NCBI GenBank assembly: GCA_036504475.1
Contig: DASXVB010000208.1
Location: 527-40,526 of the forward strand
Reading direction: 5' to 3'
DNA: 40,000 nucleotides
From: Methanosarcina sp.
GTDB lineage: Archaea; Halobacteriota; Methanosarcinia; Methanosarcinales; Methanosarcinaceae
In this document: in pieces, positions 1 through 40,000 of the stretch
Position numbering within the stretch: position 1 is the stretch's first letter
How the letters are laid out: the number at the start of each line of letters is the position of its first letter
Notes under the pieces: model-generated
Database searches by the model: none
Seen by the model: the letters and a program-made list of their open reading frames with translations, nothing else
Told to the model about the DNA's origin: nothing
Position numbers and translations under genes: made by a program

Positions 1-278
1 TAGATAACAAAGGCGACAGATCTCAAAAACAAGGATAATGGAAATGAAATAAAGAGCAAAAAATTTTATTTTATTTCCATACTCATCTCTCTTTTCAAAC
101 GCTCCTGTTGAAATCTTGCCTTTTCAACTTTCTCTTTCCTCGCGTTTTCCTAGCAATCACATTGAATTTCATTCAATCTCATGGTTCAGAGAGTAATCGA
201 TCGCTTATCACGTAAAAAAAATTAAACTCATGTGCTCACATTGAAAAAATTTGGCTCAAAGGACATTTGAGAGCAATC

Positions 279-312
279 GCAAAAATACGGAGAATCCCTC
301 TCGTATTTTTGC
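279..312. repeat. perfect 11-bp stem hairpin (gcaaaaatacg / cgtatttttgc, 12-nt loop)
   Basis: Read directly from the sequence. Function unknown. Confidence 0.5.
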
Positions 313-668
313 AATGGAACCTAATATTAATGCTTTTCCTAAAATATTTTGACTTTTGAGTTTTGGAATTTGTCTGTGACCAGGCGCGATACTCAAATTG
401 CACACAACCATTCGGAAACATTGGATATAAGAATTATTAATAGTTTAAATTAATGATTAACAAGAAAGGCTTTTATATTTTTGTTGTAATATGCCTATAT
501 GTGGGGAAGGATAATATGGGGCTGCTAAATGATTCCATTTCAACTTTCTTGAGGTTCTGTCAAGTCTATGGAAGCTAAGGAGTTTTTTCAGTTACATTTG
601 AATCTATAAAATGAACAGCCCTCGTAAACTTGAAAGTAAATTAAATTGCGTGAAGAGGTGAAATCCTA

Positions 669-842
669 ATGAGTCACCAATTTCCTTCAAAAAGGAAAGG
701 TCAGAAACCAAAATTCGATCATGAAAAAATCGAAGAACTCCTCAAAGCAGGTGAGAAACCTTTTAAGATTATGCTTCTATTGGGTTGTTCTTATGGAGTT
801 TTACGATATGTACGAAAGAAAATGGGAAGAAAAAAAGTATAA
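669..842 (+). CDS. small helix-turn-helix protein (57 aa, resolvase-type HTH-like)
   Basis: The ATG is preceded by gaggtga about 7 nt upstream. The translation is MSHQFPSKRKGQKPKFDHEKIEELLKAGEKPFKIMLLLGCSYGVLRYVRKKMGRKKV, which fits the K-P-K-x-D ... L..G.s...I...LG.S..t..RY pattern of resolvase/transposase HTH domains. It is below the 60-aa ORF-track cutoff. Confidence 0.45.
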   Translation: MSHQFPSKRKGQKPKFDHEKIEELLKAGEKPFKIMLLLGCSYGVLRYVRKKMGRKKV

Positions 843-945
843 TTTTGAAAAGATATTCATTTGTGTTTAGTTAAGATAAGATATATAAGAAACGTGTTGC
901 TTTTACTCATTTTCCTGTTAATCTATTATTAAATTTATTGAGTCG

Positions 946-1269
946 TTGAGGGTGGAAAATATGACCAAAAGACTATTTGCAATCATTTGTGCCTTCGTAT
1001 TCATAATAGGTCATGTGTTCAAGCGATGGAAACATATGCAAAAATCTCTTGTCTGGAGAGGATTTCTAAGCGAATCTATGTGGGTAGAGGACTATAGAAA
1101 TCTATCACTTTTCAAAAAATTGATTTTTTGGGTGAATTATCCATTTTCTTATGCTAAGTTTTTATGGGTTGTTGCATGGGATCGTATTGATAGATTATTG
1201 TTCAGAGATTCAAGAGCAAGATATACTAAAACAAGTGTAGAATACCAAAAATCCTGTAAAATACAATAA
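946..1269 (+). CDS. hypothetical protein (107 aa)
   Basis: ORF only; hydrophobic N-terminal segment; no recognisable motif. Confidence 0.2.
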   Translation: MRVENMTKRLFAIICAFVFIIGHVFKRWKHMQKSLVWRGFLSESMWVEDYRNLSLFKKLIFWVNYPFSYAKFLWVVAWDRIDRLLFRDSRARYTKTSVEYQKSCKIQ

Positions 1270-1654
1270 CTCGATTCTAAAGCAATTGAATCATTGAGAA
1301 AAATCACTGCTTTATATGTGACTCTGCACTGATACCAATTACAAACTTGCAAAGAACATTTTATCTGACAACGAAAAACACAGTGGTGAAGACTTTAATT
1401 GAGTAAAAAATTAAGAGAAAAAAGAAAGCCATGTTTTAGATCTGGCTATATATTATCAAACTTTTAAGAACAACCCCAACAACGATAAACCCAAACACTA
1501 AAATAAAAAGCAAAATCAAAAGGTTGAGGATGATCTGGTCAATCCTGGGATGAAATGTCCCCATTCCAAACATCCAAATTACCATATATAATAATGATAA
1601 ATACGTATATCTTTTTTTCTAATTATAAAAATAAAATTAGAAAGTTAATTAAAT

Positions 1655-1941
1655 ATATCCAAAAAGTCAGCAATGCATGTTTTAAAAATCACAATATGTC
1701 TATAATATCAATGTATCCGTTCCGGTTTTGCATATTGTAAAAGTATAGCGGGTACCCACTTTTCAGATAGGCTCTAAGGTACAAGATAAAAGAAGGGATT
1801 GAGTGCAAAAATACACCTGCAAGAAAGGCAGGAATTACGGAGTCAATATGGACTTTAAAGGAACTGCTGACATTCAGGTGTTTTAAAACATCAATAGAAT
1901 ACAGATTGACCATCAAAAATCTAGCTTTGTTGCAAAATTAA
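1655..1941 (+). pseudogene. IS1-like transposase, C-terminal fragment with in-frame stops
   Basis: The frame reads ..KVSNACFKNHNMSIISMYPFRFCIL*KYSGYPLFR*ALRYKIKEGIECKNTPARKAGITESIWTLKELLTFR.. The NTPAxxAGIT..IWTL.ELL tail is typical of IS1-type transposase C-termini. No N-terminal part is adjacent. Confidence 0.55.
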
Positions 1942-2064
1942 TTTAAATCTTCACAACTGGAAGATTTAATTGATCCCAGTGCCGGGAAATGATACTCAAA
2001 GGCAAGAATGATAGTATCAAACCGCGGAAATATTATTTTTTGCTCCACTCCGATTTAAAAATAA

Positions 2065-2253
2065 TTACCGCCAAGCCATCTTGTCAAGTATCCCGATTAA
2101 GTTATTTGCCTCATCAAAAGATAAATCCGTCCAGCTATTTTTGCCATATTCTTTACAACACTGGTCAATTTTTTTATGTCTCTCCGCATAATTAAGAGAC
2201 TTTATTACTAAATTTTTTTGCTTAAATGTTATCGAAAAATCTGTAAACTCCAT
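2065..2253 (-). CDS. hypothetical protein (62 aa from the first ATG)
   Basis: ORF only (MEFTDFSITFKQKNLVIKSLNYAERHKKIDQCCKEYGKNSWTDLSFDEANNLIGILDKMAWR). Confidence 0.25.
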   Translation of the reverse strand: MEFTDFSITFKQKNLVIKSLNYAERHKKIDQCCKEYGKNSWTDLSFDEANNLIGILDKMAWR

Positions 2254-2733
2254 AATACTCCTTATGACATTTGTAGTAGTTAAGTCACTCAAAAAACAGG
2301 AAATACTAAAACTTTATATTTTTTGATAATCATATATATGAAGCTAATGTTATATAGTTATGCATGTTAAATGAAAATGTCAATATATATCTATGTCTGT
2401 TTTATGTATGTAAGAAGATAGCTACGTTTTAAAAATAAAACGTTACTGTTCCTTTTCAAATTTCTCTCTCGCGAGCCTTGCTTGCTCTTCTCTTTCGGCT
2501 ATTGCCTTATCTTTTGCGATTCATTCCTGCTTCCAGTATCCCTTCCAGAAAGAAATTCCTAAGCCACCACGATGTTTTAAAAATTTTCTCGTTTAACAGA
2601 TTATTTACCCTACCGTGAGATTTTAACGAGCGGAAAGAATGCAGTCACATATCAAAAGGAAGGTTACTGCGTTAACTGTGACTACGAATTTGATGTGAAT
2701 ACAAAATGAGTATCCAGCATATTGTCTTTTAAA

Positions 2734-2985
2734 TTAGGGCTCTATTTCAGCTCCAATTATATCTGCAAACCCAATCCTTTCATCTTTGCATTCGTGAACA
2801 ACTATTAATTTGTGTTTTTCATTGGTCCCACTCCCTCTCATTTTTAATGTGATGTAACCATTATTTAGTATTTGATCTTCTAAATCACATTTCAAATCAT
2901 AAACGCTAGACGAATCATTATCACCAGTGTGAACCTCGAAGATCGCAGAACATCTTCTGCACTTGTATTGTGGTGTTACTTTCAT
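2734..2985 (-). CDS. hypothetical protein (83 aa from ATG; the track ORF begins at an upstream TTG)
   Basis: ORF only; contains a CRRC pair; no confident family. Confidence 0.3.
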   Translation of the reverse strand: MKVTPQYKCRRCSAIFEVHTGDNDSSSVYDLKCDLEDQILNNGYITLKMRGSGTNEKHKLIVVHECKDERIGFADIIGAEIEP

Positions 2986-3451
2986 ATTTCTCAAACTTAC
3001 TATAGTACACAAAAATATTTAAATGTTTTATATTTTAGCACGGTGTAATCTACGGAGTTCAATAAGCTAGCCGTGATTGTATAGAAACGGTAATTTCTAC
3101 TCTATTGCTCGGACAAGCAATTAGTCACACCAAGTGAGAAACGAATTAAAACGATGTGCACATGTTGGAAAAGTTTAGCTGAGAATATTTAGGAAGACAG
3201 CTTCTGACATGTTGCTCTCTGACAGTTTTTGACCCGTTTTATATATTCTGACATGGTTTTCTGCATAGATTAACAATGCGCAAAGCTAATTATTTATTAA
3301 GTGAGATTTCTGGATTTGCCTAATCATCAACACCCAATCAATGTCCTCCAAATAAGCTTCTATGGACCAGATACCCGCCTAGCTTCTCTTTTCCTGTTCT
3401 TCCCTATACGAATTACAAAACTCTAACAGTAGATATTCTTCTTCTACGATG

Positions 3452-5062
3452 TCAGTCTCGTTTAGTTTCTAAATAATCATCAAAACCAAAGTAAAAATCC
3501 TGGAATGGTTTGATAGAATCTATAATATCTTCAAAATAATCCCGTCTGTCATGAGTGTAGATAAAATTCAACGTTTCTTGTTGAATATATTCACTTTCGA
3601 AAATATACCTTATATCAGAGTTCTTTGAGTGTTTAATTTGAAAAACAACCGTTTCAGTAACCCAAATCGGGTAATTTTTCATAATATAAGTACCGATAAT
3701 CCATAAGTATATCAAAGAGCGTTCGAACGTTTTGCCGTACTTAAAGGTATATATACATGTTTTGAAATCCTTATAATAAATCGGTAATACTTTTACACAT
3801 TCGGGTTCACGTTTATGTTCCTTACCAAAAGCGTTTATACTATAAGATCGACGAATTAAAAGTACCTGTTTTTTTCCTTCATTAAGCTCAAAGTTGTAAT
3901 TAATACCTGAAGCTCCGGCATTAAGAATTAAAGTTTTGCCATTATCCGCCATTTCCATATTATAAACTGTATATAAAATTTGAGTACTTTCTTTGAAAAA
4001 ATTATTTATTTTATCTAAGTCTTTTTTTTGGTAATTAAATCCTTTGATATCGTTCCAACAGAATAAGATTTCCCGATTTTCAGTTGCTTTTTCAGCGATT
4101 TCTAATAACATTTGAACTAAAGTAGGACTTTTCGAGTTACTATAATCTCCTTCGATCAGACTCAATTGATTCGGGAGAACCATACGTAAGTCACGTGATA
4201 TAGTTTTCAGAAAAGTAGTTCTGATCTTCTGAATATATACATACCCGATACTAAATAGAATTTCACATGAAAAATATATAATCGATTCATCAGAGTTCTT
4301 ATCGATACAACCAACACAAATTTCCCTAAACCCGTTTGTAAGATTCCAAGCAATTGGGTATTCAGTCATACTAATATAACGATTCATTACCGACCAAGGG
4401 ATTGGATAAAACCCGATATTGGTTTTTTTATCCATTGCTATAAGACCTAAACTTTCCAATTCAAGAATAGCTTGTTTAGTTGAATTTTCCAAATTGTTCT
4501 TAATACTAAGATTTCCAAGTCTCCTGATATAGGTTACAACGGACATCACTTCAGATGGCAGTGCTTCTTTCAATGCACTACGACCTAATTCACCTAATTC
4601 ATGGATTCTATCAGAAGTAATTACTTCATTTCTAGAATTAATTGCATCTCTAGCTTCATGTTCTAATTGCAAAACACCAGCTTGATATTTTATCAGTCTG
4701 TTGACTCTTAATAAGTATGGTATTATTCCTAAAACGCAAAAAACTGCTAAGAATACGTCTATTGCCAATAAGTCTACGTTACCAACGAAAGGCAGATTAA
4801 TTACATACATACTTATTTTTAATTGTATCAAAGGAAAAATTATACCACTGGTAAATAAAACCATGTACGCTTTCGTGTATTTGTCCATCAGTTTATCTAG
4901 TGACGTAAATCTGCCCATTGTTTGAGCACCAAAGATGGAAATTGTAAATACTAGAGCAAAAAGGGCTGCAAGTCCTTGTGAAACAGAACTAAGGAAATAC
5001 ATGACATTATCGGGATTTGCTGTATCAAAAGCTGAATTTGAATAAGTTAAAGAAATCACCAC
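3452..5062 (-). CDS. hypothetical membrane-anchored protein (536 aa)
   Basis: Long ORF. The first ~130 aa contain about four hydrophobic helices (e.g. GLAALFALVFTISIFGAQ, AYMVLFTSGIIFPLIQL, LLAIDVFLAVFCVLGIIPYLL), followed by a large soluble domain with no motif I recognise. Confidence 0.6.
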   Translation of the reverse strand: MVISLTYSNSAFDTANPDNVMYFLSSVSQGLAALFALVFTISIFGAQTMGRFTSLDKLMDKYTKAYMVLFTSGIIFPLIQLKISMYVINLPFVGNVDLLAIDVFLAVFCVLGIIPYLLRVNRLIKYQAGVLQLEHEARDAINSRNEVITSDRIHELGELGRSALKEALPSEVMSVVTYIRRLGNLSIKNNLENSTKQAILELESLGLIAMDKKTNIGFYPIPWSVMNRYISMTEYPIAWNLTNGFREICVGCIDKNSDESIIYFSCEILFSIGYVYIQKIRTTFLKTISRDLRMVLPNQLSLIEGDYSNSKSPTLVQMLLEIAEKATENREILFCWNDIKGFNYQKKDLDKINNFFKESTQILYTVYNMEMADNGKTLILNAGASGINYNFELNEGKKQVLLIRRSYSINAFGKEHKREPECVKVLPIYYKDFKTCIYTFKYGKTFERSLIYLWIIGTYIMKNYPIWVTETVVFQIKHSKNSDIRYIFESEYIQQETLNFIYTHDRRDYFEDIIDSIKPFQDFYFGFDDYLETKRD

Positions 5063-5470
5063 TAAAGCACAAATAAAACAAAGAACTACCTGACGAACGA
5101 CCTTATTATGTCTGGCGTTGTATATTTTCTACTTAAGATCCCACAAGAATCTTTCTATTTTCCTTATAGGATCTACTATCAAGAACTCAACAAATTTCGA
5201 TATAATTGATATAAAGGATTCTATAATTTCCAACATAAAATTTATCAAGGACCCGATGATTTCCCTAAAAATGCTTCGATCAATCGTATTTATAGCCTAT
5301 CCCAAAAGTTAGTAGCGTATATTGAAAAGTCACGATATATATAAATCAGAGCTTTTTCCAGCCCAACTGTCGCTTTCAATTTTATTCTTTTCATATTCGA
5401 TCTACAATATTTATTTTAATTAATGAATTGAACTTTAAAAATGTGCCGATTTTATTCAGTAGTATTCTTT

Positions 5471-5521
5471 GTCTGTGACCCTGCTTCTTTTTGCGGTGGG
5501 TATTTCGCGAGGGTCACAGAC
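5471..5521. repeat. 12-bp perfect inverted repeat gtctgtgaccct / agggtcacagac with a 27-nt spacer
   Basis: Read directly from the sequence. A third half-site, gtctgtgacc, lies at 372-381 with a related cgcg-containing flank. Confidence 0.6.
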
Positions 5522-5722
5522 GACCCAAAAACACACACTTCATAATCCAATATCCAAACTATCAAAATTAGTCAAACCAATTAAACAAATTTTCAGAAAA
5601 TTCTTCTGACAATCCACCGAAAATCCCGAAATCTAATTTTATAAGACTCATCGAGATATATCTCCTAGAAACCTCACCGCGAAAAATTTAAAATTATTGA
5701 GTAAATTATATATCCAAAAAAT

Positions 5723-5994
5723 AGATAACTCTCTTTTCACCCTACCCTCCTGTCTATATAACAAAGTATTTTTATTTCTTTTTATATATATTTAAAATTG
5801 TTATTTATAGTCCTATCGATACTGATTTTTTCATTTGTTTTTTTACTTTTTAAATTTTTTTAGACAATTGATAGACTTTTTTGTTTTGGGTAATTTCTAG
5901 TGCAATATCTAGTGCAATATCTAGAATATTTTATAATATTTTTTTCTGTTCTAATTTGGAGGTATAGGAAGGTAGGGTGAAAAGTGAATTATCT
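5723..5994. promoter_or_regulatory. origin-like region: 28-bp inverted repeats flanking ~215 bp of extremely AT-rich DNA with a tandem 12-mer
   Basis: agataactctcttttcaccctaccctcc (5723-5750) matches the reverse complement of ggaaggtagggtgaaaagtgaattatct (5967-5994) at 25 of 28 positions. Between them the 12-mer ctagtgcaatat occurs twice in tandem (5897-5920). The region lies ~120 bp downstream of the 552-aa P-loop-like gene. Confidence 0.4.
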
Positions 5995-6113
5995 ATCCTG
6001 GAATATACAATTGGACACATTGTTGTTAAAAAAAATGTTTAAACGCTATAACCTATGATAAGAATCAATAAAATTGTAATACTGTAAAAATTTGAAAAAA
6101 AATAGTTAATTTT

Positions 6114-7772
6114 TCAATGGAACATTGTGGCTTTTTTAAATTTCGCTATAGTACGGAACTCTTTAATATCCATATCATTCCCACTATACGGTATTTTCGT
6201 GAATTGTTCGTTATCATTCTGAATATATACGTACACCGCAGTTGGTTTAGTTTTACCTAAGATCCTTACTGTTTTTAAACTACCTGCTTCCTCCATTGAT
6301 TCTACAACTATATTAAGATCATGACTACCGCATTTTATTTTACGCATTAGTTTGGATCTTTCGATTTTCAAGTTTTTCCTCATCTCATCGTATACTTTAT
6401 CGCCAATCGAAGGCTGTACACCATTAGCTGATCCGATATCCGACATGATGGAACTAGCATAAGGAAGATAAACGTTGTCGAATAACCTTGCTGCATATAT
6501 GAACGATGCCAGCGTCACCGTCAAACGTTCGATTCTTAATTTGGCGACTTTCTCAAGATCCACAGCCATTATTTTTCTGTATATCTCTTCATCGCTTGGA
6601 ATTTCAGAAGGATTAACCTTCATATTTATTTCACTGACATCATCTAGAGAGTCCATTGTCGATAGTATGTAAGGCAGGTTTCCAATATCAATGAGTGCGA
6701 CTAGTTTCAGGGCAGTAGTTTGATATTTTCCAAAGAATGAATCTAGTTCGTGCCTCCTAGAACTAAAGAATAATTTCCTTTCTGCGCTCCATTTGTTGAG
6801 AAAACCGGCGTTTTCGTCGCCGTTTAAACTAAGCACACCTTCTTCAACGCCCAATTCAATGTCATTTTCTCCAAATAGAACGTTTATGATTTTTAATGAG
6901 TGTATCAGGGCTTTGGTTCTTAATGAGTCCTCACCTGATGTTATTCTAATTGGTCCTCTTGTCCTTTGGTATGTAGGGTTAACGATTATATGACGTGGTA
7001 GAAATCCCGTGTTGGCGTCTCCTGAAGTCATATGTTTACAGAAGTCTGATGTTGTAGTTGCCGCTATCATCGCGAAATACAGATTTTCAAGTTCGTATGT
7101 GTCATTAGACAGCGTATAATCAGGCATTTTCTCTTTGCACTCATACAACTCGTTAAATATATCTACAGTGCCTTTCATGTGCTGTTTTCCCAGTTGTGAA
7201 TATAAACTACCCGCCTCATCTTTCCAGTATACCCGCTGACCGTGTGGGATTTCACCGAATTTATCAAGCTCAGTGATTACGACTTCTCCTGTTTTCGTTC
7301 GTTCACCATGCCTGCAGGCGAGGATTTTTTGCAGTGTTTCAGGAGTACATTGGGAAGGTAAGAATGTTTCACCTACAGCCTCCCGTACGATCTTTTCGCC
7401 GATGCTCATAGGTCCTGATTTACGACTAGATGACAGTCCAAGTAATATCGCCCACACGTTAAGGTACTTCGTGGAACCGTTAAGGTTGAAATGCGCTCTC
7501 CGTCTAGTTACGGCTGATAACATGGCGAATCCTGTTTGCATGGAGTATTCAGGGTAAGCATCTGTTTGTTTCTTATTTGCCTCAACTAACAGTTTCACAA
7601 AGTTGTATCTAGGCATTCCATCGAAATTTACAGGTGCTATATCTGAGCGTTGGATTGGGACGTCCTCGAGTGATGGATACACTTCAATGTGTTCTGCGTC
7701 TTCGATATTGTCTTTATAGCCATGTGCGGTGATTACTTTAAGTTGATGAGGGTTGTCAATTTCGATAGCCAT
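6114..7772 (-). CDS. P-loop-like protein, putative replication/helicase-type protein of an integrated element (552 aa)
   Basis: Long ORF. The motif ILLGLSSSRKSGP resembles a degenerate Walker A (GxxxxxKS) of the kind seen in DUF3987-type plasmid/phage proteins. It lies in a minus-strand gene string with the small ORF, RHH and integrase genes. Function is inferred only. Confidence 0.55.
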   Translation of the reverse strand: MAIEIDNPHQLKVITAHGYKDNIEDAEHIEVYPSLEDVPIQRSDIAPVNFDGMPRYNFVKLLVEANKKQTDAYPEYSMQTGFAMLSAVTRRRAHFNLNGSTKYLNVWAILLGLSSSRKSGPMSIGEKIVREAVGETFLPSQCTPETLQKILACRHGERTKTGEVVITELDKFGEIPHGQRVYWKDEAGSLYSQLGKQHMKGTVDIFNELYECKEKMPDYTLSNDTYELENLYFAMIAATTTSDFCKHMTSGDANTGFLPRHIIVNPTYQRTRGPIRITSGEDSLRTKALIHSLKIINVLFGENDIELGVEEGVLSLNGDENAGFLNKWSAERKLFFSSRRHELDSFFGKYQTTALKLVALIDIGNLPYILSTMDSLDDVSEINMKVNPSEIPSDEEIYRKIMAVDLEKVAKLRIERLTVTLASFIYAARLFDNVYLPYASSIMSDIGSANGVQPSIGDKVYDEMRKNLKIERSKLMRKIKCGSHDLNIVVESMEEAGSLKTVRILGKTKPTAVYVYIQNDNEQFTKIPYSGNDMDIKEFRTIAKFKKATMFH

Positions 7773-7910
7773 TTACGCCACCTCCAAATGTGCGGCGAGT
7801 ACAGCTGAATAACTGCCAAACATAGGCTCATTTTTCAAAATCAGGCACGCTCTCGATAACAAACTTTCAAAAGCATTAAATACTCTGAAAGCATATTCTC
7901 TAGTGATCAT
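7773..7910 (-). CDS. small hypothetical protein (45 aa)
   Basis: MITREYAFRVFNAFESLLSRACLILKNEPMFGSYSAVLAAHLEVA. Its stop codon directly abuts the ATG of the 552-aa gene, suggesting translational coupling. It is below the ORF-track cutoff. Confidence 0.4.
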   Translation of the reverse strand: MITREYAFRVFNAFESLLSRACLILKNEPMFGSYSAVLAAHLEVA

Positions 7911-8031
7911 AAAAATAACTCCTAATTTCAATGGTTCGTACAGAGGAGTTCTAAGTACAGTGGGGTTTGAGCGGGAACTCAGATCCCATTAAAACATTCT
8001 GCACATTTTTCTTTCTGCTTTTCTAACCTTT

Positions 8032-8199
8032 TCATATACTTGGTACGCTGTGTGGTATTTCAACATCCGAAAAAACATCCGTTAGGATATTTGCTACAAA
8101 GGCTGATCTGCTTATTCTCTTCCTCGCCGCTTCAATCTTGTTGTACGTTTCAACGTCAACATATGCCATCACTGGTTTAAGTTCAACAGAATTTACCAT
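8032..8199 (-). CDS. ribbon-helix-helix (CopG/Arc-like) DNA-binding protein (55 aa)
   Basis: The translation is MVNSVELKPVMAYVDVETYNKIEAARKRISRSAFVANILTDVFSDVEIPHSVPSI. A beta-strand (PVMAYVD) followed by two helices, with the RSAFV motif, is the classic RHH pattern. It is below the ORF-track cutoff. Confidence 0.55.
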   Translation of the reverse strand: MVNSVELKPVMAYVDVETYNKIEAARKRISRSAFVANILTDVFSDVEIPHSVPSI

Positions 8200-8437
8200 A
8201 CACGTTCAACTCCGAATTATTTTATAATGTAAGTCAAGCCACAAATATCGCGGCATGTGGCAATATTATATAGGTGTTAAAACTATTTAAACCTGTCGAT
8301 AAATCGCATAAGCTACACTATTATAAAAGAGATTAAATTTTGGATATGCGACCAGCCTGTGTTTTTGGAATTTTGTTCTTTAATTGATAAATGTGTCAAT
8401 TGAATATAAATCTTCTGTATGGGATGGACTAAGAGCA

Positions 8438-9769
8438 CTAATAATCCGGACCCACGTCACTTCCATCGTCGGGTGGCAGTATAAGCCGGTTTGGATGGAT
8501 TTTTTGAACAAGTCTGGTGCCCAATTTGAATCCCTCTTGCGTGCCCTTTATTTCCCTATACAGTGAATCTATCTCGTTGCGTAGAGCGTTTAATTCCTCG
8601 CGTTCAATTGTTCCTTTCGCAACCTCGTTTTTCAAGTTGATAATTTCTTGCCTTTCGACGATATGTTTTGCCGTTTCAGCCCTCAATATATCGTTTTCTG
8701 ATTTAATAGCTTGATATTCGGGACTTTCGGATAAATCTAGCTCTTTTTGAATCGTTAAATAGGGAATGTACTTTTTATAGATCTCTTTGAGTTTTTCATG
8801 TGACGCTCTGAAGTAGCTCTCCTGTGTGCTTGGCAGAGTATGTCCCATGAAGTATTCAACATGAAAAAAGTCACAACCAGCATTTAATAAAGCACTGTTA
8901 AAATATTTTCGCATGTTATGCGAACGTATAAAGCCATAATCGCCTTTTTTTGTGTTTTTGCTTGCCTTTTCTGATACACTTTGGTACAACCGCATGAGAT
9001 TTTTTTGGGTGAACTTCCTCAGTTCATCGTCATGTTTTTCTAAAAACCCATCGGATACATTACGCACACAAAGCAAGTAATCACTGTCCGAATACACTTT
9101 TTGCTTTTCGAGTTGTTTTGTTCGTTTTGAATTGTCTGCCTTTACAGTCCGGTTTCTAAAGATGATGTATTCATTGACAGCGCGGCTTGCTTCAGGACTC
9201 AAAAATGTGATAAAATCCACATTTTCTTTAATTCTACGAAGTTTCAGCATTGTGATTTCCGTTGCTGGGTCATATCCGGCTAAAAAATCTTCAATTTTCA
9301 GATTTACAATTTCCTGGGCGCCTAATCCTGACGATGCGCCAATTAATATAATTGCTTTCTCAATGGGATCACAAACTTTTAAAACTGTTTGAATATCTTC
9401 CTTGCATGGTATGTCCTTATTCTCTTTAAGCCCGGTTGGTTTTTCAATTTTGAGTTTTGGAATATCGATGTAATTTGCTTGGTAAAATGATTTCACCGCT
9501 GTCAGATATGTTTTTATTGTATAGGGCGCAAGGTTCTGTGAAGTCAGATAATCTCTGAACTGATTGAGATGGATTGAAAGGTGACGGTTTCGCATTTTTA
9601 AATTGTCTTGTTCGAAGTCAGCTTCGTCGATAAGCTCATCCGGCGTTTTACCCAATTGTTCGCAATATATTTTTAGGACCGATGCGTATAACGTTTTAGT
9701 TGTACTCCTGGTAAATGAGTTTATCCAATTTACAAAAACTGGAAAGTCATTCATTCTAAAATTTTTCAT
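8438..9769 (-). CDS. int: tyrosine recombinase / phage-type integrase (443 aa) with a long coiled-coil C-terminal tail
   Basis: The C-terminal catalytic region IRSHNMRKYFNSALLNAGCDFFHVEYFMGHTLPSTQESYF carries the HxxR ... GH ... Y signature, and the N-terminus is SAM-like. The expected box I arginine is not obvious (SSGLGAQEIVNL). About 100 aa of heptad-like sequence follow the catalytic Tyr. Confidence 0.8.
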   Translation of the reverse strand: MKNFRMNDFPVFVNWINSFTRSTTKTLYASVLKIYCEQLGKTPDELIDEADFEQDNLKMRNRHLSIHLNQFRDYLTSQNLAPYTIKTYLTAVKSFYQANYIDIPKLKIEKPTGLKENKDIPCKEDIQTVLKVCDPIEKAIILIGASSGLGAQEIVNLKIEDFLAGYDPATEITMLKLRRIKENVDFITFLSPEASRAVNEYIIFRNRTVKADNSKRTKQLEKQKVYSDSDYLLCVRNVSDGFLEKHDDELRKFTQKNLMRLYQSVSEKASKNTKKGDYGFIRSHNMRKYFNSALLNAGCDFFHVEYFMGHTLPSTQESYFRASHEKLKEIYKKYIPYLTIQKELDLSESPEYQAIKSENDILRAETAKHIVERQEIINLKNEVAKGTIEREELNALRNEIDSLYREIKGTQEGFKLGTRLVQKIHPNRLILPPDDGSDVGPDY

Positions 9770-9948
9770 ATTAGCCTCTTAACTTTTGAGATATATACAT
9801 TTTTGCAATAAACTACCATAGGATAGATTCCTCATGCACTTGACAATAAAATGGTCGAGATATAATCATAAAGCTTCAATTTTGTTAAGTTCAAATTTAA
9901 TTTTCTGAAAATGTACACCTTTATATAACCCAAAATTTACCTTCTGCC

Positions 9949-10143
9949 ATGAATAATGGTACTATTAGAGCAAATATTAAAGAAGGAATGAATGTAGGGA
10001 TTGTCTTAAAAGAAAACCAGAAAACCGGAAAAATTACCCAGGGTGTTGTAAAAAGAATTTTAACAAATTCTTCAACTCATCCACGCGGAATAAAAGTTCA
10101 ATTAACGAATGGTCAGGTTGGAAGAGTTAAGGAAATCTACTAA
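9949..10143 (+). CDS. YwbE-family small protein (DUF2196-like, 64 aa)
   Basis: The KTGKITQGVVKRILTNSSTHPRGIKVQLTNGQVGRVKEI pattern matches the conserved YwbE family signature (TG.lT.G.V..ILT.S..HP.GIKV.L..GqvGRV.eI). Confidence 0.75.
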   Translation: MNNGTIRANIKEGMNVGIVLKENQKTGKITQGVVKRILTNSSTHPRGIKVQLTNGQVGRVKEIY

Positions 10144-10338
10144 AATTTGCAAGGAAATCTACTAAAATTTGCAGGGCAAGCTATTTTTAAAAGTCAATGA
10201 TAATATTAATATTCATTCTAAAACCCTGAAGACTCCATTCTACAATTCTGGACGTGCACTTAAATTATAAAAATAACCACTTAGTTGATTAGATCGAAAA
10301 AAAGCAAACGCTATAAGCAAAGCATACGGAAATAAAAC

Positions 10339-11148
10339 ATGCTAAAAGCTATTGCTTCAAATATATTCTTCATTGCTGCATCGAGGCTTAACACTGAGAT
10401 CGGGAAAGTATTTACGCGACACCAGGAGCAGAAGCAGGTAATTGTCACTGAAGAGATGCTGCAAAAACTGCCAGAGCCCGTTAGAAGATATCTTGAATAC
10501 ACTGGAATTGTTGGCAAGCCTATTGTTCAAAAAGTCCGTATCAAGCAAATTGGAAAAATCCGGAAAGATGCCACACAACCGTGGATGAACTTTGAAGCTA
10601 AACAATATTATTCTGTAAGCCCGCCGAGCTTCGTCTGGATTGCATATATGAAAATTTTTGGTTTGCCGTTGATACGAGTAAGAGATTATTATATGGAAGG
10701 CAGGGGCAATATTCTGGTGAAGGCGCTTTCACTATTCACAGTTGCGGATTCCGGAGGCGAGAAATTGGACCAAGGAGCAATGATGCGTTATCTTAATGAA
10801 ATGATGTGGTTTCCGTCGGCTTTTCTTGGAAAGAATATTTCTTTCGAATCTATTGATGCCAGCTTGGTGAGAGTAACATTGAGAGATATGGGTGAAAGTG
10901 TAACAGCAACTATGTATTTTGACGAAGAAGGAAAATTGACAAATTTCATAGCTTTACGCTATCGGGATATGGGCAAGAATAAATTTGAATTGGAAAGTTG
11001 GTCAACTCCGATTCGAGGATATGGTGAATTCGAAGGACTGAGGCTTCCCATAAAGGGCGTAGGCGTCTGGAATTTAAAAGAAGGCGATCTGGAGTATATT
11101 GATGTAACGATAACTGATTTAGAGTATAACCCGAGAGGGCCGTATTGA
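10339..11148 (+). CDS. conserved hypothetical protein (269 aa, DUF6544-like)
   Basis: Clean ORF. LPEPVRRYLEYTG ... PPSFVWIA ... VRDYYMEGRGNIL resembles a widespread uncharacterised family. The family name is recalled from memory, not searched. Confidence 0.55.
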   Translation: MLKAIASNIFFIAASRLNTEIGKVFTRHQEQKQVIVTEEMLQKLPEPVRRYLEYTGIVGKPIVQKVRIKQIGKIRKDATQPWMNFEAKQYYSVSPPSFVWIAYMKIFGLPLIRVRDYYMEGRGNILVKALSLFTVADSGGEKLDQGAMMRYLNEMMWFPSAFLGKNISFESIDASLVRVTLRDMGESVTATMYFDEEGKLTNFIALRYRDMGKNKFELESWSTPIRGYGEFEGLRLPIKGVGVWNLKEGDLEYIDVTITDLEYNPRGPY

Positions 11149-11244
11149 GAAAGCAAATGAGAATGCGAACAACATTTTCAGTTTTTAGACAACTTTTTTA
11201 ATTGTCTCCAAAACAATCCATCAGGTTACCTTTAAACTCTTGAT

Positions 11245-11892
11245 TTATAGCTTTCCTGCTCTCAGTTCTACAATATAAGGGTCATAGGCTGTAGTTGAGT
11301 CGCCTGAACAACGTGCAATATAATAATCTGCGATGATGCAAGCTTGCTGCTCGCGATTATAGTCCCGAAAATGCTTTTTTTCACCAGGTGTATATTCATA
11401 CCCTGAACTTACCTGCGCACGAAAGGCTTCAACCAGATATTGTGAACCTGCATTTTCCATCTGCGCAACATGAGTTAATTCATGTATAAGCCATTTCATA
11501 TCGGAATTGCCTGTAGCTGTGTTAAGTTTTCTATTGAAATTGATTGTATGGAAAGTCGTAACCCCCATACCTGAGCACTTTTTTAGCTTCGCTCCCAACC
11601 AGGCAATGAATGAGGCTTCGTCAATGTGTACCTTACGGTAATTGACTTTGTTTTCAAATATGCTTCGAGCCTCCTGTTCCTCTATTTCAGTAAGGCTCCG
11701 AGTATTAAGCTTAATTTGCCATAAACGATCCATAAGCTCAGGGAAGGCACAAATATCGAGAATTTTTGCGATAACATGACCAATCCTAAAAGCAAGGGTT
11801 AACAGCCTATATCTTATCAATTTGTGGAAATCCTCCTCACTCTGCCAGATCAGGGCAATCTCTCGCTTATAATTCTGACGGCTTTCAAACAA
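11245..11892 (-). CDS. zincin-like metallopeptidase-fold protein (DUF4157-like, 215 aa)
   Basis: HELTHVAQ (HExxH) is preceded by GMGVTTFHTINFNRKL, the typical DUF4157 arrangement. The start is a TTG and is uncertain. Confidence 0.6.
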   Translation of the reverse strand: MFESRQNYKREIALIWQSEEDFHKLIRYRLLTLAFRIGHVIAKILDICAFPELMDRLWQIKLNTRSLTEIEEQEARSIFENKVNYRKVHIDEASFIAWLGAKLKKCSGMGVTTFHTINFNRKLNTATGNSDMKWLIHELTHVAQMENAGSQYLVEAFRAQVSSGYEYTPGEKKHFRDYNREQQACIIADYYIARCSGDSTTAYDPYIVELRAGKL

Positions 11893-11988
11893 TCATCGTT
11901 TATAATTACTTCTCAGGCCCTATCTTCTTGATTTCTAATTGTACGCTATAAAGTAGATATATATCTATACTCAAAAAAAATCCTTGAG

Positions 11989-12372
11989 TTGAATTATATA
12001 AACCCAGCTAAATGTACTGAACTTGATTACATTAACTTTCTTATTGCTTCTTCGCGAGCCTTTAGCTGTACTGAAGCTTCTAAGTGCAGTTTTATAGACT
12101 CGACTAGTCCAGCTCATGACTCTTTTATTCGTCTTCTCATAAGACAGTCTCAAGTAAAGTCTCTAGTCACTCCTGAAACTGGAGTTCTTATTATTGATGA
12201 TACTGTTCTCAATAAACCTTATTCCAAACGTATGGATCTTGTTTATCGGCAATGGAGTGGCAAAAATCATCAGATTGTAAATGGCATCAATCTCGAAACC
12301 GTTGTCTGGACGTATAATGATGCTATAATACCTGTTGACTTTAGGACTTACGCACTTGAAGTACAAAATCAA
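11989..12372 (+). pseudogene. IS4/IS701-like DDE transposase, N-terminal fragment only
   Basis: INPAKCTELDYINFLIASSRAFSCTEASKC ... GVLIIDDTVLNKPYSKRMDLVYRQWSGKNHQIVNGINLETVVW...PVDFRTY is the conserved N-terminal third of this transposase type. The remainder of the ORF is AT-rich junk, so the gene is truncated at about 12340-12372. Confidence 0.7.
12341..12372. repeat. 32-bp box, copy 1 (ttaggacttacgcacttgaagtacaaaatcaa)
   Basis: Matches the reverse complement of 15765-15796 at 29 of 32 positions. Confidence 0.85.
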
Positions 12373-12502
12373 TTTTCTAATTTGATACTATATAAACCTC
12401 AAAAATTAATGCTGATATTATTTTACAATAGCATACAAAAAATTTAGCATTTTTATTTTTATCTGGCTATAAAATAAGGTTATAATATAAAGATGTGAAT
12501 AA

Positions 12503-12781
12503 AATACCAGTATTAAAAAGATATTGATTTGAGTATCTTACCAAACATCCAAACAATATAAAAAAAGATAGGATTTATATTGATTAAAAAGCCCATTAAC
12601 TTGAAAATTTTGCGTAACTTATTTTAATTACATTTCTTTTGATTGTGATTTTCACCAGCTTGGTATTATTTTTATAAAAATTTGTGTTAACAGCTAAAAA
12701 GTGTTATGAGATTAAATAAAAATATGTTTTTATTAGTTTAAATTTTATAAAACCCCTCAAAAATGGGGAACATATATACCC
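12503..12781 (+). repeat. solo, diverged copy of the casposon terminal repeat (remnant end of an older casposon)
   Basis: It is homologous along its length to 29860-30179 and to the reverse complement of 12796-13110. For example, aataccagtattaaaaagatattgatttgagtatcttacc aligns with the equivalent arm segments. Its terminus ...catttttga..ggggaacatatataccc abuts the left TSD copy. Confidence 0.7.
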
Positions 12782-12795
12782 GATTAATATTAATA
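12782..12795. repeat. target-site duplication, left copy (GATTAATATTAATA)
   Basis: An identical 14-mer in direct orientation lies at 30180-30193, immediately outside the two inverted termini. Confidence 0.8.
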
Positions 12796-13110
12796 GGGAT
12801 ATAAGGGTTGGCATTTTTGATAGTTTTATTTGAATGTTTTAATAATATTTTAAAATTTAGATAGTAAAACTGTGATATTTTGACAGTAGTATATAATTTT
12901 CTCTCAAATCGTAACGCTATATTATTTTTACACAAAATCTTCTGCTTAATAACTCCAAATTATAAAAAATCACAATCAAGAGCGATGTAACAAAAATAAG
13001 TTACACAAGTTTTCAAGGTAAAAGCTTTTTAATCGATCTAAATCCTATCTTTTTGTTAGGTTGTTTGGTAAGATACTCAAACCAGAATATTATTAATACT
13101 AGCAAACTTT
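12796..13110. repeat. casposon left terminal inverted repeat (~315 bp)
   Basis: It starts gggatataagggttggcatttttgatagttttatttgaatgttttaataatattttaaaa. The reverse complement of the right end reads gggatatataggttggcatttttgatagttttatttgaatgttttaataatattttaaaa. Similarity by eye drops to about 70 percent further inward. Confidence 0.8.
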
Positions 13111-13398
13111 TACAAATTATTTGAATTTAACCTGAAAAAATTTACAATTTCCTTGTTACATTCCTAAAAAATAATCAAGTTATAAAGTATAACTGACGTC
13201 TTAATTGCCATAACAAAAAGTAAATTTTTTACATTTTTTTAAATTTGCTGAAAAAAATAAGGCCCTTTTTTATTAATTTTATAGTTATGAAAGAGAATGT
13301 GCTTTTATACTTTTTAGAAATTTAAATCAATTTATTATAAATCATTTTTAGTTAAGAAATTGAAGTACATTTTTCATATCAATTACGCTTAAAATTAT

Positions 13399-14001
13399 TC
13401 AACGAATTTCACTTCTTCTTTCTACATCAATATCATCTAAAATTGTCTCAATTTCTTCCATCAAAATATCTCTTTCTGAACTCTCACTCATTTTATCGAT
13501 ATGTTCACCAACTCTTTCATAGTGCATGTTAGGTTTTTGTTTTTCGTACGCAGACCATATTTTGTTTTTAACATCATCAAGGCTAAAGACTTGGTTTTCT
13601 GATAAACTCAAATATATCATCATTACTAAGTATCTGCAATAAGGATGATCTAATATCACATAAAGATAAGCAAGGCGATCTATACTTTCTGAATTAATTG
13701 GTAAATTATTTCTTCTGTCAATATAATCATAAAATAATTCAAAGAACCAGATATTTGCTTCAATTCCTATACTTTGATAATCTTCTGGATCTAAATGAAG
13801 GTAGGAATTAGTTAGCCTATATATGTAATTTGTATGTTCTGACTTAGAACATCTATAATAACCATTATCTGTATCATTTGTGCCAAATAAAACCTGATCG
13901 AGTATATTAAGTTGACAATCTATCTCTTCCAAGTTTATTCCTGAACTACTTAAATGTTTTATTCTTTCAACTATAAGATAAATCAAAGGATCGTCAATCA
14001 T
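13399..14001 (-). CDS. hypothetical protein (200 aa), directly abutting the upstream HEAT-repeat gene
   Basis: Its ATG directly abuts the stop codon of the 550-aa gene (14001/14002). No motif recognised. Confidence 0.55.
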   Translation of the reverse strand: MIDDPLIYLIVERIKHLSSSGINLEEIDCQLNILDQVLFGTNDTDNGYYRCSKSEHTNYIYRLTNSYLHLDPEDYQSIGIEANIWFFELFYDYIDRRNNLPINSESIDRLAYLYVILDHPYCRYLVMMIYLSLSENQVFSLDDVKNKIWSAYEKQKPNMHYERVGEHIDKMSESSERDILMEEIETILDDIDVERRSEIR

Positions 14002-15654
14002 TTAAGGCCTCACGATTATGATATTATCATTATGAGAATGAAAAGCTATTAAGCTAGTGATTAAAGGTAGGTTTGGTCTCCCCTTACTGCTTGGAGGTGC
14101 ATGAAAATGATAAGTATAACTAACAAAATTTTTACCAATTAAATCGCTAAATAACCGACCTGAACCGATTTTTTCGAAATTTTCCCCAACTATAACTAGT
14201 GGTTTACATTCTTCTATTTTTTTGGAATATGGTGGTCTTCCAGATACCCAATCGGAAACAAGAAACCAGAAGTCTTGTTTTTTGTCACAATACTTCATAT
14301 TGTACTGATCTGGATGAAAAACGACTATGTCAATTTTAAATACTTTTCGAAACTTGTTTCTTAGGAGTCTATTAGCCCAATCTGCATGAACGGTAGTAGT
14401 TAAATAGCTGTAAAGGCCCTTTGTGTAAGCAATCCACCTCTGGTATAATTCGATTCCTTCAGGGCTACAGGCATCATATACATTTTCAATATCTTCAGTA
14501 TCTATCCATCCCATTACTCCTATACTACCATACATCATTGACGAGTAAGGATTTTTTATTGAAGTCAAATAAACCCCATCTCCCCAGGTAAAACCAGGAG
14601 ATTTAGATATAAAGAGTTTTTTTCCATTATTTAAAAAAGATTGGAAGTAAGCAGGAGAAAAATATTTAAGTCCATAAACTTTATCCTGATTTCCATTTAG
14701 TCCAATAAAATTCTCTCTGAACCAATTAGAAGATTTTTTTATATGATCAGAAATTTCTTTTTCTAATACATGATTTTGGATAATATTTTTTAGCTTTTTA
14801 TCCAGAAAAGGCAGGCCTTTTCTTATTGTTCCTATTGTGAATGGTGCTGTTTCTTCAGTATCCATCAAAAGTTCTATTGCATGTTCACAATATTTTCTAT
14901 AGAAATTAAGCTCATCTTTTTTTGTCTCTAAATCCAGATTTCCTAGACTCTGGACTTCTTTTAATGCTTCAGCAAGATTTTCAACAGCTTCAAAAAGCAA
15001 TTCCTTACTCTTTGAACCCTCAATTGCAGATTTAGCTTCTTCCAAATATTTGTTCACTTCTTCTCTAGCTTCCTGTCTTTTGAAAAGTATTGTGTAGAAA
15101 GAACGATAGAAAGGAAGACAAAATTTTGAAGGATTATACAAATAATGTGACTCCTGTGCTGCTTTTTCAAAAAAAGAAATAGCTTTTTCCAATTCTTTTT
15201 TATAATCTTCTTCTATTTTTGCTTGGGAAGCTTTGGATATAGAAACTTTTCCAAGAGCGTGATTTGAATAAACTCTCACATAACGGTCTTCATCAGTGGT
15301 AAGTCTGCGTAAGTCGTTCCATGCCTGTTGTTTATCTGGCACTTGAGAAAACACAGAACCAAGAGCGTCAGCAGCCATAGACCTAACATCACGGTCTTCA
15401 TCAGTGGTCAGTCTATGTAAATCGTCCCATGCCTGTTGTTTATCGGGCACATCAGAAAATGCAGTACCAAGTAAAGAAGCAGCCCAAGATCTCACAAAAC
15501 TGTTTTCATCATAAGTAAGTCCAATTAATTCATTCCATGCCTGTTGTTTATCCAGCAATTGTAAAAAATTGTCTGTTAATTTCTCTAATGCATGTCTACG
15601 CTCTTTTGGATTTTCGCTTAGACATTTATTGTGAATTTTCTCTTGGTCGACCAA
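14002..15654 (-). CDS. HEAT-repeat protein with an uncharacterised C-terminal domain (550 aa)
   Basis: The N-terminal ~130 aa contain three to four PBS-lyase/HEAT-type repeats (DKQQAWNDL.RLTTDEDR.VR..AA.ALG..FS.VP), followed by a helical linker. The C-terminal ~250 aa contain SPGFTWGDGVYLTSIKNPYSSMMYG. Confidence 0.7.
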   Translation of the reverse strand: MVDQEKIHNKCLSENPKERRHALEKLTDNFLQLLDKQQAWNELIGLTYDENSFVRSWAASLLGTAFSDVPDKQQAWDDLHRLTTDEDRDVRSMAADALGSVFSQVPDKQQAWNDLRRLTTDEDRYVRVYSNHALGKVSISKASQAKIEEDYKKELEKAISFFEKAAQESHYLYNPSKFCLPFYRSFYTILFKRQEAREEVNKYLEEAKSAIEGSKSKELLFEAVENLAEALKEVQSLGNLDLETKKDELNFYRKYCEHAIELLMDTEETAPFTIGTIRKGLPFLDKKLKNIIQNHVLEKEISDHIKKSSNWFRENFIGLNGNQDKVYGLKYFSPAYFQSFLNNGKKLFISKSPGFTWGDGVYLTSIKNPYSSMMYGSIGVMGWIDTEDIENVYDACSPEGIELYQRWIAYTKGLYSYLTTTVHADWANRLLRNKFRKVFKIDIVVFHPDQYNMKYCDKKQDFWFLVSDWVSGRPPYSKKIEECKPLVIVGENFEKIGSGRLFSDLIGKNFVSYTYHFHAPPSSKGRPNLPLITSLIAFHSHNDNIIIVRP

Positions 15655-15764
15655 CTACCTACACCATAAGTTCCGATAAAACTAAAAGCTTAAAACAGTT
15701 TCTTTTTGACTTTAGAAATTCATAATAAGATTTATTTAAAATGGATCCAAAATGTATATTGTTC

Positions 15765-15796
15765 TTGATTTTGTACTTCGAGTGCCTAAATCCTAA
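15765..15796. repeat. 32-bp box, copy 2 (ttgattttgtacttcgagtgcctaaatcctaa)
   Basis: Inverted copy of 12341-12372 (29 of 32 match). It lies 78 bp downstream of the Cas1 stop codon. Confidence 0.85.
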
Positions 15797-15873
15797 TTTT
15801 TAGAGTTTCTACAGAGCAAGTAAAATTTACATTTTTACATTTTACATGTAAAAACATGCACATTTTACATATT

Positions 15874-16872
15874 TTAATATAGAAAATTGATATCTTCCCT
15901 TCTTCCCTCTACATATTCCGCTAATTCAAACCCTTTCCTTTCTATTACTTTTCTTCTCGGAATAAGTTTTCCTTCATATTCTATTCTTTCACCCATTCGG
16001 GTTTCATAGGCCTTACTTAGCTTATCTGTCCCTCCCTCTCTTAACCTGAGAGAATAATTATTCATTCTCAAAAAATCGCTTTTAGGAACTCTAAAACCTT
16101 TTGAGAGTAATTTATAGACTGTTACATATATTTCTCCTCTAAAAATCTCCTGTAGATCGTATGCTAAACTTCGTTTTTCATTTCTCATTTCATGTAAAAA
16201 GCCGATACATGGATCAAGCCCTACTGTATTAATTACTCTCAAACATTCGGCTTCAAGTAAGGCATAACCATAATTTAGCATTGTATTAGTATAATCAGAG
16301 GCCCCCCTTCCAGATCTTTCTACAAAACCCCATTTTTCAGGAATAGCTTTCATAAATTCTTTCCAGTAGATTTTTGCTGATTCTCCTTCAATCCCCATTA
16401 ATTCAGGTATATCTTTTGCTTTATCGACTGCTTTAAGATATGGGGAAATAACATAAGATTCAATATCAGGATAAGGCAAGGATTCTAAAACCTTAATAGA
16501 ATTAGCTAGTTTAGCATTAATTATACTCTGAGCAATAGAAAATCTTCTCTTTTCATCATTATAGGTTTTATACTGTGCAATTTTCCGCTTTCCATTTCCC
16601 TCTTTTTCCTGATTAACAGAAGATAATAAACTACCATCCCAATTCAAAATATTAAGCTGAATGTTCTGTAAACTTATCCACTTAAAAGCTTCAAGGGAAA
16701 CATAGCCGGTTTGACCATAAATCAAGATAGATGTTATCTTTTTCTGATTTGGTTGTAAACAATAAATCTCTTCCTCTCTATCTTTAGTTAAAGGAATTCC
16801 GTTTTTAATTATAAGTTTCCCGTCATTAACTTTTAAAGAAATTCCATAACCATCCAAGAGTAAAAGACCCAT
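15874..16872 (-). CDS. cas1: Cas1 homolog, casposase (332 aa)
   Basis: NTMLNYGYALLEAECLRVINTVGLDPCIGFLHEMRNEKRSLAYDLQEIFR is the hallmark Cas1 core with the catalytic His and acidic residues. EGESAKIYW supplies the upstream Glu, and the N-terminus is the typical beta-rich domain. The gene sits next to PolB rather than cas2. Confidence 0.9.
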   Translation of the reverse strand: MGLLLLDGYGISLKVNDGKLIIKNGIPLTKDREEEIYCLQPNQKKITSILIYGQTGYVSLEAFKWISLQNIQLNILNWDGSLLSSVNQEKEGNGKRKIAQYKTYNDEKRRFSIAQSIINAKLANSIKVLESLPYPDIESYVISPYLKAVDKAKDIPELMGIEGESAKIYWKEFMKAIPEKWGFVERSGRGASDYTNTMLNYGYALLEAECLRVINTVGLDPCIGFLHEMRNEKRSLAYDLQEIFRGEIYVTVYKLLSKGFRVPKSDFLRMNNYSLRLREGGTDKLSKAYETRMGERIEYEGKLIPRRKVIERKGFELAEYVEGRREDINFLY

Positions 16873-17006
16873 AAATAATAAACGATGTAAACGAATAAAA
16901 ACGGTTTCAGGAATAATAAAAGGAAAGAGAGATTTATATGTAAAGAACTATCCAGTTCTTTAAGATAAATCTCTCAAGTTTCCAATAACTTAAAACTGTT
17001 ACATTA

Positions 17007-20000
17007 TTAATTAACGCTTAATATGTCTTTACAATAATTAACTAATATTGCTGGAACAATACAATTTAGGTTTAGGCTTTCATTTTTTCGGACCTTACTT
17101 TTTACATCCATTAAAGATTGCTCTGGAATTCCTAATTTTCCCACTTCTTTTACAGATAACCCTAGAATAATCTCTTTCTCTTTTTCTGTTGGCAAATGAT
17201 AATTGCCTCTCAGATGTTTTCTAGCTCGTTTTAAAGTCTTCAGAGATTCTTCTACCCATTTTATGGTGGGTTTTTCTAATCCGGTTTTATACGTTTCTAT
17301 TTCCTTTTTTATTTTTGATAAATCAGAGTTTCTAACGTCTCCTCTTCTTCTTGCTTTTTCCCAGGCAATCTCTACTTTTTCGGTTAAATTTTCAAGCTTC
17401 TCAAAAACCTGAACGTCATCTTCCTCTGCCTCAGGTAACTCTTCAAACTGCTTTACTTGATCAATTTCCTTTCCTATCGCTTTGATGCCTGTTATAAAGA
17501 TTTCTCTGCGTTTAAGCAGTCCTCTTTTTCCCGTGAATTTTGCTTCAGGATGGTTATAATAATCAAAAAAGGTTTTATCCATTCTATTAAAGTATTCAGT
17601 TCCTTCTTTTATTTCCCCTGTTTTTGCATCAATAAATGGATTATTAACCATGTCCTGAAAATTATCACTCATTGGAGCAATTGGCATTATGTCCTTATTA
17701 GGACTATTCCCTCTAAGGAAGAAATTATAAGGTTTAATTCGCTCTTCATATGGCTTTCCGCTATTGATTTGATTAAACCAGTAAAGGACTGTTGGTGTTC
17801 TGATCCCGATTTTTGATATTTCAAACTTATTTCCGTATTTTGAAATTATATCGGTTTCATCTAGGATTCCTTCGTGATAAAGGATAATATCTCTCCACAT
17901 TATTGGATGCCATTTTTTATTTTCTTCTGTTTCTATCTGAAAAATATTAGATATATGCCCCAATCCATGAAGCTTCCCCTCCATTCTTGTAATATCAGGG
18001 ACTCCGTTTTCGTCACGTGCAAAGACCACATATCTTTTTGAAGAGATTCCTAAAAAGAATTGTTGAGGAGTCCTTAATCCGGTTTCTTCATCTTTTACTC
18101 TTCCTTTGAATTTATCCTCAATTTTAAGAAGTTCAGAAACATTCTCATAAGGGTTTAATGGATTAAAGAAATTGGAAACCTCTTCCGCTATTTCTGGTGG
18201 CACGAAAATACTATCGGTATCCATGTAATAATGAGAATACCCTAGTTCCTTAACTTTAGCCTCTGCTATTGCTAACATAAGTCTTGAAGCGGCTGTTATT
18301 GTGGTTCCAATTAGTGGATTAAAAAATTTACCTTCTTTTTCCGATCTGCCAAAAGAAGTAAACTTTTCTTCTCCTCTACAGACTATTAATTCTTTTTCAG
18401 TTTCCTGAGTGTTTAATTCAACGAATATGCCATATCCAAGCGCGTTAGATAAAATTTTTAATCCAAGTTGTTTTCCATCCTTCTCTGAATACTCGGAAGA
18501 ATCTTCATCCAGTAATTTCATTTCCTTTTTAATTTTCTGTCTTTCCTCTACAAAGAATTTAATCAAATTATCTTTTCTTGGGTTTATTTTATATCCTAGT
18601 ATTTTAGTTGACTTTAATCCATTTTGTTTTGTTCCAGGTTCATACTTGTAAGCCATTAGTATTTCAGGGGTTTTTCCAGTAAGGAGCTTACTTGCTACTA
18701 CGTCACAAAGAGTGAACCAGATGCATTTATCTGAACTTAGATTCTCAAGTCCAACAGTTTTTTCTGTATTCTCATCGTAACCTGTTCTAAGTGGTAAAAT
18801 ATCATTATCCGGTTTCACTTTGACTATAGCAGGCATTTTTTTCCATATACTGGGATCTTGCATTTTTTCCAGGGTTATCGAGTCGACAAATTCCTTAATT
18901 TCTTCTGTTGCTTCTTTTTCAACATAGCAGTTTGAAATCATGTAGTCCCATAGTCCTATTAAAACGATAACCGAAGGATACATAGATGTAAAGTCTAAAA
19001 CTTCAGATGGTTTTATCTCATGCCTGAGTTTACATTCCACTCGGCCTGCATAGAAAGCTTCCATTATCCGACCTAAGCTATCAGAAGGATATTCAGGATT
19101 TAAGTCTAAAAATGGCTTTATTCCCATTTGTTTAAACAAGGCTTTGCCTATTGATGCACCACTATAAATTCTGTTAAAAGGAAGATCTTTTAAACCAATA
19201 TTCTTAATCGCTTCTTCTACTTTCACATATACGTCATATGTTGCTTTTACGTCACCCTGTAAATAAGTCAAGTACTCTTTGGTAATCTCTCCATGTTTTT
19301 CTACCTCTAATTTTTGATGTTCTGTTTTTAACATCTTACAGGCTTCTTTTAATGTAAAGTGTTGAGTACCAGATCCAAAAAGAACACTAACTAAATGCGA
19401 ACAATCAAAGAAGTATCCCTTCTTCTTTTCGTCAGTATTGTTAACCACTATTTTTCTTTTTCTTCCTTTTTTATCTATCATTTCTTCTTCACATTTTGCT
19501 TGCGAAAAACTGATAGATTCAGCTAAGCCCATTCTTCTTATTTTGATATTAGGTACTGTCGGAAATTCTGGAAAAGATAGGAGAATATCTCCCTTTCTTG
19601 GGTCACCTTTAACAGTATTCTCGGCTTTGCCAGCAATTCTGCTTAAATCAAAGGGTAAATTATAGCCAATGCAAGGCGTTTCTTTTCCATAGCATTCGGG
19701 TAAAAAGATATTCGCAATAAATTCAGATGTTGAATATAACGGAATATTTTTTTCTTCAGCATATTCCTTAAGTATCTTGATCTCCTTATAAGATGGTGGA
19801 ATTTGCATAAGGGAATTTTGCAGATTGGTAAAACGAGTATTTATTACCGCGTGTTTCTCAGGCATCGGAACATAAAAGAACCCGTTTTCCTGCAATTCCC
19901 CATTTTCCAAAATTTCAAAATACCCGACTTCCAAATTTTGATAACAGTCTGTCGTTGTTTCAGTATCAAGTACTAGAAGCCTAGGATATGATGTTTTTAA

Positions 20001-20093
20001 AGAGTCTTGATAAAAACCACAAAATTTTGAGCCTTTCTTTCTCCTTTCTTCGGTCTCGATATATCCTCTACAAAATGCTTCTTTGTATTCCAT
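17007..20093 (-). CDS. polB: family B DNA polymerase (1028 aa) with a C-terminal HTH-containing extension
   Basis: All motifs are present: Exo I LVLDTETT, Exo II YNLPFDL, Exo III YLQGDVKATYDVY, motif A DFTSMYPSV, motif B KILSNALGYGIF, motif C YYMDTDSIF, and KxY as SSKRYVV. Confidence 0.92.
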   Translation of the reverse strand: MEYKEAFCRGYIETEERRKKGSKFCGFYQDSLKTSYPRLLVLDTETTTDCYQNLEVGYFEILENGELQENGFFYVPMPEKHAVINTRFTNLQNSLMQIPPSYKEIKILKEYAEEKNIPLYSTSEFIANIFLPECYGKETPCIGYNLPFDLSRIAGKAENTVKGDPRKGDILLSFPEFPTVPNIKIRRMGLAESISFSQAKCEEEMIDKKGRKRKIVVNNTDEKKKGYFFDCSHLVSVLFGSGTQHFTLKEACKMLKTEHQKLEVEKHGEITKEYLTYLQGDVKATYDVYVKVEEAIKNIGLKDLPFNRIYSGASIGKALFKQMGIKPFLDLNPEYPSDSLGRIMEAFYAGRVECKLRHEIKPSEVLDFTSMYPSVIVLIGLWDYMISNCYVEKEATEEIKEFVDSITLEKMQDPSIWKKMPAIVKVKPDNDILPLRTGYDENTEKTVGLENLSSDKCIWFTLCDVVASKLLTGKTPEILMAYKYEPGTKQNGLKSTKILGYKINPRKDNLIKFFVEERQKIKKEMKLLDEDSSEYSEKDGKQLGLKILSNALGYGIFVELNTQETEKELIVCRGEEKFTSFGRSEKEGKFFNPLIGTTITAASRLMLAIAEAKVKELGYSHYYMDTDSIFVPPEIAEEVSNFFNPLNPYENVSELLKIEDKFKGRVKDEETGLRTPQQFFLGISSKRYVVFARDENGVPDITRMEGKLHGLGHISNIFQIETEENKKWHPIMWRDIILYHEGILDETDIISKYGNKFEISKIGIRTPTVLYWFNQINSGKPYEERIKPYNFFLRGNSPNKDIMPIAPMSDNFQDMVNNPFIDAKTGEIKEGTEYFNRMDKTFFDYYNHPEAKFTGKRGLLKRREIFITGIKAIGKEIDQVKQFEELPEAEEDDVQVFEKLENLTEKVEIAWEKARRRGDVRNSDLSKIKKEIETYKTGLEKPTIKWVEESLKTLKRARKHLRGNYHLPTEKEKEIILGLSVKEVGKLGIPEQSLMDVKSKVRKNESLNLNCIVPAILVNYCKDILSVN

Positions 20094-20111
20094 AATTTAA
20101 CCTTCTTTGTA

Positions 20112-20429
20112 TCAATTTTCCAGTAATTCATTACTTACTACTTCTAACGTTTCACTCATTACTTTAAGCAAGGCTCCTGCACTTATTAAAGCAAATTTTT
20201 CTAAATCGCTTTTAGAAGCGTGTTTAGATCGTCTTTCTGGGGGGAGTTTATTTTGATAGTATGTCATTTTAAAATGGCAAAACGGGCAAACCAAAATTAT
20301 ACTAGGCGAATAATTTCTTCCTAAATAGTGATGTTTTTGTAAAGGAAGGTCACTTCTTCCGCAAGTCTGACATTTTTTATCTGGCATAATATGATTGAAA
20401 CACACGGTTTGGCTCCTTTGATCGTTCAA
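20112..20429 (-). CDS. HNH endonuclease (probable start at the internal ATG, 20387)
   Basis: CQTCGRSDLPLQKHHYLGRNYSPSIILVCPFCHFKM has the CxxC ... HH ... CxxCH His-Me finger pattern. It ends 19 nt upstream of the polB start. Confidence 0.8.
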   Translation of the reverse strand: MNDQRSQTVCFNHIMPDKKCQTCGRSDLPLQKHHYLGRNYSPSIILVCPFCHFKMTYYQNKLPPERRSKHASKSDLEKFALISAGALLKVMSETLEVVSNELLEN

Positions 20430-21060
20430 TTCCTTCTAATGTACTTTCTAATTTCCATTTCTTCCCATTAACATCTGTGACAGTTTTCATTTTGTATTTG
20501 TTGAGGATTTTTTCTTTTTCCTTCACCGTTTTTTTGCTTCCTAAAGAGTCTGTATCTCTTTTGTACTGTCTAAGAAGTGCTCGGTCTTTACTACTTCTTA
20601 TCCGAATGTATTCGGATTTACCTTCAGAATAAATTAGATTCTTAGTTTCAATTGAATCGGTTTTTCTTACACTCCATCTACCAGAATTTTTATTTTTATA
20701 GAGAGTATTACCCAGGTGTATCCTGACTGTTTTTTCTGAGATTCCCCTCTCCCCTATCTTCTTTTCATTTTTATTGATCTCTTTAATTGCTTTTTCGAGA
20801 GTAAGCTTACTGTCTGCTCGCATCATATTTGCGACTTGAAGTGCTTTAGTTCTTTCATATGTCTGATCCCCTAAGCTTTCCCAAGTTTTGGAGCTCAGAT
20901 CATAATCGGGTTTTTTTAAATCTCTTAAATCTTTTAGGCATCTATCTGGAAATATTATGTGTAGTTTTTCAATATGTTTTGCATATTTTGTTGTTCTATC
21001 GCCTCTTTTTAGCCAATCTCCAAACAATCTATCTTTAGGAGAAAATGCAGGTCTTGGCAC
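20377..21060 (-). CDS. basic hypothetical protein (227 aa), casposon core-associated
   Basis: GTG start preceded by ggagag. Lys/Arg-rich. It overlaps the HNH gene start, suggesting an operon. No motif recognised. Confidence 0.6.
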   Translation of the reverse strand: MPRPAFSPKDRLFGDWLKRGDRTTKYAKHIEKLHIIFPDRCLKDLRDLKKPDYDLSSKTWESLGDQTYERTKALQVANMMRADSKLTLEKAIKEINKNEKKIGERGISEKTVRIHLGNTLYKNKNSGRWSVRKTDSIETKNLIYSEGKSEYIRIRSSKDRALLRQYKRDTDSLGSKKTVKEKEKILNKYKMKTVTDVNGKKWKLESTLEGIERSKEPNRVFQSYYAR

Positions 21061-21248
21061 ATTAAATCACTCTCCTTCTTCTTTTTCTTCTGCTCTTAAT
21101 TTCTTCAAAATTTGACCATAGCCTACGCTAACCGAATAATTACAATCCTAGAAAGAATTAAGTCAAATCACGTTTTTTAAATCTCAATGTTCAAAAACAA
21201 TAATGCAATGAACTTCTGTTAATAAGTGTAATTTTATAAATTTCTCTT

Positions 21249-21425
21249 TTATCTCACTTCCTTAGGATTTAATCCATAAAACATTCTTCCGCAATTTTTA
21301 CAACGGAAAGTTTGTTTTCTTATTCCATTTTTTCCGATCCCTGCACTGCCTTTTATAATCTCAGTACTTCCGCAATATTTACAGCTCTTTGGCCTAATCG
21401 AATGTATATATCTTAATTTTTCCAT
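21249..21425 (-). CDS. zinc-ribbon protein (58 aa)
   Basis: MEKLRYIHSIRPKSCKYCGSTEIIKGSAGIGKNGIRKQTFRCKNCGRMFYGLNPKEVR has two CxxC pairs, as in transposase-type (InsA-like) zinc ribbons. It is below the ORF-track cutoff. Confidence 0.55.
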   Translation of the reverse strand: MEKLRYIHSIRPKSCKYCGSTEIIKGSAGIGKNGIRKQTFRCKNCGRMFYGLNPKEVR

Positions 21426-21770
21426 AACTGATCATCTTCTTTTATTTTTGGATTATTTGCTAATCACTTTATGCTTTATTCGGTATTTTACTTTATGTAT
21501 TATTTAGTATATTAACTTATGCTCTATTTACATACTAATTCACCTTATCAAAGATAAATAGGGTTTTATAGGGATTTTAAGGAATCCCCTGGACTCAATT
21601 TCTGATTTTTACAATTATTACACCTAATTTTAGAGAAAAATGCCTAATTTTTACTTATTTCACAATTGTGTATATGAAAAAGACTAAAATATATGTCTAG
21701 TAGTAATAGATGCATTATTACTTAAGGTAATAATAAAATTAAATATACATTTGAAATTATTTTTTTTGTC

Positions 21771-21809
21771 TTAACGGTTTTTTTGGAGGGGGGCTAAAAA
21801 AACCGTTAA
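21771..21809. repeat. perfect 14-bp stem hairpin ttaacggttttttt / aaaaaaaccgttaa with a G-rich 11-nt loop
   Basis: Read directly from the sequence. It lies in the non-coding stretch upstream of the zinc-ribbon gene. Confidence 0.6.
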
Positions 21810-22133
21810 TGAGTTTTCTAATATGTTAAACAAAAATGTGGGTTATTGGGATAAACCTACTACTATAGTCAAGAGGCTAAATAATGCAACTATTAGATGG
21901 ATTACAAAGTGATTTTTGTTGCAGCAATTATAGGCGTGACTATAGGTCATTTTGCTTCTAAAAAACAAGAAAGTTAAGCAATTATATAACAGAAAAAACT
22001 AAAAAACTTGATTTTATTAAACCTGAGTTTGAGGTTTTTAGGTTTGATTCTCAGGAAATTAGACAAAAAATCCTTAACATTCTTATGTTGATTGGAAAAA
22101 ACTAGGTTTTTTTCGAAGGGAACTTTACATTAT

Positions 22134-22349
22134 ATGAAACAAAATGCTAAAAGCGATAAGCCTTTCACTCTCAACAGCCATGTTTTAGAGAGAGTTAAAG
22201 CTTGGAAAACTTAGTTTCTAGGGTGACAGGTTAAGGTTTAAAAAGGTTAAGTTTTAAGGTTAGGAGCTAAGTTTTAGGGTTTGGGAGTCATGTTTAAGTT
22301 TGGGGTTAAGTTTTAAGGCAAAGGGTTAAAGAAAGAAAAAAACCTAAAT
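22134..22349 (+). repeat. ~215-bp duplicated module, copy 1 (mini-ORF plus GGTTAAG/TTTTAAGG iterons)
   Basis: It aligns with 22608-22820. It begins atgaaacaaaatgctaaaagcgataagcctttcactctcaac, continues through repeated ggttaag(t)tttaagg units, and ends aagggttaaagaaagaaaaaaacctaaat. Confidence 0.75.
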
Positions 22350-22607
22350 GTTTTTTTACAAAATGTTTTAAGCTTTCTAAAAAAACGTTTTTAACTTATT
22401 TTTTAGCTGTTTAAATAGATGTTTTTAAGACAAGTTTTCACAAATATGTCTTTCAACTTCTTTTAAAAACTTTAAACAACATTGCTCATGAATTTCTAAA
22501 ACCAAAATGAGTACTTTTTCTATAAATAATAAAATAAAAAGCCAATGTCCTAGCAGATTTGAGTTAAACAACAACCAAAAAGTTAGTCTTTTGAAGAATT
22601 TGCATTA

Positions 22608-22820
22608 GTGAAACAAAATGCAAAAAGTAATAAATCATTCACCCTTAACGGCAATATTTTGGAGATGGTTATGGCTTGGGAAAACTTAGTTTCTGGGGGC
22701 GAGGTTAAATTTTAAGAAGGACTTTAGGTTTTAAGATAAGGGGCTAATTTTTGGGAAACAGGTTTTAAAATGGGATTAAATTTTAAGGTTAAGGGTTAAA
22801 GAAAGAAAAAAAACTAAATT
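22608..22820 (+). repeat. ~215-bp duplicated module, copy 2
   Basis: It begins gtgaaacaaaatgcaaaaagtaataaatcattcacccttaac, has the same iteron block, and has the same aagggttaaagaaagaaaaaaaactaaat end. It is offset 474 bp from copy 1. Confidence 0.75.
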
Positions 22821-23042
22821 GAAATATGTATAAGCAAGAAGTCTATATCCAGAATTTAATACATGAGAACAGTAAGTTAAACATTAAACTTCTTTCTCAG
22901 AATCCGTGAAGTAATAAAGCTTTTTGAGATTTGATAATGCTTTGAGAACATGGAACTGTAGAGAAATTCCATAATATAGTTTTCAGCAGCGCTCCAACAA
23001 TCACAATGTTAGATGAATATTAATAGACTAACTTTTGTAGGC

Positions 23043-25811
23043 TCAATAGTTCCTATTTTCTTCCATCTCAGCTTTAATAGATTGAATATTTTGTTCACAT
23101 ATCTTGAAATGTGAATGACCACCACCAACTTTTTTTTCTAATATCTTAAGTGAGCGTTCAAGCAAAAACAAAGCTTTTTCGTACTCCTTCATTCTTGCAT
23201 AGAGTAGAGCGAGACCATTTAACGTTTCTGCAACGATAAGGTTTTCCAATCCAAGTGCCTTCTCGCGGATGTTAAGTGCAGGTATATAGAGTAAAAGTGC
23301 TGTTTCATAATCTTCCATTAGATAAAATACTCCTGCGAGAGCGTTTAGCGTTGCTGCAACATTAAGGCTTTCTGCTCCGAATATCTTTGTGTTGATGTCA
23401 AGTGTACGCATATAAAGCGAAAGCGCTGTTTCGTATTCTCCAGCTTTTATATAAAATCCTGCGATATTGTGTAGTTTTGTTGCAACTTCAGGGTGTTCTG
23501 GACCAAGTACTTTTTCAGATATTTCGAGTGCACGTATATAGAGTAAAAGTTCTTTTTCATACTCTCCCATTTTTTCATAAAGCATAGCAAGATTGTTTAA
23601 TATTTTTGCAGTATTGGGATGTTCAGATCCGAGCACATTTTCTATTATTTCGAGTGCACGTAGATAAAGTGGAAGAGCTTTTTCGTACTCTTCAAGATGT
23701 TCATATAGTAGAGCGAGGCCGTTTAGTGTGTTTCCAACATCAAGATGTTCAGGTCCAAGCACTTCTTCAGATATTTCGAGTGCCCGTAGATAAAGTGGAA
23801 GAGCTTTTTCGTATTCCCTTGTTTGAAAATATAGTCCTGCTAGATTGTGTAGTGATGTTGCAACGTGAAGTTTTTTTGATTCAAGCATTTTTTCAGTTAT
23901 TTCGAGTGAACGTATATAATGCAGAAATTCTTTGTCATGCTCTGCTATGTCTTCGTAGAGTGTAGTAAGATTCTTTAGCTCTTTTTCAGATATTTCAAGT
24001 GCTCGGATAAAGAGTGGAAGAGCGTTTTCATACTCTCCTGTGAGACAATATAGTCCTGCGAGATTATTTAGCGTTGTTGAAACGCAAGGGTGTTCAGAAC
24101 CAAACTCTTTTTCGGATATTTCTATTGCACGTATATGGAGTGGAAGAGCTTTTTCATACTTACCCATCTTTGTATATAGTATAGCGATATTACTTAATAT
24201 TTCAACAACTTTAGGTTCTTCCGGATTATTTCTGGTTTCCATAATCTGGAGTAACTCTTCATATATAGGGGTAATTAAGTGCCAAAAAGCTGCTCTGTCA
24301 AATGGATCTGAAGCAGCAATAAACCAATTATATAAATCTTTGGTTTCAAGCGTCTTTTTTGCGTGATAAAAGGCTTCTGTCATGGCTTTTTCATGTTCGA
24401 GGGTTATTTCTTTAATATCGATTTCCCTTAGTTTGCCATTATAATGCTCAAACATGAATTCATGGACACTTCTCCTTTCCTCAGGCTCGTTATGTTCTTG
24501 ATATTCTTGCCAGCTCTGCCTCATTAACCGGTGCATACTCCATTGACCTTTCTCTAATTCATCAATAAAAGAAAAACTATGAATCCTAGATATTTCATTT
24601 GGGGGACAACGTGTGAATTTTGTAACTAGAATATTCAATATCTCGCGATTCCAAAAGCGAGGCACAGAGAGAACTTTTATCAACGATTCTTTTCCCTCAT
24701 CTAGATATTTTATGAAACTGTTAAAAACCTCTTTTGGTACCTCTGCAAAATCACCTGGACACGGTTCTCTGATGTTCTTTATGCTTTTATAGGTGTCAAT
24801 TGAGAGATCCAAGTAATAAGGCACGCCAGCACTGCTATTGATAATAGCATCTTGGATATCATTCTCAAGGACACCATAGTATTTGAGCAAGTAACGAGCA
24901 TCTTCTTCTGGAAGGCTTCCAATCTCATGCGTTTCAATTAAATTTTCCCACATCAATTTTTCTTTGTCAGTATATTTTGCCCATTGGGGGGGTTCTTGTC
25001 CGCAAAGTACCCAGAGGCAGGAAGAAGAGAGAAGTTTTTGTATCAATTTTCTAATCCATTGATCTGCGGAACTTAATTTCGCCAGAGACCTGTCTTTTCC
25101 CCAGAGAGCCTCATAACTGTCTATAAAGATAACTGCCGCCTCAGATGTTTTTTGAAGATATTTATGTAAGTCATAAGCCCAGTAAAGATAAAGCCGCTTT
25201 TCAATTTCTGATGGTTCCATATTTACTAGTCGGGAAATTTCATCCGTATTTTCCAAAGCCCACTCACTGTATTTTTCCGGCAATTTCTTGACGAGGTTTC
25301 TTATATTTAATAGTAACTTTGTCGGATTAAACACACCACCAATGCTCGATAAGTCATCTCCAATATCAAGTAAGTGGGTAACGATGCTGTCTTTAGAATA
25401 GTTTTCTCGGTACAGAGGAACTCGTGGGTTTACTTTTTTCCAATAAAGAGCGTGTGCAATATCGAACATATGGAATCTGATACCATATTCATCCTGAAAC
25501 TGATCTCTCAATATTTCCAAGAATTTCTGAGGATGCCTAAACTCTTCAGTTTCAAAATTTACTGCTACCCATAAAATACTGGATTTTTTGTGCAACCCAT
25601 TATACTCTATAATTACTTTGGGTAGTTCTTTTCGTAGGCTTGTTTTACCTATACCAGCAACTCCATAGTAGATCAAAACGCTGCGTTCTTTTTCCTTTAT
25701 ATTTTCAAGGGCATTTTTGAAAGCCTGAATGAATTCCTCTCTATCTACAAAGGGTCTTTCTTCCCCTGAAATCCTTTCCTCTTTCTCGGAAAAAAATGAA
25801 ACAAATGACAC
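23043..25811 (-). CDS. STAND-type P-loop NTPase fused to a TPR array (922 aa)
   Basis: Walker A is YGVAGIGKTSL and Walker B-like is AAVIFIDSYEALW. The C-terminal ~390 aa consist of about 9 tandem TPR units (ALPLYLRALEISEKVLGPEHP.VA..LNNLA.LY). Confidence 0.85.
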   Translation of the reverse strand: MSFVSFFSEKEERISGEERPFVDREEFIQAFKNALENIKEKERSVLIYYGVAGIGKTSLRKELPKVIIEYNGLHKKSSILWVAVNFETEEFRHPQKFLEILRDQFQDEYGIRFHMFDIAHALYWKKVNPRVPLYRENYSKDSIVTHLLDIGDDLSSIGGVFNPTKLLLNIRNLVKKLPEKYSEWALENTDEISRLVNMEPSEIEKRLYLYWAYDLHKYLQKTSEAAVIFIDSYEALWGKDRSLAKLSSADQWIRKLIQKLLSSSCLWVLCGQEPPQWAKYTDKEKLMWENLIETHEIGSLPEEDARYLLKYYGVLENDIQDAIINSSAGVPYYLDLSIDTYKSIKNIREPCPGDFAEVPKEVFNSFIKYLDEGKESLIKVLSVPRFWNREILNILVTKFTRCPPNEISRIHSFSFIDELEKGQWSMHRLMRQSWQEYQEHNEPEERRSVHEFMFEHYNGKLREIDIKEITLEHEKAMTEAFYHAKKTLETKDLYNWFIAASDPFDRAAFWHLITPIYEELLQIMETRNNPEEPKVVEILSNIAILYTKMGKYEKALPLHIRAIEISEKEFGSEHPCVSTTLNNLAGLYCLTGEYENALPLFIRALEISEKELKNLTTLYEDIAEHDKEFLHYIRSLEITEKMLESKKLHVATSLHNLAGLYFQTREYEKALPLYLRALEISEEVLGPEHLDVGNTLNGLALLYEHLEEYEKALPLYLRALEIIENVLGSEHPNTAKILNNLAMLYEKMGEYEKELLLYIRALEISEKVLGPEHPEVATKLHNIAGFYIKAGEYETALSLYMRTLDINTKIFGAESLNVAATLNALAGVFYLMEDYETALLLYIPALNIREKALGLENLIVAETLNGLALLYARMKEYEKALFLLERSLKILEKKVGGGHSHFKICEQNIQSIKAEMEENRNY

Positions 25812-26107
25812 TGAATCGTCACTCCTTACTTTCTACGTAAGTCAAAAACATTGAAGACTTATGTTTGAGGTATTCTATAATACACTATCGAAATTAGCAG
25901 ATATTATAGTGAGTGTTTTAGTAAACTAATGAGAGATTTAATTGTATAGAAAATTAGGATCTCCAAGTTTTATGACAAAGTTTAAGTTTTAGAGAGAAAA
26001 CACATTCGAGCTAATGGTTTGATCTACTTTAGAAAAGAAGCCAACAACATTGAAAATCAGCCTTTGGACGTAGAAAAGCCACAGCTTTTCATTAATGTAG
26101 AAGAGAA

Positions 26108-26245
26108 ATGAACTTTATTTTGGCTTTAACCCCTGGGGAAATCCGAAAAACAGGGATCAAGCACAGGAGTGGATTAAAGTATCTAAAGGAAAAAGCGAGG
26201 GAGGGAAAGTTAAATTTTAATACGTCTGTTATGAAAAAATTATAA
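26108..26245 (+). CDS. small HTH ORF (45 aa) homologous to the PolB C-terminal tail; possibly a gene remnant
   Basis: MNFILALTPGEIRKTGIKHRSGLKYLKEKAREGKLNFNTSVMKKL aligns with PolB residues ..EIILGLSVKEVGKLGIPEQSLMDVKSKVRKNESLNLNCIVPAIL (IL.L...E..K.GI...S......K.....LN.N..V). It is on the opposite strand to polB. Confidence 0.45.
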   Translation: MNFILALTPGEIRKTGIKHRSGLKYLKEKAREGKLNFNTSVMKKL

Positions 26246-26321
26246 AATATTATAATTCTTGAGTATGTGAAACTTTAAGTTATACAACTGAGAATTTTTT
26301 AAAAAAAGAAAAATTAAAAAA

Positions 26322-26440
26322 ACTTGGAGTAGTCGCTTAAAATTCCAGGGCTTTTCCATGAGGATAGAGGAAAGTAATGTTTTTATTCAGAATAAGACTC
26401 CTTAAAGACGATAGAGCTTAGGCAAAATAAAGAAGTACCT
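26322..26440 (+). pseudogene. Cas1 N-terminal remnant (frameshifted)
   Basis: Frames read ..LKFQGFSMRIEESNVFIQNKTP* then LLKDDRA* then LRQNKEV. These parallel the intact Cas1 sequence LLLDGYGISLKVNDGKLIIKNGIPLTKDREEEIYCLQPNQKK. The spacing after the PolB-tail-like ORF is the same as in the intact polB-cas1 junction. Confidence 0.45.
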
Positions 26441-26831
26441 TAGATTGTTTGAAAAACTTTCCTCTGCTAATTTTTGATTTAATTAAAAATTCTTTTGCTT
26501 TTTCAAGATTGCTTTGAGTTCTTGCATAGTCAATTCATTGGTCATCGGTTAAGGAATTTTCTTGCCTGAAAGCTATCGATTTTGCACCTTAAGCCTGATT
26601 AAACTTTGGCCTTTTTACATGAAATCGATACCTTGTTCCAGTCCACAATATGTTAAAATTTATAACAACTGTTGTGGAAATGGAGGCAATTTGTCACGAT
26701 TCCTCACTTAACCGAAGACGCATGATAGTCAATTGGATATTTGTCAACAGTATAAGTACTGAAAAAAAGATGAATTCCAGCGTAGAGATCTCACAGCATC
26801 CTGTTGACTCTGAAAAGTTGTCAAGAAACCA

Positions 26832-28478
26832 TTATTTTTTTTCTATGTTTTTTCCCTTCCAGCTTTTTAACTGACGGATTTTCAAACTGGAATCAATGCA
26901 TTTAATAGTATTCGCATTAAGTCTATGTGGATAACATAACAAGAAATAATACATAAATTGTAGTTTGTCATTTACGACTTCTGGTGTAAGTAGATCTATT
27001 TTAGTTGCCTCAATAGTTAACTCGTTCCAGCTTTGAGGCATTTTGTAATCTTTCATACTTGTTTTCCCGTTATAGCATCGCCATAAGAATAAATCCGCTT
27101 TTAAATCAGGTTGAAATGTATACTTACAGATACGCGTAATTTCTTCCCACACTACTTCTAGTAAGTCTCTGCGCTTTCTTCTAACTAAGATATCAACCAG
27201 TGCTCCTAAGTGATAAGAAGAACCATGAAATGCCATCGAGTCAATTTCGACTTCAGAAATGCCATGCATTGAAGAAATTATCTCATTTGAGCTTATATAA
27301 GGACTCGGTATTCCTTTTCCCTTATAGTCATTTCCAAATGTTATTTCCGATATGATATCAGTAATTATCCTGTTTGACAATTCTTTGTCATTGAATTCTA
27401 AAGCTACTAAACTCATTATTATGAAGAAAGGTGTAGCTGACTCTCCCCAGTACCAAATTTTTTTAGGATATAGTCTCTTTATGAATTCATAGATCAGATT
27501 GTCAATTTCGTAGTTACTTTCAGTTTTATTTCTGAAAAGCTCATAAGCCGATAGCCAGCCAAGAACAATAGTTAACCTTGCTTTATATATCTCTCCTCCG
27601 TCACCAAATGGCATTCCTTCTAAATAATTTTCTTTAGAGATAAATTCCTTTTTTAACTCTTCTAATTGATTATTTATTTTTTGTAATATAATTTCATAAG
27701 ATTGGATCCAATCTTTTTCTGCTAATGAGAACTTTTCTATCAAATTAAACATATAACTGCAAAGTATAGTCCATCCCTCAATTATTGGAATATGATTTTT
27801 CTTGTTCTCATAAGGTTGTAAGACATATTGGGTCAATAGTATACTACTTGAAATCTTTCTCTTAATAGAAGGTTTACTATTACTTTTTGCAAACAAGATA
27901 GATTCAATAAAATTAGCATAGAGGTCTTTATTCAGAAATCCGTCCCCTTCTGAAAGAAATAACTCCAAAAATACTCGAAATTCTGAAGGTTCTACGGGCA
28001 GAAATGATCCATGAATTCCTAAAAACTTTTGAACTAATTCGGGGTAAATTATTGTATTAAGTTTTGGATATCCTTGTTGTTTATTTTTCAAGTTTATATC
28101 AGCAATATTTTTTATAACAGGTTCAGAAATTAATCCGTTAGTTACTAAAAAAGGTTTATGCTCAGCAGATATATCAACAGATGGATGATTTATGGGAATT
28201 CTAATTAGATCCATGATTTCTCCCTGTATATTTCTCCACTCAGCTGTTTTGATATTTCCACCTTTTAATTGGAATGCATGAACAGTTCCGTCCTTATCTA
28301 TCGAGATTATGTCCTTACCTTGTTCTATGGAACTATGAGATGAAATAGAAATTATTTTATGATTTTCAGAAATAAGATACTGGCAAAAGGGGATCTGATA
28401 ACCAATTTCATTGGTATTAGTCAACCAATTTTCGATTACTCTCTTTATCAATCCACTCTCTCCTTTTTCTTTCAACAA
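26832..28478 (-). CDS. hypothetical protein with a PD-(D/E)xK-like nuclease-fold N-terminus (548 aa; start uncertain)
   Basis: The N-terminal segment NEIGYQIPFCQYLISENHKIISISSHSSIEQGKDIISIDKDGTVHAFQLKGGNI resembles the E...GxD(I/V)(I/V)..D....h.(Q/E)xK core of Mrr/DUF4365-type restriction-fold domains. The remainder is helical. It overlaps the upstream 196-aa gene by up to 62 nt. Confidence 0.65.
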   Translation of the reverse strand: MLKEKGESGLIKRVIENWLTNTNEIGYQIPFCQYLISENHKIISISSHSSIEQGKDIISIDKDGTVHAFQLKGGNIKTAEWRNIQGEIMDLIRIPINHPSVDISAEHKPFLVTNGLISEPVIKNIADINLKNKQQGYPKLNTIIYPELVQKFLGIHGSFLPVEPSEFRVFLELFLSEGDGFLNKDLYANFIESILFAKSNSKPSIKRKISSSILLTQYVLQPYENKKNHIPIIEGWTILCSYMFNLIEKFSLAEKDWIQSYEIILQKINNQLEELKKEFISKENYLEGMPFGDGGEIYKARLTIVLGWLSAYELFRNKTESNYEIDNLIYEFIKRLYPKKIWYWGESATPFFIIMSLVALEFNDKELSNRIITDIISEITFGNDYKGKGIPSPYISSNEIISSMHGISEVEIDSMAFHGSSYHLGALVDILVRRKRRDLLEVVWEEITRICKYTFQPDLKADLFLWRCYNGKTSMKDYKMPQSWNELTIEATKIDLLTPEVVNDKLQFMYYFLLCYPHRLNANTIKCIDSSLKIRQLKSWKGKNIEKK

Positions 28479-29007
28479 TTTCTCTTATTTTTTCCTGTAT
28501 ATTTGGGTCAAATTGCATTTTTGAGTAATCACTTTTGATTCTTTCATAATCATTTGGATTGACGATGATATCCGGCATAGTTGGGTTTCCAAACTCATCA
28601 AAAATAATACTCACCTTATCTAATACTTCCAAATACCATTCAGATATCGGTTTTGATTTGCAATCTACTCTGTTTCCTGTTTGATGCGTAGTTTCTTCGA
28701 AAGCATCAATTAAAAGTTTGCCTTGTTTTTTCCTCATTTCTTCAGTGATTTCTGAAAATTTAGAATAATAAGCATCTAATCCCTTTTCGATCAAATCTTC
28801 AGGTTTTATTCTTAACTCTGTCGAAATTGTTTTAAATTCTTTTTCTTCTGAACGTCCACTTGCACTATTTATTTCCAAATTATTTCCTTCATATATGGGT
28901 CTTTTTTGAGCAACTTTCATTAACGTATCTTTTTGAGTCTCTTTTATCATATTTCTTTGAAAATTAATCAGAAGCTTCCTTTTTATTTCTGGATAATCAG
29001 GTAACAT
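28417..29007 (-). CDS. hypothetical protein (196 aa), first gene of a two-gene cassette
   Basis: Clean ORF with a charged C-terminus (KIREIVERKRREWIDKESNRKLVD) that overlaps the next gene. No motif recognised. Confidence 0.6.
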   Translation of the reverse strand: MLPDYPEIKRKLLINFQRNMIKETQKDTLMKVAQKRPIYEGNNLEINSASGRSEEKEFKTISTELRIKPEDLIEKGLDAYYSKFSEITEEMRKKQGKLLIDAFEETTHQTGNRVDCKSKPISEWYLEVLDKVSIIFDEFGNPTMPDIIVNPNDYERIKSDYSKMQFDPNIQEKIREIVERKRREWIDKESNRKLVD

Positions 29008-29508
29008 ATAATAACCTATAGATTTTCAATTTAAAACTTCTTGCTCAAGTAAATATATAGATTCTTTATGTAGGGAATGTATCAAAATTTCTGTAAATCT
29101 TCTCTGATAAGTTTAACGGCTACAAAATAATAAAGTATAGCCTTTTTGGTTCTATGTAACCATTGAGGTTTATCTCCTTAGTAACTCAGAGTTTATTCTG
29201 TTTTTTAACTTAATGTTCCCATACAATAAGAATCTGAGAGTTTCCGCCGACAAAAGTATACGTTAGAACAAAATCGTTTTGAGAATTACCTATCCAGTCT
29301 AAAACAAGACTTTTGAAGCTATTTCTCTTACACTAGCATCAAAAAATTTGATTTTTTTTATCAGATTAATTCTATAGATAATATATATTTAATACATGAA
29401 AACATTTGAGAAATTATCCTGAAGAAATTTCTCAGTTGCATCGAAAATTGAGTATTTTATTCAACGTATATTACAAAAACAAATATTTTTTTAGTCGATA
29501 TAACTTTT

Positions 29509-29785
29509 AAAAAATACTGTCAAAATTTTACAGTTACATACAAAAAACTTGACGTTTTTATCAGTTAAATAATATAAATATTATATTTTTTATTTAGAGC
29601 GATTTTAGAAAAAAACAGTACTGTGGATTTATTTCTGTAGCGTACAGGAGATTTTACTTCTTTATTAAATAGATATTATTAAATTAACTGTTTATTAAAA
29701 CAAAGTATACTTTAAAAAAATTAATTTTTGAATGTATATTTTCAAAAAAGGTACTGTGAATATTTAACAGTTGCGTATACTTTTT
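29509..29785 (+). repeat. three ~35-bp subterminal direct repeats, each containing TACTGT-N9-11-ACAG
   Basis: The copies are aaaaaatactgtcaaaattttacagttacataca (29509), aaaaacagtactgtggatttatttctgtagcgtaca (29612) and aaaaaaggtactgtgaatatttaacagttgcgtatac (29746). A related tactgtcaaaatatcacagtt lies inside TIR-L (12861-12895, reverse strand). Confidence 0.65.
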
Positions 29786-29859
29786 TAATTTTCCTATATC
29801 TCAAAATTTAGTTCAAGGGATAAGATTCAAACCCAAAATATCAAATTAAATCTTTTTTG

Positions 29860-30179
29860 GAAAAATTTTCTGGTATTAAAACGATATTTTCTTTTGAATA
29901 TCTTTACAAAACAAATAAAGAAAAAGATTTAGATTAGATTAAAAAATTCAGAAATTCTACAAAATTTCACGTAACTATTTTTGATTACAGTTCTACCCAT
30001 TGTGATTTCAACAATTTAGAATTACTAAACAGAAAATTTCTGATAAAAAATGCATTAGTGTTACGGTTTTAGAGAAAAGTATGAATGACTGCTAGAAAAT
30101 AACATTTTTACTATCAAAGTTTTAAAATATTATTAAAACATTCAAATAAAACTATCAAAAATGCCAACCTATATATCCC
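29860..30179. repeat. casposon right terminal inverted repeat (~320 bp)
   Basis: It ends ...ttttaaaatattattaaaacattcaaataaaactatcaaaaatgccaacctatatatccc, which is the reverse complement of the left terminus. Confidence 0.8.
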
Positions 30180-30193
30180 GATTAATATTAATA
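30180..30193. repeat. target-site duplication, right copy (GATTAATATTAATA)
   Basis: Identical to 12782-12795. Confidence 0.8.
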
Positions 30194-30287
30194 AGTACAT
30201 AACTTTTACAAAGAAAGGAAGATAAATAAGAATAAATTCAAAAACCAATAGCATTGACCCTCTCAGTCTCATCCAGGAAAGGATAAT

Positions 30288-30752
30288 ATGGAATACAGCT
30301 ACGATCTTAAAGAAAATAATCTCTATATTGGCGAGAATCGAATACATGCTTATAGCCTGGAGGAAAATGAGATAGGTAATTGCACTAATTGCGATTCCAT
30401 ACTTATGAGCCTCAGCTATCACGCAACAGAAGAAATAACTGTAGTAGTAACAAAATGCGCCTCTTGCGGAGCTTTTTATGCAAACATCTATGATTCCGGA
30501 TGGAACTGGGTAGATGAAATCCAGGTGTCTCTGCTTCCAATTCCAATTCCTATAAACAATCAGATTATTGATGATTGGGAAGGGCTTGAGGCAATTCCCA
30601 TGAAAAAACTTGAAGCCGTATTTTCCAAAGGAGAAATAGAAGCCCTTTTTGCCAGAGCAAAAGATGAAACTCCCATTCGTCAGTACCTGTACAGGGCCCG
30701 CAAAAAATACAAACTCTTCGAAGAAATATTTGACATTGAATTGACATTTTAA
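30288..30752 (+). CDS. hypothetical zinc-ribbon-containing protein (154 aa)
   Basis: ATG preceded by aggaaagg. It has CTNCDS ... CASCG cysteine pairs. This is the first gene outside the casposon. Confidence 0.55.
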   Translation: MEYSYDLKENNLYIGENRIHAYSLEENEIGNCTNCDSILMSLSYHATEEITVVVTKCASCGAFYANIYDSGWNWVDEIQVSLLPIPIPINNQIIDDWEGLEAIPMKKLEAVFSKGEIEALFARAKDETPIRQYLYRARKKYKLFEEIFDIELTF

Positions 30753-30956
30753 TTTAGTTACATATATTTTTGTTTCCTTGATATCAAGATTTTTTAATTT
30801 TGACTTTTGTTTTTATGTATTATTATAGTAATACACAAAAAATAATGAAGATTATCTCCGGATTAGATATTATTTATTAAATATATTAGAATTAATAAAA
30901 ATAGATTATAAAAACAAATAATAAAATGCAATGATAAAAAGTAATTATTTTAATAA

Positions 30957-30984
30957 TAAATAAATAAATAAATAAATAAATAAA
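30957..30984. repeat. (TAAA)x7 microsatellite
   Basis: Read directly from the sequence. Confidence 0.9.
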
Positions 30985-30998
30985 ATTTTTGTAATAAG

Positions 30999-31062
30999 GA
31001 CTCTGTTCCAAAATCTAGTGATTTTTAGTTTTATTTTCACCAATAGATTTTGGTGCGGAGTC
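30999..31062. mobile_element. MITE-like palindromic element, short copy (64 bp)
   Basis: The arms gactctgttccaaaatctagtgat and caccaatagattttggtgcggagtc are imperfect reverse complements. The same terminal sequence occurs at 32021. Confidence 0.5.
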
Positions 31063-32020
31063 ATTTTAAATTCTTAAAAATATATCTTATTTTTCAGTGT
31101 AATCTGTTAATATGTCCATATATTTATAATATTATTTTCTAAGTGGATAGGGTACACGTCAGAACTCCAATTTTAACAAGAACAAACAACTAGATATAAT
31201 AAAAAATTAGCATATTTATTCAATTTTGACAATTTATAAACTGATATTAATATTCATTATACGTAACCAAAAACAGATATTAAATGACACAAATTTATCT
31301 GTTCTTATAGTATATAAGAATGTTTACCTTTGCTTCTTTGATCTTTTTTCTTTCCCCACTTTTCTACGTTTAATGGGGGGGTTATCGGCCAAAATTGGCA
31401 TATTCTTATAGTATCTAGAATAAACGACTTTACTAAATTGAGGCCTAAATCTCATTTTATAAAAACACCAAAATTCATACTTATAGTATATAAGAATAAA
31501 CTTATTTTATAGGGTCTTTAACCAAGAAAAAGGATAAAAGGTGAGCAAAATAATATAAAGTTCTTCATTATGCAGACAAATTATAAAATTAACATGTCTA
31601 TATTACAAAATTGGGCTTTTGTTCACTTAGATAGATTTATGGACAGGAGCTCTCAGAATAATGTGTCAAGAGATAAACTTGCTTGATAAGTTTTTTGTAA
31701 CTTTTTTAGTTGGCAAAATTCGTCGATTTTGAATTATATTTATCTTTTAATTATATTATTTATATCTTTAATAAAATATACTGATTCGCTTTTGTTTTTA
31801 TATCAATATGAGTATATATTTGTTTTTGGCTCATGTACTGTAGGCTCATTATTAAAAAAACACATGGAAAAGTATAGTTACATATCATAAAAACCTTTAT
31901 CAGTGATCAATCTTAATATTCCCCGTCTTGATTCTATGTTCGTATATTCCAATATGTAATTAATACTTAGAAACTGCTAGGATGAAAGTGGAAAACCAAA
32001 AAATTAGAATTATCTTATAC

Positions 32021-32220
32021 GACTCTGCTCCAAAATCTAGTGATAAATGTAAAATTCAAAATCACTAGATTTTGTAATTGATTACATTCCTTATGATTAT
32101 ACTTATGGCTTGAAGTCTTTACATATTGAATCTTAATTTTAATTGGAGATTAAATTCTTTTTACGAATTCAGATTTTCAATCAAGAAATTAAAAAAATCA
32201 CTAGATTTTGGAACAGGGTC
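32021..32220. mobile_element. MITE-like element (200 bp) with 24-bp TIRs
   Basis: The left end gactctgctccaaaatctagtgat matches the reverse complement of the right end atcactagattttggaacagggtc at 22 of 24 positions. An internal partial arm, atcactagattttg, lies at 32061-32074. Confidence 0.55.
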
Positions 32221-32394
32221 AATTAAAATGCATAAATAAAATATATATGAATATAAGTTTAGAATCTTTTGAAGTTAAACATGATTTAACCAGGATATTG
32301 TTTAATTTTCTGAGTATCTGTTATTATAATCATATTAATATATAAAATAATAGTTAGATATAGAACTGCAGTAAGATAAAACACCTGTTATGGT

Positions 32395-32440
32395 ATATAT
32401 TTAAATGATCTTATTTCTAAATAAGATCATTTAAATATAT
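32395..32440. repeat. 46-bp palindrome (22-bp perfect arms, 2-nt spacer)
   Basis: atatatttaaatgatcttattt ct aaataagatcatttaaatatat. Confidence 0.85.
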
Positions 32441-34871
32441 TCACTTTTTGAAAATATTTAAATATGTCTTCAAGTTCAGTGCATAAATCTACATGCAGAT
32501 TAATGTGTGTATATATTAAAATATAACTAAGTATTTTAATCTTTAAAAAGATACAGATATTAATTTAATTGCAATTGATTATATTATTAACACAGAGTAT
32601 TATATAAATGAATAGAGTATCTGTTAAATACGGTATGAAATATGTAATTTAAAATATGCATAGAAATATTCAATAATTTATTGAGCAATTTTATATGATA
32701 TGGTAAGAAATATATAATAAATAACAGACAAAATAGGATTGAGCTAACGAGTAATACCACAGAATAAATACTTTATAGTAAACATTATATGAACATGTCA
32801 AAATAGTAAAAGTTCCAAACAACACAAGTATTATGTACAATTAAATACATATTTTATTGAATAATCTGTGCAATATGGAATAATAGGAACAAATATAATA
32901 TTAAAAGATAGCCCAAAAATACTGTATAATTATCAATGTATATTTATGATATTGTTTTTTATTCGCCTGGTGTAGACTCATTAAATCGAATTTGTAATAA
33001 AAAGAATCTAGATTTTTAAAAATCAAATATTTAACATTTTAGACACCAATGTCCAAAAATAGACATGACAAAGAAGGACGTAAAAACATTTTAACTTTTA
33101 TGAAATATTTAAAATTGCTTAAAAATTTAAATAAAATAAATTGCATAATAAATATTAAGAAAAAGTTTTCATTTTATGATATCAGTAAATAAATGAAAAT
33201 TCAAAAATGTACACAGATTTTGTTGGCACCTATAGTCCAACGATAACTACGAAAATTTAGTATAGTTAAATAAAAACATATCAAGTATCTTGAATCTTAT
33301 TTCAGATTCGTACCAATAGCGGCAAAGACAATTATATTAGGAAAATAAATAATTAATCCTCACATATAGTGTACATTTCTACATATCCAAAGATAAAATT
33401 TTATACATTTTGACTAAATATTATAGCCCCCTCAAAAAATGATTAGTTTTTTAAGGGTTATTAAGCCTTATTTTCCCAATTAAATATAGTGCCAGCTCTT
33501 CCCTAATTAAAGTACAGCCATTAAATAATTTATTTGCTGTTTAGGGATCTTAAGTGCTTCAATTAATTGATTAAATATCGTTCTTTCCTTGGATTTATCA
33601 TTGAAGTTTAGATGGATAAAAATGACACCAGACGCCTTAGTTACAAATAAAAAGAAATTGTCAACAAACAAAGGTATTATATTAATTATATACTGATTTT
33701 AAAGACTATTATAAACTATTTCTCTAAAAAAATAGTTTTTAGAGTGTACCTTAAATGGGGGGTTCTAAATGCAGATATATTGTCAAAAATAAGCCTTATA
33801 TATCCTTAGTTTTAAGGCTGATTTGGAAGGGCCCTATAAATATTAATAAGATTGAGACTTTGCAGAAATCCCCAGAACTAACTAATTCCAATTAATTTGA
33901 ATTTAATGATATGAATATCATTTTACTTATTTATTTTTCAATCTCTTGAAGTTTATTTAGATAGTTTCCCTACAAAGCGAATATATGAGGCAACTATCGA
34001 TTTAAAAAATAAGTACATGACTCCATTATGCTTGAAAAAGTTGATCACTCAAAGACAATAGTACTTGCCGAATTTTCGGGTCCTTATGCCGTGTCGTTAG
34101 TGTCCTGAAAAACGTCAAGAACGTAAAAAGAAAAGGAATCATTATCTTTTCTCCTGGCAAGTTAAGTCACCCAACTCTATGTCTACCTCAACAAACGAAA
34201 ACAAAACATAACGGAACTAAAGCTATGCTGGCAAAAAATCGGTTGCAGGTTTCTCTCTAGTATATTTTCCATCAATGGTTAAAAAGAAATCAATGCAAAT
34301 AGTAAATTTTTAGGTCGTGTCCGTGAGTTATTGATCAATTCCAAAAAAACAAGTACATTTTCCCTATTTGAGGAAAATATAGAGAGTTTCTATATTTACT
34401 GTTTTCAATAACTGATGCCCATTACCAATTTTTAATGTAAGTAGAAAATCTCTGATTTTAGTTCTTGTAAGCAAATAAATCGCTGTTCTTTGTAAACTCA
34501 ATCAGTTTTTTAAGTAAGATTTTGCCGTTAGAAATGCGGGCTTTCAATCCGGTCCCACTTCCTGAAACTCTGTCCGAGCAAGTAGAACGCAAGAGGTATC
34601 AGAAGAAGGTTTAAAAGCACATAATGCAGACCAAACATTGATAGGATAATGTTCACCAGCAGGAGCGGCATGACTGAAAGTGTATATAGTGCAAAAGTTT
34701 TGCCATTATAGAGGTTTATGGAAGGGGAAAGCCCTGTCAGGTAAATAAGTATCGAAACCATGTAAAGCGAAATTAAGAGGAAAAGTAACAGCGCTGGCAG
34801 TATAAATGTAGGATCGGCTTTGTAGAAAACCTCTCTAAACCAGCTTCAAGAAACTGAAATTAAATATGTAA

Positions 34872-35120
34872 AACGAGATTACGTCATTCAGTTCAAATAA
34901 ATGGAGATTAGTCATTTCTGAGGATTTCTACAAAGCCGAGATTTTATGTTTGATATATTCAAGAGCATGCTTAAAGGATAGCACAGGAGATGAAATAAAG
35001 CTCAAATTTGATAAAGAGCTTAGCACTAAATTAAATATAATTTTATGTAAGAGAAATGCAATTGTTCACAATAACGGGCTGATAGATGGTAAGTACAAAA
35101 ATTATATTTCTGGAGTTTAA
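34872..35120 (+). pseudogene. possible HEPN-like gene remnant (82 codons, no ATG)
   Basis: The open frame ends ..LNIILCKRNAIVHNNGLIDGKYKNYISGV. RNAIVH fits the HEPN Rx4H motif. There is no start codon, and the context is decayed DNA. Confidence 0.25.
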
Positions 35121-35249
35121 GGACGTAGTCTCAATCAAATTTTTATCAATGCAGCCAACATATATCAAAGGGAAGATTATACTTATTAGGTCAAAGGATT
35201 CAGCAAAAAAATTGTGTATAATTAAGAATCTGTATGACGCTAAATCGTA

Positions 35250-35335
35250 TGACTAAGAGCCTATCCGAAAAGTCAGCAATGCATGTTTAAAAAGTCACAA
35301 TAGGTCTGTAATATCAGAGTATCCGTTTTATTGCC
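35250..35335 (+). pseudogene. IS1-like transposase fragment (short)
   Basis: About 68 bp (35268-35335) are roughly 88 percent identical to 1658-1725, i.e. the same part of the IS1-like 3-prime region (RKVSNACLKSHNRSVISEYPF against QKVSNACFKNHNMSIISMYPF). Confidence 0.45.
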
Positions 35336-35526
35336 CTACTGTACCAGCTTCTGTCAAAGATTGCAATTTTTCCTTTCACAGGAATTTTGGACCAGAAACG
35401 TATAATGAAAGATTTGAGAAGCTCTTCGTAGCAGGGTCTGGTTATGGTGTGGAAATTGTATCCTCTGGGATCAAGCGAGAGAATAAATTGGTTGATGTCC
35501 GCAGCCATTCCTGATATGTGCGCCAT
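35314..35526 (-). pseudogene. polyphosphate kinase 2 (PPK2) internal fragment
   Basis: LDPRGYNFHTITRPCYEELLKSFIIRFWSKIPVKGKIAIFDRSWYSRA matches the PPK2 core (LNPRG..V......E......YF.RY...P..GE...FDRSWYNRA). It lacks an intact Walker A region and the C-terminal half, and homology stops exactly at the IS1-like fragment. Confidence 0.7.
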
Positions 35527-35572
35527 CCTTCGAAAATAAGGATAACAGGTATTTTAAGTCACAAGCTTTCCG

Positions 35573-35995
35573 TTGCAGTTCTCCGAGCTTGGCTTTAAGT
35601 ACTTTCTCGCTTCTTGTTTCAGATCACTCGTGTATCTAACTGGGCTAATTCTTGTCATGTGTACTGCTTTTTATCATGGGGTCGAAAGCTGGAGATGGCT
35701 TGACTCTTTCTATTTTTCGGTTATCACCCTGGCAACTGTGGGATATGGAGATTTTGTCCCTATAACTGATCTGGGGAAAATCTTTACCGTCTTCTACATT
35801 TTTACAGGACTGGGTATCCTTCTTGGTTTTGTCAACCCAATTGGAGAATTTATTCCCCAAAATGAATTTGATTTTTCTGAAAATTTTGAAATTCGGAGGC
35901 AAAAACATAACTTAATCGATAAAATACTGGAAAAAACAGAACAGAAAAGAGAAGGAGAAACCATTAGAGGTAAAACCTGTAATGAACAGGCCTAA
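35573..35995 (+). CDS. two-transmembrane potassium channel (ion_trans_2 type, ~140 aa)
   Basis: The selectivity filter TLATVGYGD lies between two hydrophobic helices (LVYLTGLILVMCTAFY and IFTVFYIFTGLGILLGFV). The start codon is uncertain (TTG in the track). Confidence 0.8.
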   Translation: MQFSELGFKYFLASCFRSLVYLTGLILVMCTAFYHGVESWRWLDSFYFSVITLATVGYGDFVPITDLGKIFTVFYIFTGLGILLGFVNPIGEFIPQNEFDFSENFEIRRQKHNLIDKILEKTEQKREGETIRGKTCNEQA

Positions 35996-36099
35996 ACTGG
36001 ATATATTTTTTAAATAACCTTATTGATATGTGTTTTGGAAACTTATATATAACTTTAAAACAGTATAGTGAAGTATTTAATTAAAATTTTGTATTAGAG

Positions 36100-36243
36100 G
36101 TGTTTTATACGGCAAAAAAATCTGCAGTAGGAGAAAGTTCAAAAGTCGGGACTGCGGGTGGAAAGCCACAAGCAAAGGCTCCAACCGATAAGCCTTCAAA
36201 GAAGGATGCAAAATCATCCAAAACAGGAAAGAAAGAAAAATAA
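36100..36243 (+). CDS. small Lys/Ala/Ser-rich basic protein (47 aa), tentative
   Basis: GTG preceded by agagg. The translation is MFYTAKKSAVGESSKVGTAGGKPQAKAPTDKPSKKDAKSSKTGKKEK. It competes with the antisense track ORF 36105..36287, and the local GC rise suggests that one of the two is real. Confidence 0.3.
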   Translation: MFYTAKKSAVGESSKVGTAGGKPQAKAPTDKPSKKDAKSSKTGKKEK

Positions 36244-36578
36244 TCAATATAAACGTTCTCCAGGCAGTAGTTTCTCAATTCAACCAATAACCGGAAAATA
36301 TGAAGTGCATAGGAAGAATTTTAGAACCTTTTGTGCAATAAAAATTTAAAAGAATATTAATTAACAGGTAAGAAAAAGTAAATAAGCTACTGCCTAAGTT
36401 ATTTCTTTTAGATCAGATTTTTCGACTGCTTATGCTTGTGTTCAGGAAGTATAGGCAATTGTCCTTTCATCCTTTCTGTGTGAGGGCAAAAGCGAAATTG
36501 CAACCGTTAGTAATATTTTAGACTTATCATAGCTTAGAAAATTAAATAAAAAAGAATAAAGGCTTTTTGGAGCCGTTT

Positions 36579-37427
36579 TTATTTTAGTTCCCTGGGTTGC
36601 TTGTTTTCAGGCAGGACGGGCAGGGGCATGGTATTGATCAGAATCGGGCTTGTAATATCCTTTGCTCTTTCAATAACAAGTTCCTTTCCTTTCTGGGTAA
36701 GGGCAAAAAGCGGAACTGCAGTTCCTACCTGGGCAAGAGGCTTTACAAGATCTCTAACGAACTTTGAAGCGCAGCTTGTTGTGATGTCAACATTTTCTAG
36801 AAGAATCTGAGCTTTTTCTTTGTCTAAACCTGTAACGTGCACACCAATTATTATTAAATCAAGCCCAAGTTTTGCTTCAAGCTCGCGTAACTCTTTTGCG
36901 GTTTCCGCGAAAGCTACGGTTACTGCTATCTTTTTATATCCGAGTTCTGCTGCCTTTTTCACTCCTGCAACAGGGTCCATTTTTGTAGTTGAGGGGTCAA
37001 GTACTATCCCACCACGTTCTTGAATTCCGTTGATTATTCCGTCAATTGGTTCGGTTTCGACAAGCCCGGACATCCTACCGCCCATGCCCTGAACAAGGAT
37101 TGGGTTGCTGGAAATAACTGTTCCTGCGCCTTCGCAGGCAGTTACAGTTGTGTCAAGTAAACCCCGGCTCAGGCCTGTCAGCATGACTTCCGATGCCCCG
37201 AATCCTACAAAGTCTTCAAGCTCCAGCTTACGTTTATCCGTAAACATACCAAAATCGCTTATCCTGAACTCCATATTCTTCTTAACTTCTTCCGGAGTTA
37301 TCTTCTGGATTCCGCGTACTTTGGCAAAGATAGGACACCATTTGACTTCAGGCTCTCCTACTTCAATGACTTTCCCGTCCCTTATGACTACTCTTGTTTT
37401 TCCGACCAATTCTATTATATGAGACAT
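36579..37427 (-). CDS. methanogenesis marker protein 8-like (DUF2099), ~282 aa from ATG at 37427
   Basis: MSHIIELVGKTRVVIRDGKVIEVGEP.VKWCPIF ... GASEVMLTGL..GLLDTTVTACEGAGTV...P.LVQGMGGRMSGLVET.PI matches my recollection of this methanogen-specific family. GC content is visibly higher than in the islands. Confidence 0.7.
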   Translation of the reverse strand: MSHIIELVGKTRVVIRDGKVIEVGEPEVKWCPIFAKVRGIQKITPEEVKKNMEFRISDFGMFTDKRKLELEDFVGFGASEVMLTGLSRGLLDTTVTACEGAGTVISSNPILVQGMGGRMSGLVETEPIDGIINGIQERGGIVLDPSTTKMDPVAGVKKAAELGYKKIAVTVAFAETAKELRELEAKLGLDLIIIGVHVTGLDKEKAQILLENVDITTSCASKFVRDLVKPLAQVGTAVPLFALTQKGKELVIERAKDITSPILINTMPLPVLPENKQPRELK

Positions 37428-37639
37428 GATTGCACCTTTTAAATTGAGCAAGATCACAATTGTGAATATATTAAATCCGATAAAAATAACATTTAATATT
37501 TGTGATTACTTACTTAATAGGTTGTTGGTTTCATGTATTTAATTAGACTTATGTCTCTTTATATATTTTAATTAGTTTAGCTTACTATTTCCAAGTCATT
37601 TTCTGCTTTTTGAGTTTTGGAAATTGAAGTCGGCTTCCG

Positions 37640-38600
37640 AAAATTAATTCTTGGATTTCAGCTTGCTGTCTAGAAAGGAAATATCATAGGCAACAGTACC
37701 TATCAAATTAAGAACAAGAGAGTTTGAAAATATATCTGCCACGAATGCGGCAGAGTATTCAACGATCTAACTAACACCGTTTTCGATAATATTCGAAAAG
37801 ATGAGTCCATTGTCAAATTAGCCTTAAAGATAGCTATTGAGGGAATGTCAATAAAAGCCATTGCTGACGTATTAGAAGCTCAACCAGCTACAGTTAGTAA
37901 CTGGTTGTTTCGCGCAGCGAAACAATGTGAAAAGGTAAATGAAGATTTGATGAAATATCTGAATATTTCAAAAGTTGAAATGGATGAATTGTGGGTACCA
38001 GTCGAAAAAAGTTGCACCAAGAACAGAATAGAACTTATGCACTTGAGTACAAAATCATGAACAATCTACATTGTGACTGGCTTATGTTTTAGACAGTTTG
38101 AGGTTTAATGCTATTGCTTTCTTAGTTCAACTGCTTAAGTCCTAAGAAAATGAAGATGAATGAACCTGAATGTGAATAAGCTTTGCTCCTTAATCCAGGT
38201 TAATTCTTGATTTTGTATTGGAACCAAGAAAGCAGTATGTAACAGATAAATTGATAGAAGCTACAGATAAACATCTTTCAGATTCAAAACCTCTTTTTGT
38301 TACAGATAGATTAAAATTCTATACAGAGTCTCTTTTGAAATAATATGGAGAATGAGTAGAGTTTCCTAAAACTGGTAAGAGAGGAAGACCTAAGAAACCA
38401 GCAATAATACCTGACAAAGATTTGAAGTATGCTCAGGTTGTCAAAAATAAGCAATGAAGTGAGCTCCAAAACGTTGAGAGAAGAGTTATCTTTGGCCAAA
38501 ACATAGATCAAAGTGAAATTTCAACGAGTTTACTTGAAAGAAAGAACTTGACTTTTAGACAGGACAATAATAGAATTTCAAGTAACGAACATGATAGAAA
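37640..38600 (+). pseudogene. IS1-like transposase (InsA/InsB-type), multiply interrupted, 3-prime end missing
   Basis: The frames read ..YICHECGRVFNDLTNTVFDN.. (zinc finger), MSIKAIADVLEAQPATVSNWL (HTH), VEMDELW, LILDFVLEPRKQYVTDKLIEATDKHL, FPKTGKRGRPKKP and ERKNLTFRQDNNRIS, with stops and frameshifts between them. Confidence 0.7.
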
Positions 38601-38686
38601 AATTACCTAATATAAATTTAAAACAAAAACAGAAAAAAAATTGTCTGCCTCAAGGTACAAAATAGATTTATTTATATAGTAAATAT

Positions 38687-38758
38687 AGCCCGGCACGGAT
38701 TCGAACCGAGGTTGCAGGATCCAGAGTCCCGCATGATTGACCACTACACTACCGGGCT
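38687..38758 (-). tRNA. tRNA-Gln (anticodon CUG)
   Basis: The reverse complement is AGCCCGG TA GTGTAGTGGTCAATCAT G CGGGA CTCTGGA TCCTG CAAC CTCGG TTCGAAT CCGTG CCGGGCT. It has a 7-bp acceptor stem, a 5-bp anticodon stem, the loop CU-CUG-GA and the T-loop TTCGAAT. There is one U-U mismatch in the T stem, and no CCA is encoded. Confidence 0.88.
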
Positions 38759-38908
38759 TCGATGATTTTTCACTGTTGGGCACATTTCTTTCGGCCTGAA
38801 GCGTATCTTCTAAAGGAAGAATTTATATAAAAATCTTTCGGCTAAAATAGTAATTTCGAATCTTCTAGGTTTCTAAACTTGTTTTTACTTTCGGGCCAGA
38901 TTTTCTAG

Positions 38909-39085
38909 CCTATTGCATTTACAAAAAAGTGTGAAGTTCATTATTCTACAACAGATGACAAAATAATTCCTTTCTGCACATACAACATGCTTTACAGGAA
39001 TTCGGTTAAGCCAAAGTTTTCAATGCCTGATATGCCAAAAAGAATAAAATCGGGCAAGCAGGACGTAAACAAAATGGACGGATAA
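38909..39085 (+). pseudogene. C-terminal remnant of a radical-SAM-type protein
   Basis: ..CEVHYSTTDDKIIPFCTYNMLYRNSVKPKF.. resembles the conserved C-terminal tail (C..HY...DG.IIPFC.YN..YR) of large archaeal radical SAM enzymes. There is no upstream coding continuation. Confidence 0.4.
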
Positions 39086-39238
39086 AAGCCAACAATTAGA
39101 AATATGAAATCGGAAAAGGGCTATCAGAATAAACATCAAAAAGTTATCAAAAATCAATACGTTAGGAAGCCTTTTAGATATTTAAAGTGATCCATAAGGC
39201 CTGGTCCAAATTTAATGTATGTTAGTTCTGTACTCAGT

Positions 39239-39329
39239 TAAGTTATTACTTATTTAAGTTATTACTCAATTAAGTTATTACTCAATTAAGTTACCTTAGT
39301 CAAGTTACTACTTATTTAAGTTACATATC
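39239..39329. repeat. ~16-bp tandem repeat, about 5.5 copies (taagttattactcaat)
   Basis: The copies read taagttattacttatt / taagttattactcaat / taagttattactcaat / taagttaccttagtca / agttactacttattt / aagttacatatc. Confidence 0.85.
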
Positions 39330-39649
39330 TTCTTTGTACCTTTTCTATACACCGGGACTGACCCTATGGACCAATTATAATTATGTAACTAATACTATAA
39401 TAAAATAACGATAGAAATTTGTTTTTTAGCATTACTGCTAAAGAAGTACGTCCAAATTCTGAATCTTGAGACAAAGCTATAGACAAACCATGATCAAGCT
39501 ATTGAAAAGGTTTCATATATAGACAATTTGCAAAGACAAAACGCCCTTAATAAAGAGCAGACATGCCTGAGAAACACAAAATAATTACCTGACCTTATCT
39601 GGCCAGCCCAATTTATTCAAACACTGGTTTTTTTCAGGCATTTCAGGCA

Positions 39650-40000
39650 TTAACACATTCCCAGGGCCGTAAAGAGCTTCTTCAAATCTGCCTTTGACTT
39701 TTCAACAAAAACTCCTCTAGTTCCCGAGATCATAACAGTCCAGTCACCGCCGCTGTACATCCAGTTATCCTGAGGTACCCAGTTCATTTTGTAAAGCTGC
39801 GAGTAAGCACTTGCCAGAGCATCGAACATAATGTTCACGGCTCCGCAGAATTTTGCAGTCATCTCAGCCATTTCTTTTGGCATCGTGTCCCTAGATTTAT
39901 ATTCCACAAGCTTTCCTTCGGGGCTGAAAATTCCAGCAGCCATCACCCCATCAAACTTCAGAAGTTCGTCTAATGATAAATTACATTCCTGCTTGCCCAT
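39650..40000 (-). CDS. conserved hypothetical protein (116 aa, DUF2173/roadblock-like)
   Basis: A complete ORF whose ATG is at the window edge. FDGVMAAGIFSPEGKLVEYK ... GGDWTVMISGTRGVFVE resembles the small conserved family found in Methanosarcinales. The family assignment is from memory. Confidence 0.55.
   Translation of the reverse strand: MGKQECNLSLDELLKFDGVMAAGIFSPEGKLVEYKSRDTMPKEMAEMTAKFCGAVNIMFDALASAYSQLYKMNWVPQDNWMYSGGDWTVMISGTRGVFVEKSKADLKKLFTALGMC

Follow-up and report, generated by a model that had tools for sequence, protein, structure and literature searches.

A Methanosarcina casposon likely inserted beside the remnant of an older casposon at a reused 14-bp target

Introduction

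Tandem casposons that share a single target-site duplication (TSD), solo terminal inverted repeats (TIRs), insertions in both orientations, IS elements and 14-bp TSDs have all been described in Methanosarcina (Krupovic et al. 2016, Genome Biol Evol, PMC4779613). The same study reported the family-4 type MetMaz1FA1A3-C1, located at IR2, with an 827-aa TPR protein, 225-bp TIRs and a 35-nt TSD. Tandems also arise in vivo by re-integration of MetMaz-C1 into its original target (PMC10359463), and a model of stacked insertions, in which one flank acts like a CRISPR leader, has been put forward for the A. boonei casposase (Beguin et al. 2016, NAR, PMC5137440). A C-terminal HTH is a feature of family-2 casposases (PMC9939771). 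Casposons have been proposed as ancestors of the CRISPR adaptation module, a scenario whose natural intermediates would be orphan TIRs and insertions stacked with a regenerated target between them.

Here we describe a 40,000-nt stretch of Methanosarcina sp. DNA (contig DASXVB010000208.1, positions 527 to 40,526; hereafter the window), in which an intact casposon stands next to the terminus of another one. A first-pass annotation, made from the sequence alone, had read the locus as an older end, a shared target copy, an intact casposon and a second target copy, and had suggested that it would point to strong reuse of one target site. For comparison, contigs encoding close homologues of the 154-aa gene that borders the casposon were fetched, and the DNA upstream of this gene was read. 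Loci and contigs used in the comparison are designated by L numbers.

Results

An intact casposon occupies an intergenic target

The segment 12796-30179 (17,384 bp) is a complete casposon, whose bounds are given by TIRs and TSDs, whose core genes are full length, and in which every long ORF lies on the minus strand. It has an internal Cas1-family integrase, a PolB gene beside cas1, and TIRs with a TSD around a target that is single in the empty site. The 14-mer GATTAATATTAATA has exactly two exact matches in the window, the left TSD at 12782-12795 and the right TSD at 30180-30193; comparably, the target 14-mer is found in two copies around intact elements and in a single copy, as GATTAGTATTAATA, in the empty site of L015-17. 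The left TIR, at the Cas1-proximal end (12796-13120), starts at 12796 with GGGATATAAGGGTTGGCATTTTTGATAG, and the right TIR (29850-30179) has the terminus ..AAAACTATCAAAAATGCCAACCTATATATCCC, its last base being 30179 and its closing sequence ..CTATCAAAAATGCCAACCTATATATCCC. Both TIRs belong to what we call class A (see below) and, like the TSDs, are given on the plus strand. They form an inverted repeat with arms that are 84% complementary over 147 nt ungapped and 75.6% over 344 nt gapped, about 320-340 nt being alignable.

The casposase, a Cas1 homologue of 332 aa (15874-16872, minus strand; Pfam Cas_Cas1 PF01867, E = 1.3e-61), found its best solved structure in 6OPM (E = 3.7e-72), which we take to be the M. 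mazei casposase, the structure label itself reading only Cas1. The alignment spans residues 18-351 of 431 and stops there, the window Cas1 being without the C-terminal HTH of family 2. The nearest casposases of about 400 aa are only 40-46% identical to it. Adjoining cas1 is the gene for a family B DNA polymerase of 1028 aa (17007-20093, minus strand; DNA_pol_B_2 PF03175, E = 2.2e-9; DNA_pol_B PF00136, E = 5.9e-7), which is collinear with the 1024-aa PolB of L019, an intact casposon of M. flavescens.

Three further products are encoded on the minus strand. A 550-aa protein, cargo or accessory (14002-15654; Pfam HEAT_2, E = 4.5e-11), carries HEAT repeats near its N-terminus and no HTH detected by Pfam. 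The 922-aa cargo protein at 23043-25811 is a STAND-type NTPase with TPR repeats (Pfam TPR_12, E = 7e-82; AAA_16 and NACHT matches weak) and is not orthologous to the 827-aa TPR protein of L055, a casposon of M. mazei. A small Cys/His-rich protein of 105 aa (20112-20429) shows CxxC..HH..CxxC motifs, recognized by eye in the translation; it gave no match in Pfam or NCBIfam, and on these motifs it is possibly the HNH or Zn-finger protein of casposons. Also inside the element, about 2 kb (21061-23042) contain no ORF of at least 80 aa and gave no Rfam match; this segment includes an imperfect duplication of about 470 nt (22135-22349 versus 22609-22819) and a local reversal of GC skew. Contigs 100% identical to the window were found in two samples, L024 covering 12669 onward (14,204 nt) and L025 covering 11,225 nt of the interior.

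Beyond the right TSD lies the native right flank (30194-30752, plus strand), which consists of a 94-nt upstream region and the 154-aa gene (30288-30752) and follows the TSD in all compared loci. A tRNA was sought at the integration site; ARAGORN reported only tRNA-Gln at 38686-38758, and Rfam gave nothing in 11000-32000. A tRNA target, usual for family 2, was thus ruled out, and the integration target is intergenic.

A terminal repeat of a second class abuts the left target copy

The left TSD is shared by the intact casposon and by a third terminal repeat. This putative relic of an older casposon (12392-12781, plus strand) comprises subterminal DNA (12392-12502) and a TIR (12503-12781) with the terminus ..CCCCTCAAAAATGGGGAACATATATACCC; oriented like the right TIR, it ends with ..GGGGAACATATATACCC at 12781 and abuts the TSD. 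The junction at 12772-12807 accordingly reads ..ATATATACCC, GATTAATATTAATA, GGGATATAAGGG.., that is, two inverted termini with exactly one TSD copy between them. Against the reverse-complemented left TIR, the third copy gave a local score of 148 (86% of 135 aligned positions), and against the right TIR a score of 90 (76% of 204 positions); the maximum among 200 shuffles was 38. BLAST E-values against the TIRs were 2e-34 and 8e-23. Chance similarity is ruled out by the shuffled controls, and both the coordinates and the alignment scores bear out the first-pass description of a third, TIR-like copy ending at the left TSD. A lack of significant similarity, named there as an outcome that would overturn the reading, did not emerge from the three-way alignment.

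The likeness to the window element's own TIRs starts at about 12502-12509, while the likeness to the end of the intact related casposon L019 reaches inward to about 12392. Positions 12392-12804 are 70.7% identical over 427 nt to the right end of the L019 casposon, and 12468-12794 are 75.2% identical over 330 nt to its left end. The orphan repeat thereby matches both ends of a full-length M. flavescens casposon, as a solo TIR should.

On its left, the relic is bounded by a truncated IS701-family transposase gene (11989-12366, plus strand) that retains only the N-terminal ~126 codons. In the ORF 11989-12447, only the N-terminal 126 residues match IS701-family transposases (NCBIfam NF049921, residues 11-126 of a 318-position profile, E = 3.7e-29; Pfam DDE_5, E = 9e-8), in agreement with the IS4/IS701-like fragment noted earlier at this place, and the join between relic and IS fragment falls between ~12367 and ~12391. 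Left of 12392, the window holds the IS701 fragment and chromosomal genes, with no Cas1 and no PolB. A search of the upstream part of the window for a further TIR copy, or for a plus-strand TSD-like site followed by a terminus, found none, and a search of the window for the left end or left TSD of the older element gave nothing convincing: TSD-like matches with 1-2 mismatches (at 10204, 23012 and others) have no adjoining terminus, and weak TIR matches at 6019-6112 and 32535-32694 are AT-rich and marginal.

The end of the IS701 fragment also shows a 32-nt inverted match (12341-12372 versus 15765-15796, 29/32) to the spacer between the Cas1 and HEAT genes inside the casposon. It extends more weakly, as 12341-12463 versus the reverse complement of 15675-15796 and as 12362-12456 versus 29472-29561, and L002 retains this sequence too, which may derive from an IS or represent an intergenic motif repeated in casposons.

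Comparison of the termini separates two classes of TIR. Class A, with the terminus ..AAAACTATCAAAAATGCCAACCyTATATCCC, is found in both window TIRs, L002 and L008/9. Class B, with the terminus ..AAACCCCTCAAAAAyGrrGAryATaTATACCC, is found in the third copy, L003, L005-7, L010-14 and both ends of L019 and L055; the M. mazei relics have class-B termini as well. Common to both classes are the blocks GTAAC..TTAC, GATTGTGATTTT, GTGTTACG, AAAAGTATG and the terminal CCC. In the 95 terminal columns of the alignment, the third copy shares 74-87% identity with class B, against 24-27% with the class-A window TIRs. In the three-way alignment, its outer ~60 nt seem to carry three deletions; these apparent deletions are common to all class-B termini, and we rejected the idea that the third copy is a decayed copy of the window element's TIR. 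The earlier description of a more diverged copy of the terminal repeat consequently holds insofar as this is a real TIR, but fails as to its class. By the sequence of its terminus, the third copy is assigned to a different casposon lineage than the window element.

Intact casposons with class-B termini were found in M. flavescens L019 (GCA_900198705.1; 10.2 kb, 4326-14545), with GATTAGTATTAATA on both sides, and in M. mazei L055 (GCA_000979845.1; 8716-18418), with GATTAATATTAATA on both sides. A further class-B casposon, L048, sits at another chromosomal site, where its 14-nt TSD is CATTAAACCTAACC (75-142 and 9812-9864); this TSD has positions 2-6 (ATTAA) and 10-12 (TAA) in common with the main target. 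A 14-nt duplication at an unrelated site indicates that the enzyme makes 14-bp duplications with some flexibility of target.

The target is found in seven states among Methanosarcina loci

The 154-aa gene is conserved in Methanosarcina (169 homologues, many of them named Methanosarcina). The target lies about 95 nt upstream of it and is normally downstream of the DUF2551 and AF_0843 genes. Among the loci fetched, the site occurs in seven states. It is empty in L015-17, where ..CTTTCTATAAAAAGGG is followed by GATTAGTATTAATA and GATTTATAACC; read as ..CTATAAAAAGGG, GATTAGTATTAATA, GATTTATAACC, this site has the left flank of L019. It is occupied by an intact class-B casposon in M. flavescens L018-23, again with the left flank of the empty site, and by a decayed class-B casposon in L003, where both TSDs (GATCAATATTAATA) are kept and the left one is fused to Cas1 at about codon 222. 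Only a class-B relic is present in L005-7, L010, L011-14 (with both ends in ~545 bp) and M. mazei L038-46, and only a class-A element in L002 (decayed), L008/9 and L037 (A-like terminus). In the two remaining states, a class-B relic is accompanied by an intact class-B casposon (M. mazei L055) or by an intact class-A casposon (the window). The layout of relic, TSD, casposon and TSD is present in M. mazei L055 independently of the window.

The survey of site occupancy in relatives, suggested in the first pass, thus supports strong reuse: one target has been repeatedly and independently occupied, and the empty, relic-only, B-intact and A-only loci all agree with its reading of older end, shared target copy, casposon and second copy. 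As regards orientation, the Cas1-proximal end points away from the 154-aa gene in the window casposon and in L037, and the opposite way in L002, L003, L019 and L055. In M. mazei strains without a casposon (L038, L039, L041-44 and L046), a single GATTAATATTAATA is adjoined by a diverged class-B relic TIR, located in the ~300 nt upstream of the TSD.

The decayed copies differ in detail. In L003 (87-130), the fusion of left TSD and Cas1 possibly arose through GTAT microhomology with the start of the TIR. L002 has a different deletion than L003, its TSD, TIR and Cas1 codons 1-130 being gone. The remnant of L011 (9333-9903; also in L012-14), whose right TSD is intact and whose left TSD is degenerate (AATTAATACTAATA), is mini-casposon-like and not a solo TIR. 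In L040, an IS (DDE_Tnp_1) stands in place of most of the relic. A response-regulator spacer ~5 kb downstream of the 154-aa gene harbours a second orphan class-B terminus (15223-15293 in L015-17; ~19912-19932 in L018 and L020).

The left flank of the window site is rearranged. The 215-aa gene (11245-11892) and tRNA-Gln (38686-38758) are adjacent and upstream of the target in L002, L011 and L015; in the window, they lie on opposite sides of the casposon locus, the 215-aa gene being inverted. The DUF2551 and AF_0843 genes were not detected in the window, where a comparison of ORF size, position and strand gave no counterpart beyond tRNA-Gln at the right end. No contig was returned when the protein of the left-flank gene 11245-11892 was looked up by exact match. 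A second integrated element (~1780-10300), to the left of the casposon locus, has a XerA-like tyrosine integrase gene (8438-9769) and, besides unknown ORFs, a gene for a DUF3987 protein (6114-7772); in the closest relative, L005, only ~0.9 kb lie between the homologue of window 442-1646 and the relic TIR. On the other side, window 30900-35500 is ORF-poor and AT-rich (21-26% GC in places) and, compared with L005, has been scrambled by several small inversions. The whole region is bracketed by a direct repeat of 66 nt (89%; 1656-1721 and 35262-35327), the copies of which are 33.6 kb apart.

The 35-nt TSD of family 4 is probably a composite

The element L055 lies in the spacer between DUF2551 and the 154-aa gene. 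It encodes a 332-aa Cas1 that is 86% identical to that of the window and an 827-aa TPR protein, and its TIRs are alignable over ~313 nt at 78%. The size of the TPR protein is that of the family-4 type, a match that would place the clade in family 4 and the site at IR2; by these sequence features we infer that L055 corresponds to the published MetMaz1FA1A3-C1.

The longest exact direct repeat flanking the L055 casposon is 35 nt, GAAGAGTATCTATACCCGATTAATATTAATAGGGT (within 8641-8775 and 18358-18492). It is made up of 17 nt found both in the relic terminus and in the right TIR terminus, the 14-nt TSD, and 4 nt (GGGT) found in the left terminus and in the native flank. Within 1-2 bases of terminal ambiguity, a duplication of 14 bp is what the window, L003, L048, the M. 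flavescens element and the empty site all show. The published 35-nt TSD is thus probably a composite, in which the true 14-nt TSD is lengthened by 17 nt of relic terminus and by a chance match of 4 nt; it would owe its length to the same relic-plus-casposon layout as in the window. If the site is IR2, as its position and the likeness of L055 suggest, an old relic TIR is present at the "empty" IR2 sites of M. mazei.

Discussion

We observed two TIR classes on either side of one copy of a 14-bp target that is empty in some Methanosarcina and has been occupied repeatedly and independently in others. The order of relic B end, TSD, casposon A, TSD and gene very probably reflects a class-A insertion beside the end of an older class-B casposon at a reused target. 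In our model, an earlier class-B casposon would have integrated into the 14-bp target just upstream of the 154-aa gene, leaving a regenerated target copy at each end. Later, a second casposon, with class-A termini but of the same Cas1 clade, would have entered the gene-proximal target copy and duplicated the target again, a casposase presumably catalysing both events. The segment 12392-12781 would be the surviving right-hand end of the earlier casposon, its interior and left end having gone; since the stub abuts the truncated IS701 copy on the left, the loss on that side was likely caused by a deletion or rearrangement associated with the IS.

The order B then A is likely in the window, given that A is intact, with 100% identical copies in two samples, whereas all that is left of B is a ~390-bp stub, cut by a likewise truncated IS, and by analogy with M. 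mazei. There, the relic of L055 is essentially the relic of the casposon-free strains, which indicates that the older element had been reduced to a stub before the new casposon was inserted. The first pass placed the loss of most of the older element after the second integration, which may hold for the window but does not fit M. mazei: the relic occurs there in strains with and without the casposon, and decay came first. The window relic is 68-75% identical to the relics of its closest relatives (L005-7 and L010), while the adjoining non-coding flank is ~95% identical. The window relic and these relics are thus no orthologues; turnover at the site has occurred more than once, and L005-7 and L010 do not represent the literal pre-insertion state of the window genome.

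The geometry of the junction taken alone is symmetric, and the reverse order would be that A entered the empty site first and B then entered the left (DUF2551-side) copy, to be later truncated to its right end. The A. boonei model puts recognition on one fixed side of the TSD (PMC5137440), which may be either side in this clade, and since precise excision is documented (PMC10359463), relatives with a relic only do not strictly exclude this order. It is nevertheless unlikely: A is intact and identical in two samples, B underwent at least two further events (the IS insertion, then the truncation of IS and casposon), and in M. mazei the orthologous relics are clearly older than the casposon, which sits gene-side as in the window. 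A further alternative is an assembly chimera, a relic-only strain and a casposon-A strain having been joined through shared sequence. The join shares only CCC and the 14-mer, 17 nt in all. This is below usual assembly k-mers. The window is a metagenome assembly whose junction is known from assembled contigs and not from reads, and casposon ends are known to break assemblies (PMC4779613). The matching JGI contig (3300035523 Ga0376481_001766), which may not be an independent assembly, begins inside the relic, at window 12669, and is 100% identical through the junction; it has 113 nt of relic, the TSD and A contiguous. With an identical architecture in the isolate-type M. mazei assembly L055, we consider a chimera highly improbable.

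The palindrome 12503-13110 might instead be an independent MITE-like unit of two inverted termini around a 14-bp spacer, its halves being inverted repeats with inner blocks that are 85-94% identical; two-ended mini relics do exist at the target site, in L011-14 (~545 bp). Yet for a transposon the arrangement is inside-out, with termini that point at one another across the TSD, the two halves differ in TIR class and are found separately at the same site in other genomes, and the right half pairs with 29850-30179 across the full casposon. The first-pass annotation had asked whether this ~600-bp palindrome stands free at many loci, and it was not found to do so. An exact CCC-TSD-GGG scan of metagenome contigs returned no other head-to-head junction, three matches being relic plus native flank and two unrelated; this negative is weak alone, because the scan missed the window's own JGI contig and the collection is thus incomplete. 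Taking these points together, we regard a free-standing MITE as extremely improbable, and we retain the reading of a class-A insertion beside a class-B remnant.

Under the stacking order favoured here, the target had a TIR terminus on its left at the second integration, in the window as in M. mazei, in place of the native ..AAAAAGGG. Integration can therefore dispense with the native left flank, and recognition must lie in the 14-mer and/or the gene-side flank, which has a moderately conserved consensus around GrTTTATAACCTTTA. Stacking beside one leader-like flank fits, by analogy, the A. boonei model, as seen in just two cases of double occupancy that both have no older left TSD. More tentatively, and with considerable doubt on our part, we hypothesize that the DUF2551/154-aa spacer, probably IR2, may be a polar landing pad in which the relic terminus and the 14-mer act like a leader-repeat pair, so that casposons of either class would enter only the gene-proximal copy and stack chronologically like a proto-CRISPR array. 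If this were true, the family-4 casposase would duplicate 14 bp and not 35 bp, and the relic might help to recruit the casposase.

If L055 is the published element, its clade, probably family 4, uses a 14-bp staggered cut like that of family 2, and the odd 35-nt outlier is removed. A native left flank that is unnecessary for integration would also narrow the search for the target-recognition motif. The overall gain is incremental and not surprising: the locus is a clean heterotypic example, with two TIR classes, one target and one Cas1 clade.

Compared with the tandems and solo TIRs of PMC4779613, the window shows the same two units around a single shared TSD, the same relic TIRs at a preferred target and the same 14-bp TSD, along with insertion in either orientation and IS elements in or beside casposons. 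It differs in that the published tandems consist of two related, largely complete elements, while one of the window's units is a ~390-bp stub and the two are of different TIR classes. The solo TIRs in that work were at IR1, and IR2 was described as intact and empty in casposon-free strains. The A. boonei (PMC5137440) and MetMaz-C1 (PMC10359463) enzymes resemble the window in preferring a site and regenerating the target, with TSD-separated stacking possible; unlike it, they are family-2 enzymes with an HTH and target a tRNA 3' end or IR1. Among described elements, the family-4 type shares long TIRs (~320 bp in the window, 225 bp as published), but its published TSD is 35 nt, against 14 bp in the window, L019, L003 and the second site of L048. 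From the family-4-like L055, the window element is set apart by its class-A termini, other cargo, HEAT-repeat ORF and opposite orientation. The window site is thus a new example of a known phenomenon, in which the paired TIRs are heterotypic.

Follow-up and report, generated by a model that had tools for sequence, protein, structure and literature searches.

The questions raised by the 40-kb stretch of DNA analysed here (the window), from an uncultured Methanosarcina, are whether the 17.4-kb segment at its centre is a complete mobile element, how it came to its site and to which family it belongs. Casposons are transposons that are mobilised by a Cas1 enzyme and encode their own DNA polymerase; they have been known since 2014. 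Positions 12796-30179 of the window are a real, apparently intact casposon. The segment is bounded by terminal inverted repeats (TIRs) of about 320 bp each: 12796-13116 on the plus strand, with the tip GGGATATAAGGGTTGGCATTTTTGATAG and three subterminal GAYAGT motifs, and 29843-30179 on the minus strand, placed by alignment to the left TIR. The first 60 nt are identical at 58 of 60 positions and the full TIRs to about 74% over about 335 aligned bp (E 3e-57, blastn), which bears out the TIRs of about 315 bp with near-identical ends of about 60 nt described in an earlier note on this DNA. Adjoining both tips is the target-site duplication (TSD) reported there, the 14-mer GATTAATATTAATA, which occurs in exact form and direct orientation at 12782-12795 and 30180-30193 (plus strand) and nowhere else in the window. 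The 25-nt TIR tip is found at two sites in the window, the two ends of the element, compared with 0 expected, and the 241 million metagenome records scanned contained one further copy, at the orthologous site; the tip is therefore not that of a dispersed MITE. Both junctions are present in the independent JGI assembly Ga0376481_001766. The earlier reading of a complete casposon with a solo Cas1, a family B polymerase (PolB), long TIRs and a 14-bp TSD stands after all tests run. The best overall explanation, in our view a highly probable one, is an intact casposon at a conserved 14-mer target, located beside an older remnant and most likely belonging to family 4.

None of the core ORFs is truncated, and the catalytic residues and polymerase motifs are intact. 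The family B DNA polymerase of 1028 aa (17007-20093, minus strand; PF03175/PF00136) ends 134 bp upstream of cas1 (15874-16872, minus strand), and this pair is present in every related locus. A motif scan located ExoI (LVLDTE, 40), ExoIII (YLQGD, 277), motif A (DFTSMYPS, 367) and motif C (YMDTDS, 623), and ExoII (NLPFD) and motif B (KILSNALGYG) were identified by eye in the translation, so that the polymerase carries all the motifs attributed to it before. It is 100% identical to an NCBI protein labelled 'MAG TPA: Methanosarcina sp.'. By eye, its C-terminal tail gives a helix-turn-helix (HTH)-like impression. Upstream, again on the minus strand, follow three small ORFs that had been described as an HNH nuclease, a basic protein and a zinc-ribbon protein. 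The latter two were found as described, the basic protein of 227 aa (20377-21060, pI 9.96) with homologues in all related casposons examined and the zinc-ribbon protein of 58 aa (21249-21425) with its CxxC...CxxC motif in the translation. The first ORF (20112-20429) also exists, with 105 aa as longest ORF or 91 aa according to the JGI gene caller, and has a putative zinc-binding pattern (CxxC...HH...N...CxxCH), but the name HNH nuclease did not hold in full: the 105-aa ORF had no match in Pfam, and a profile of six homologues found the HNH domains of IscB and McrA as best matches at E values of 0.005-0.05. We therefore call it HNH-like.

The remaining genes, all on the minus strand, are cargo. 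ORFs of 200 aa (13399-14001), 548 aa (26832-28478) and 196 aa (28417-29007) have no detectable family. A protein of 550 aa (14002-15654) has N-terminal HEAT repeats (PF13646, E 4.5e-11), whose units are encoded by a tandem repeat of 108 bp (15278-15552); its C-terminal half is uncharacterised. Homologues are present in the related elements L021 and L063. The largest cargo protein, of 922 aa (23043-25811), is a STAND-type NTPase fused to a long TPR array, as judged from weak matches to AAA_16/NACHT, and gave no convincing match in PADLOC. An ORF-poor block at 21949-22820 contains GGTTAAGTTTTAAGG motifs and two copies of a unit about 215 bp long (22135-22349, 22609-22819); it has no Rfam match and is 71% conserved in one related element.

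The target contains a perfect 12-bp palindrome, ATTAATATTAAT, inside the conserved 14-mer and lies, in the window, 94 bp upstream of the start codon of a 154-aa host gene (30288-30752, plus strand), which confirms the AT-rich, palindromic and intergenic nature assigned to it earlier. The gene product has a zinc-ribbon-like N terminus; it is conserved in related genomes and 84% identical in M. flavescens. We read 28 Methanosarcina loci: 13 were empty and 15 contained casposons, decayed casposons or solo TIRs. The 14-mer was exact in 18 of the 28, and in the 24 loci located by motif search its distance to the start codon was 94-110 bp (94-101 bp in 23). The empty versions of the target expected in related genomes thus exist, and in all 13 genomes the 14-mer is present in a single copy at the orthologous site.

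Relatives of the element have used this 14-bp site repeatedly across the genus. In M. flavescens a 10.2-kb element with a Cas1 82% identical to that of the window and TIRs of about 250 bp occupies the orthologous site in the opposite orientation, with the TSD GATTAGTATTAATA, and the sequence to its left matches that found on the left of the empty sites. An element of this type is also present at a second locus (L056), where the TSD is CATTAAACCTAACC. Another casposon (L043; 9.7 kb, Cas1 60% identical) has the same TSD as the window and TIRs of at least 400 bp that are 100% identical. The TSDs of L005 and L043, and that at the second target of L056, are 14 bp long like that of the window. A TIR of the window type is found in the other orientation in L021; cas1 fragments of decayed elements are present in L015, L021, L025 and L040, and solo TIRs in M. 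mazei, L022 and L023. Taken across the genus, TIRs of at least four types have been inserted in series at this locus, against a regenerated 14-mer and beside lasting solo TIRs.

The window itself records more than one such event. Its left flank is not pristine host DNA but the tip of the TIR of an older casposon: positions 12341-12781 (plus strand) begin with about 120 bp similar to what lies 3' of cas1 and continue as a degenerate TIR of the right-end type. The tip of this TIR (...CAAAAATGGGGAACATATATACCC) directly adjoins the left 14-mer, a copy that the element shares with the older remnant. This third TIR had been overlooked. It is 74% identical to the left TIR of the window (E 2e-34), is seen also as an inverted repeat, and matches the TIRs of the M. 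flavescens casposon to 75% over 330 bp, tip included. A solo TIR of this kind adjoins the identical 14-mer in complete M. mazei genomes. Because the third TIR ends right at the left 14-mer, we infer that the 17.4-kb element landed beside the older remnant. Outside about 12.3 kb and about 32.6 kb the flanks are rearranged with respect to other genomes or possibly mis-assembled.

If it works like the casposases characterised so far, the 332-aa enzyme would join the 3' ends of the TIR tips (GGG...) to GATTAATATTAATA at points staggered by 14 bp, and gap repair would then duplicate the 14-mer. The adjacent family B polymerase presumably copies the element. The target is sequence-specific, and the whole casposase clade uses the 14-mer that contains ATTAATATTAAT, in either orientation. 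Since each insertion would regenerate the 14-mer, the site could be hit again, and the 17.4-kb element would have landed between the tip of the older, decayed casposon and the 154-aa gene.

Is the element still mobile? A once-mobile casposon could have been fixed here and be immobile now, perhaps kept for its cargo (the STAND NTPase-TPR and HEAT proteins). In other genomes the filled sites are mostly taken up by decayed elements, either cas1 fragments or solo TIRs, and the exact element is known from a single insertion. Identity between the TIR interiors is down to about 74%, compared with 100% in L043, which may mean that the insertion is not very recent or that the TIRs are not homogenised. 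However, the intact core ORFs, the identical TSD copies, the match of 58 of 60 positions at the tips and the signs of recent movement in close relatives (the TIRs of L043, the second target of L056) speak against a fossil, which we consider possible but on balance unlikely; the casposon may still be active.

It is tempting to ask whether the unit ever moved as a whole. A core casposon of about 6-10 kb could have gained the cargo at 21.4-29.8 kb after arrival at the site, through a secondary insertion or through recombination, and the present unit would then never have transposed in its entirety. The relatives are 9.7-10.2 kb long and cargo differs completely from one relative to another; the TPR protein of L040 shows 24% similarity to the 922-aa protein, at the level of the repeats only, and in L063 the HEAT gene and the non-coding block recur in a different arrangement. 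Yet the interior of the element yielded no further TIR, TSD, integrase or IS boundary, variable cargo is usual in casposons (PMC4779613), and the cargo lies within both TIRs and would therefore be mobilised whenever it was acquired. We regard a composite origin as rather unlikely. That the whole 17.4 kb transposed as a single unit is plausible; a second full-length copy was not found, and one insertion of the full element is known.

The integrase itself is, judged by its sequence, a casposase and not a CRISPR Cas1. The ORF noted earlier as a solo Cas1 homologue matches PF01867 (E 1e-61) and scores 187 bits on NCBIfam TIGR00287 (cut-off 72), and its top match in the PDB is the M. mazei casposase 6OPM (E 4e-72, about 46% identity), whereas the best CRISPR Cas1 structure gave E 3e-32. 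By sequence comparison, the catalytic residues E162, H227 and D239 are conserved. The protein ends opposite residue 351 of the 431-residue 6OPM chain; its stop, as the earlier note had overlooked, is at the point where the C-terminal HTH of family 2 would start, and no HTH was found when the next 220 bp were read in all frames. Members of its HTH-less clade have 326-333 aa, those of family 2 about 400 aa. In a distance-based neighbour-joining tree, built with partial outgroup sequences and with neither families 1 and 3 nor a family-4 reference, casposases split from CRISPR Cas1 in 100 of 100 replicates, the 332-aa clade was recovered in 100 of 100, and a family-2-like clade without the window Cas1 in 98 of 100; the clade of the window Cas1 is sister to about 100 sampled family-2 casposases. 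One might go further and see in the HTH-less Methanosarcina casposases of 326-333 aa a lineage separate from the published family 4, which recognises the palindrome without a dedicated DNA-binding domain in the enzyme; recognition of target and TIRs may then be supplied by the basic 227-aa or the zinc-ribbon protein. This we hold to be improbable. A derivation of cas1 from an adaptation module or a degraded CRISPR-Cas locus, with polB nearby by coincidence, would fit the database label 'CRISPR-associated endonuclease Cas1' and the generic Cas1 models passed, but is effectively refuted, and of negligible probability, given scores under the cut-off of all subtype-specific CRISPR Cas1 models, the grouping with casposases in 100 of 100 replicates, the TIRs and TSD around cas1, its pairing with polB at every related locus and the confirmed lack of cas2, any other cas gene and a CRISPR-like array in the 40-kb window.

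An intact casposon being the preferred reading, the absence of the family-2 HTH and the position of its clade as sister to family 2 mean that it most likely belongs, as a new member rich in cargo, to the little-studied family 4, with which it was compared by description. This family is that of the MetMaz1FA1A3-C1-like casposons, in intergenic region IR2 of M. mazei (Krupovic et al. 2016, PMC4779613). Common to both are the host genus Methanosarcina, a casposase without HTH (the HTH fusion is restricted to family 2; PMC9939771), long TIRs (225 bp reported, about 320 bp here), a Zn-finger protein (here the 58-aa zinc ribbon), a very large TPR protein (827 aa compared with 922 aa, matched by description and not by orthology) and an intergenic target that is empty in most strains. 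The Cas1 topology matches the published position next to family 2, as far as a tree that lacks a family-4 sequence allows. For Methanosarcina casposons, long TIRs and TPR cargo have been on record since 2016, as have intergenic targets, solo TIRs and tandem insertions (PMC4779613); the element itself is new. There are also differences. The reported TSD is 35 nt, compared with 14 bp here, but since the M. mazei solo TIR abuts the same 14-mer, the 35 nt may represent about 21 nt of TIR tip, shared by a resident solo TIR and a new element with a similar tip, plus 14 nt. Family 4 is also defined in part by the absence of an HTH-HEAT gene, whereas a HEAT-repeat protein is present here. A REX1-like protein (PF14966) gave no match at E up to 10 among seven proteins of the window casposon with hmmscan, which is less sensitive than the HHpred used for the original family-4 call.

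With family 2, represented by MetMaz-C1 (M. mazei Go1) and AciBoo-C1 (Aciduliprofundum boonei), the element shares Cas1, a family B PolB, an HNH-like protein, a 14-bp TSD, the closest PDB match and a TIR tip beginning GGGATATA, like GGGATATAGGTAAC... in MetMaz-C1 (PMC10359463). Tandem insertion into a regenerated TSD, solo TIRs and cohabiting tyrosine-integrase elements are on record for that family, too (PMC4779613). However, the window casposase is smaller by about 70 aa and has no C-terminal HTH, a domain without which family-2 casposases are described as unable to integrate (PMC8464041), and it falls outside the family-2 clade in 98 of 100 neighbour-joining replicates. The window TIRs exceed the 31-59 bp known from M. 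mazei family 2 by a factor of 5-10, and the target motif is ATTAATATTAAT instead of CGCA plus an AT-rich stretch. Casposons of family 2 encode an HNH endonuclease together with a pair of HTH proteins, one of which has HEAT repeats at its C terminus; the HEAT repeats of the window protein are N-terminal, no HTH was detected in it, and the HNH-like protein is the weakly supported one described above.

Family 1 of Nitrosopumilus (NitAR1-C1) resembles the element in an HTH-less casposase, which still integrates sequence-specifically (PMC8464041), and in integration adjoining a conserved host gene. It differs in host phylum, in its protein-primed PolB, in its target at the 3' end of aEF-2 and in a TSD of 13 bp, and its Cas1 is absent from the closest relatives of the window Cas1. 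CRISPR adaptation differs in that Cas2, array and spacers are lacking here and the inserted DNA is the element itself. What the two have in common is the integrase chemistry of the Cas1 fold, with staggered attack and duplication of a site of fixed length, and repeated integration at a regenerated site beside a fixed flank, as with Cas1-Cas2 at the leader-repeat junction. If the HTH-less casposases were indeed a separate lineage, the locus would represent a natural intermediate between transposon insertion and the leader-proximal, repeat-duplicating integration of the CRISPR type.

The casposon occupies positions 12796-30179, a segment of 17,384 bp with 31.8% GC that carries inverted repeats at both ends. 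When 12796-13300 and the reverse-complemented 29680-30179 were aligned locally, the tips of the terminal inverted repeats (TIRs) were identical at 58/60 positions and similarity was recognisable to ~320 bp; blastn of one TIR against the other gave E 3e-57, with 74% identity in an alignment of 344 columns. The tip reads GGGATATAAGGG..., and its 25 nt occur at two sites in the window, both of them TIR ends, where none would be expected. Directly outside both tips lies the 14-mer GATTAATATTAATA (12782-12795 and 30180-30193) in direct orientation, with no other exact copy in the 40 kb. Positions 2-13 of this 14-mer form a perfect 12-bp palindrome; as a target, the 14-mer has the flanks AAAAGGG (left) and GGTTTATAACC (right). 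Subterminal GAYAGT motifs, which are possible protein-binding sites, are found at positions 24 and 65 in both TIRs and at 87 in the left TIR (window 12819-12888 and 30087-30156). The same element with both junctions is also present on a separately assembled JGI metagenome contig (3300035523, Ga0376481_001766, 19,972 bp) and the core of the element on a Logan contig. As for the host label, the polymerase is 100% identical to the NCBI entry 'MAG TPA: DNA polymerase [Methanosarcina sp.]' from a 41,020-bp contig. The main objection foreseen in the earlier note, that the repeat is a dispersed MITE, is ruled out, since in a scan of 241 million metagenome records the 24-nt tip had a single further copy, and that copy (locus L063) lies at the orthologous site.

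The target is upstream of a conserved host gene encoding a 154-aa protein (30288-30752, plus strand), which starts 94 bp right of the element and is 84% identical to a gene of M. flavescens. There, a 10.2-kb casposon with TIRs of ~250 bp and the target-site duplication (TSD) GATTAGTATTAATA sits just upstream of the orthologue in the opposite orientation. Searching one genome per species for the 154-aa protein gave 23 loci; together with other fetched loci, 28 were readable. The 14-mer is exact in 18 of these, and the other ten differ by 1-4 bases (1-2 in all but L024, a degenerate copy). In the 24 loci where a motif search located it, the start codon follows 94-110 bp downstream, or 94-101 bp if L012 is set aside. 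The empty sites that the earlier note had proposed to look for do exist: 13 of the 28 loci carry the target without an insertion, with the left flank ...TTTCATAAAAAGGG, and the sequence left of the M. flavescens element matches this empty-site flank. In the remaining 15 of 28, a TIR tip (...ATACCC) adjoins the 14-mer. Full casposons occupy the target in the window, L005 and L043, and decayed ones with cas1 fragments in L015, L021, L025 and L040; in L021, a window-type TIR in the opposite orientation stands beside this target. The Cas1 of L043 is the clade's most divergent one (60% identity); the TIRs of L043 are 100% identical over at least 400 bp, and site and TSD are those of the window element. 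A M. barkeri MAG (L017, 3408-4301) contains a TIR-only mini-element of ~870 bp between AATTAATATTAATA and GATTAATATTAATA, a casposon derivative that is internally deleted or non-autonomous. Solo TIRs are found at the target in, among others, all M. mazei complete genomes examined; in CP009511 and CP009512 (L047/L049, 9631-9964) a solo TIR of ~320 bp ends at the 14-mer upstream of the orthologous gene, and in L048 an IS (DDE_Tnp_1) is inserted 11 bp from the solo-TIR tip. Altogether, at least four TIR sequence types (window, M. flavescens, L043/L015 and L055) have used one target, which is a genus-wide integration hotspot, here defined at base resolution.

The 154-aa protein itself is conserved across Methanosarcina and has 169 database relatives and invariant CxxC...CxxC motifs. 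Its AlphaFold model is confident (pLDDT 91.5); it has an all-beta N-terminal and a helical C-terminal half and had no PDB match at E <= 0.001 in Foldseek. A further degenerate left-end TIR lies ~5.3 kb downstream of this gene in L004 (~19890-20160, preceded by GATTAAATCAATAG) and L016 (15282-15398), which suggests a second related target nearby.

The left flank was taken for host DNA in the earlier note, and this view has to be revised: 12477-12781 is a degenerate casposon TIR in right-end orientation, whose end (...CAAAAATGGGGAACATATATACCC) is exactly at the left 14-mer. It resembles the M. flavescens-type TIR (75% over 330 bp including the tip) more than it does the TIRs of the window element, and a further 120 bp (12341-12463) resemble the sequence just 3' of cas1. 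In the simplest history, a M. flavescens-type casposon, or a solo TIR as in M. mazei, would have held the site first; the 17.4-kb element would then have entered the regenerated 14-mer between the old TIR and the 154-aa gene, and an IS-associated event would later have truncated the older element. A DDE_5 transposase fragment (11989-12447, a 152-aa ORF), of which L026 has a related copy, abuts the inner edge of the remnant and probably marks this truncation. Tandem insertions with one common TSD, solo TIRs and cohabitation of casposons with tyrosine-integrase elements are documented in Methanosarcina (PMC4779613), and a mini-casposon was shown to integrate into a resident TSD in vivo (PMC10359463).

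Outside ~12.7-32.6 kb, collinearity of the window with related genomes is lost. The tRNA-Gln block (38579-38846) lies 8.4 kb downstream of the target here and ~1.6 kb upstream elsewhere, the AF_0843 and DUF2551 genes are absent from the flanks, unlike in other Methanosarcina genomes, the gene at 11245-11892 is inverted relative to those genomes, and of PPK2 only an inverted 70-aa fragment is present (35314-35526). A single inversion does not account for the displacement of the tRNA-Gln block together with the inverted genes; the arrangement could be a real rearrangement at a hotspot of mobile elements or a mis-assembly of the MAG. Window 1-11200 carries an unrelated integrated element which encodes, on the minus strand, a tyrosine integrase (8438-9769), a DUF3987/primase-like protein (6114-7772) and a 536-aa ORF of no family (3452-5062), and resembles the integrase elements reported alongside Methanosarcina casposons. 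On the other side, 30800-34500 is a 3.7-kb stretch without ORFs and with 21-28% GC, in which an (AATA)n run (30955-30984) and MITE-like small inverted repeats with a common GACTCTGYTCCAAAATCTAGTGAT (~31000-31065 and 32018-32225) are found.

All long ORFs of the casposon are on the minus strand. In transcription order, a 196-aa and a 548-aa ORF without detectable family are followed by a 922-aa protein with weak N-terminal AAA_16/NACHT matches and a strong TPR array, an ORF-poor block of 1.6 kb, a zinc ribbon (58 aa), a basic protein (227 aa, pI 9.96), an HNH-like protein (105 aa), the family B polymerase (1028 aa), Cas1 (332 aa), a HEAT-repeat protein (550 aa) and a 200-aa ORF. Of the polymerase motifs, a pattern scan picked out ExoI, ExoIII, A and C; ExoII and B were recognised by eye in the translated sequence. 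The HNH-like protein escaped detection with Pfam alone; its CxxC...HH...N...CxxCH pattern is invariant in six homologues, and a profile of these had its best matches in the HNH domains of IscB and McrA (E 0.005-0.05). A PDB profile search with the 227-aa core protein gave no matches other than spurious ones to ARF GTPases. The non-core share is ~10.7 kb, close to the ~10 kb estimated before. In Pfam, NCBIfam, PHROGs and PADLOC, the 200-, 548- and 196-aa proteins gave nothing convincing and the HEAT and TPR proteins repeat-level matches only; a REX1-like protein was not detected among the element proteins scanned. As the earlier note had it, the 40-kb window contains no cas2, no other cas gene and no CRISPR-like array, and tblastn revealed no second cas1 or polB in the window. 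Rfam gave chance-level matches only in and near the element. A non-coding block within the casposon (21949-22820) has a duplicated ~215-bp unit, small plus-strand ORFs (MKQNAKS...) and GGTTAAGTTTTAAGG motifs; it has no Rfam match, is 71% conserved in L063 (857-1556) although gene order differs there, and may be a regulatory or RNA element. STAND NTPases are recurrent casposon cargo: a family-2 casposon from fermentation metagenomes (L035, 4000-16800) encodes one of 1800 aa, together with a truncated 335-aa casposase and a divergently oriented PolB.

The solved structure closest to Cas1 is the M. mazei casposase 6OPM (E 4e-72), with CRISPR Cas1 structures at best at E 3e-32. Conservation extends to the catalytic residues Glu, His and Asp. 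The protein passes the cut-off of the generic Cas1 model, and all subtype-specific models of CRISPR Cas1 score it below theirs. Its C terminus coincides with the start of the C-terminal HTH of 6OPM, and no HTH was found downstream in three frames over 220 bp. It belongs to a tight group of database proteins (326-333 aa, 60-90% identity; 82% to the M. flavescens member) that is apart from ~100 casposases of ~400 aa (<=46% identity); the 335-aa casposase P0099 of the set compared is a truncated family-2 member. In a distance-based NJ tree, rooted with three CRISPR Cas1 sequences and built without references for families 1, 3 and 4, the 326-333-aa clade is sister to all sampled 400-aa casposases, with bootstrap values of 100/100 for the short clade and 98/100 for the long one. 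All casposases are separated from CRISPR Cas1 with 100/100. Judged from its sequence, the enzyme is a casposase, but outside family 2.

Evidence of transposition comes from the M. flavescens-type element, which in other metagenomes is also found at a different locus with CATTAAACCTAACC on both sides (L056); the duplication length is thereby fixed at 14 bp, and this second target suggests ATTAA-N3-TAA as the putative recognition core. By analogy to characterized casposases (PMC8464041, PMC10359463 and PMC6977970, the last describing 6OPM), the enzyme would join the TIR 3' ends at staggered positions 14 bp apart, and repair would then duplicate the site. A palindromic target fits insertion in either orientation. 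Candidates for recognition of TIR and target with an HTH-less enzyme are the conserved basic 227-aa protein, the zinc ribbon, an HTH-like tail of PolB (seen by eye only) and the subterminal GAYAGT repeats. The full 17.4-kb unit is known from this insertion only.

The TIRs, the 14-bp TSD, the casposase together with PolB and the empty sites in relatives thus uphold the earlier reading of a complete casposon. It is large and apparently intact, most likely belongs to family 4, and may be active. The CRISPR adaptation machinery is proposed to descend from casposons and, to our knowledge, only casposases of families 1 and 2 have been studied biochemically so far. The element and its relatives are a ready-made system for a HTH-less Methanosarcina casposase: the TIR tips are defined, the 14-bp target is exact and has a palindromic core of 12 bp, 28 natural loci are either empty or filled, and a second natural target would narrow the recognition motif to ATTAA-N3-TAA. 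Otherwise, it is a large, cargo-rich example without a new principle.

The Cas1 clade of the window takes the tree position published for family 4 (MetMaz1FA1A3-C1), that is, sister to family 2; a Zn-finger protein, a TPR protein of 827 aa and TIRs of 225 bp are further published features of family 4 (PMC4779613), and according to a review, HTH fusion is confined to family 2 (PMC9939771). In a comparison with family 4 by description rather than by its sequence, we therefore consider membership of the window element reasonably likely. The M. mazei contigs reached through the 154-aa orthologue have solo-TIR sites, one of them IS-interrupted, and L055, which has a different TIR tip and only ~160 bp of upstream sequence; cas1 or polB was not found on these contigs, the sequence at L055 being short. 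The TSD reported for family 4, at M. mazei IR2, is 35 nt long (PMC4779613). The M. mazei solo TIR ends ...CAAAAACGAAGAGTATCTATACCC against GATTAATATTAATA, and the last 24 nt of its tip are identical to the tip of the M. flavescens casposon. A M. flavescens-type element newly inserted at this site would be bordered by an apparent direct repeat in which ~21-24 nt of common tip sequence add to the 14 nt, so the repeat would appear ~35 nt long. This suggests that the 35-nt TSD of family 4 may really be 14 bp plus a TIR tip common with a resident solo TIR; if this explanation holds, M. mazei IR2 would be the same site as described here, and a uniform spacing of 13-15 bp would be restored across casposases.

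Follow-up and report, generated by a model that had tools for sequence, protein, structure and literature searches.

Two abutting genes carried as casposon cargo within the 40,000-nucleotide stretch of Methanosarcina sp. DNA analysed here (the window) stand, in our judgement, about an even chance of being a conflict module in the form of a swapped-in two-gene cassette, encoding a hitherto undescribed enzyme of ADP-ribosyltransferase (ART) fold together with its cognate helical-repeat binding partner. The anatomy of the genes, the protein family of the enzyme domain, the near-universal co-occurrence of the partner, the exchange of the pair as a cassette and its location in the casposon were all observed directly. 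A preliminary description of the locus, made from the sequence by itself, had reported two abutting open reading frames of 550 and 200 amino acids, and both were found, joined by a TAA-ATG stop/start junction that is kept in seven related archaeal loci. The features of the locus and its carrier, in window coordinates, are:

12783..12929, left terminal inverted repeat of the casposon, pairing with 30046-30192
13203..13398, minus strand, 3' untranslated tail of the cassette, where the homology of other carriers ends (blastn)
13399..14001, minus strand, 200-aa partner gene, encoding an all-alpha helical-repeat protein, with an ATG start and TAA-ATG coupling
14002..15654, minus strand, 550-aa gene, encoding a HEAT/helical scaffold and an ART-like C-terminal domain (ORF list, translation)
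14005..14784, minus strand, ART-like domain, residues ~291-550 (family alignment, AF2 model, Foldseek)
14785..15234, minus strand, helical scaffold, residues ~141-290, common to many Methanosarcinales HEAT proteins
15235..15552, minus strand, three ~36-aa HEAT repeats, residues ~35-140 (Pfam HEAT_2/HEAT, translation, blastn self matches)
15655..15873, minus strand, intergenic leader from cas1 to the HEAT gene (sequence; 88% identical in the casposon relic G260)
15733-15740, minus strand, TTTAAATA box in this leader, a putative promoter
15765-15796, 32-bp dispersed repeat in this leader (sequence; at least 30 genomic copies)
15874..16872, minus strand, casposase Cas1 (Pfam Cas_Cas1, 1.3e-61)
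17007..20093, minus strand, casposon family B DNA polymerase, PolB (Pfam DNA_pol_B_2 / DNA_pol_B)
30046..30192, right terminal inverted repeat of the casposon, pairing with 12783-12929

The 550-aa reading frame begins at a TTG codon immediately 3' of an in-frame TAG; an N-terminal extension by pyrrolysine read-through of this TAG was considered and rejected, there being many stops in the upstream frame. HEAT repeats had been described at the N-terminus, and Pfam did detect them there, in the N-terminal part only (HEAT_2, residues 80-138, E 4.5e-11). By eye, no signal peptide was seen at the N-termini of P0001, P0004 and P0180, which show HEAT or LRR repeats only. An order-wide search (alignment A2) was dominated by the HEAT/helical part, with 117 other genomes matching the scaffold part only, and the 23 scaffold paralogues retrieved covered P0001 residues 100-285 and differed in their C-termini beyond, related scaffold proteins bearing other effector-type ends such as PNP_UDP_1.

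The C-terminal ~260 aa had been called a distinct domain without assignment, and they indeed gave no match in Pfam, NCBIfam, PHROGs or PADLOC, nor any sequence match in the PDB. The family of this domain (~260 aa) comprised 122 cluster representatives, and every source naming its members calls them 'hypothetical protein'. In Pfam scans, 0 of 63 family members matched any model at E<=0.01 and no ART model was matched by 13 members at E<=10; searching the PDB with a profile of the 63-sequence alignment (A3) gave 0 matches at E<=10, and when A3 was compared by hhalign with a Tpt1/KptA alignment from 25 Methanosarcinales genomes the probability was an uninformative 0.4%. Nothing in PADLOC-DB v2 matched the ART-like domain or the partner, and its weak matches (LmuA and HEAT_CxxC_PD-DEXK, ~E 1e-6) fell on the N-terminal repeats only. 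Judged by these sequence and profile comparisons, the C-terminal domain is a distinct, undescribed family without a link at that level to known ART families.

Within alignment A3, K330, T356-W357-G358, Y362, G376, F435 and P448-D449 are invariant and R432, D461 and W463 near-invariant, and a G-x-G-x-Y-[LV]-[TS] segment, then Y-G, is invariant or nearly so across the 63 sequences. The peptide earlier quoted as ART-like was located at residues 352-376, and a resemblance to the nicotinamide-stacking/-binding strand of PARP and exotoxin A can be seen in the G-x-G-x-Y-[LV]-[TS]...Y segment. Among the ART triad motifs, the Tyr motif is invariant (Y362) and D449 and D461 are candidate acids, with motif 1 represented by an invariant Lys (K330) and not by the canonical His or Arg; as such, the H-Y-E and R-S-E triads are both missing from the 63-sequence alignment.

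Structure prediction gave further backing to the ART resemblance, which had been called weak. Using the AF2 model of the domain (pLDDT 92.4, pTM 0.90), Foldseek matches in the PDB at ranks 1-22 were all ART folds (best probability 0.96, E 0.019), among them exotoxin A domain III, cholix, the RhsP2 toxin and the PARP domains of RCD1, PARP4 and PARP10, at TM-scores of 0.3-0.5 (target-normalised TM 0.42-0.52) and with nothing passing E 1e-3. Structure matches in a viral library were to MuF-fusion, ART-PolyVal-like and PARP-like proteins (best E 8.6e-4). It was these ART folds, and not the housekeeping fold that would have spoken against a conflict cassette, that the search recovered. The split beta-sheet core of the ADP-ribosyltransferase superfamily is moderately supported by the model, with reservations as the scores are modest, and the domain would presumably use NAD+. 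Its best structural matches belong to the diphtheria-toxin/PARP (H-Y-E) clade, from which it differs in having the invariant Lys in place of the first-motif His, a candidate acid that is Asp and not Glu, three inserted helices at domain residues 118-158 and a long helix at the N-terminus, and in showing no profile-level similarity. The resemblance could instead be a superficial alpha/beta likeness, the domain being no ADP-ribosyltransferase and having another activity or a binding role only; we consider this unlikely. The PDB E-values, all above 1e-3, the TM-scores of 0.3-0.5, the absence of a profile match to any ART family and the absence of both triads as such would agree with it, but the 22 consecutive top PDB matches and several viral-library matches fall in one superfamily, the AF2 model is confident, and the order of ART motifs is matched by an invariant strand motif, G-x-G-x-Y, and by an acid conserved ahead of a beta strand.

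The AF2 model of the 200-aa partner (pLDDT 82) has nine helices, and its best Foldseek matches were helical repeat proteins, all at E > 0.1. The partner gene directly abuts the ART-like gene in all archaeal loci, and bacterial ART-like/partner gene pairs either overlap by 4 nt or abut. With a partner HMM, a homologue was found immediately downstream in ~40 of the 45 archaeal and bacterial loci with room for one, and the partner was present in 17 of the 19 loci left out of HMM building; a failure of the two genes to co-occur, which the preliminary description had named as evidence against it, was thus not seen. A conserved partner that is adjacent, co-directional and translationally coupled is the arrangement of a toxin-antitoxin or toxin-immunity pair. 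Identity to bacterial homologues was 8-25% for the partner and 33-50% for the ART-like enzyme, and such faster divergence of the partner is typical of immunity proteins. Because the partner has one invariant residue only and no enzymatic signature, an adaptor role would fit equally well.

In archaea, the ART-like domain and partner form a unit found on HEAT, LRR or other N-termini at 72-77% nucleotide identity. Downstream of the genes, a copy from another sample (L002) kept 95.7% identity down to position 13203 and the LRR-type L005 kept 76.8% down to 13282 (blastn). At the other end, the related, decayed casposon G260 shares the cas1-leader-HEAT scaffold (88% and 78% nucleotide identity), its protein being 69% identical to the 550-aa protein up to residue 293, and has a different C-terminus; nucleotide homology ends at 14840, ~residue 272, at the domain boundary. 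The ART-like domain and partner are thereby exchanged together in the manner of the C-terminal toxin and immunity cassettes of polymorphic toxin systems. The 32-bp inverted boxes at 12341-12372 and 15765-15796 were also considered as borders of an inserted cassette and were rejected, because the box has at least 30 copies in the genome (often as ~120-bp MITE-like pairs), one copy lies outside the casposon inverted repeat, and the true breakpoints are at ~14840 and ~13203-13282. In bacteria the ART-like domain is stand-alone and usually encoded in a four-gene operon (A-B-ART-partner); as the conserved genes A and B are found in most bacterial loci and lacking from the archaeal ones, the two-component picture may be incomplete. 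Scans of the Pfam, NCBIfam, PHROGs and PADLOC libraries with the partner and with A and B found nothing.

None of 283 other Methanosarcinales genomes had the ART-like domain, nor did any of 300 genomes sampled from the phylum of one bacterial carrier, and the family is sparse over Methanosarcinales, Acidobacteriota, cyanobacteria, actinobacteria, Verrucomicrobiota and proteobacteria. Neighbouring genes include a SIR2-NB-ARC-TPR (SIR2-STAND) protein and a CHAT protease (L121), AIPR (L130), an MNT-HEPN pair (L136) and IS110/rve with a weak TIR/SIR2 (L134); NrtR, a Nudix ADP-ribose-responsive NAD regulator, is encoded immediately upstream in one cyanobacterial locus, and housekeeping genes flank many bacterial loci. 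The earlier proposal of a defence cassette was in this way borne out in part, by the patchy spread and by some defence and mobile-element neighbours, but not by the many bacterial loci set among housekeeping genes.

Those housekeeping contexts, the alpha-solenoid form of the partner (a common adaptor fold), the adjacent NrtR and the suggestion of a multi-component machine in bacterial genes A and B would all suit a two-subunit modifying enzyme, whose substrate targeting or activation would fall to the partner and which would regulate a host or casposon process reversibly, by NAD+-dependent modification and without killing. We regard such an enzyme as a credible but rather unlikely explanation, since the extremely patchy distribution, the exchange of the cassette between unrelated repeat scaffolds, the fast divergence of the partner and carriage on a mobile element, with defence genes beside some copies, fit conflict modules and not regulatory housekeeping enzymes.

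A conflict cassette of this form has several known counterparts. ART toxin/neutraliser pairs (DarT-DarG, ParT-ParS, Tre1-Tri1, RhsP2-RhsI2 and CmdTAC) likewise combine an ART-fold enzyme with a dedicated partner gene, spread patchily and travel with mobile elements as the cassette does here, and the toxin RhsP2 is itself among the structural matches of the domain; DarTG and toxin-immunity cassettes also have the enzyme-first, partner-second order with coupled translation. The present cassette differs from these pairs in its invariant Lys instead of His/Arg, in the two conserved genes added by its bacterial versions, in matching none of DarT, ParT, Tre1 or the Pfam ART models by sequence or profile, and in a partner predicted to be a helical repeat protein and not a macrodomain, ADP-ribosylhydrolase, Xre-type protein or disordered antitoxin. 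Polymorphic toxin systems (Rhs/CDI-type) share with it the joint movement of a C-terminal enzyme and partner onto different N-termini with a sharp homology break, and immunity proteins built of HEAT repeats are listed in a survey of these systems, as are several clades of ART toxins (Zhang et al. 2012, PMC3482391). Unlike polymorphic toxins, however, the carriers of the cassette are cytoplasmic HEAT or LRR proteins without signal peptide, Rhs/YD repeats or a secretion/trafficking domain, and the bacterial ART-like domain is stand-alone; with no secretion module and a stand-alone form in bacteria, the cassette is not a strict member of that class.

Casposons are self-replicating archaeal transposons, and the carrier has the defining Cas1 and family B polymerase between terminal inverted repeats (147 nt, 84% identical; 12783-12929 vs 30046-30192). 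The stop of the partner gene lies ~470 bp inside the left repeat, in agreement with the initial placing of the cargo just inside a transposon end, and the cargo also includes a STAND-TPR protein. IS and MITE remnants crowd the region around the casposon. With the family 4 casposons of Methanosarcina mazei (MetMaz1FA1A3-C1-like) the element shares Cas1, PolB and HNH, a Zn-finger protein, a basic protein, a large TPR protein and long inverted repeats. Published family 4 casposons are described without a HEAT-repeat gene and none is reported with the ART-like domain or partner (Krupovic et al. 2016, PMC4779613), whereas in the present element the HEAT-ART gene and its partner occupy the slot that separates cas1 from the inverted repeat. 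In the relative G239:C25 the slot after cas1 holds an 826-aa TPR protein matching the published 827-aa protein of family 4 casposons (Krupovic et al. 2016, PMC4779613). Comparison of the related casposons shows that they exchange cargo at a hot spot, the slot from cas1 to the terminal repeat.

Against the 95.7%-identical copy L002, dN/dS was 0.37 for the 550-aa gene and 0.23 for the partner gene (small counts), and both genes are under purifying selection. These values, the intact state of both reading frames, the TAA-ATG junction conserved in archaeal loci and the retention of all family-invariant residues in the casposon copy argue against an inert, decaying cargo gained by recombination and having no present function, which we hold to be highly improbable even with a TTG start straight after a stop codon, decayed related casposons in other genomes and the crowding of the region with IS and MITE remnants in its favour.

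On the reading of a swapped-in enzyme and partner, an ART-fold domain would have been grafted onto a Methanosarcina HEAT/helical scaffold, and the partner would be made by coupled translation. Taking ART toxin/immunity and toxin/antitoxin pairs as the model, we infer that the enzyme may be toxic and be neutralised by the partner, which would most likely bind it and keep it silent until released by a trigger; the freed enzyme could then modify a cellular or viral target, with the repeats of the scaffold, HEAT in this protein and LRR in relatives, serving in recognition of target or trigger. Placed between cas1 and the left inverted repeat, in the variable cargo slot of a family-4-like casposon, the cassette might act in host defence or in retention of the element. 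A bolder version, which we put forward tentatively as possible and short of probable, is that of a new kind of intracellular plug-in effector/immunity cassette, recombining onto NTPase-less HEAT or LRR sensors in archaea and working in an A-B-ART-partner operon in bacteria, and forming an unrecognised anti-virus or addiction system whose Lys-Tyr-Asp ART active site is non-canonical.

Casposons, transposons related to the origin of CRISPR adaptation, are known chiefly for their Cas1 and PolB core, and to our knowledge the function of their variable cargo is almost unexplored. If this bolder version is true, a casposon would for the first time have been shown to carry an enzymatic conflict effector in its variable cargo slot. 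If the enzyme is active, the ARTs would gain a new clade whose active-site signature is unusual, the toxin/immunity repertoire would be enlarged by a new family of neutralisers, and the locus would provide a testable archaeal case of a transposon-borne conflict module.

The 550-aa HEAT-repeat ORF and the immediately adjoining 200-aa partner ORF of the preliminary description were both found to be present, in the following setting:

12783-12929 and 30046-30192: terminal inverted repeats (147 nt, 84%)
13399-14001, minus strand: 200-aa partner gene, ATG start
14002-15654, minus strand: 550-aa gene, TTG start
15874-16872, minus strand: Cas1 (Pfam 1.3e-61), directly upstream of the 550-aa gene
Upstream, same strand as the gene pair: family B polymerase, 1028 aa (Pfam)

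The stop codon of the 550-aa gene abuts the partner start (…AGG CCT TAA ATG ATT…), a TAA-ATG junction also present in seven related archaeal loci, and G+C around the locus is ~32%. N-terminal extension of the 550-aa gene by TAG read-through was ruled out, as the frame upstream of the TTG holds many stops. Cas1, the family B polymerase and the 147-nt inverted repeat place the gene pair inside a casposon, ~470 bp inward of the left terminal repeat, and it is thus a casposon end just inside which the pair, as proposed earlier, is carried. The other casposon genes encode Zn-ribbon, basic and HNH-like proteins and a 922-aa NTPase-TPR protein; this gene set and the long repeats match the 'family 4' casposons of Methanosarcina mazei, described with an 827-aa protein by Krupovic et al. 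2016 (PMC4779613). The casposon also holds an overlapping pair of 548-aa and 196-aa ORFs (26832-29007) with no Pfam match and, inside a 1.6-kb non-coding stretch, two ~200-bp modules (22130-22330 and 22610-22810) rich in GGTTAAG/TTTTAAGG-like short repeats. To its left lie a DUF3987 protein (6114-7772) and a tyrosine integrase (8438-9769), which suggests that a second element (6114-9769) has integrated next to the casposon, an arrangement also reported at M. mazei casposon loci.

Pfam recognised HEAT repeats alone in the 550-aa protein (residues 80-138), and PADLOC matches were likewise confined to the HEAT repeats. Residues 280-550 had one close relative in a collection of 5.8 billion proteins, P0004 (59% identity), whose N-terminus differs. 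A HMMER profile search over 1.84 billion cluster representatives (E<=1e-3) recovered a family of 122 proteins, 35 of them at E<=1e-30 and the majority of the 122 stand-alone proteins of 245-290 aa. No family member matched any Pfam model, NCBIfam and PHROGs had no model for the domain in the few members scanned, and every naming source gave 'hypothetical protein', including for the cultured organism Tunturiibacter gelidoferens. The C-terminal ~250 aa that could not be assigned from the sequence alone represent a real, unannotated protein family. In a 63-sequence alignment of this family K330, T356, W357, G358, Y362, G376, F435, P448 and D449 (numbering of the 550-aa protein) were invariant, with R432, D461 and W463 among the near-invariant residues.

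An AlphaFold2 model of the domain from this alignment (pLDDT 92.4, pTM 0.90) was compared to the PDB with Foldseek, and ranks 1-22 were all ADP-ribosyltransferase (ART) folds, namely domain III of exotoxin A, the cholix and RhsP2 toxins, and PARP domains (RCD1, PARP4 and PARP10). Scores were modest (top match E 0.019, probability 0.96; no PDB match <1e-3; TM 0.3-0.5). The best match in the viral library was an uncharacterised Agrobacterium-phage protein (E 8.6e-4), followed by MuF-fusion, ART-PolyVal-like, iridovirus PARP-like and phage ART proteins. A PDB profile search with the family found nothing, Pfam at E<=10 on family members gave nothing relevant, and hhalign of the family alignment against Tpt1 returned 0.4%. 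In alignment and model the succession of conserved elements fits the ART motif order: a strand ending in K330, then a helix (motif 1); a strand G-x-G-V-Y362-L-T, then …Y375-G; and later a strand then P448-D449, with D461 just ahead of the next strand. D449 and D461 are candidates for the catalytic acid. The Tyr strand appears similar to the PARP/exotoxin A nicotinamide strand. The ART resemblance suspected earlier thus gained a predicted fold but no sequence or profile link, and the first catalytic position is Lys, compared to His or Arg in ARTs; a non-ART activity of the domain is possible. Given the modest Foldseek scores and the missing sequence-level link, an ART fold is regarded as probable, not proven, and the domain is called ART-like (the enzyme) here.

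Eight close homologues of the partner were found (47-94% identity), and on all contigs the gene abutting upstream of each ended in the same ~260-aa ART-like domain. In the bacterial genome loci with the domain (n=17; mainly Acidobacteriota, the remaining carriers being a Leptolyngbyaceae cyanobacterium, Acidimicrobiia, Chthoniobacterales, Luteimonas and Aureimonas), the enzyme gene is directly followed or overlapped at its end by an ORF of 205-270 aa, and an HMM of archaeal partners only picked several such ORFs out of all neighbour ORFs (best E 7e-9). With a joint HMM, the partner was found directly downstream of the enzyme in ~40 of 45 archaeal and bacterial loci with room, and in 17 of 19 loci outside model building, which bears out the co-occurrence of the two genes. 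The exceptions were L034 and L036, with fragmentary enzyme genes, L028, with short downstream ORFs only, and L134 and L136, where a downstream gene of the same size is too divergent for the HMM. The partner model (pLDDT 82) has nine helices and resembles designed helical repeats, ARM, TPR and 14-3-3 proteins, all at E > 0.1. As W85 alone is invariant and identity to bacterial homologues is 8-25% for the partner versus 33-50% for the enzyme, we read the partner as a probable fast-evolving binding protein, not an enzyme; possibly it serves as an adaptor.

Bacterial enzyme and partner genes usually close a four-gene operon (L020, L024, L106, L121, L130, L137 and ~20 further bacterial loci), two more conserved genes lying upstream of the enzyme in most bacterial loci. 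Gene A (~215-245 aa) carries the motif G-x-G-G…L-L-S-C-S-L-E-R-S, and gene B (~101 aa; beta-rich by eye from sequence), which in Luteimonas and Aureimonas forms the end of a larger fusion protein, carries W-C-L-N-x-S-x-x-P-P; neither matched a family in any library scanned. Archaeal loci are without genes A and B and have a fused repeat scaffold instead.

This scaffold varies between carriers. HEAT-repeat N-termini were found on the archaeal carriers in this window, L002 and L006, ~20 leucine-rich repeats in L005, L009 and L010 and also L103 (Pfam LRR_14, 3e-70), and an N-terminus unrelated to either type in L001. The enzyme-plus-partner DNA is 72-77% identical across archaeal carriers with different N-termini, and homology stops 117-196 nt beyond the partner stop codon. 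Residues ~100-285 form a scaffold found in 117 of 283 other Methanosarcinales genomes, several copies each, and the HEAT plus helical module (14785-15552) was matched in 55 of 58 other genomes of the genus, again several each; the ART-like part was absent from all 117. The C-termini of 23 fetched paralogues comprised a common small alpha/beta module, coiled-coil tails with a hydrophobic end and, in one (L058), a PNP_UDP_1 phosphorylase domain (Pfam 1e-21), and the scaffold proteins (window; L057-L076) look like a modular family with exchangeable ends. The small alpha/beta module carries the motif PLQEISY.

Genome G260 holds a decayed relative of the window casposon with 88% DNA identity to window 15275-16486, across Cas1, the intergenic leader and the HEAT gene start. 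Its scaffold continues at 78% DNA identity on to window 14840 and at 69% protein identity up to residue 293, past which a coiled-coil type tail replaces the ART-like domain. The bacterial stand-alone proteins start aligning near the same residue. Hence the ART-like domain and partner came together, as a single unit, into the end of a scaffold gene on a casposon, or took the place of that end. Inverted 32-bp boxes (12341-12372 and 15765-15796) were rejected as cassette bounds, being a dispersed repeat with at least 30 genome copies. Some copies are inverted pairs ~120 bp apart (e.g. C231 1317-1434) that look like ends of a miniature transposon, and a DDE_5 transposase fragment (11989-12372) ends exactly at one box.

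Comparison of four further casposons (L131 in G221, L132 in G260, L133 in G239:C25 and L060 in G239:C29) indicates that the cas1-to-terminal-repeat stretch is a slot whose cargo varies. In G221, where Cas1 is 82% identical to that of the window and the flanking host gene is the same, two multi-pass membrane proteins (587 and 331 aa) occupy this slot; G239:C25 has an 826-aa TPR protein matching the published family 4 protein, G260 a scaffold gene with another tail, and the more distant G239:C29 casposon two scaffold genes. In G260 and G239:C25, cas1 is present only as fragments with TAG or TGA stops. Three runs of another sample yielded contigs (L002-L004) in which the cassette is 95.7% identical and leads into terminal-repeat-like DNA at 77.6%; the cassette is thus carried stably by at least one more variant of the casposon. 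Against this copy dN/dS was 0.37 for the enzyme gene and 0.23 for the partner (small counts).

The ART-like domain was found in none of 283 other genomes of the order and none of 300 sampled genomes from the phylum of one bacterial carrier, and was single-copy in five carriers, a pattern that points to an accessory, horizontally moving module. Neighbourhoods were mixed. Conflict and mobile-element genes comprised a 1180-aa SIR2-NB-ARC-TPR protein and a CHAT-protease/hydrolase protein (L121), an AIPR abortive-infection protein (L130, an IMG/VR contig), an MNT-HEPN pair (L136), IS110 and rve fragments with weak TIR and SIR2 signals (L134), and the STAND-TPR cargo of the window casposon. The housekeeping group comprised DnaK, TyrRS, TruA, MutS2, peptidases, glycosyltransferases, ABC transporters, ferritin, CutA1, FMN reductase, PSCyt-family (planctomycete-type cytochrome) proteins, a protein kinase and a sigma-70 factor. 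The look of a defence cassette thus held for the extreme patchiness and some neighbours, but not for loci among housekeeping genes. On a cyanobacterial contig (L117:8733-9440) the ART-like gene is immediately preceded, in the same orientation, by a gene for an NrtR-type regulator with NUDIX and NrtR winged-helix domains. NrtR regulators respond to ADP-ribose and govern NAD metabolism, and this one locus hints at NAD chemistry. A PP2C phosphatase adjoins NrtR.

Membership of DarTG, ParST or secreted polymorphic toxin systems was tested and rejected, as the module differs from each in the defining features. No secretion signals were seen in carrier N-termini, suggesting that the module acts intracellularly. 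With an ART-like enzyme, a coupled fast-evolving helical binder downstream, exchange as a unit, patchiness and casposon carriage, the anatomy best fits an ART-type toxin/immunity-like conflict module, which may use NAD+, may be toxic and neutralised by its partner, and may serve in defence or addiction.

Follow-up and report, generated by a model that had tools for sequence, protein, structure and literature searches.

The two overlapping genes at positions 26,832 to 29,007 of the window, the whole 40,000-nucleotide stretch of a Methanosarcina sp. contig analyzed here, form a conserved, horizontally mobile module that spans archaea and bacteria and has no named family. We suggest that they encode a bicistronic, translationally coupled two-subunit conflict system, most likely one that acts in defense against viruses or plasmids, and we judge the chances of this reading to be about even. 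The geometry of the pair, the co-divergence of its two proteins, a nuclease fold, an accessory and mobile distribution, and the frequency of defense and mobile-element contexts all argue for a defensive role; against it stand housekeeping surroundings at five of 13 annotated loci, absence of the pair from plasmid, phage, and viral collections, the lack of any PADLOC or NCBIfam model, and an unusual QxK variant of the catalytic motif.

Both genes lie on the minus strand, with open reading frames of 196 and 548 amino acids as the original prediction described them. The small-subunit gene (28417..29007, ATG start) precedes the large-subunit gene, whose longest reading frame (26832..28478, first in-frame TTG at 28478) does overlap it by the 62 nucleotides originally given as the maximum. 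Comparison of 79 loci, however, points to a conserved start at TTG 28451-28449, which yields a protein of 539 amino acids (26832..28451, minus strand) and a dual-coding overlap of 35 nucleotides instead (28417..28451, minus strand), in which the small frame ends in IDKESNRKLVD and a stop codon and the large frame opens with M-IKRVIENWLTN. (Residue numbers of the large protein follow the 548-amino-acid frame throughout.) An ATG, GTG, or TTG stands exactly 35 nucleotides before the end of the small gene at 69 of the 79 loci, archaeal and bacterial alike, and the nucleotides of the overlap are nearly identical across them. Within the small gene, a Shine-Dalgarno-like AGGAGAG (28458..28464, minus strand) places its GGAG core (28463-28460) 8 nucleotides upstream of the large-gene TTG; AGGAG or AGGAA recurs at this position, ahead of the -35 start, from locus to locus and is specified by the (K/E)-E-W codons of the small protein. 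Judged from sequence, this motif is a putative translational-coupling signal, and the conserved overlap supports the earlier expectation that the two proteins are co-translated. Flanking the pair on the minus strand are a candidate archaeal TATA box, TATATATTT (29051..29059), 44-52 nucleotides upstream of the small-gene ATG, and a candidate archaeal terminator, a run of seven T residues (26762..26768) located 64-70 nucleotides downstream of the large-gene stop; both are proposed from their letters and position.

The pair behaves as a fixed unit. At every one of 80 genome loci the small gene precedes the large one on the same strand, and so it does in each of the 12 contexts from metagenomes or genomes that were examined individually; the failure of homologs to co-localize, which the original prediction had named as a refutation, was not seen, nor does the pair correspond to a known metabolic or structural operon, another outcome it had named. 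Small and large proteins co-diverge (r = 0.83, 69 pairs), and none of 2000 permutations gave a correlation as high. At a threshold of E ≤ 1e-3, 1,518 cluster representatives of uniform length were retrieved with the large protein, and the family numbers about 1,500 clusters at 50% identity; 26 homologs of the small protein were found by sequence. Since the large protein has so many relatives and the small gene precedes it at 80 of 80 loci, both reading frames are real genes rather than chance. No third component recurs: when 850 neighboring open reading frames were clustered, the commonest neighbor family occurred at four of 79 loci, and probe BLAST searches around related loci for restriction-modification, STAND, integrase, GmrSD, Cas1, PolB, and capsid genes gave sporadic matches at most.

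The family extends across archaea and more than 15 bacterial phyla, CPR and DPANN lineages included, and is nevertheless patchy, the pair being present in one of 61 related genomes and in none of 36 genomes of the same genus. Its tree mixes phyla, the archaea fall in two separate clades, and near-identical copies occur in different phyla. The pair is accessory and horizontally transferred. It was not found among 72,556 plasmids, 50,697 phages, or the IMG/VR viral contigs, collections that are biased toward cultivated hosts; many defense systems ride plasmids, phages, and viral elements.

The large protein is predicted with confidence (AF2 pLDDT 89.1, pTM 0.89), and its homologs are 510-550 amino acids long with a consensus start of M-I-x-R-V-I-E-N-W-L. 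Residues ~10-136 (28071..28451, minus strand) form a PD-(D/E)xK nuclease domain as judged from conservation, AF2, and Foldseek. In the AF2 model a helix (24-37), three strands (41-45, 57-60, and 66-72), a second helix (78-93), and a fourth strand (107-113) make up the alpha-beta-beta-beta-alpha-beta core of the superfamily, a fold that Foldseek also recovers: the domain matches NucS (2vld, probability 1.00), EndoMS (5gke, 0.99), and Card1 (6wxw, 0.99), and Shedu and EcoO109I at lower probability. Residues E24 (codon 28407-28409), E52 (28323-28325), K55, D56 (28311-28313), Q70 (28269-28271), and K72 (28263-28265) are invariant among 66 homologs of 33-86% identity. D56 lies directly before the predicted strand 57-60, and Q70-x-K72 sits on strand 66-72, so that the catalytic D...(D/E/Q)-x-K motif is present in its QxK rather than its ExK form. 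The original prediction had placed a nuclease-like motif in this segment (residues 26-74 of the 548-amino-acid frame), and structure prediction bears it out. Variants with D...QxK and other displaced acidic residues are known in active members of the superfamily, Mrr-like and Cfr10I-like cases among them. With a glutamine where an acidic residue is usual, nuclease activity is, on sequence grounds, plausible but not certain.

The remainder of the large protein, a domain of ~390 amino acids (residues ~160-548; 26835..28001, minus strand) delimited by AF2 and conservation, is mostly helical with a single beta-hairpin and a pLDDT mostly above 90. Foldseek comparison of this domain with the PDB gave just low-probability helical-repeat matches, no Pfam family matched it in 66 members, and PDB sequence searches returned no match; the early description of it as helical sequence without known motifs agrees with these results. 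Several of its polar residues are invariant or nearly so (E278, D293, R301, E346, N383, R437, H518, and R519), E346 within a W-G-E-S motif. Homologs of outlying length carry no domain fusions, the one DDE_3 match among them having the look of a gene-call artifact. At several loci the large gene is split or truncated; sequencing errors are possible in some of those assemblies.

The small protein, modeled at a pLDDT of 77.5, has a conserved N-terminus (MLPDYP) and a C-terminal tail of the form W..RE.NRKLVD; between these, E40-G41 and F136 are invariant. No recognizable domain had been seen in it, and Pfam, NCBIfam, PHROGs, and PADLOC, together with Foldseek searches of its model against the PDB and BFVD, likewise returned no family or fold; Pfam, NCBIfam, and the AF2 model gave no indication of a DNA-binding domain of the HTH or RHH type.

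Neither protein could be assigned to a named system, as had been anticipated from sequence inspection. Neither has a significant match in Pfam, NCBIfam, PHROGs, or PADLOC; the large protein of the window has no Pfam match at E ≤ 1, and no Pfam family is common to more than one of 66 homologs. The component models of PADLOC-DB v2.0.0 match neither protein even at E ≤ 1, the NCBIfam anti-phage models do not match, sequence searches of the PDB, whether by single sequence or by profile, gave noise, and our literature search found no description of this gene pair. Pfam, NCBIfam, and PDB sequence searches place the large protein outside Mrr_cat, NucS, Cap4/DUF4297, Shedu/DUF4263, and HamA/DUF1837. 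Its N-terminal ~125 residues share with NucS/EndoMS and Mrr the core fold and the canonical catalytic positions, with conserved glutamates E24 and E52 near the catalytic site, but the protein lacks both the N-terminal DNA-binding domain of NucS and the winged-helix domain of Mrr, and it adds a unique 390-amino-acid helical domain that always comes with the 196-amino-acid partner. Card1/Can2 (CRISPR ancillary), Shedu (DUF4263), and Hachiman HamA follow a comparable logic, coupling a PD-(D/E)xK nuclease to a module for sensing or regulation; the nuclease domain of the large protein is similar to that of Card1 and, weakly, to that of Shedu, and the pair resides in defense islands and mobile elements. 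Unlike these systems, the pair has no CARF, SAVED, or helicase partner, its nuclease is N-terminal, and its partner is a small protein without a known fold match.

The surroundings of the pair are mixed. Of 13 annotated contexts, eight fall in mobile-element or defense islands and five in housekeeping regions. The contexts include a type I restriction-modification locus with RES; a provirus; an integrative and conjugative element with nSTAND and integrase genes; a PRTRC region with GmrSD_N and AAA_15; a locus with GmrSD upstream and TIR downstream, together with an integrase and IS91; and, in this window, a casposon that also carries a STAND NTPase. Of 94 immediate neighbors, about 10 match PADLOC models at E < 1e-40, a raw tally taken without a background control. 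The original prediction called the pair a candidate two-gene defense module; the strict pairing, the nuclease fold, and the frequent defense and mobile contexts are in keeping with that candidacy, while defense itself is something we infer in the face of the housekeeping contexts.

The casposon of the window is a terminal inverted repeat (TIR)-bounded element whose right TIR (29856..30192) pairs with 12783-13116 (147 nucleotides at 84% in the repeat search, 344 bp at 76% by blastn) and whose core comprises Cas1 (15874-16872) and PolB (17007-20093; core, 15874-20093). No exact 14-bp target-site duplication was found directly outside the TIR termini, and tblastn detected no PolB or Cas1 remnant at ~26.1-26.4 kb. 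The pair sits between the TIRs, ~850 nucleotides inside the right one, and is thus casposon cargo by location. The element is of the same TIR-bounded, Cas1-plus-PolB type as the family 2 casposons of Methanosarcina (Krupovic et al. 2016, PMC4779613). Tblastn with the window's own Cas1 and PolB found these genes at none of 80 related loci, and the closest homologs of the pair (67-70% identity) lie in ordinary chromosomal, non-casposon contexts. The pair is neither part of the casposon core nor habitual casposon cargo.

On the reading that we prefer, a two-subunit conflict system, we infer complex formation, nuclease activity, a trigger, and a defense phenotype as follows. The large subunit would be the effector, its N-terminal domain a metal-dependent PD-(D/E)xK DNA endonuclease with E24/E52, D56, and Q70-x-K72 as the catalytic set. 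The C-terminal helical domain, which appears to be of a new kind, is probably a sensor or regulator, since its conserved polar residues suggest the binding of a ligand or partner. The small subunit would be produced in fixed ratio by way of the 35-nucleotide overlap with its internal ribosome-binding site, and probably binds the large one, either silencing the nuclease or making it selective for its target until an invader is detected. What the nuclease then cuts might be the DNA of the invader or, in an abortive-infection mode, that of the host.

Much of this evidence would also suit a toxin-antitoxin-like addiction module, in which a nuclease toxin and a small, labile antitoxin stabilize the carrier element through post-segregational killing, with no dedicated sensing of invaders. 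A small upstream gene that overlaps a downstream nuclease gene is the classic type II layout; the strict co-occurrence and co-divergence of the pair, its residence on a casposon, an integrative and conjugative element, a provirus, and IS-rich islands, and its patchy, horizontally transferred distribution fit as well, and split or truncated large genes at several loci, some possibly the product of sequencing errors, are what one would expect of a toxic gene. With the AbiE and AbiG systems, as with type II modules, the pair shares the form of an accessory, mobile-element-borne operon of two genes, in which the small gene comes first and the frames overlap. Yet both proteins are far larger than those of typical type II pairs and neither matches a toxin-antitoxin or Abi family, the comparison of the small-protein profile with AbiGII (E = 0.07) being not significant. 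Moreover, an HTH or RHH domain with which the small protein might regulate its own operon was not detected, a conserved extra domain of 390 amino acids would be superfluous in a simple toxin, and the pair is missing from the 72,556 plasmids, on which addiction modules are frequent. We consider an addiction module unlikely, if worth keeping in mind. The boundary between such a module and abortive-infection defense is not sharp.

A second alternative is that the pair is an accessory of DNA repair or recombination, a NucS/EndoMS- or Mrr-like nuclease with a DNA-handling helical domain and a cofactor, which would process damaged DNA or unusual DNA structures on behalf of the host or in the replication and integration of the carrier element. 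In structure the nuclease domain is indeed closest to the mismatch-repair nucleases NucS and EndoMS, one close homolog adjoins uvrB and uvrC, an ERCC4 nuclease lies 3 kb from one locus of housekeeping context, and such contexts account for five of the 13. The likeness to NucS, however, is limited to the generic nuclease core, without membership of the NucS or Mrr families at the sequence level; no repair gene recurs among the neighbors; and occurrence in one of 61 related genomes and none of 36 in the genus, with rampant horizontal transfer, is unlike a core repair function. We regard a repair role as improbable. It is about as improbable that the pair is a selfish, self-mobilizing nuclease cassette that would insert itself between unrelated genes and whose own break drives its spread, in the manner of a homing endonuclease or a restriction-modification-like selfish element: the pair often stands alone between unrelated housekeeping genes, has a very wide phyletic spread with near-identical copies in different phyla, and in one chromosome is duplicated at two sites as a 2.9-kb cassette (the pair and short flanks) of 99.9% identity, but the cassette shows neither terminal inverted repeats nor target-site duplications and encodes no recombinase, integrases and transposases do not consistently adjoin the pair, and the nuclease has no recognizable sequence-specific DNA-binding module.

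Within the two-subunit reading, one specific role for the small subunit deserves mention, although we hold it to be highly improbable: it could be an exapted, truncated capsid protein of the HK97 type, retaining the N-arm, the E-loop hairpin, and the spine helix, that serves as a bait or mimic. It would engage a viral capsid protein or the assembly machinery of an invader, and the nuclease would thereby be released or activated. The idea derives from weak profile matches in a common register, to the HK97-type NF042927 (E = 0.007; eight of 27 members match, the best at 3e-4), to phrog_544 (E = 0.013), and to the capsid protein of phage NF5 (9m66, E = 0.054), in which the invariant E-G of the small protein aligns with that of the small capsid family. 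Among 67 diverse members of the small-protein family just four show the NCBIfam capsid match, and an unrelated family scores better. Profile-profile comparison by hhalign gave a probability of 5.9% against a purpose-built NF5-type capsid alignment and 0.1 against the capsid of a neighboring provirus, HK97 structures are absent from the fold matches of the small protein in the PDB, and relaxed tblastn against phages found nothing. Relatives yielded no member of the NF042927 capsid family when searched, and the controls were equally silent. The profile-profile probability and the PDB folds leave the capsid identity of the small protein unconfirmed. If correct, a domesticated structural protein of viral origin would have become the sensor of a defense system, one that in this case travels on a casposon.

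Whatever its trigger, the pair offers in its 35-nucleotide junction, conserved nearly letter for letter in both prokaryotic domains, an unusually clean natural case of obligatory translational coupling, and one that can be used as a simple DNA signature with which to find the system. Casposons are the presumed ancestors of CRISPR adaptation modules, and the element of this window indicates that they can acquire and carry candidate immune cargo, here beside a STAND NTPase. If a role in defense or abortive infection is confirmed, the pair would constitute a new nuclease system of two components that escapes Pfam, NCBIfam, and PADLOC and whose helical domain and small partner could reveal a new means of sensing invaders or of gating a nuclease.

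The reading of the pair that the evidence best supports, and to which we give an even chance, is a two-subunit conflict system with a gated PD-(D/E)xK nuclease that serves as anti-virus or anti-plasmid defence. Both minus-strand genes of the original prediction are present, with the coordinates and sizes claimed. The small gene (28417..29007, minus strand) begins with ATG and encodes 196 aa; the longest frame of the large gene (26832..28478, minus strand) encodes 548 aa counted from the first in-frame TTG, and residues of the large protein are numbered in this 548-aa frame throughout. The proposed overlap of up to 62 nt holds as an upper limit and fails as the actual overlap, since the conserved start gives 35 nt. 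A start codon (ATG, GTG, or TTG) sits precisely 35 nt ahead of the small gene's last base in 69 of 79 homologous loci, archaeal and bacterial, with an AGGAG or AGGAA motif 5′ of it. Because the window shows the same start (TTG, 28451-28449, minus strand) and the same arrangement (AGGAGAG, 28464-28458, minus strand), the large protein is most likely 539 aa long. The overlap, TTGATAAAGAGAGTAATCGAAAATTGGTTGACTAA, codes in two frames, as ...IDKESNRKLVD and a stop codon in the small protein and as M-IKRVIENWLTN in the large; it holds invariant residues of both (R192, L194, and V195; E16, N17, and L19, respectively), and few of its nucleotides vary across loci, only where both frames tolerate the change. 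A TATA-like element 5′ of the operon (29059-29051, minus strand) and a T7 run 3′ of it (26768-26762, minus strand), both recognized from sequence only, suggest a self-contained transcription unit.

The large protein has no significant match in Pfam, NCBIfam, PHROGs, or PADLOC, its 66 homologues share no common Pfam family, and PDB searches by sequence and by profile returned nothing. Its AlphaFold2 model, built from the 66-sequence alignment, is confident (pLDDT 89.1, pTM 0.89) and forms a helix-strand-strand-strand-helix-strand unit over the first ~135 residues. Foldseek matches this N-terminal part to the PD-(D/E)xK nucleases NucS (2vld, prob 1.00), EndoMS (5gke, 0.99), and Card1 (6wxw, 0.99, rmsd 4.0 Å), and more weakly to Shedu and EcoO109I. 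The motif segment quoted originally corresponds to residues 26-74; D56 lies directly ahead of predicted strand 57-60, Q70-L71-K72 lies on strand 66-72, and E24, E52, K55, D56, Q70, and K72 are invariant among homologues of 33-86% identity. Since fold, motif position, and conservation all fit, the PD-(D/E)xK-like N-terminus first proposed is supported as a nuclease; the motif is a QxK variant, with which the predicted activity is plausible. By fold and motif this head belongs to the PD-(D/E)xK superfamily, although its sequence places it in no named family. Residues ~160-548 are modeled as almost wholly helical with one hairpin, as the earlier description of a helical remainder without known motifs anticipated; Foldseek gives just low-probability helical repeats, and the domain has no detectable relatives in library and fold searches. 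Polar residues strongly conserved there (E278, D293, R301, E346 within W-G-E-S, N383, R437, H518, and R519) point to a specific, presumably binding or catalytic, role.

The two genes travel together. At E≤1e-3 the large protein has 1,518 homologous cluster representatives (708 of them at ≤1e-30), nearly all of 510-550 aa and aligned end to end. Each of 80 loci from named genomes, and each of 12 contexts from exact protein look-up, has the small partner directly 5′ of the large gene and in the same orientation, confirming that the homologues co-localize; a word-based protein search yielded 26 small partners, a figure that reflects, per the alignments, a sensitivity limit and not absence. Identities of the two proteins correlate pairwise (r = 0.83, 69 pairs; 0 of 2000 permutations as high), and this co-divergence shows inheritance as a unit, linked genes being expected to co-diverge, so that contact is not thereby proven. 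No third gene recurs, the commonest neighbour family appearing in 4 of 79 loci. At six loci (L053, L056, L063, L072, L076, and L082) the large gene is broken into two or three ORFs, possibly as pseudogenes, a fate to be expected of a costly gene, or through frameshift errors in long-read assemblies.

The small protein, described earlier as lacking a recognizable domain, indeed gives no significant match in Pfam, NCBIfam, PHROGs, PADLOC, or fold searches, and has no detectable relatives there beyond its own family. In its moderate AF2 model (pLDDT 77.5), a helix at the N-terminus is followed by a small beta-hairpin region (residues 38-57), a helix of 27 residues (84-110), and further helices at the C-terminus. 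Weak matches in three libraries, identical in register, lead to one small HK97-fold capsid family: NF042927 (E = 0.007 for the window protein; 8 of 27 members match, best 3e-4), phrog_544 (E = 0.013), and PDB 9m66 (E = 0.054), the capsid protein of Brochothrix phage NF5 (PMC12917162). For a direct test, an alignment of the NF5 capsid family (PF25209) was built and compared with the small-protein family by hhalign, giving a probability of 5.9% and, over 112 columns, a pairwise P of 0.006; the invariant E-G of one family aligned with that of the other. The capsid model is matched by 4 of 67 diverse small-protein members and outscored by an unrelated family; HK97 structures are absent from the matches of the PDB fold search, and the capsid gene adjoining the pair in a provirus gave a probability of 0.1. 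We regard kinship with capsid proteins as a lead that is not confirmed.

That provirus, from a Bathyarchaeote (L002:4711-13410), is tailed and carries the pair between head genes (cement protein, Phage_capsid_4 capsid) and tail genes (AF_1625_C, Phage_tube_2), a moron-like placement inside the structural module. Other settings include type I R-M, a RES protein, and an integrase fragment in Methanolobus zinderi (L001); a conjugative element with an integrase (L006), where an nSTAND-TPR protein is encoded 2 kb downstream of a distant homologue of the pair; an IS-rich island adjoining uvrBC (L090); an MGE-like block with ORF6N and PemK (L093); and housekeeping genes at five loci (L003, L004, L005, L095, and the contig of homologue P0003). 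GmrSD-type (DUF262) type IV restriction genes lie near the pair in two unrelated loci: directly upstream in L094:7552-11920, which also has an integrase, IS91, and a TIR protein directly downstream, and within 4 kb in L007:3857-9638, a PRTRC region with GmrSD_N, AAA_15/21, and DUF5677. Of 94 genes directly flanking the pair in independent genome loci, about 10 match PADLOC models very strongly (type I and type III methyltransferases, SIR2, pPIWI, retron-type PRTase, IetA, DitA, MADS components, PDC-M30B, and PDC-M41B), and the rest are diverse; this looks like defence-gene enrichment, as a raw tally without background control. The main rival, a toxin-antitoxin-like addiction module, grades into abortive infection; we consider it rather unlikely.

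Among related genomes the pair is rare (1 of 61 searched; 0 of 36 same-genus species, 0 of 24 from the same order), and its wider range takes in six or more archaeal lineages and over 15 bacterial phyla, CPR groups included. The large-protein tree intermixes phyla, and archaea form two separate well-supported clades, one nested among bacteria. Near-identical large proteins in MAGs assigned to Actinomycetota and Saccharimonadota (L029, L034) and to Acidobacteriota and Actinomycetota (L041, L043) come either from a very recent transfer event or from contigs placed in the wrong bin; binning errors could explain some single cases, but not the whole phylum-mixing pattern. So patchy and transferred a distribution disfavours a role in DNA repair, which we hold to be very improbable. 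Searches of 72,556 plasmids, 50,697 phage records, and IMG/VR viral contigs found no member of the family. A 2.9-kb cassette occurs twice on one bacterial chromosome (OZ244870.1), ~660 kb apart and at 99.9% identity (L014:9347-12254 and L015:9347-12253), and comprises the pair, a downstream 104-aa ORF with no Pfam match, and short flanks; its ends show no inverted repeats, target duplications, or transposon-like ends, and a self-mobilizing nuclease cassette, being without ends or recombinase, is the least probable of the rivals.

The window's pair is carried by a casposon, ~850 nt inward of the element's right TIR (TIRs, 12783-13116 and 29856-30192; Cas1, 15874-16872; PolB, 17007-20093). The termini at 12755-12812 and 30163-30220 match well (ATTAATATTAAT...GGTTGGC), and blastn lengthens the TIRs to ~340 bp at 76%; with these boundaries, no exact direct repeat of ≥9 bp lies directly outside the two termini. 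The window's own PolB and Cas1 gave no tblastn match at E≤1 in 25800-26900. The casposon also encodes, ~1 kb downstream from the pair, a 922-aa STAND-type NTPase (23043-25811, minus strand) with weak N-terminal AAA_16, NACHT, and ATPase_2 matches, about nine TPR units, and marginal PADLOC matches only. Left of the casposon, a DUF3987 protein (552 aa) and a tyrosine integrase (443 aa) at 6114-9769 (minus strand) suggest a second integrated element. Since Cas1 and PolB occur in 0 of 80 related loci, this casposon acquired the module, and casposons do not habitually carry the pair.

PADLOC systems and NCBIfam anti-phage families gave no match to either protein, as expected from the original statement that the pair fits no named system, and we found no published description of it in the literature. 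We class it as a two-gene conflict module of the nuclease-effector kind. In such a two-subunit conflict system, the effector would be the PD-(D/E)xK nuclease of the large subunit, and both the new helical domain and the small partner, co-translated stoichiometrically, would gate it; the system may then work against viruses or plasmids, possibly via abortive infection.
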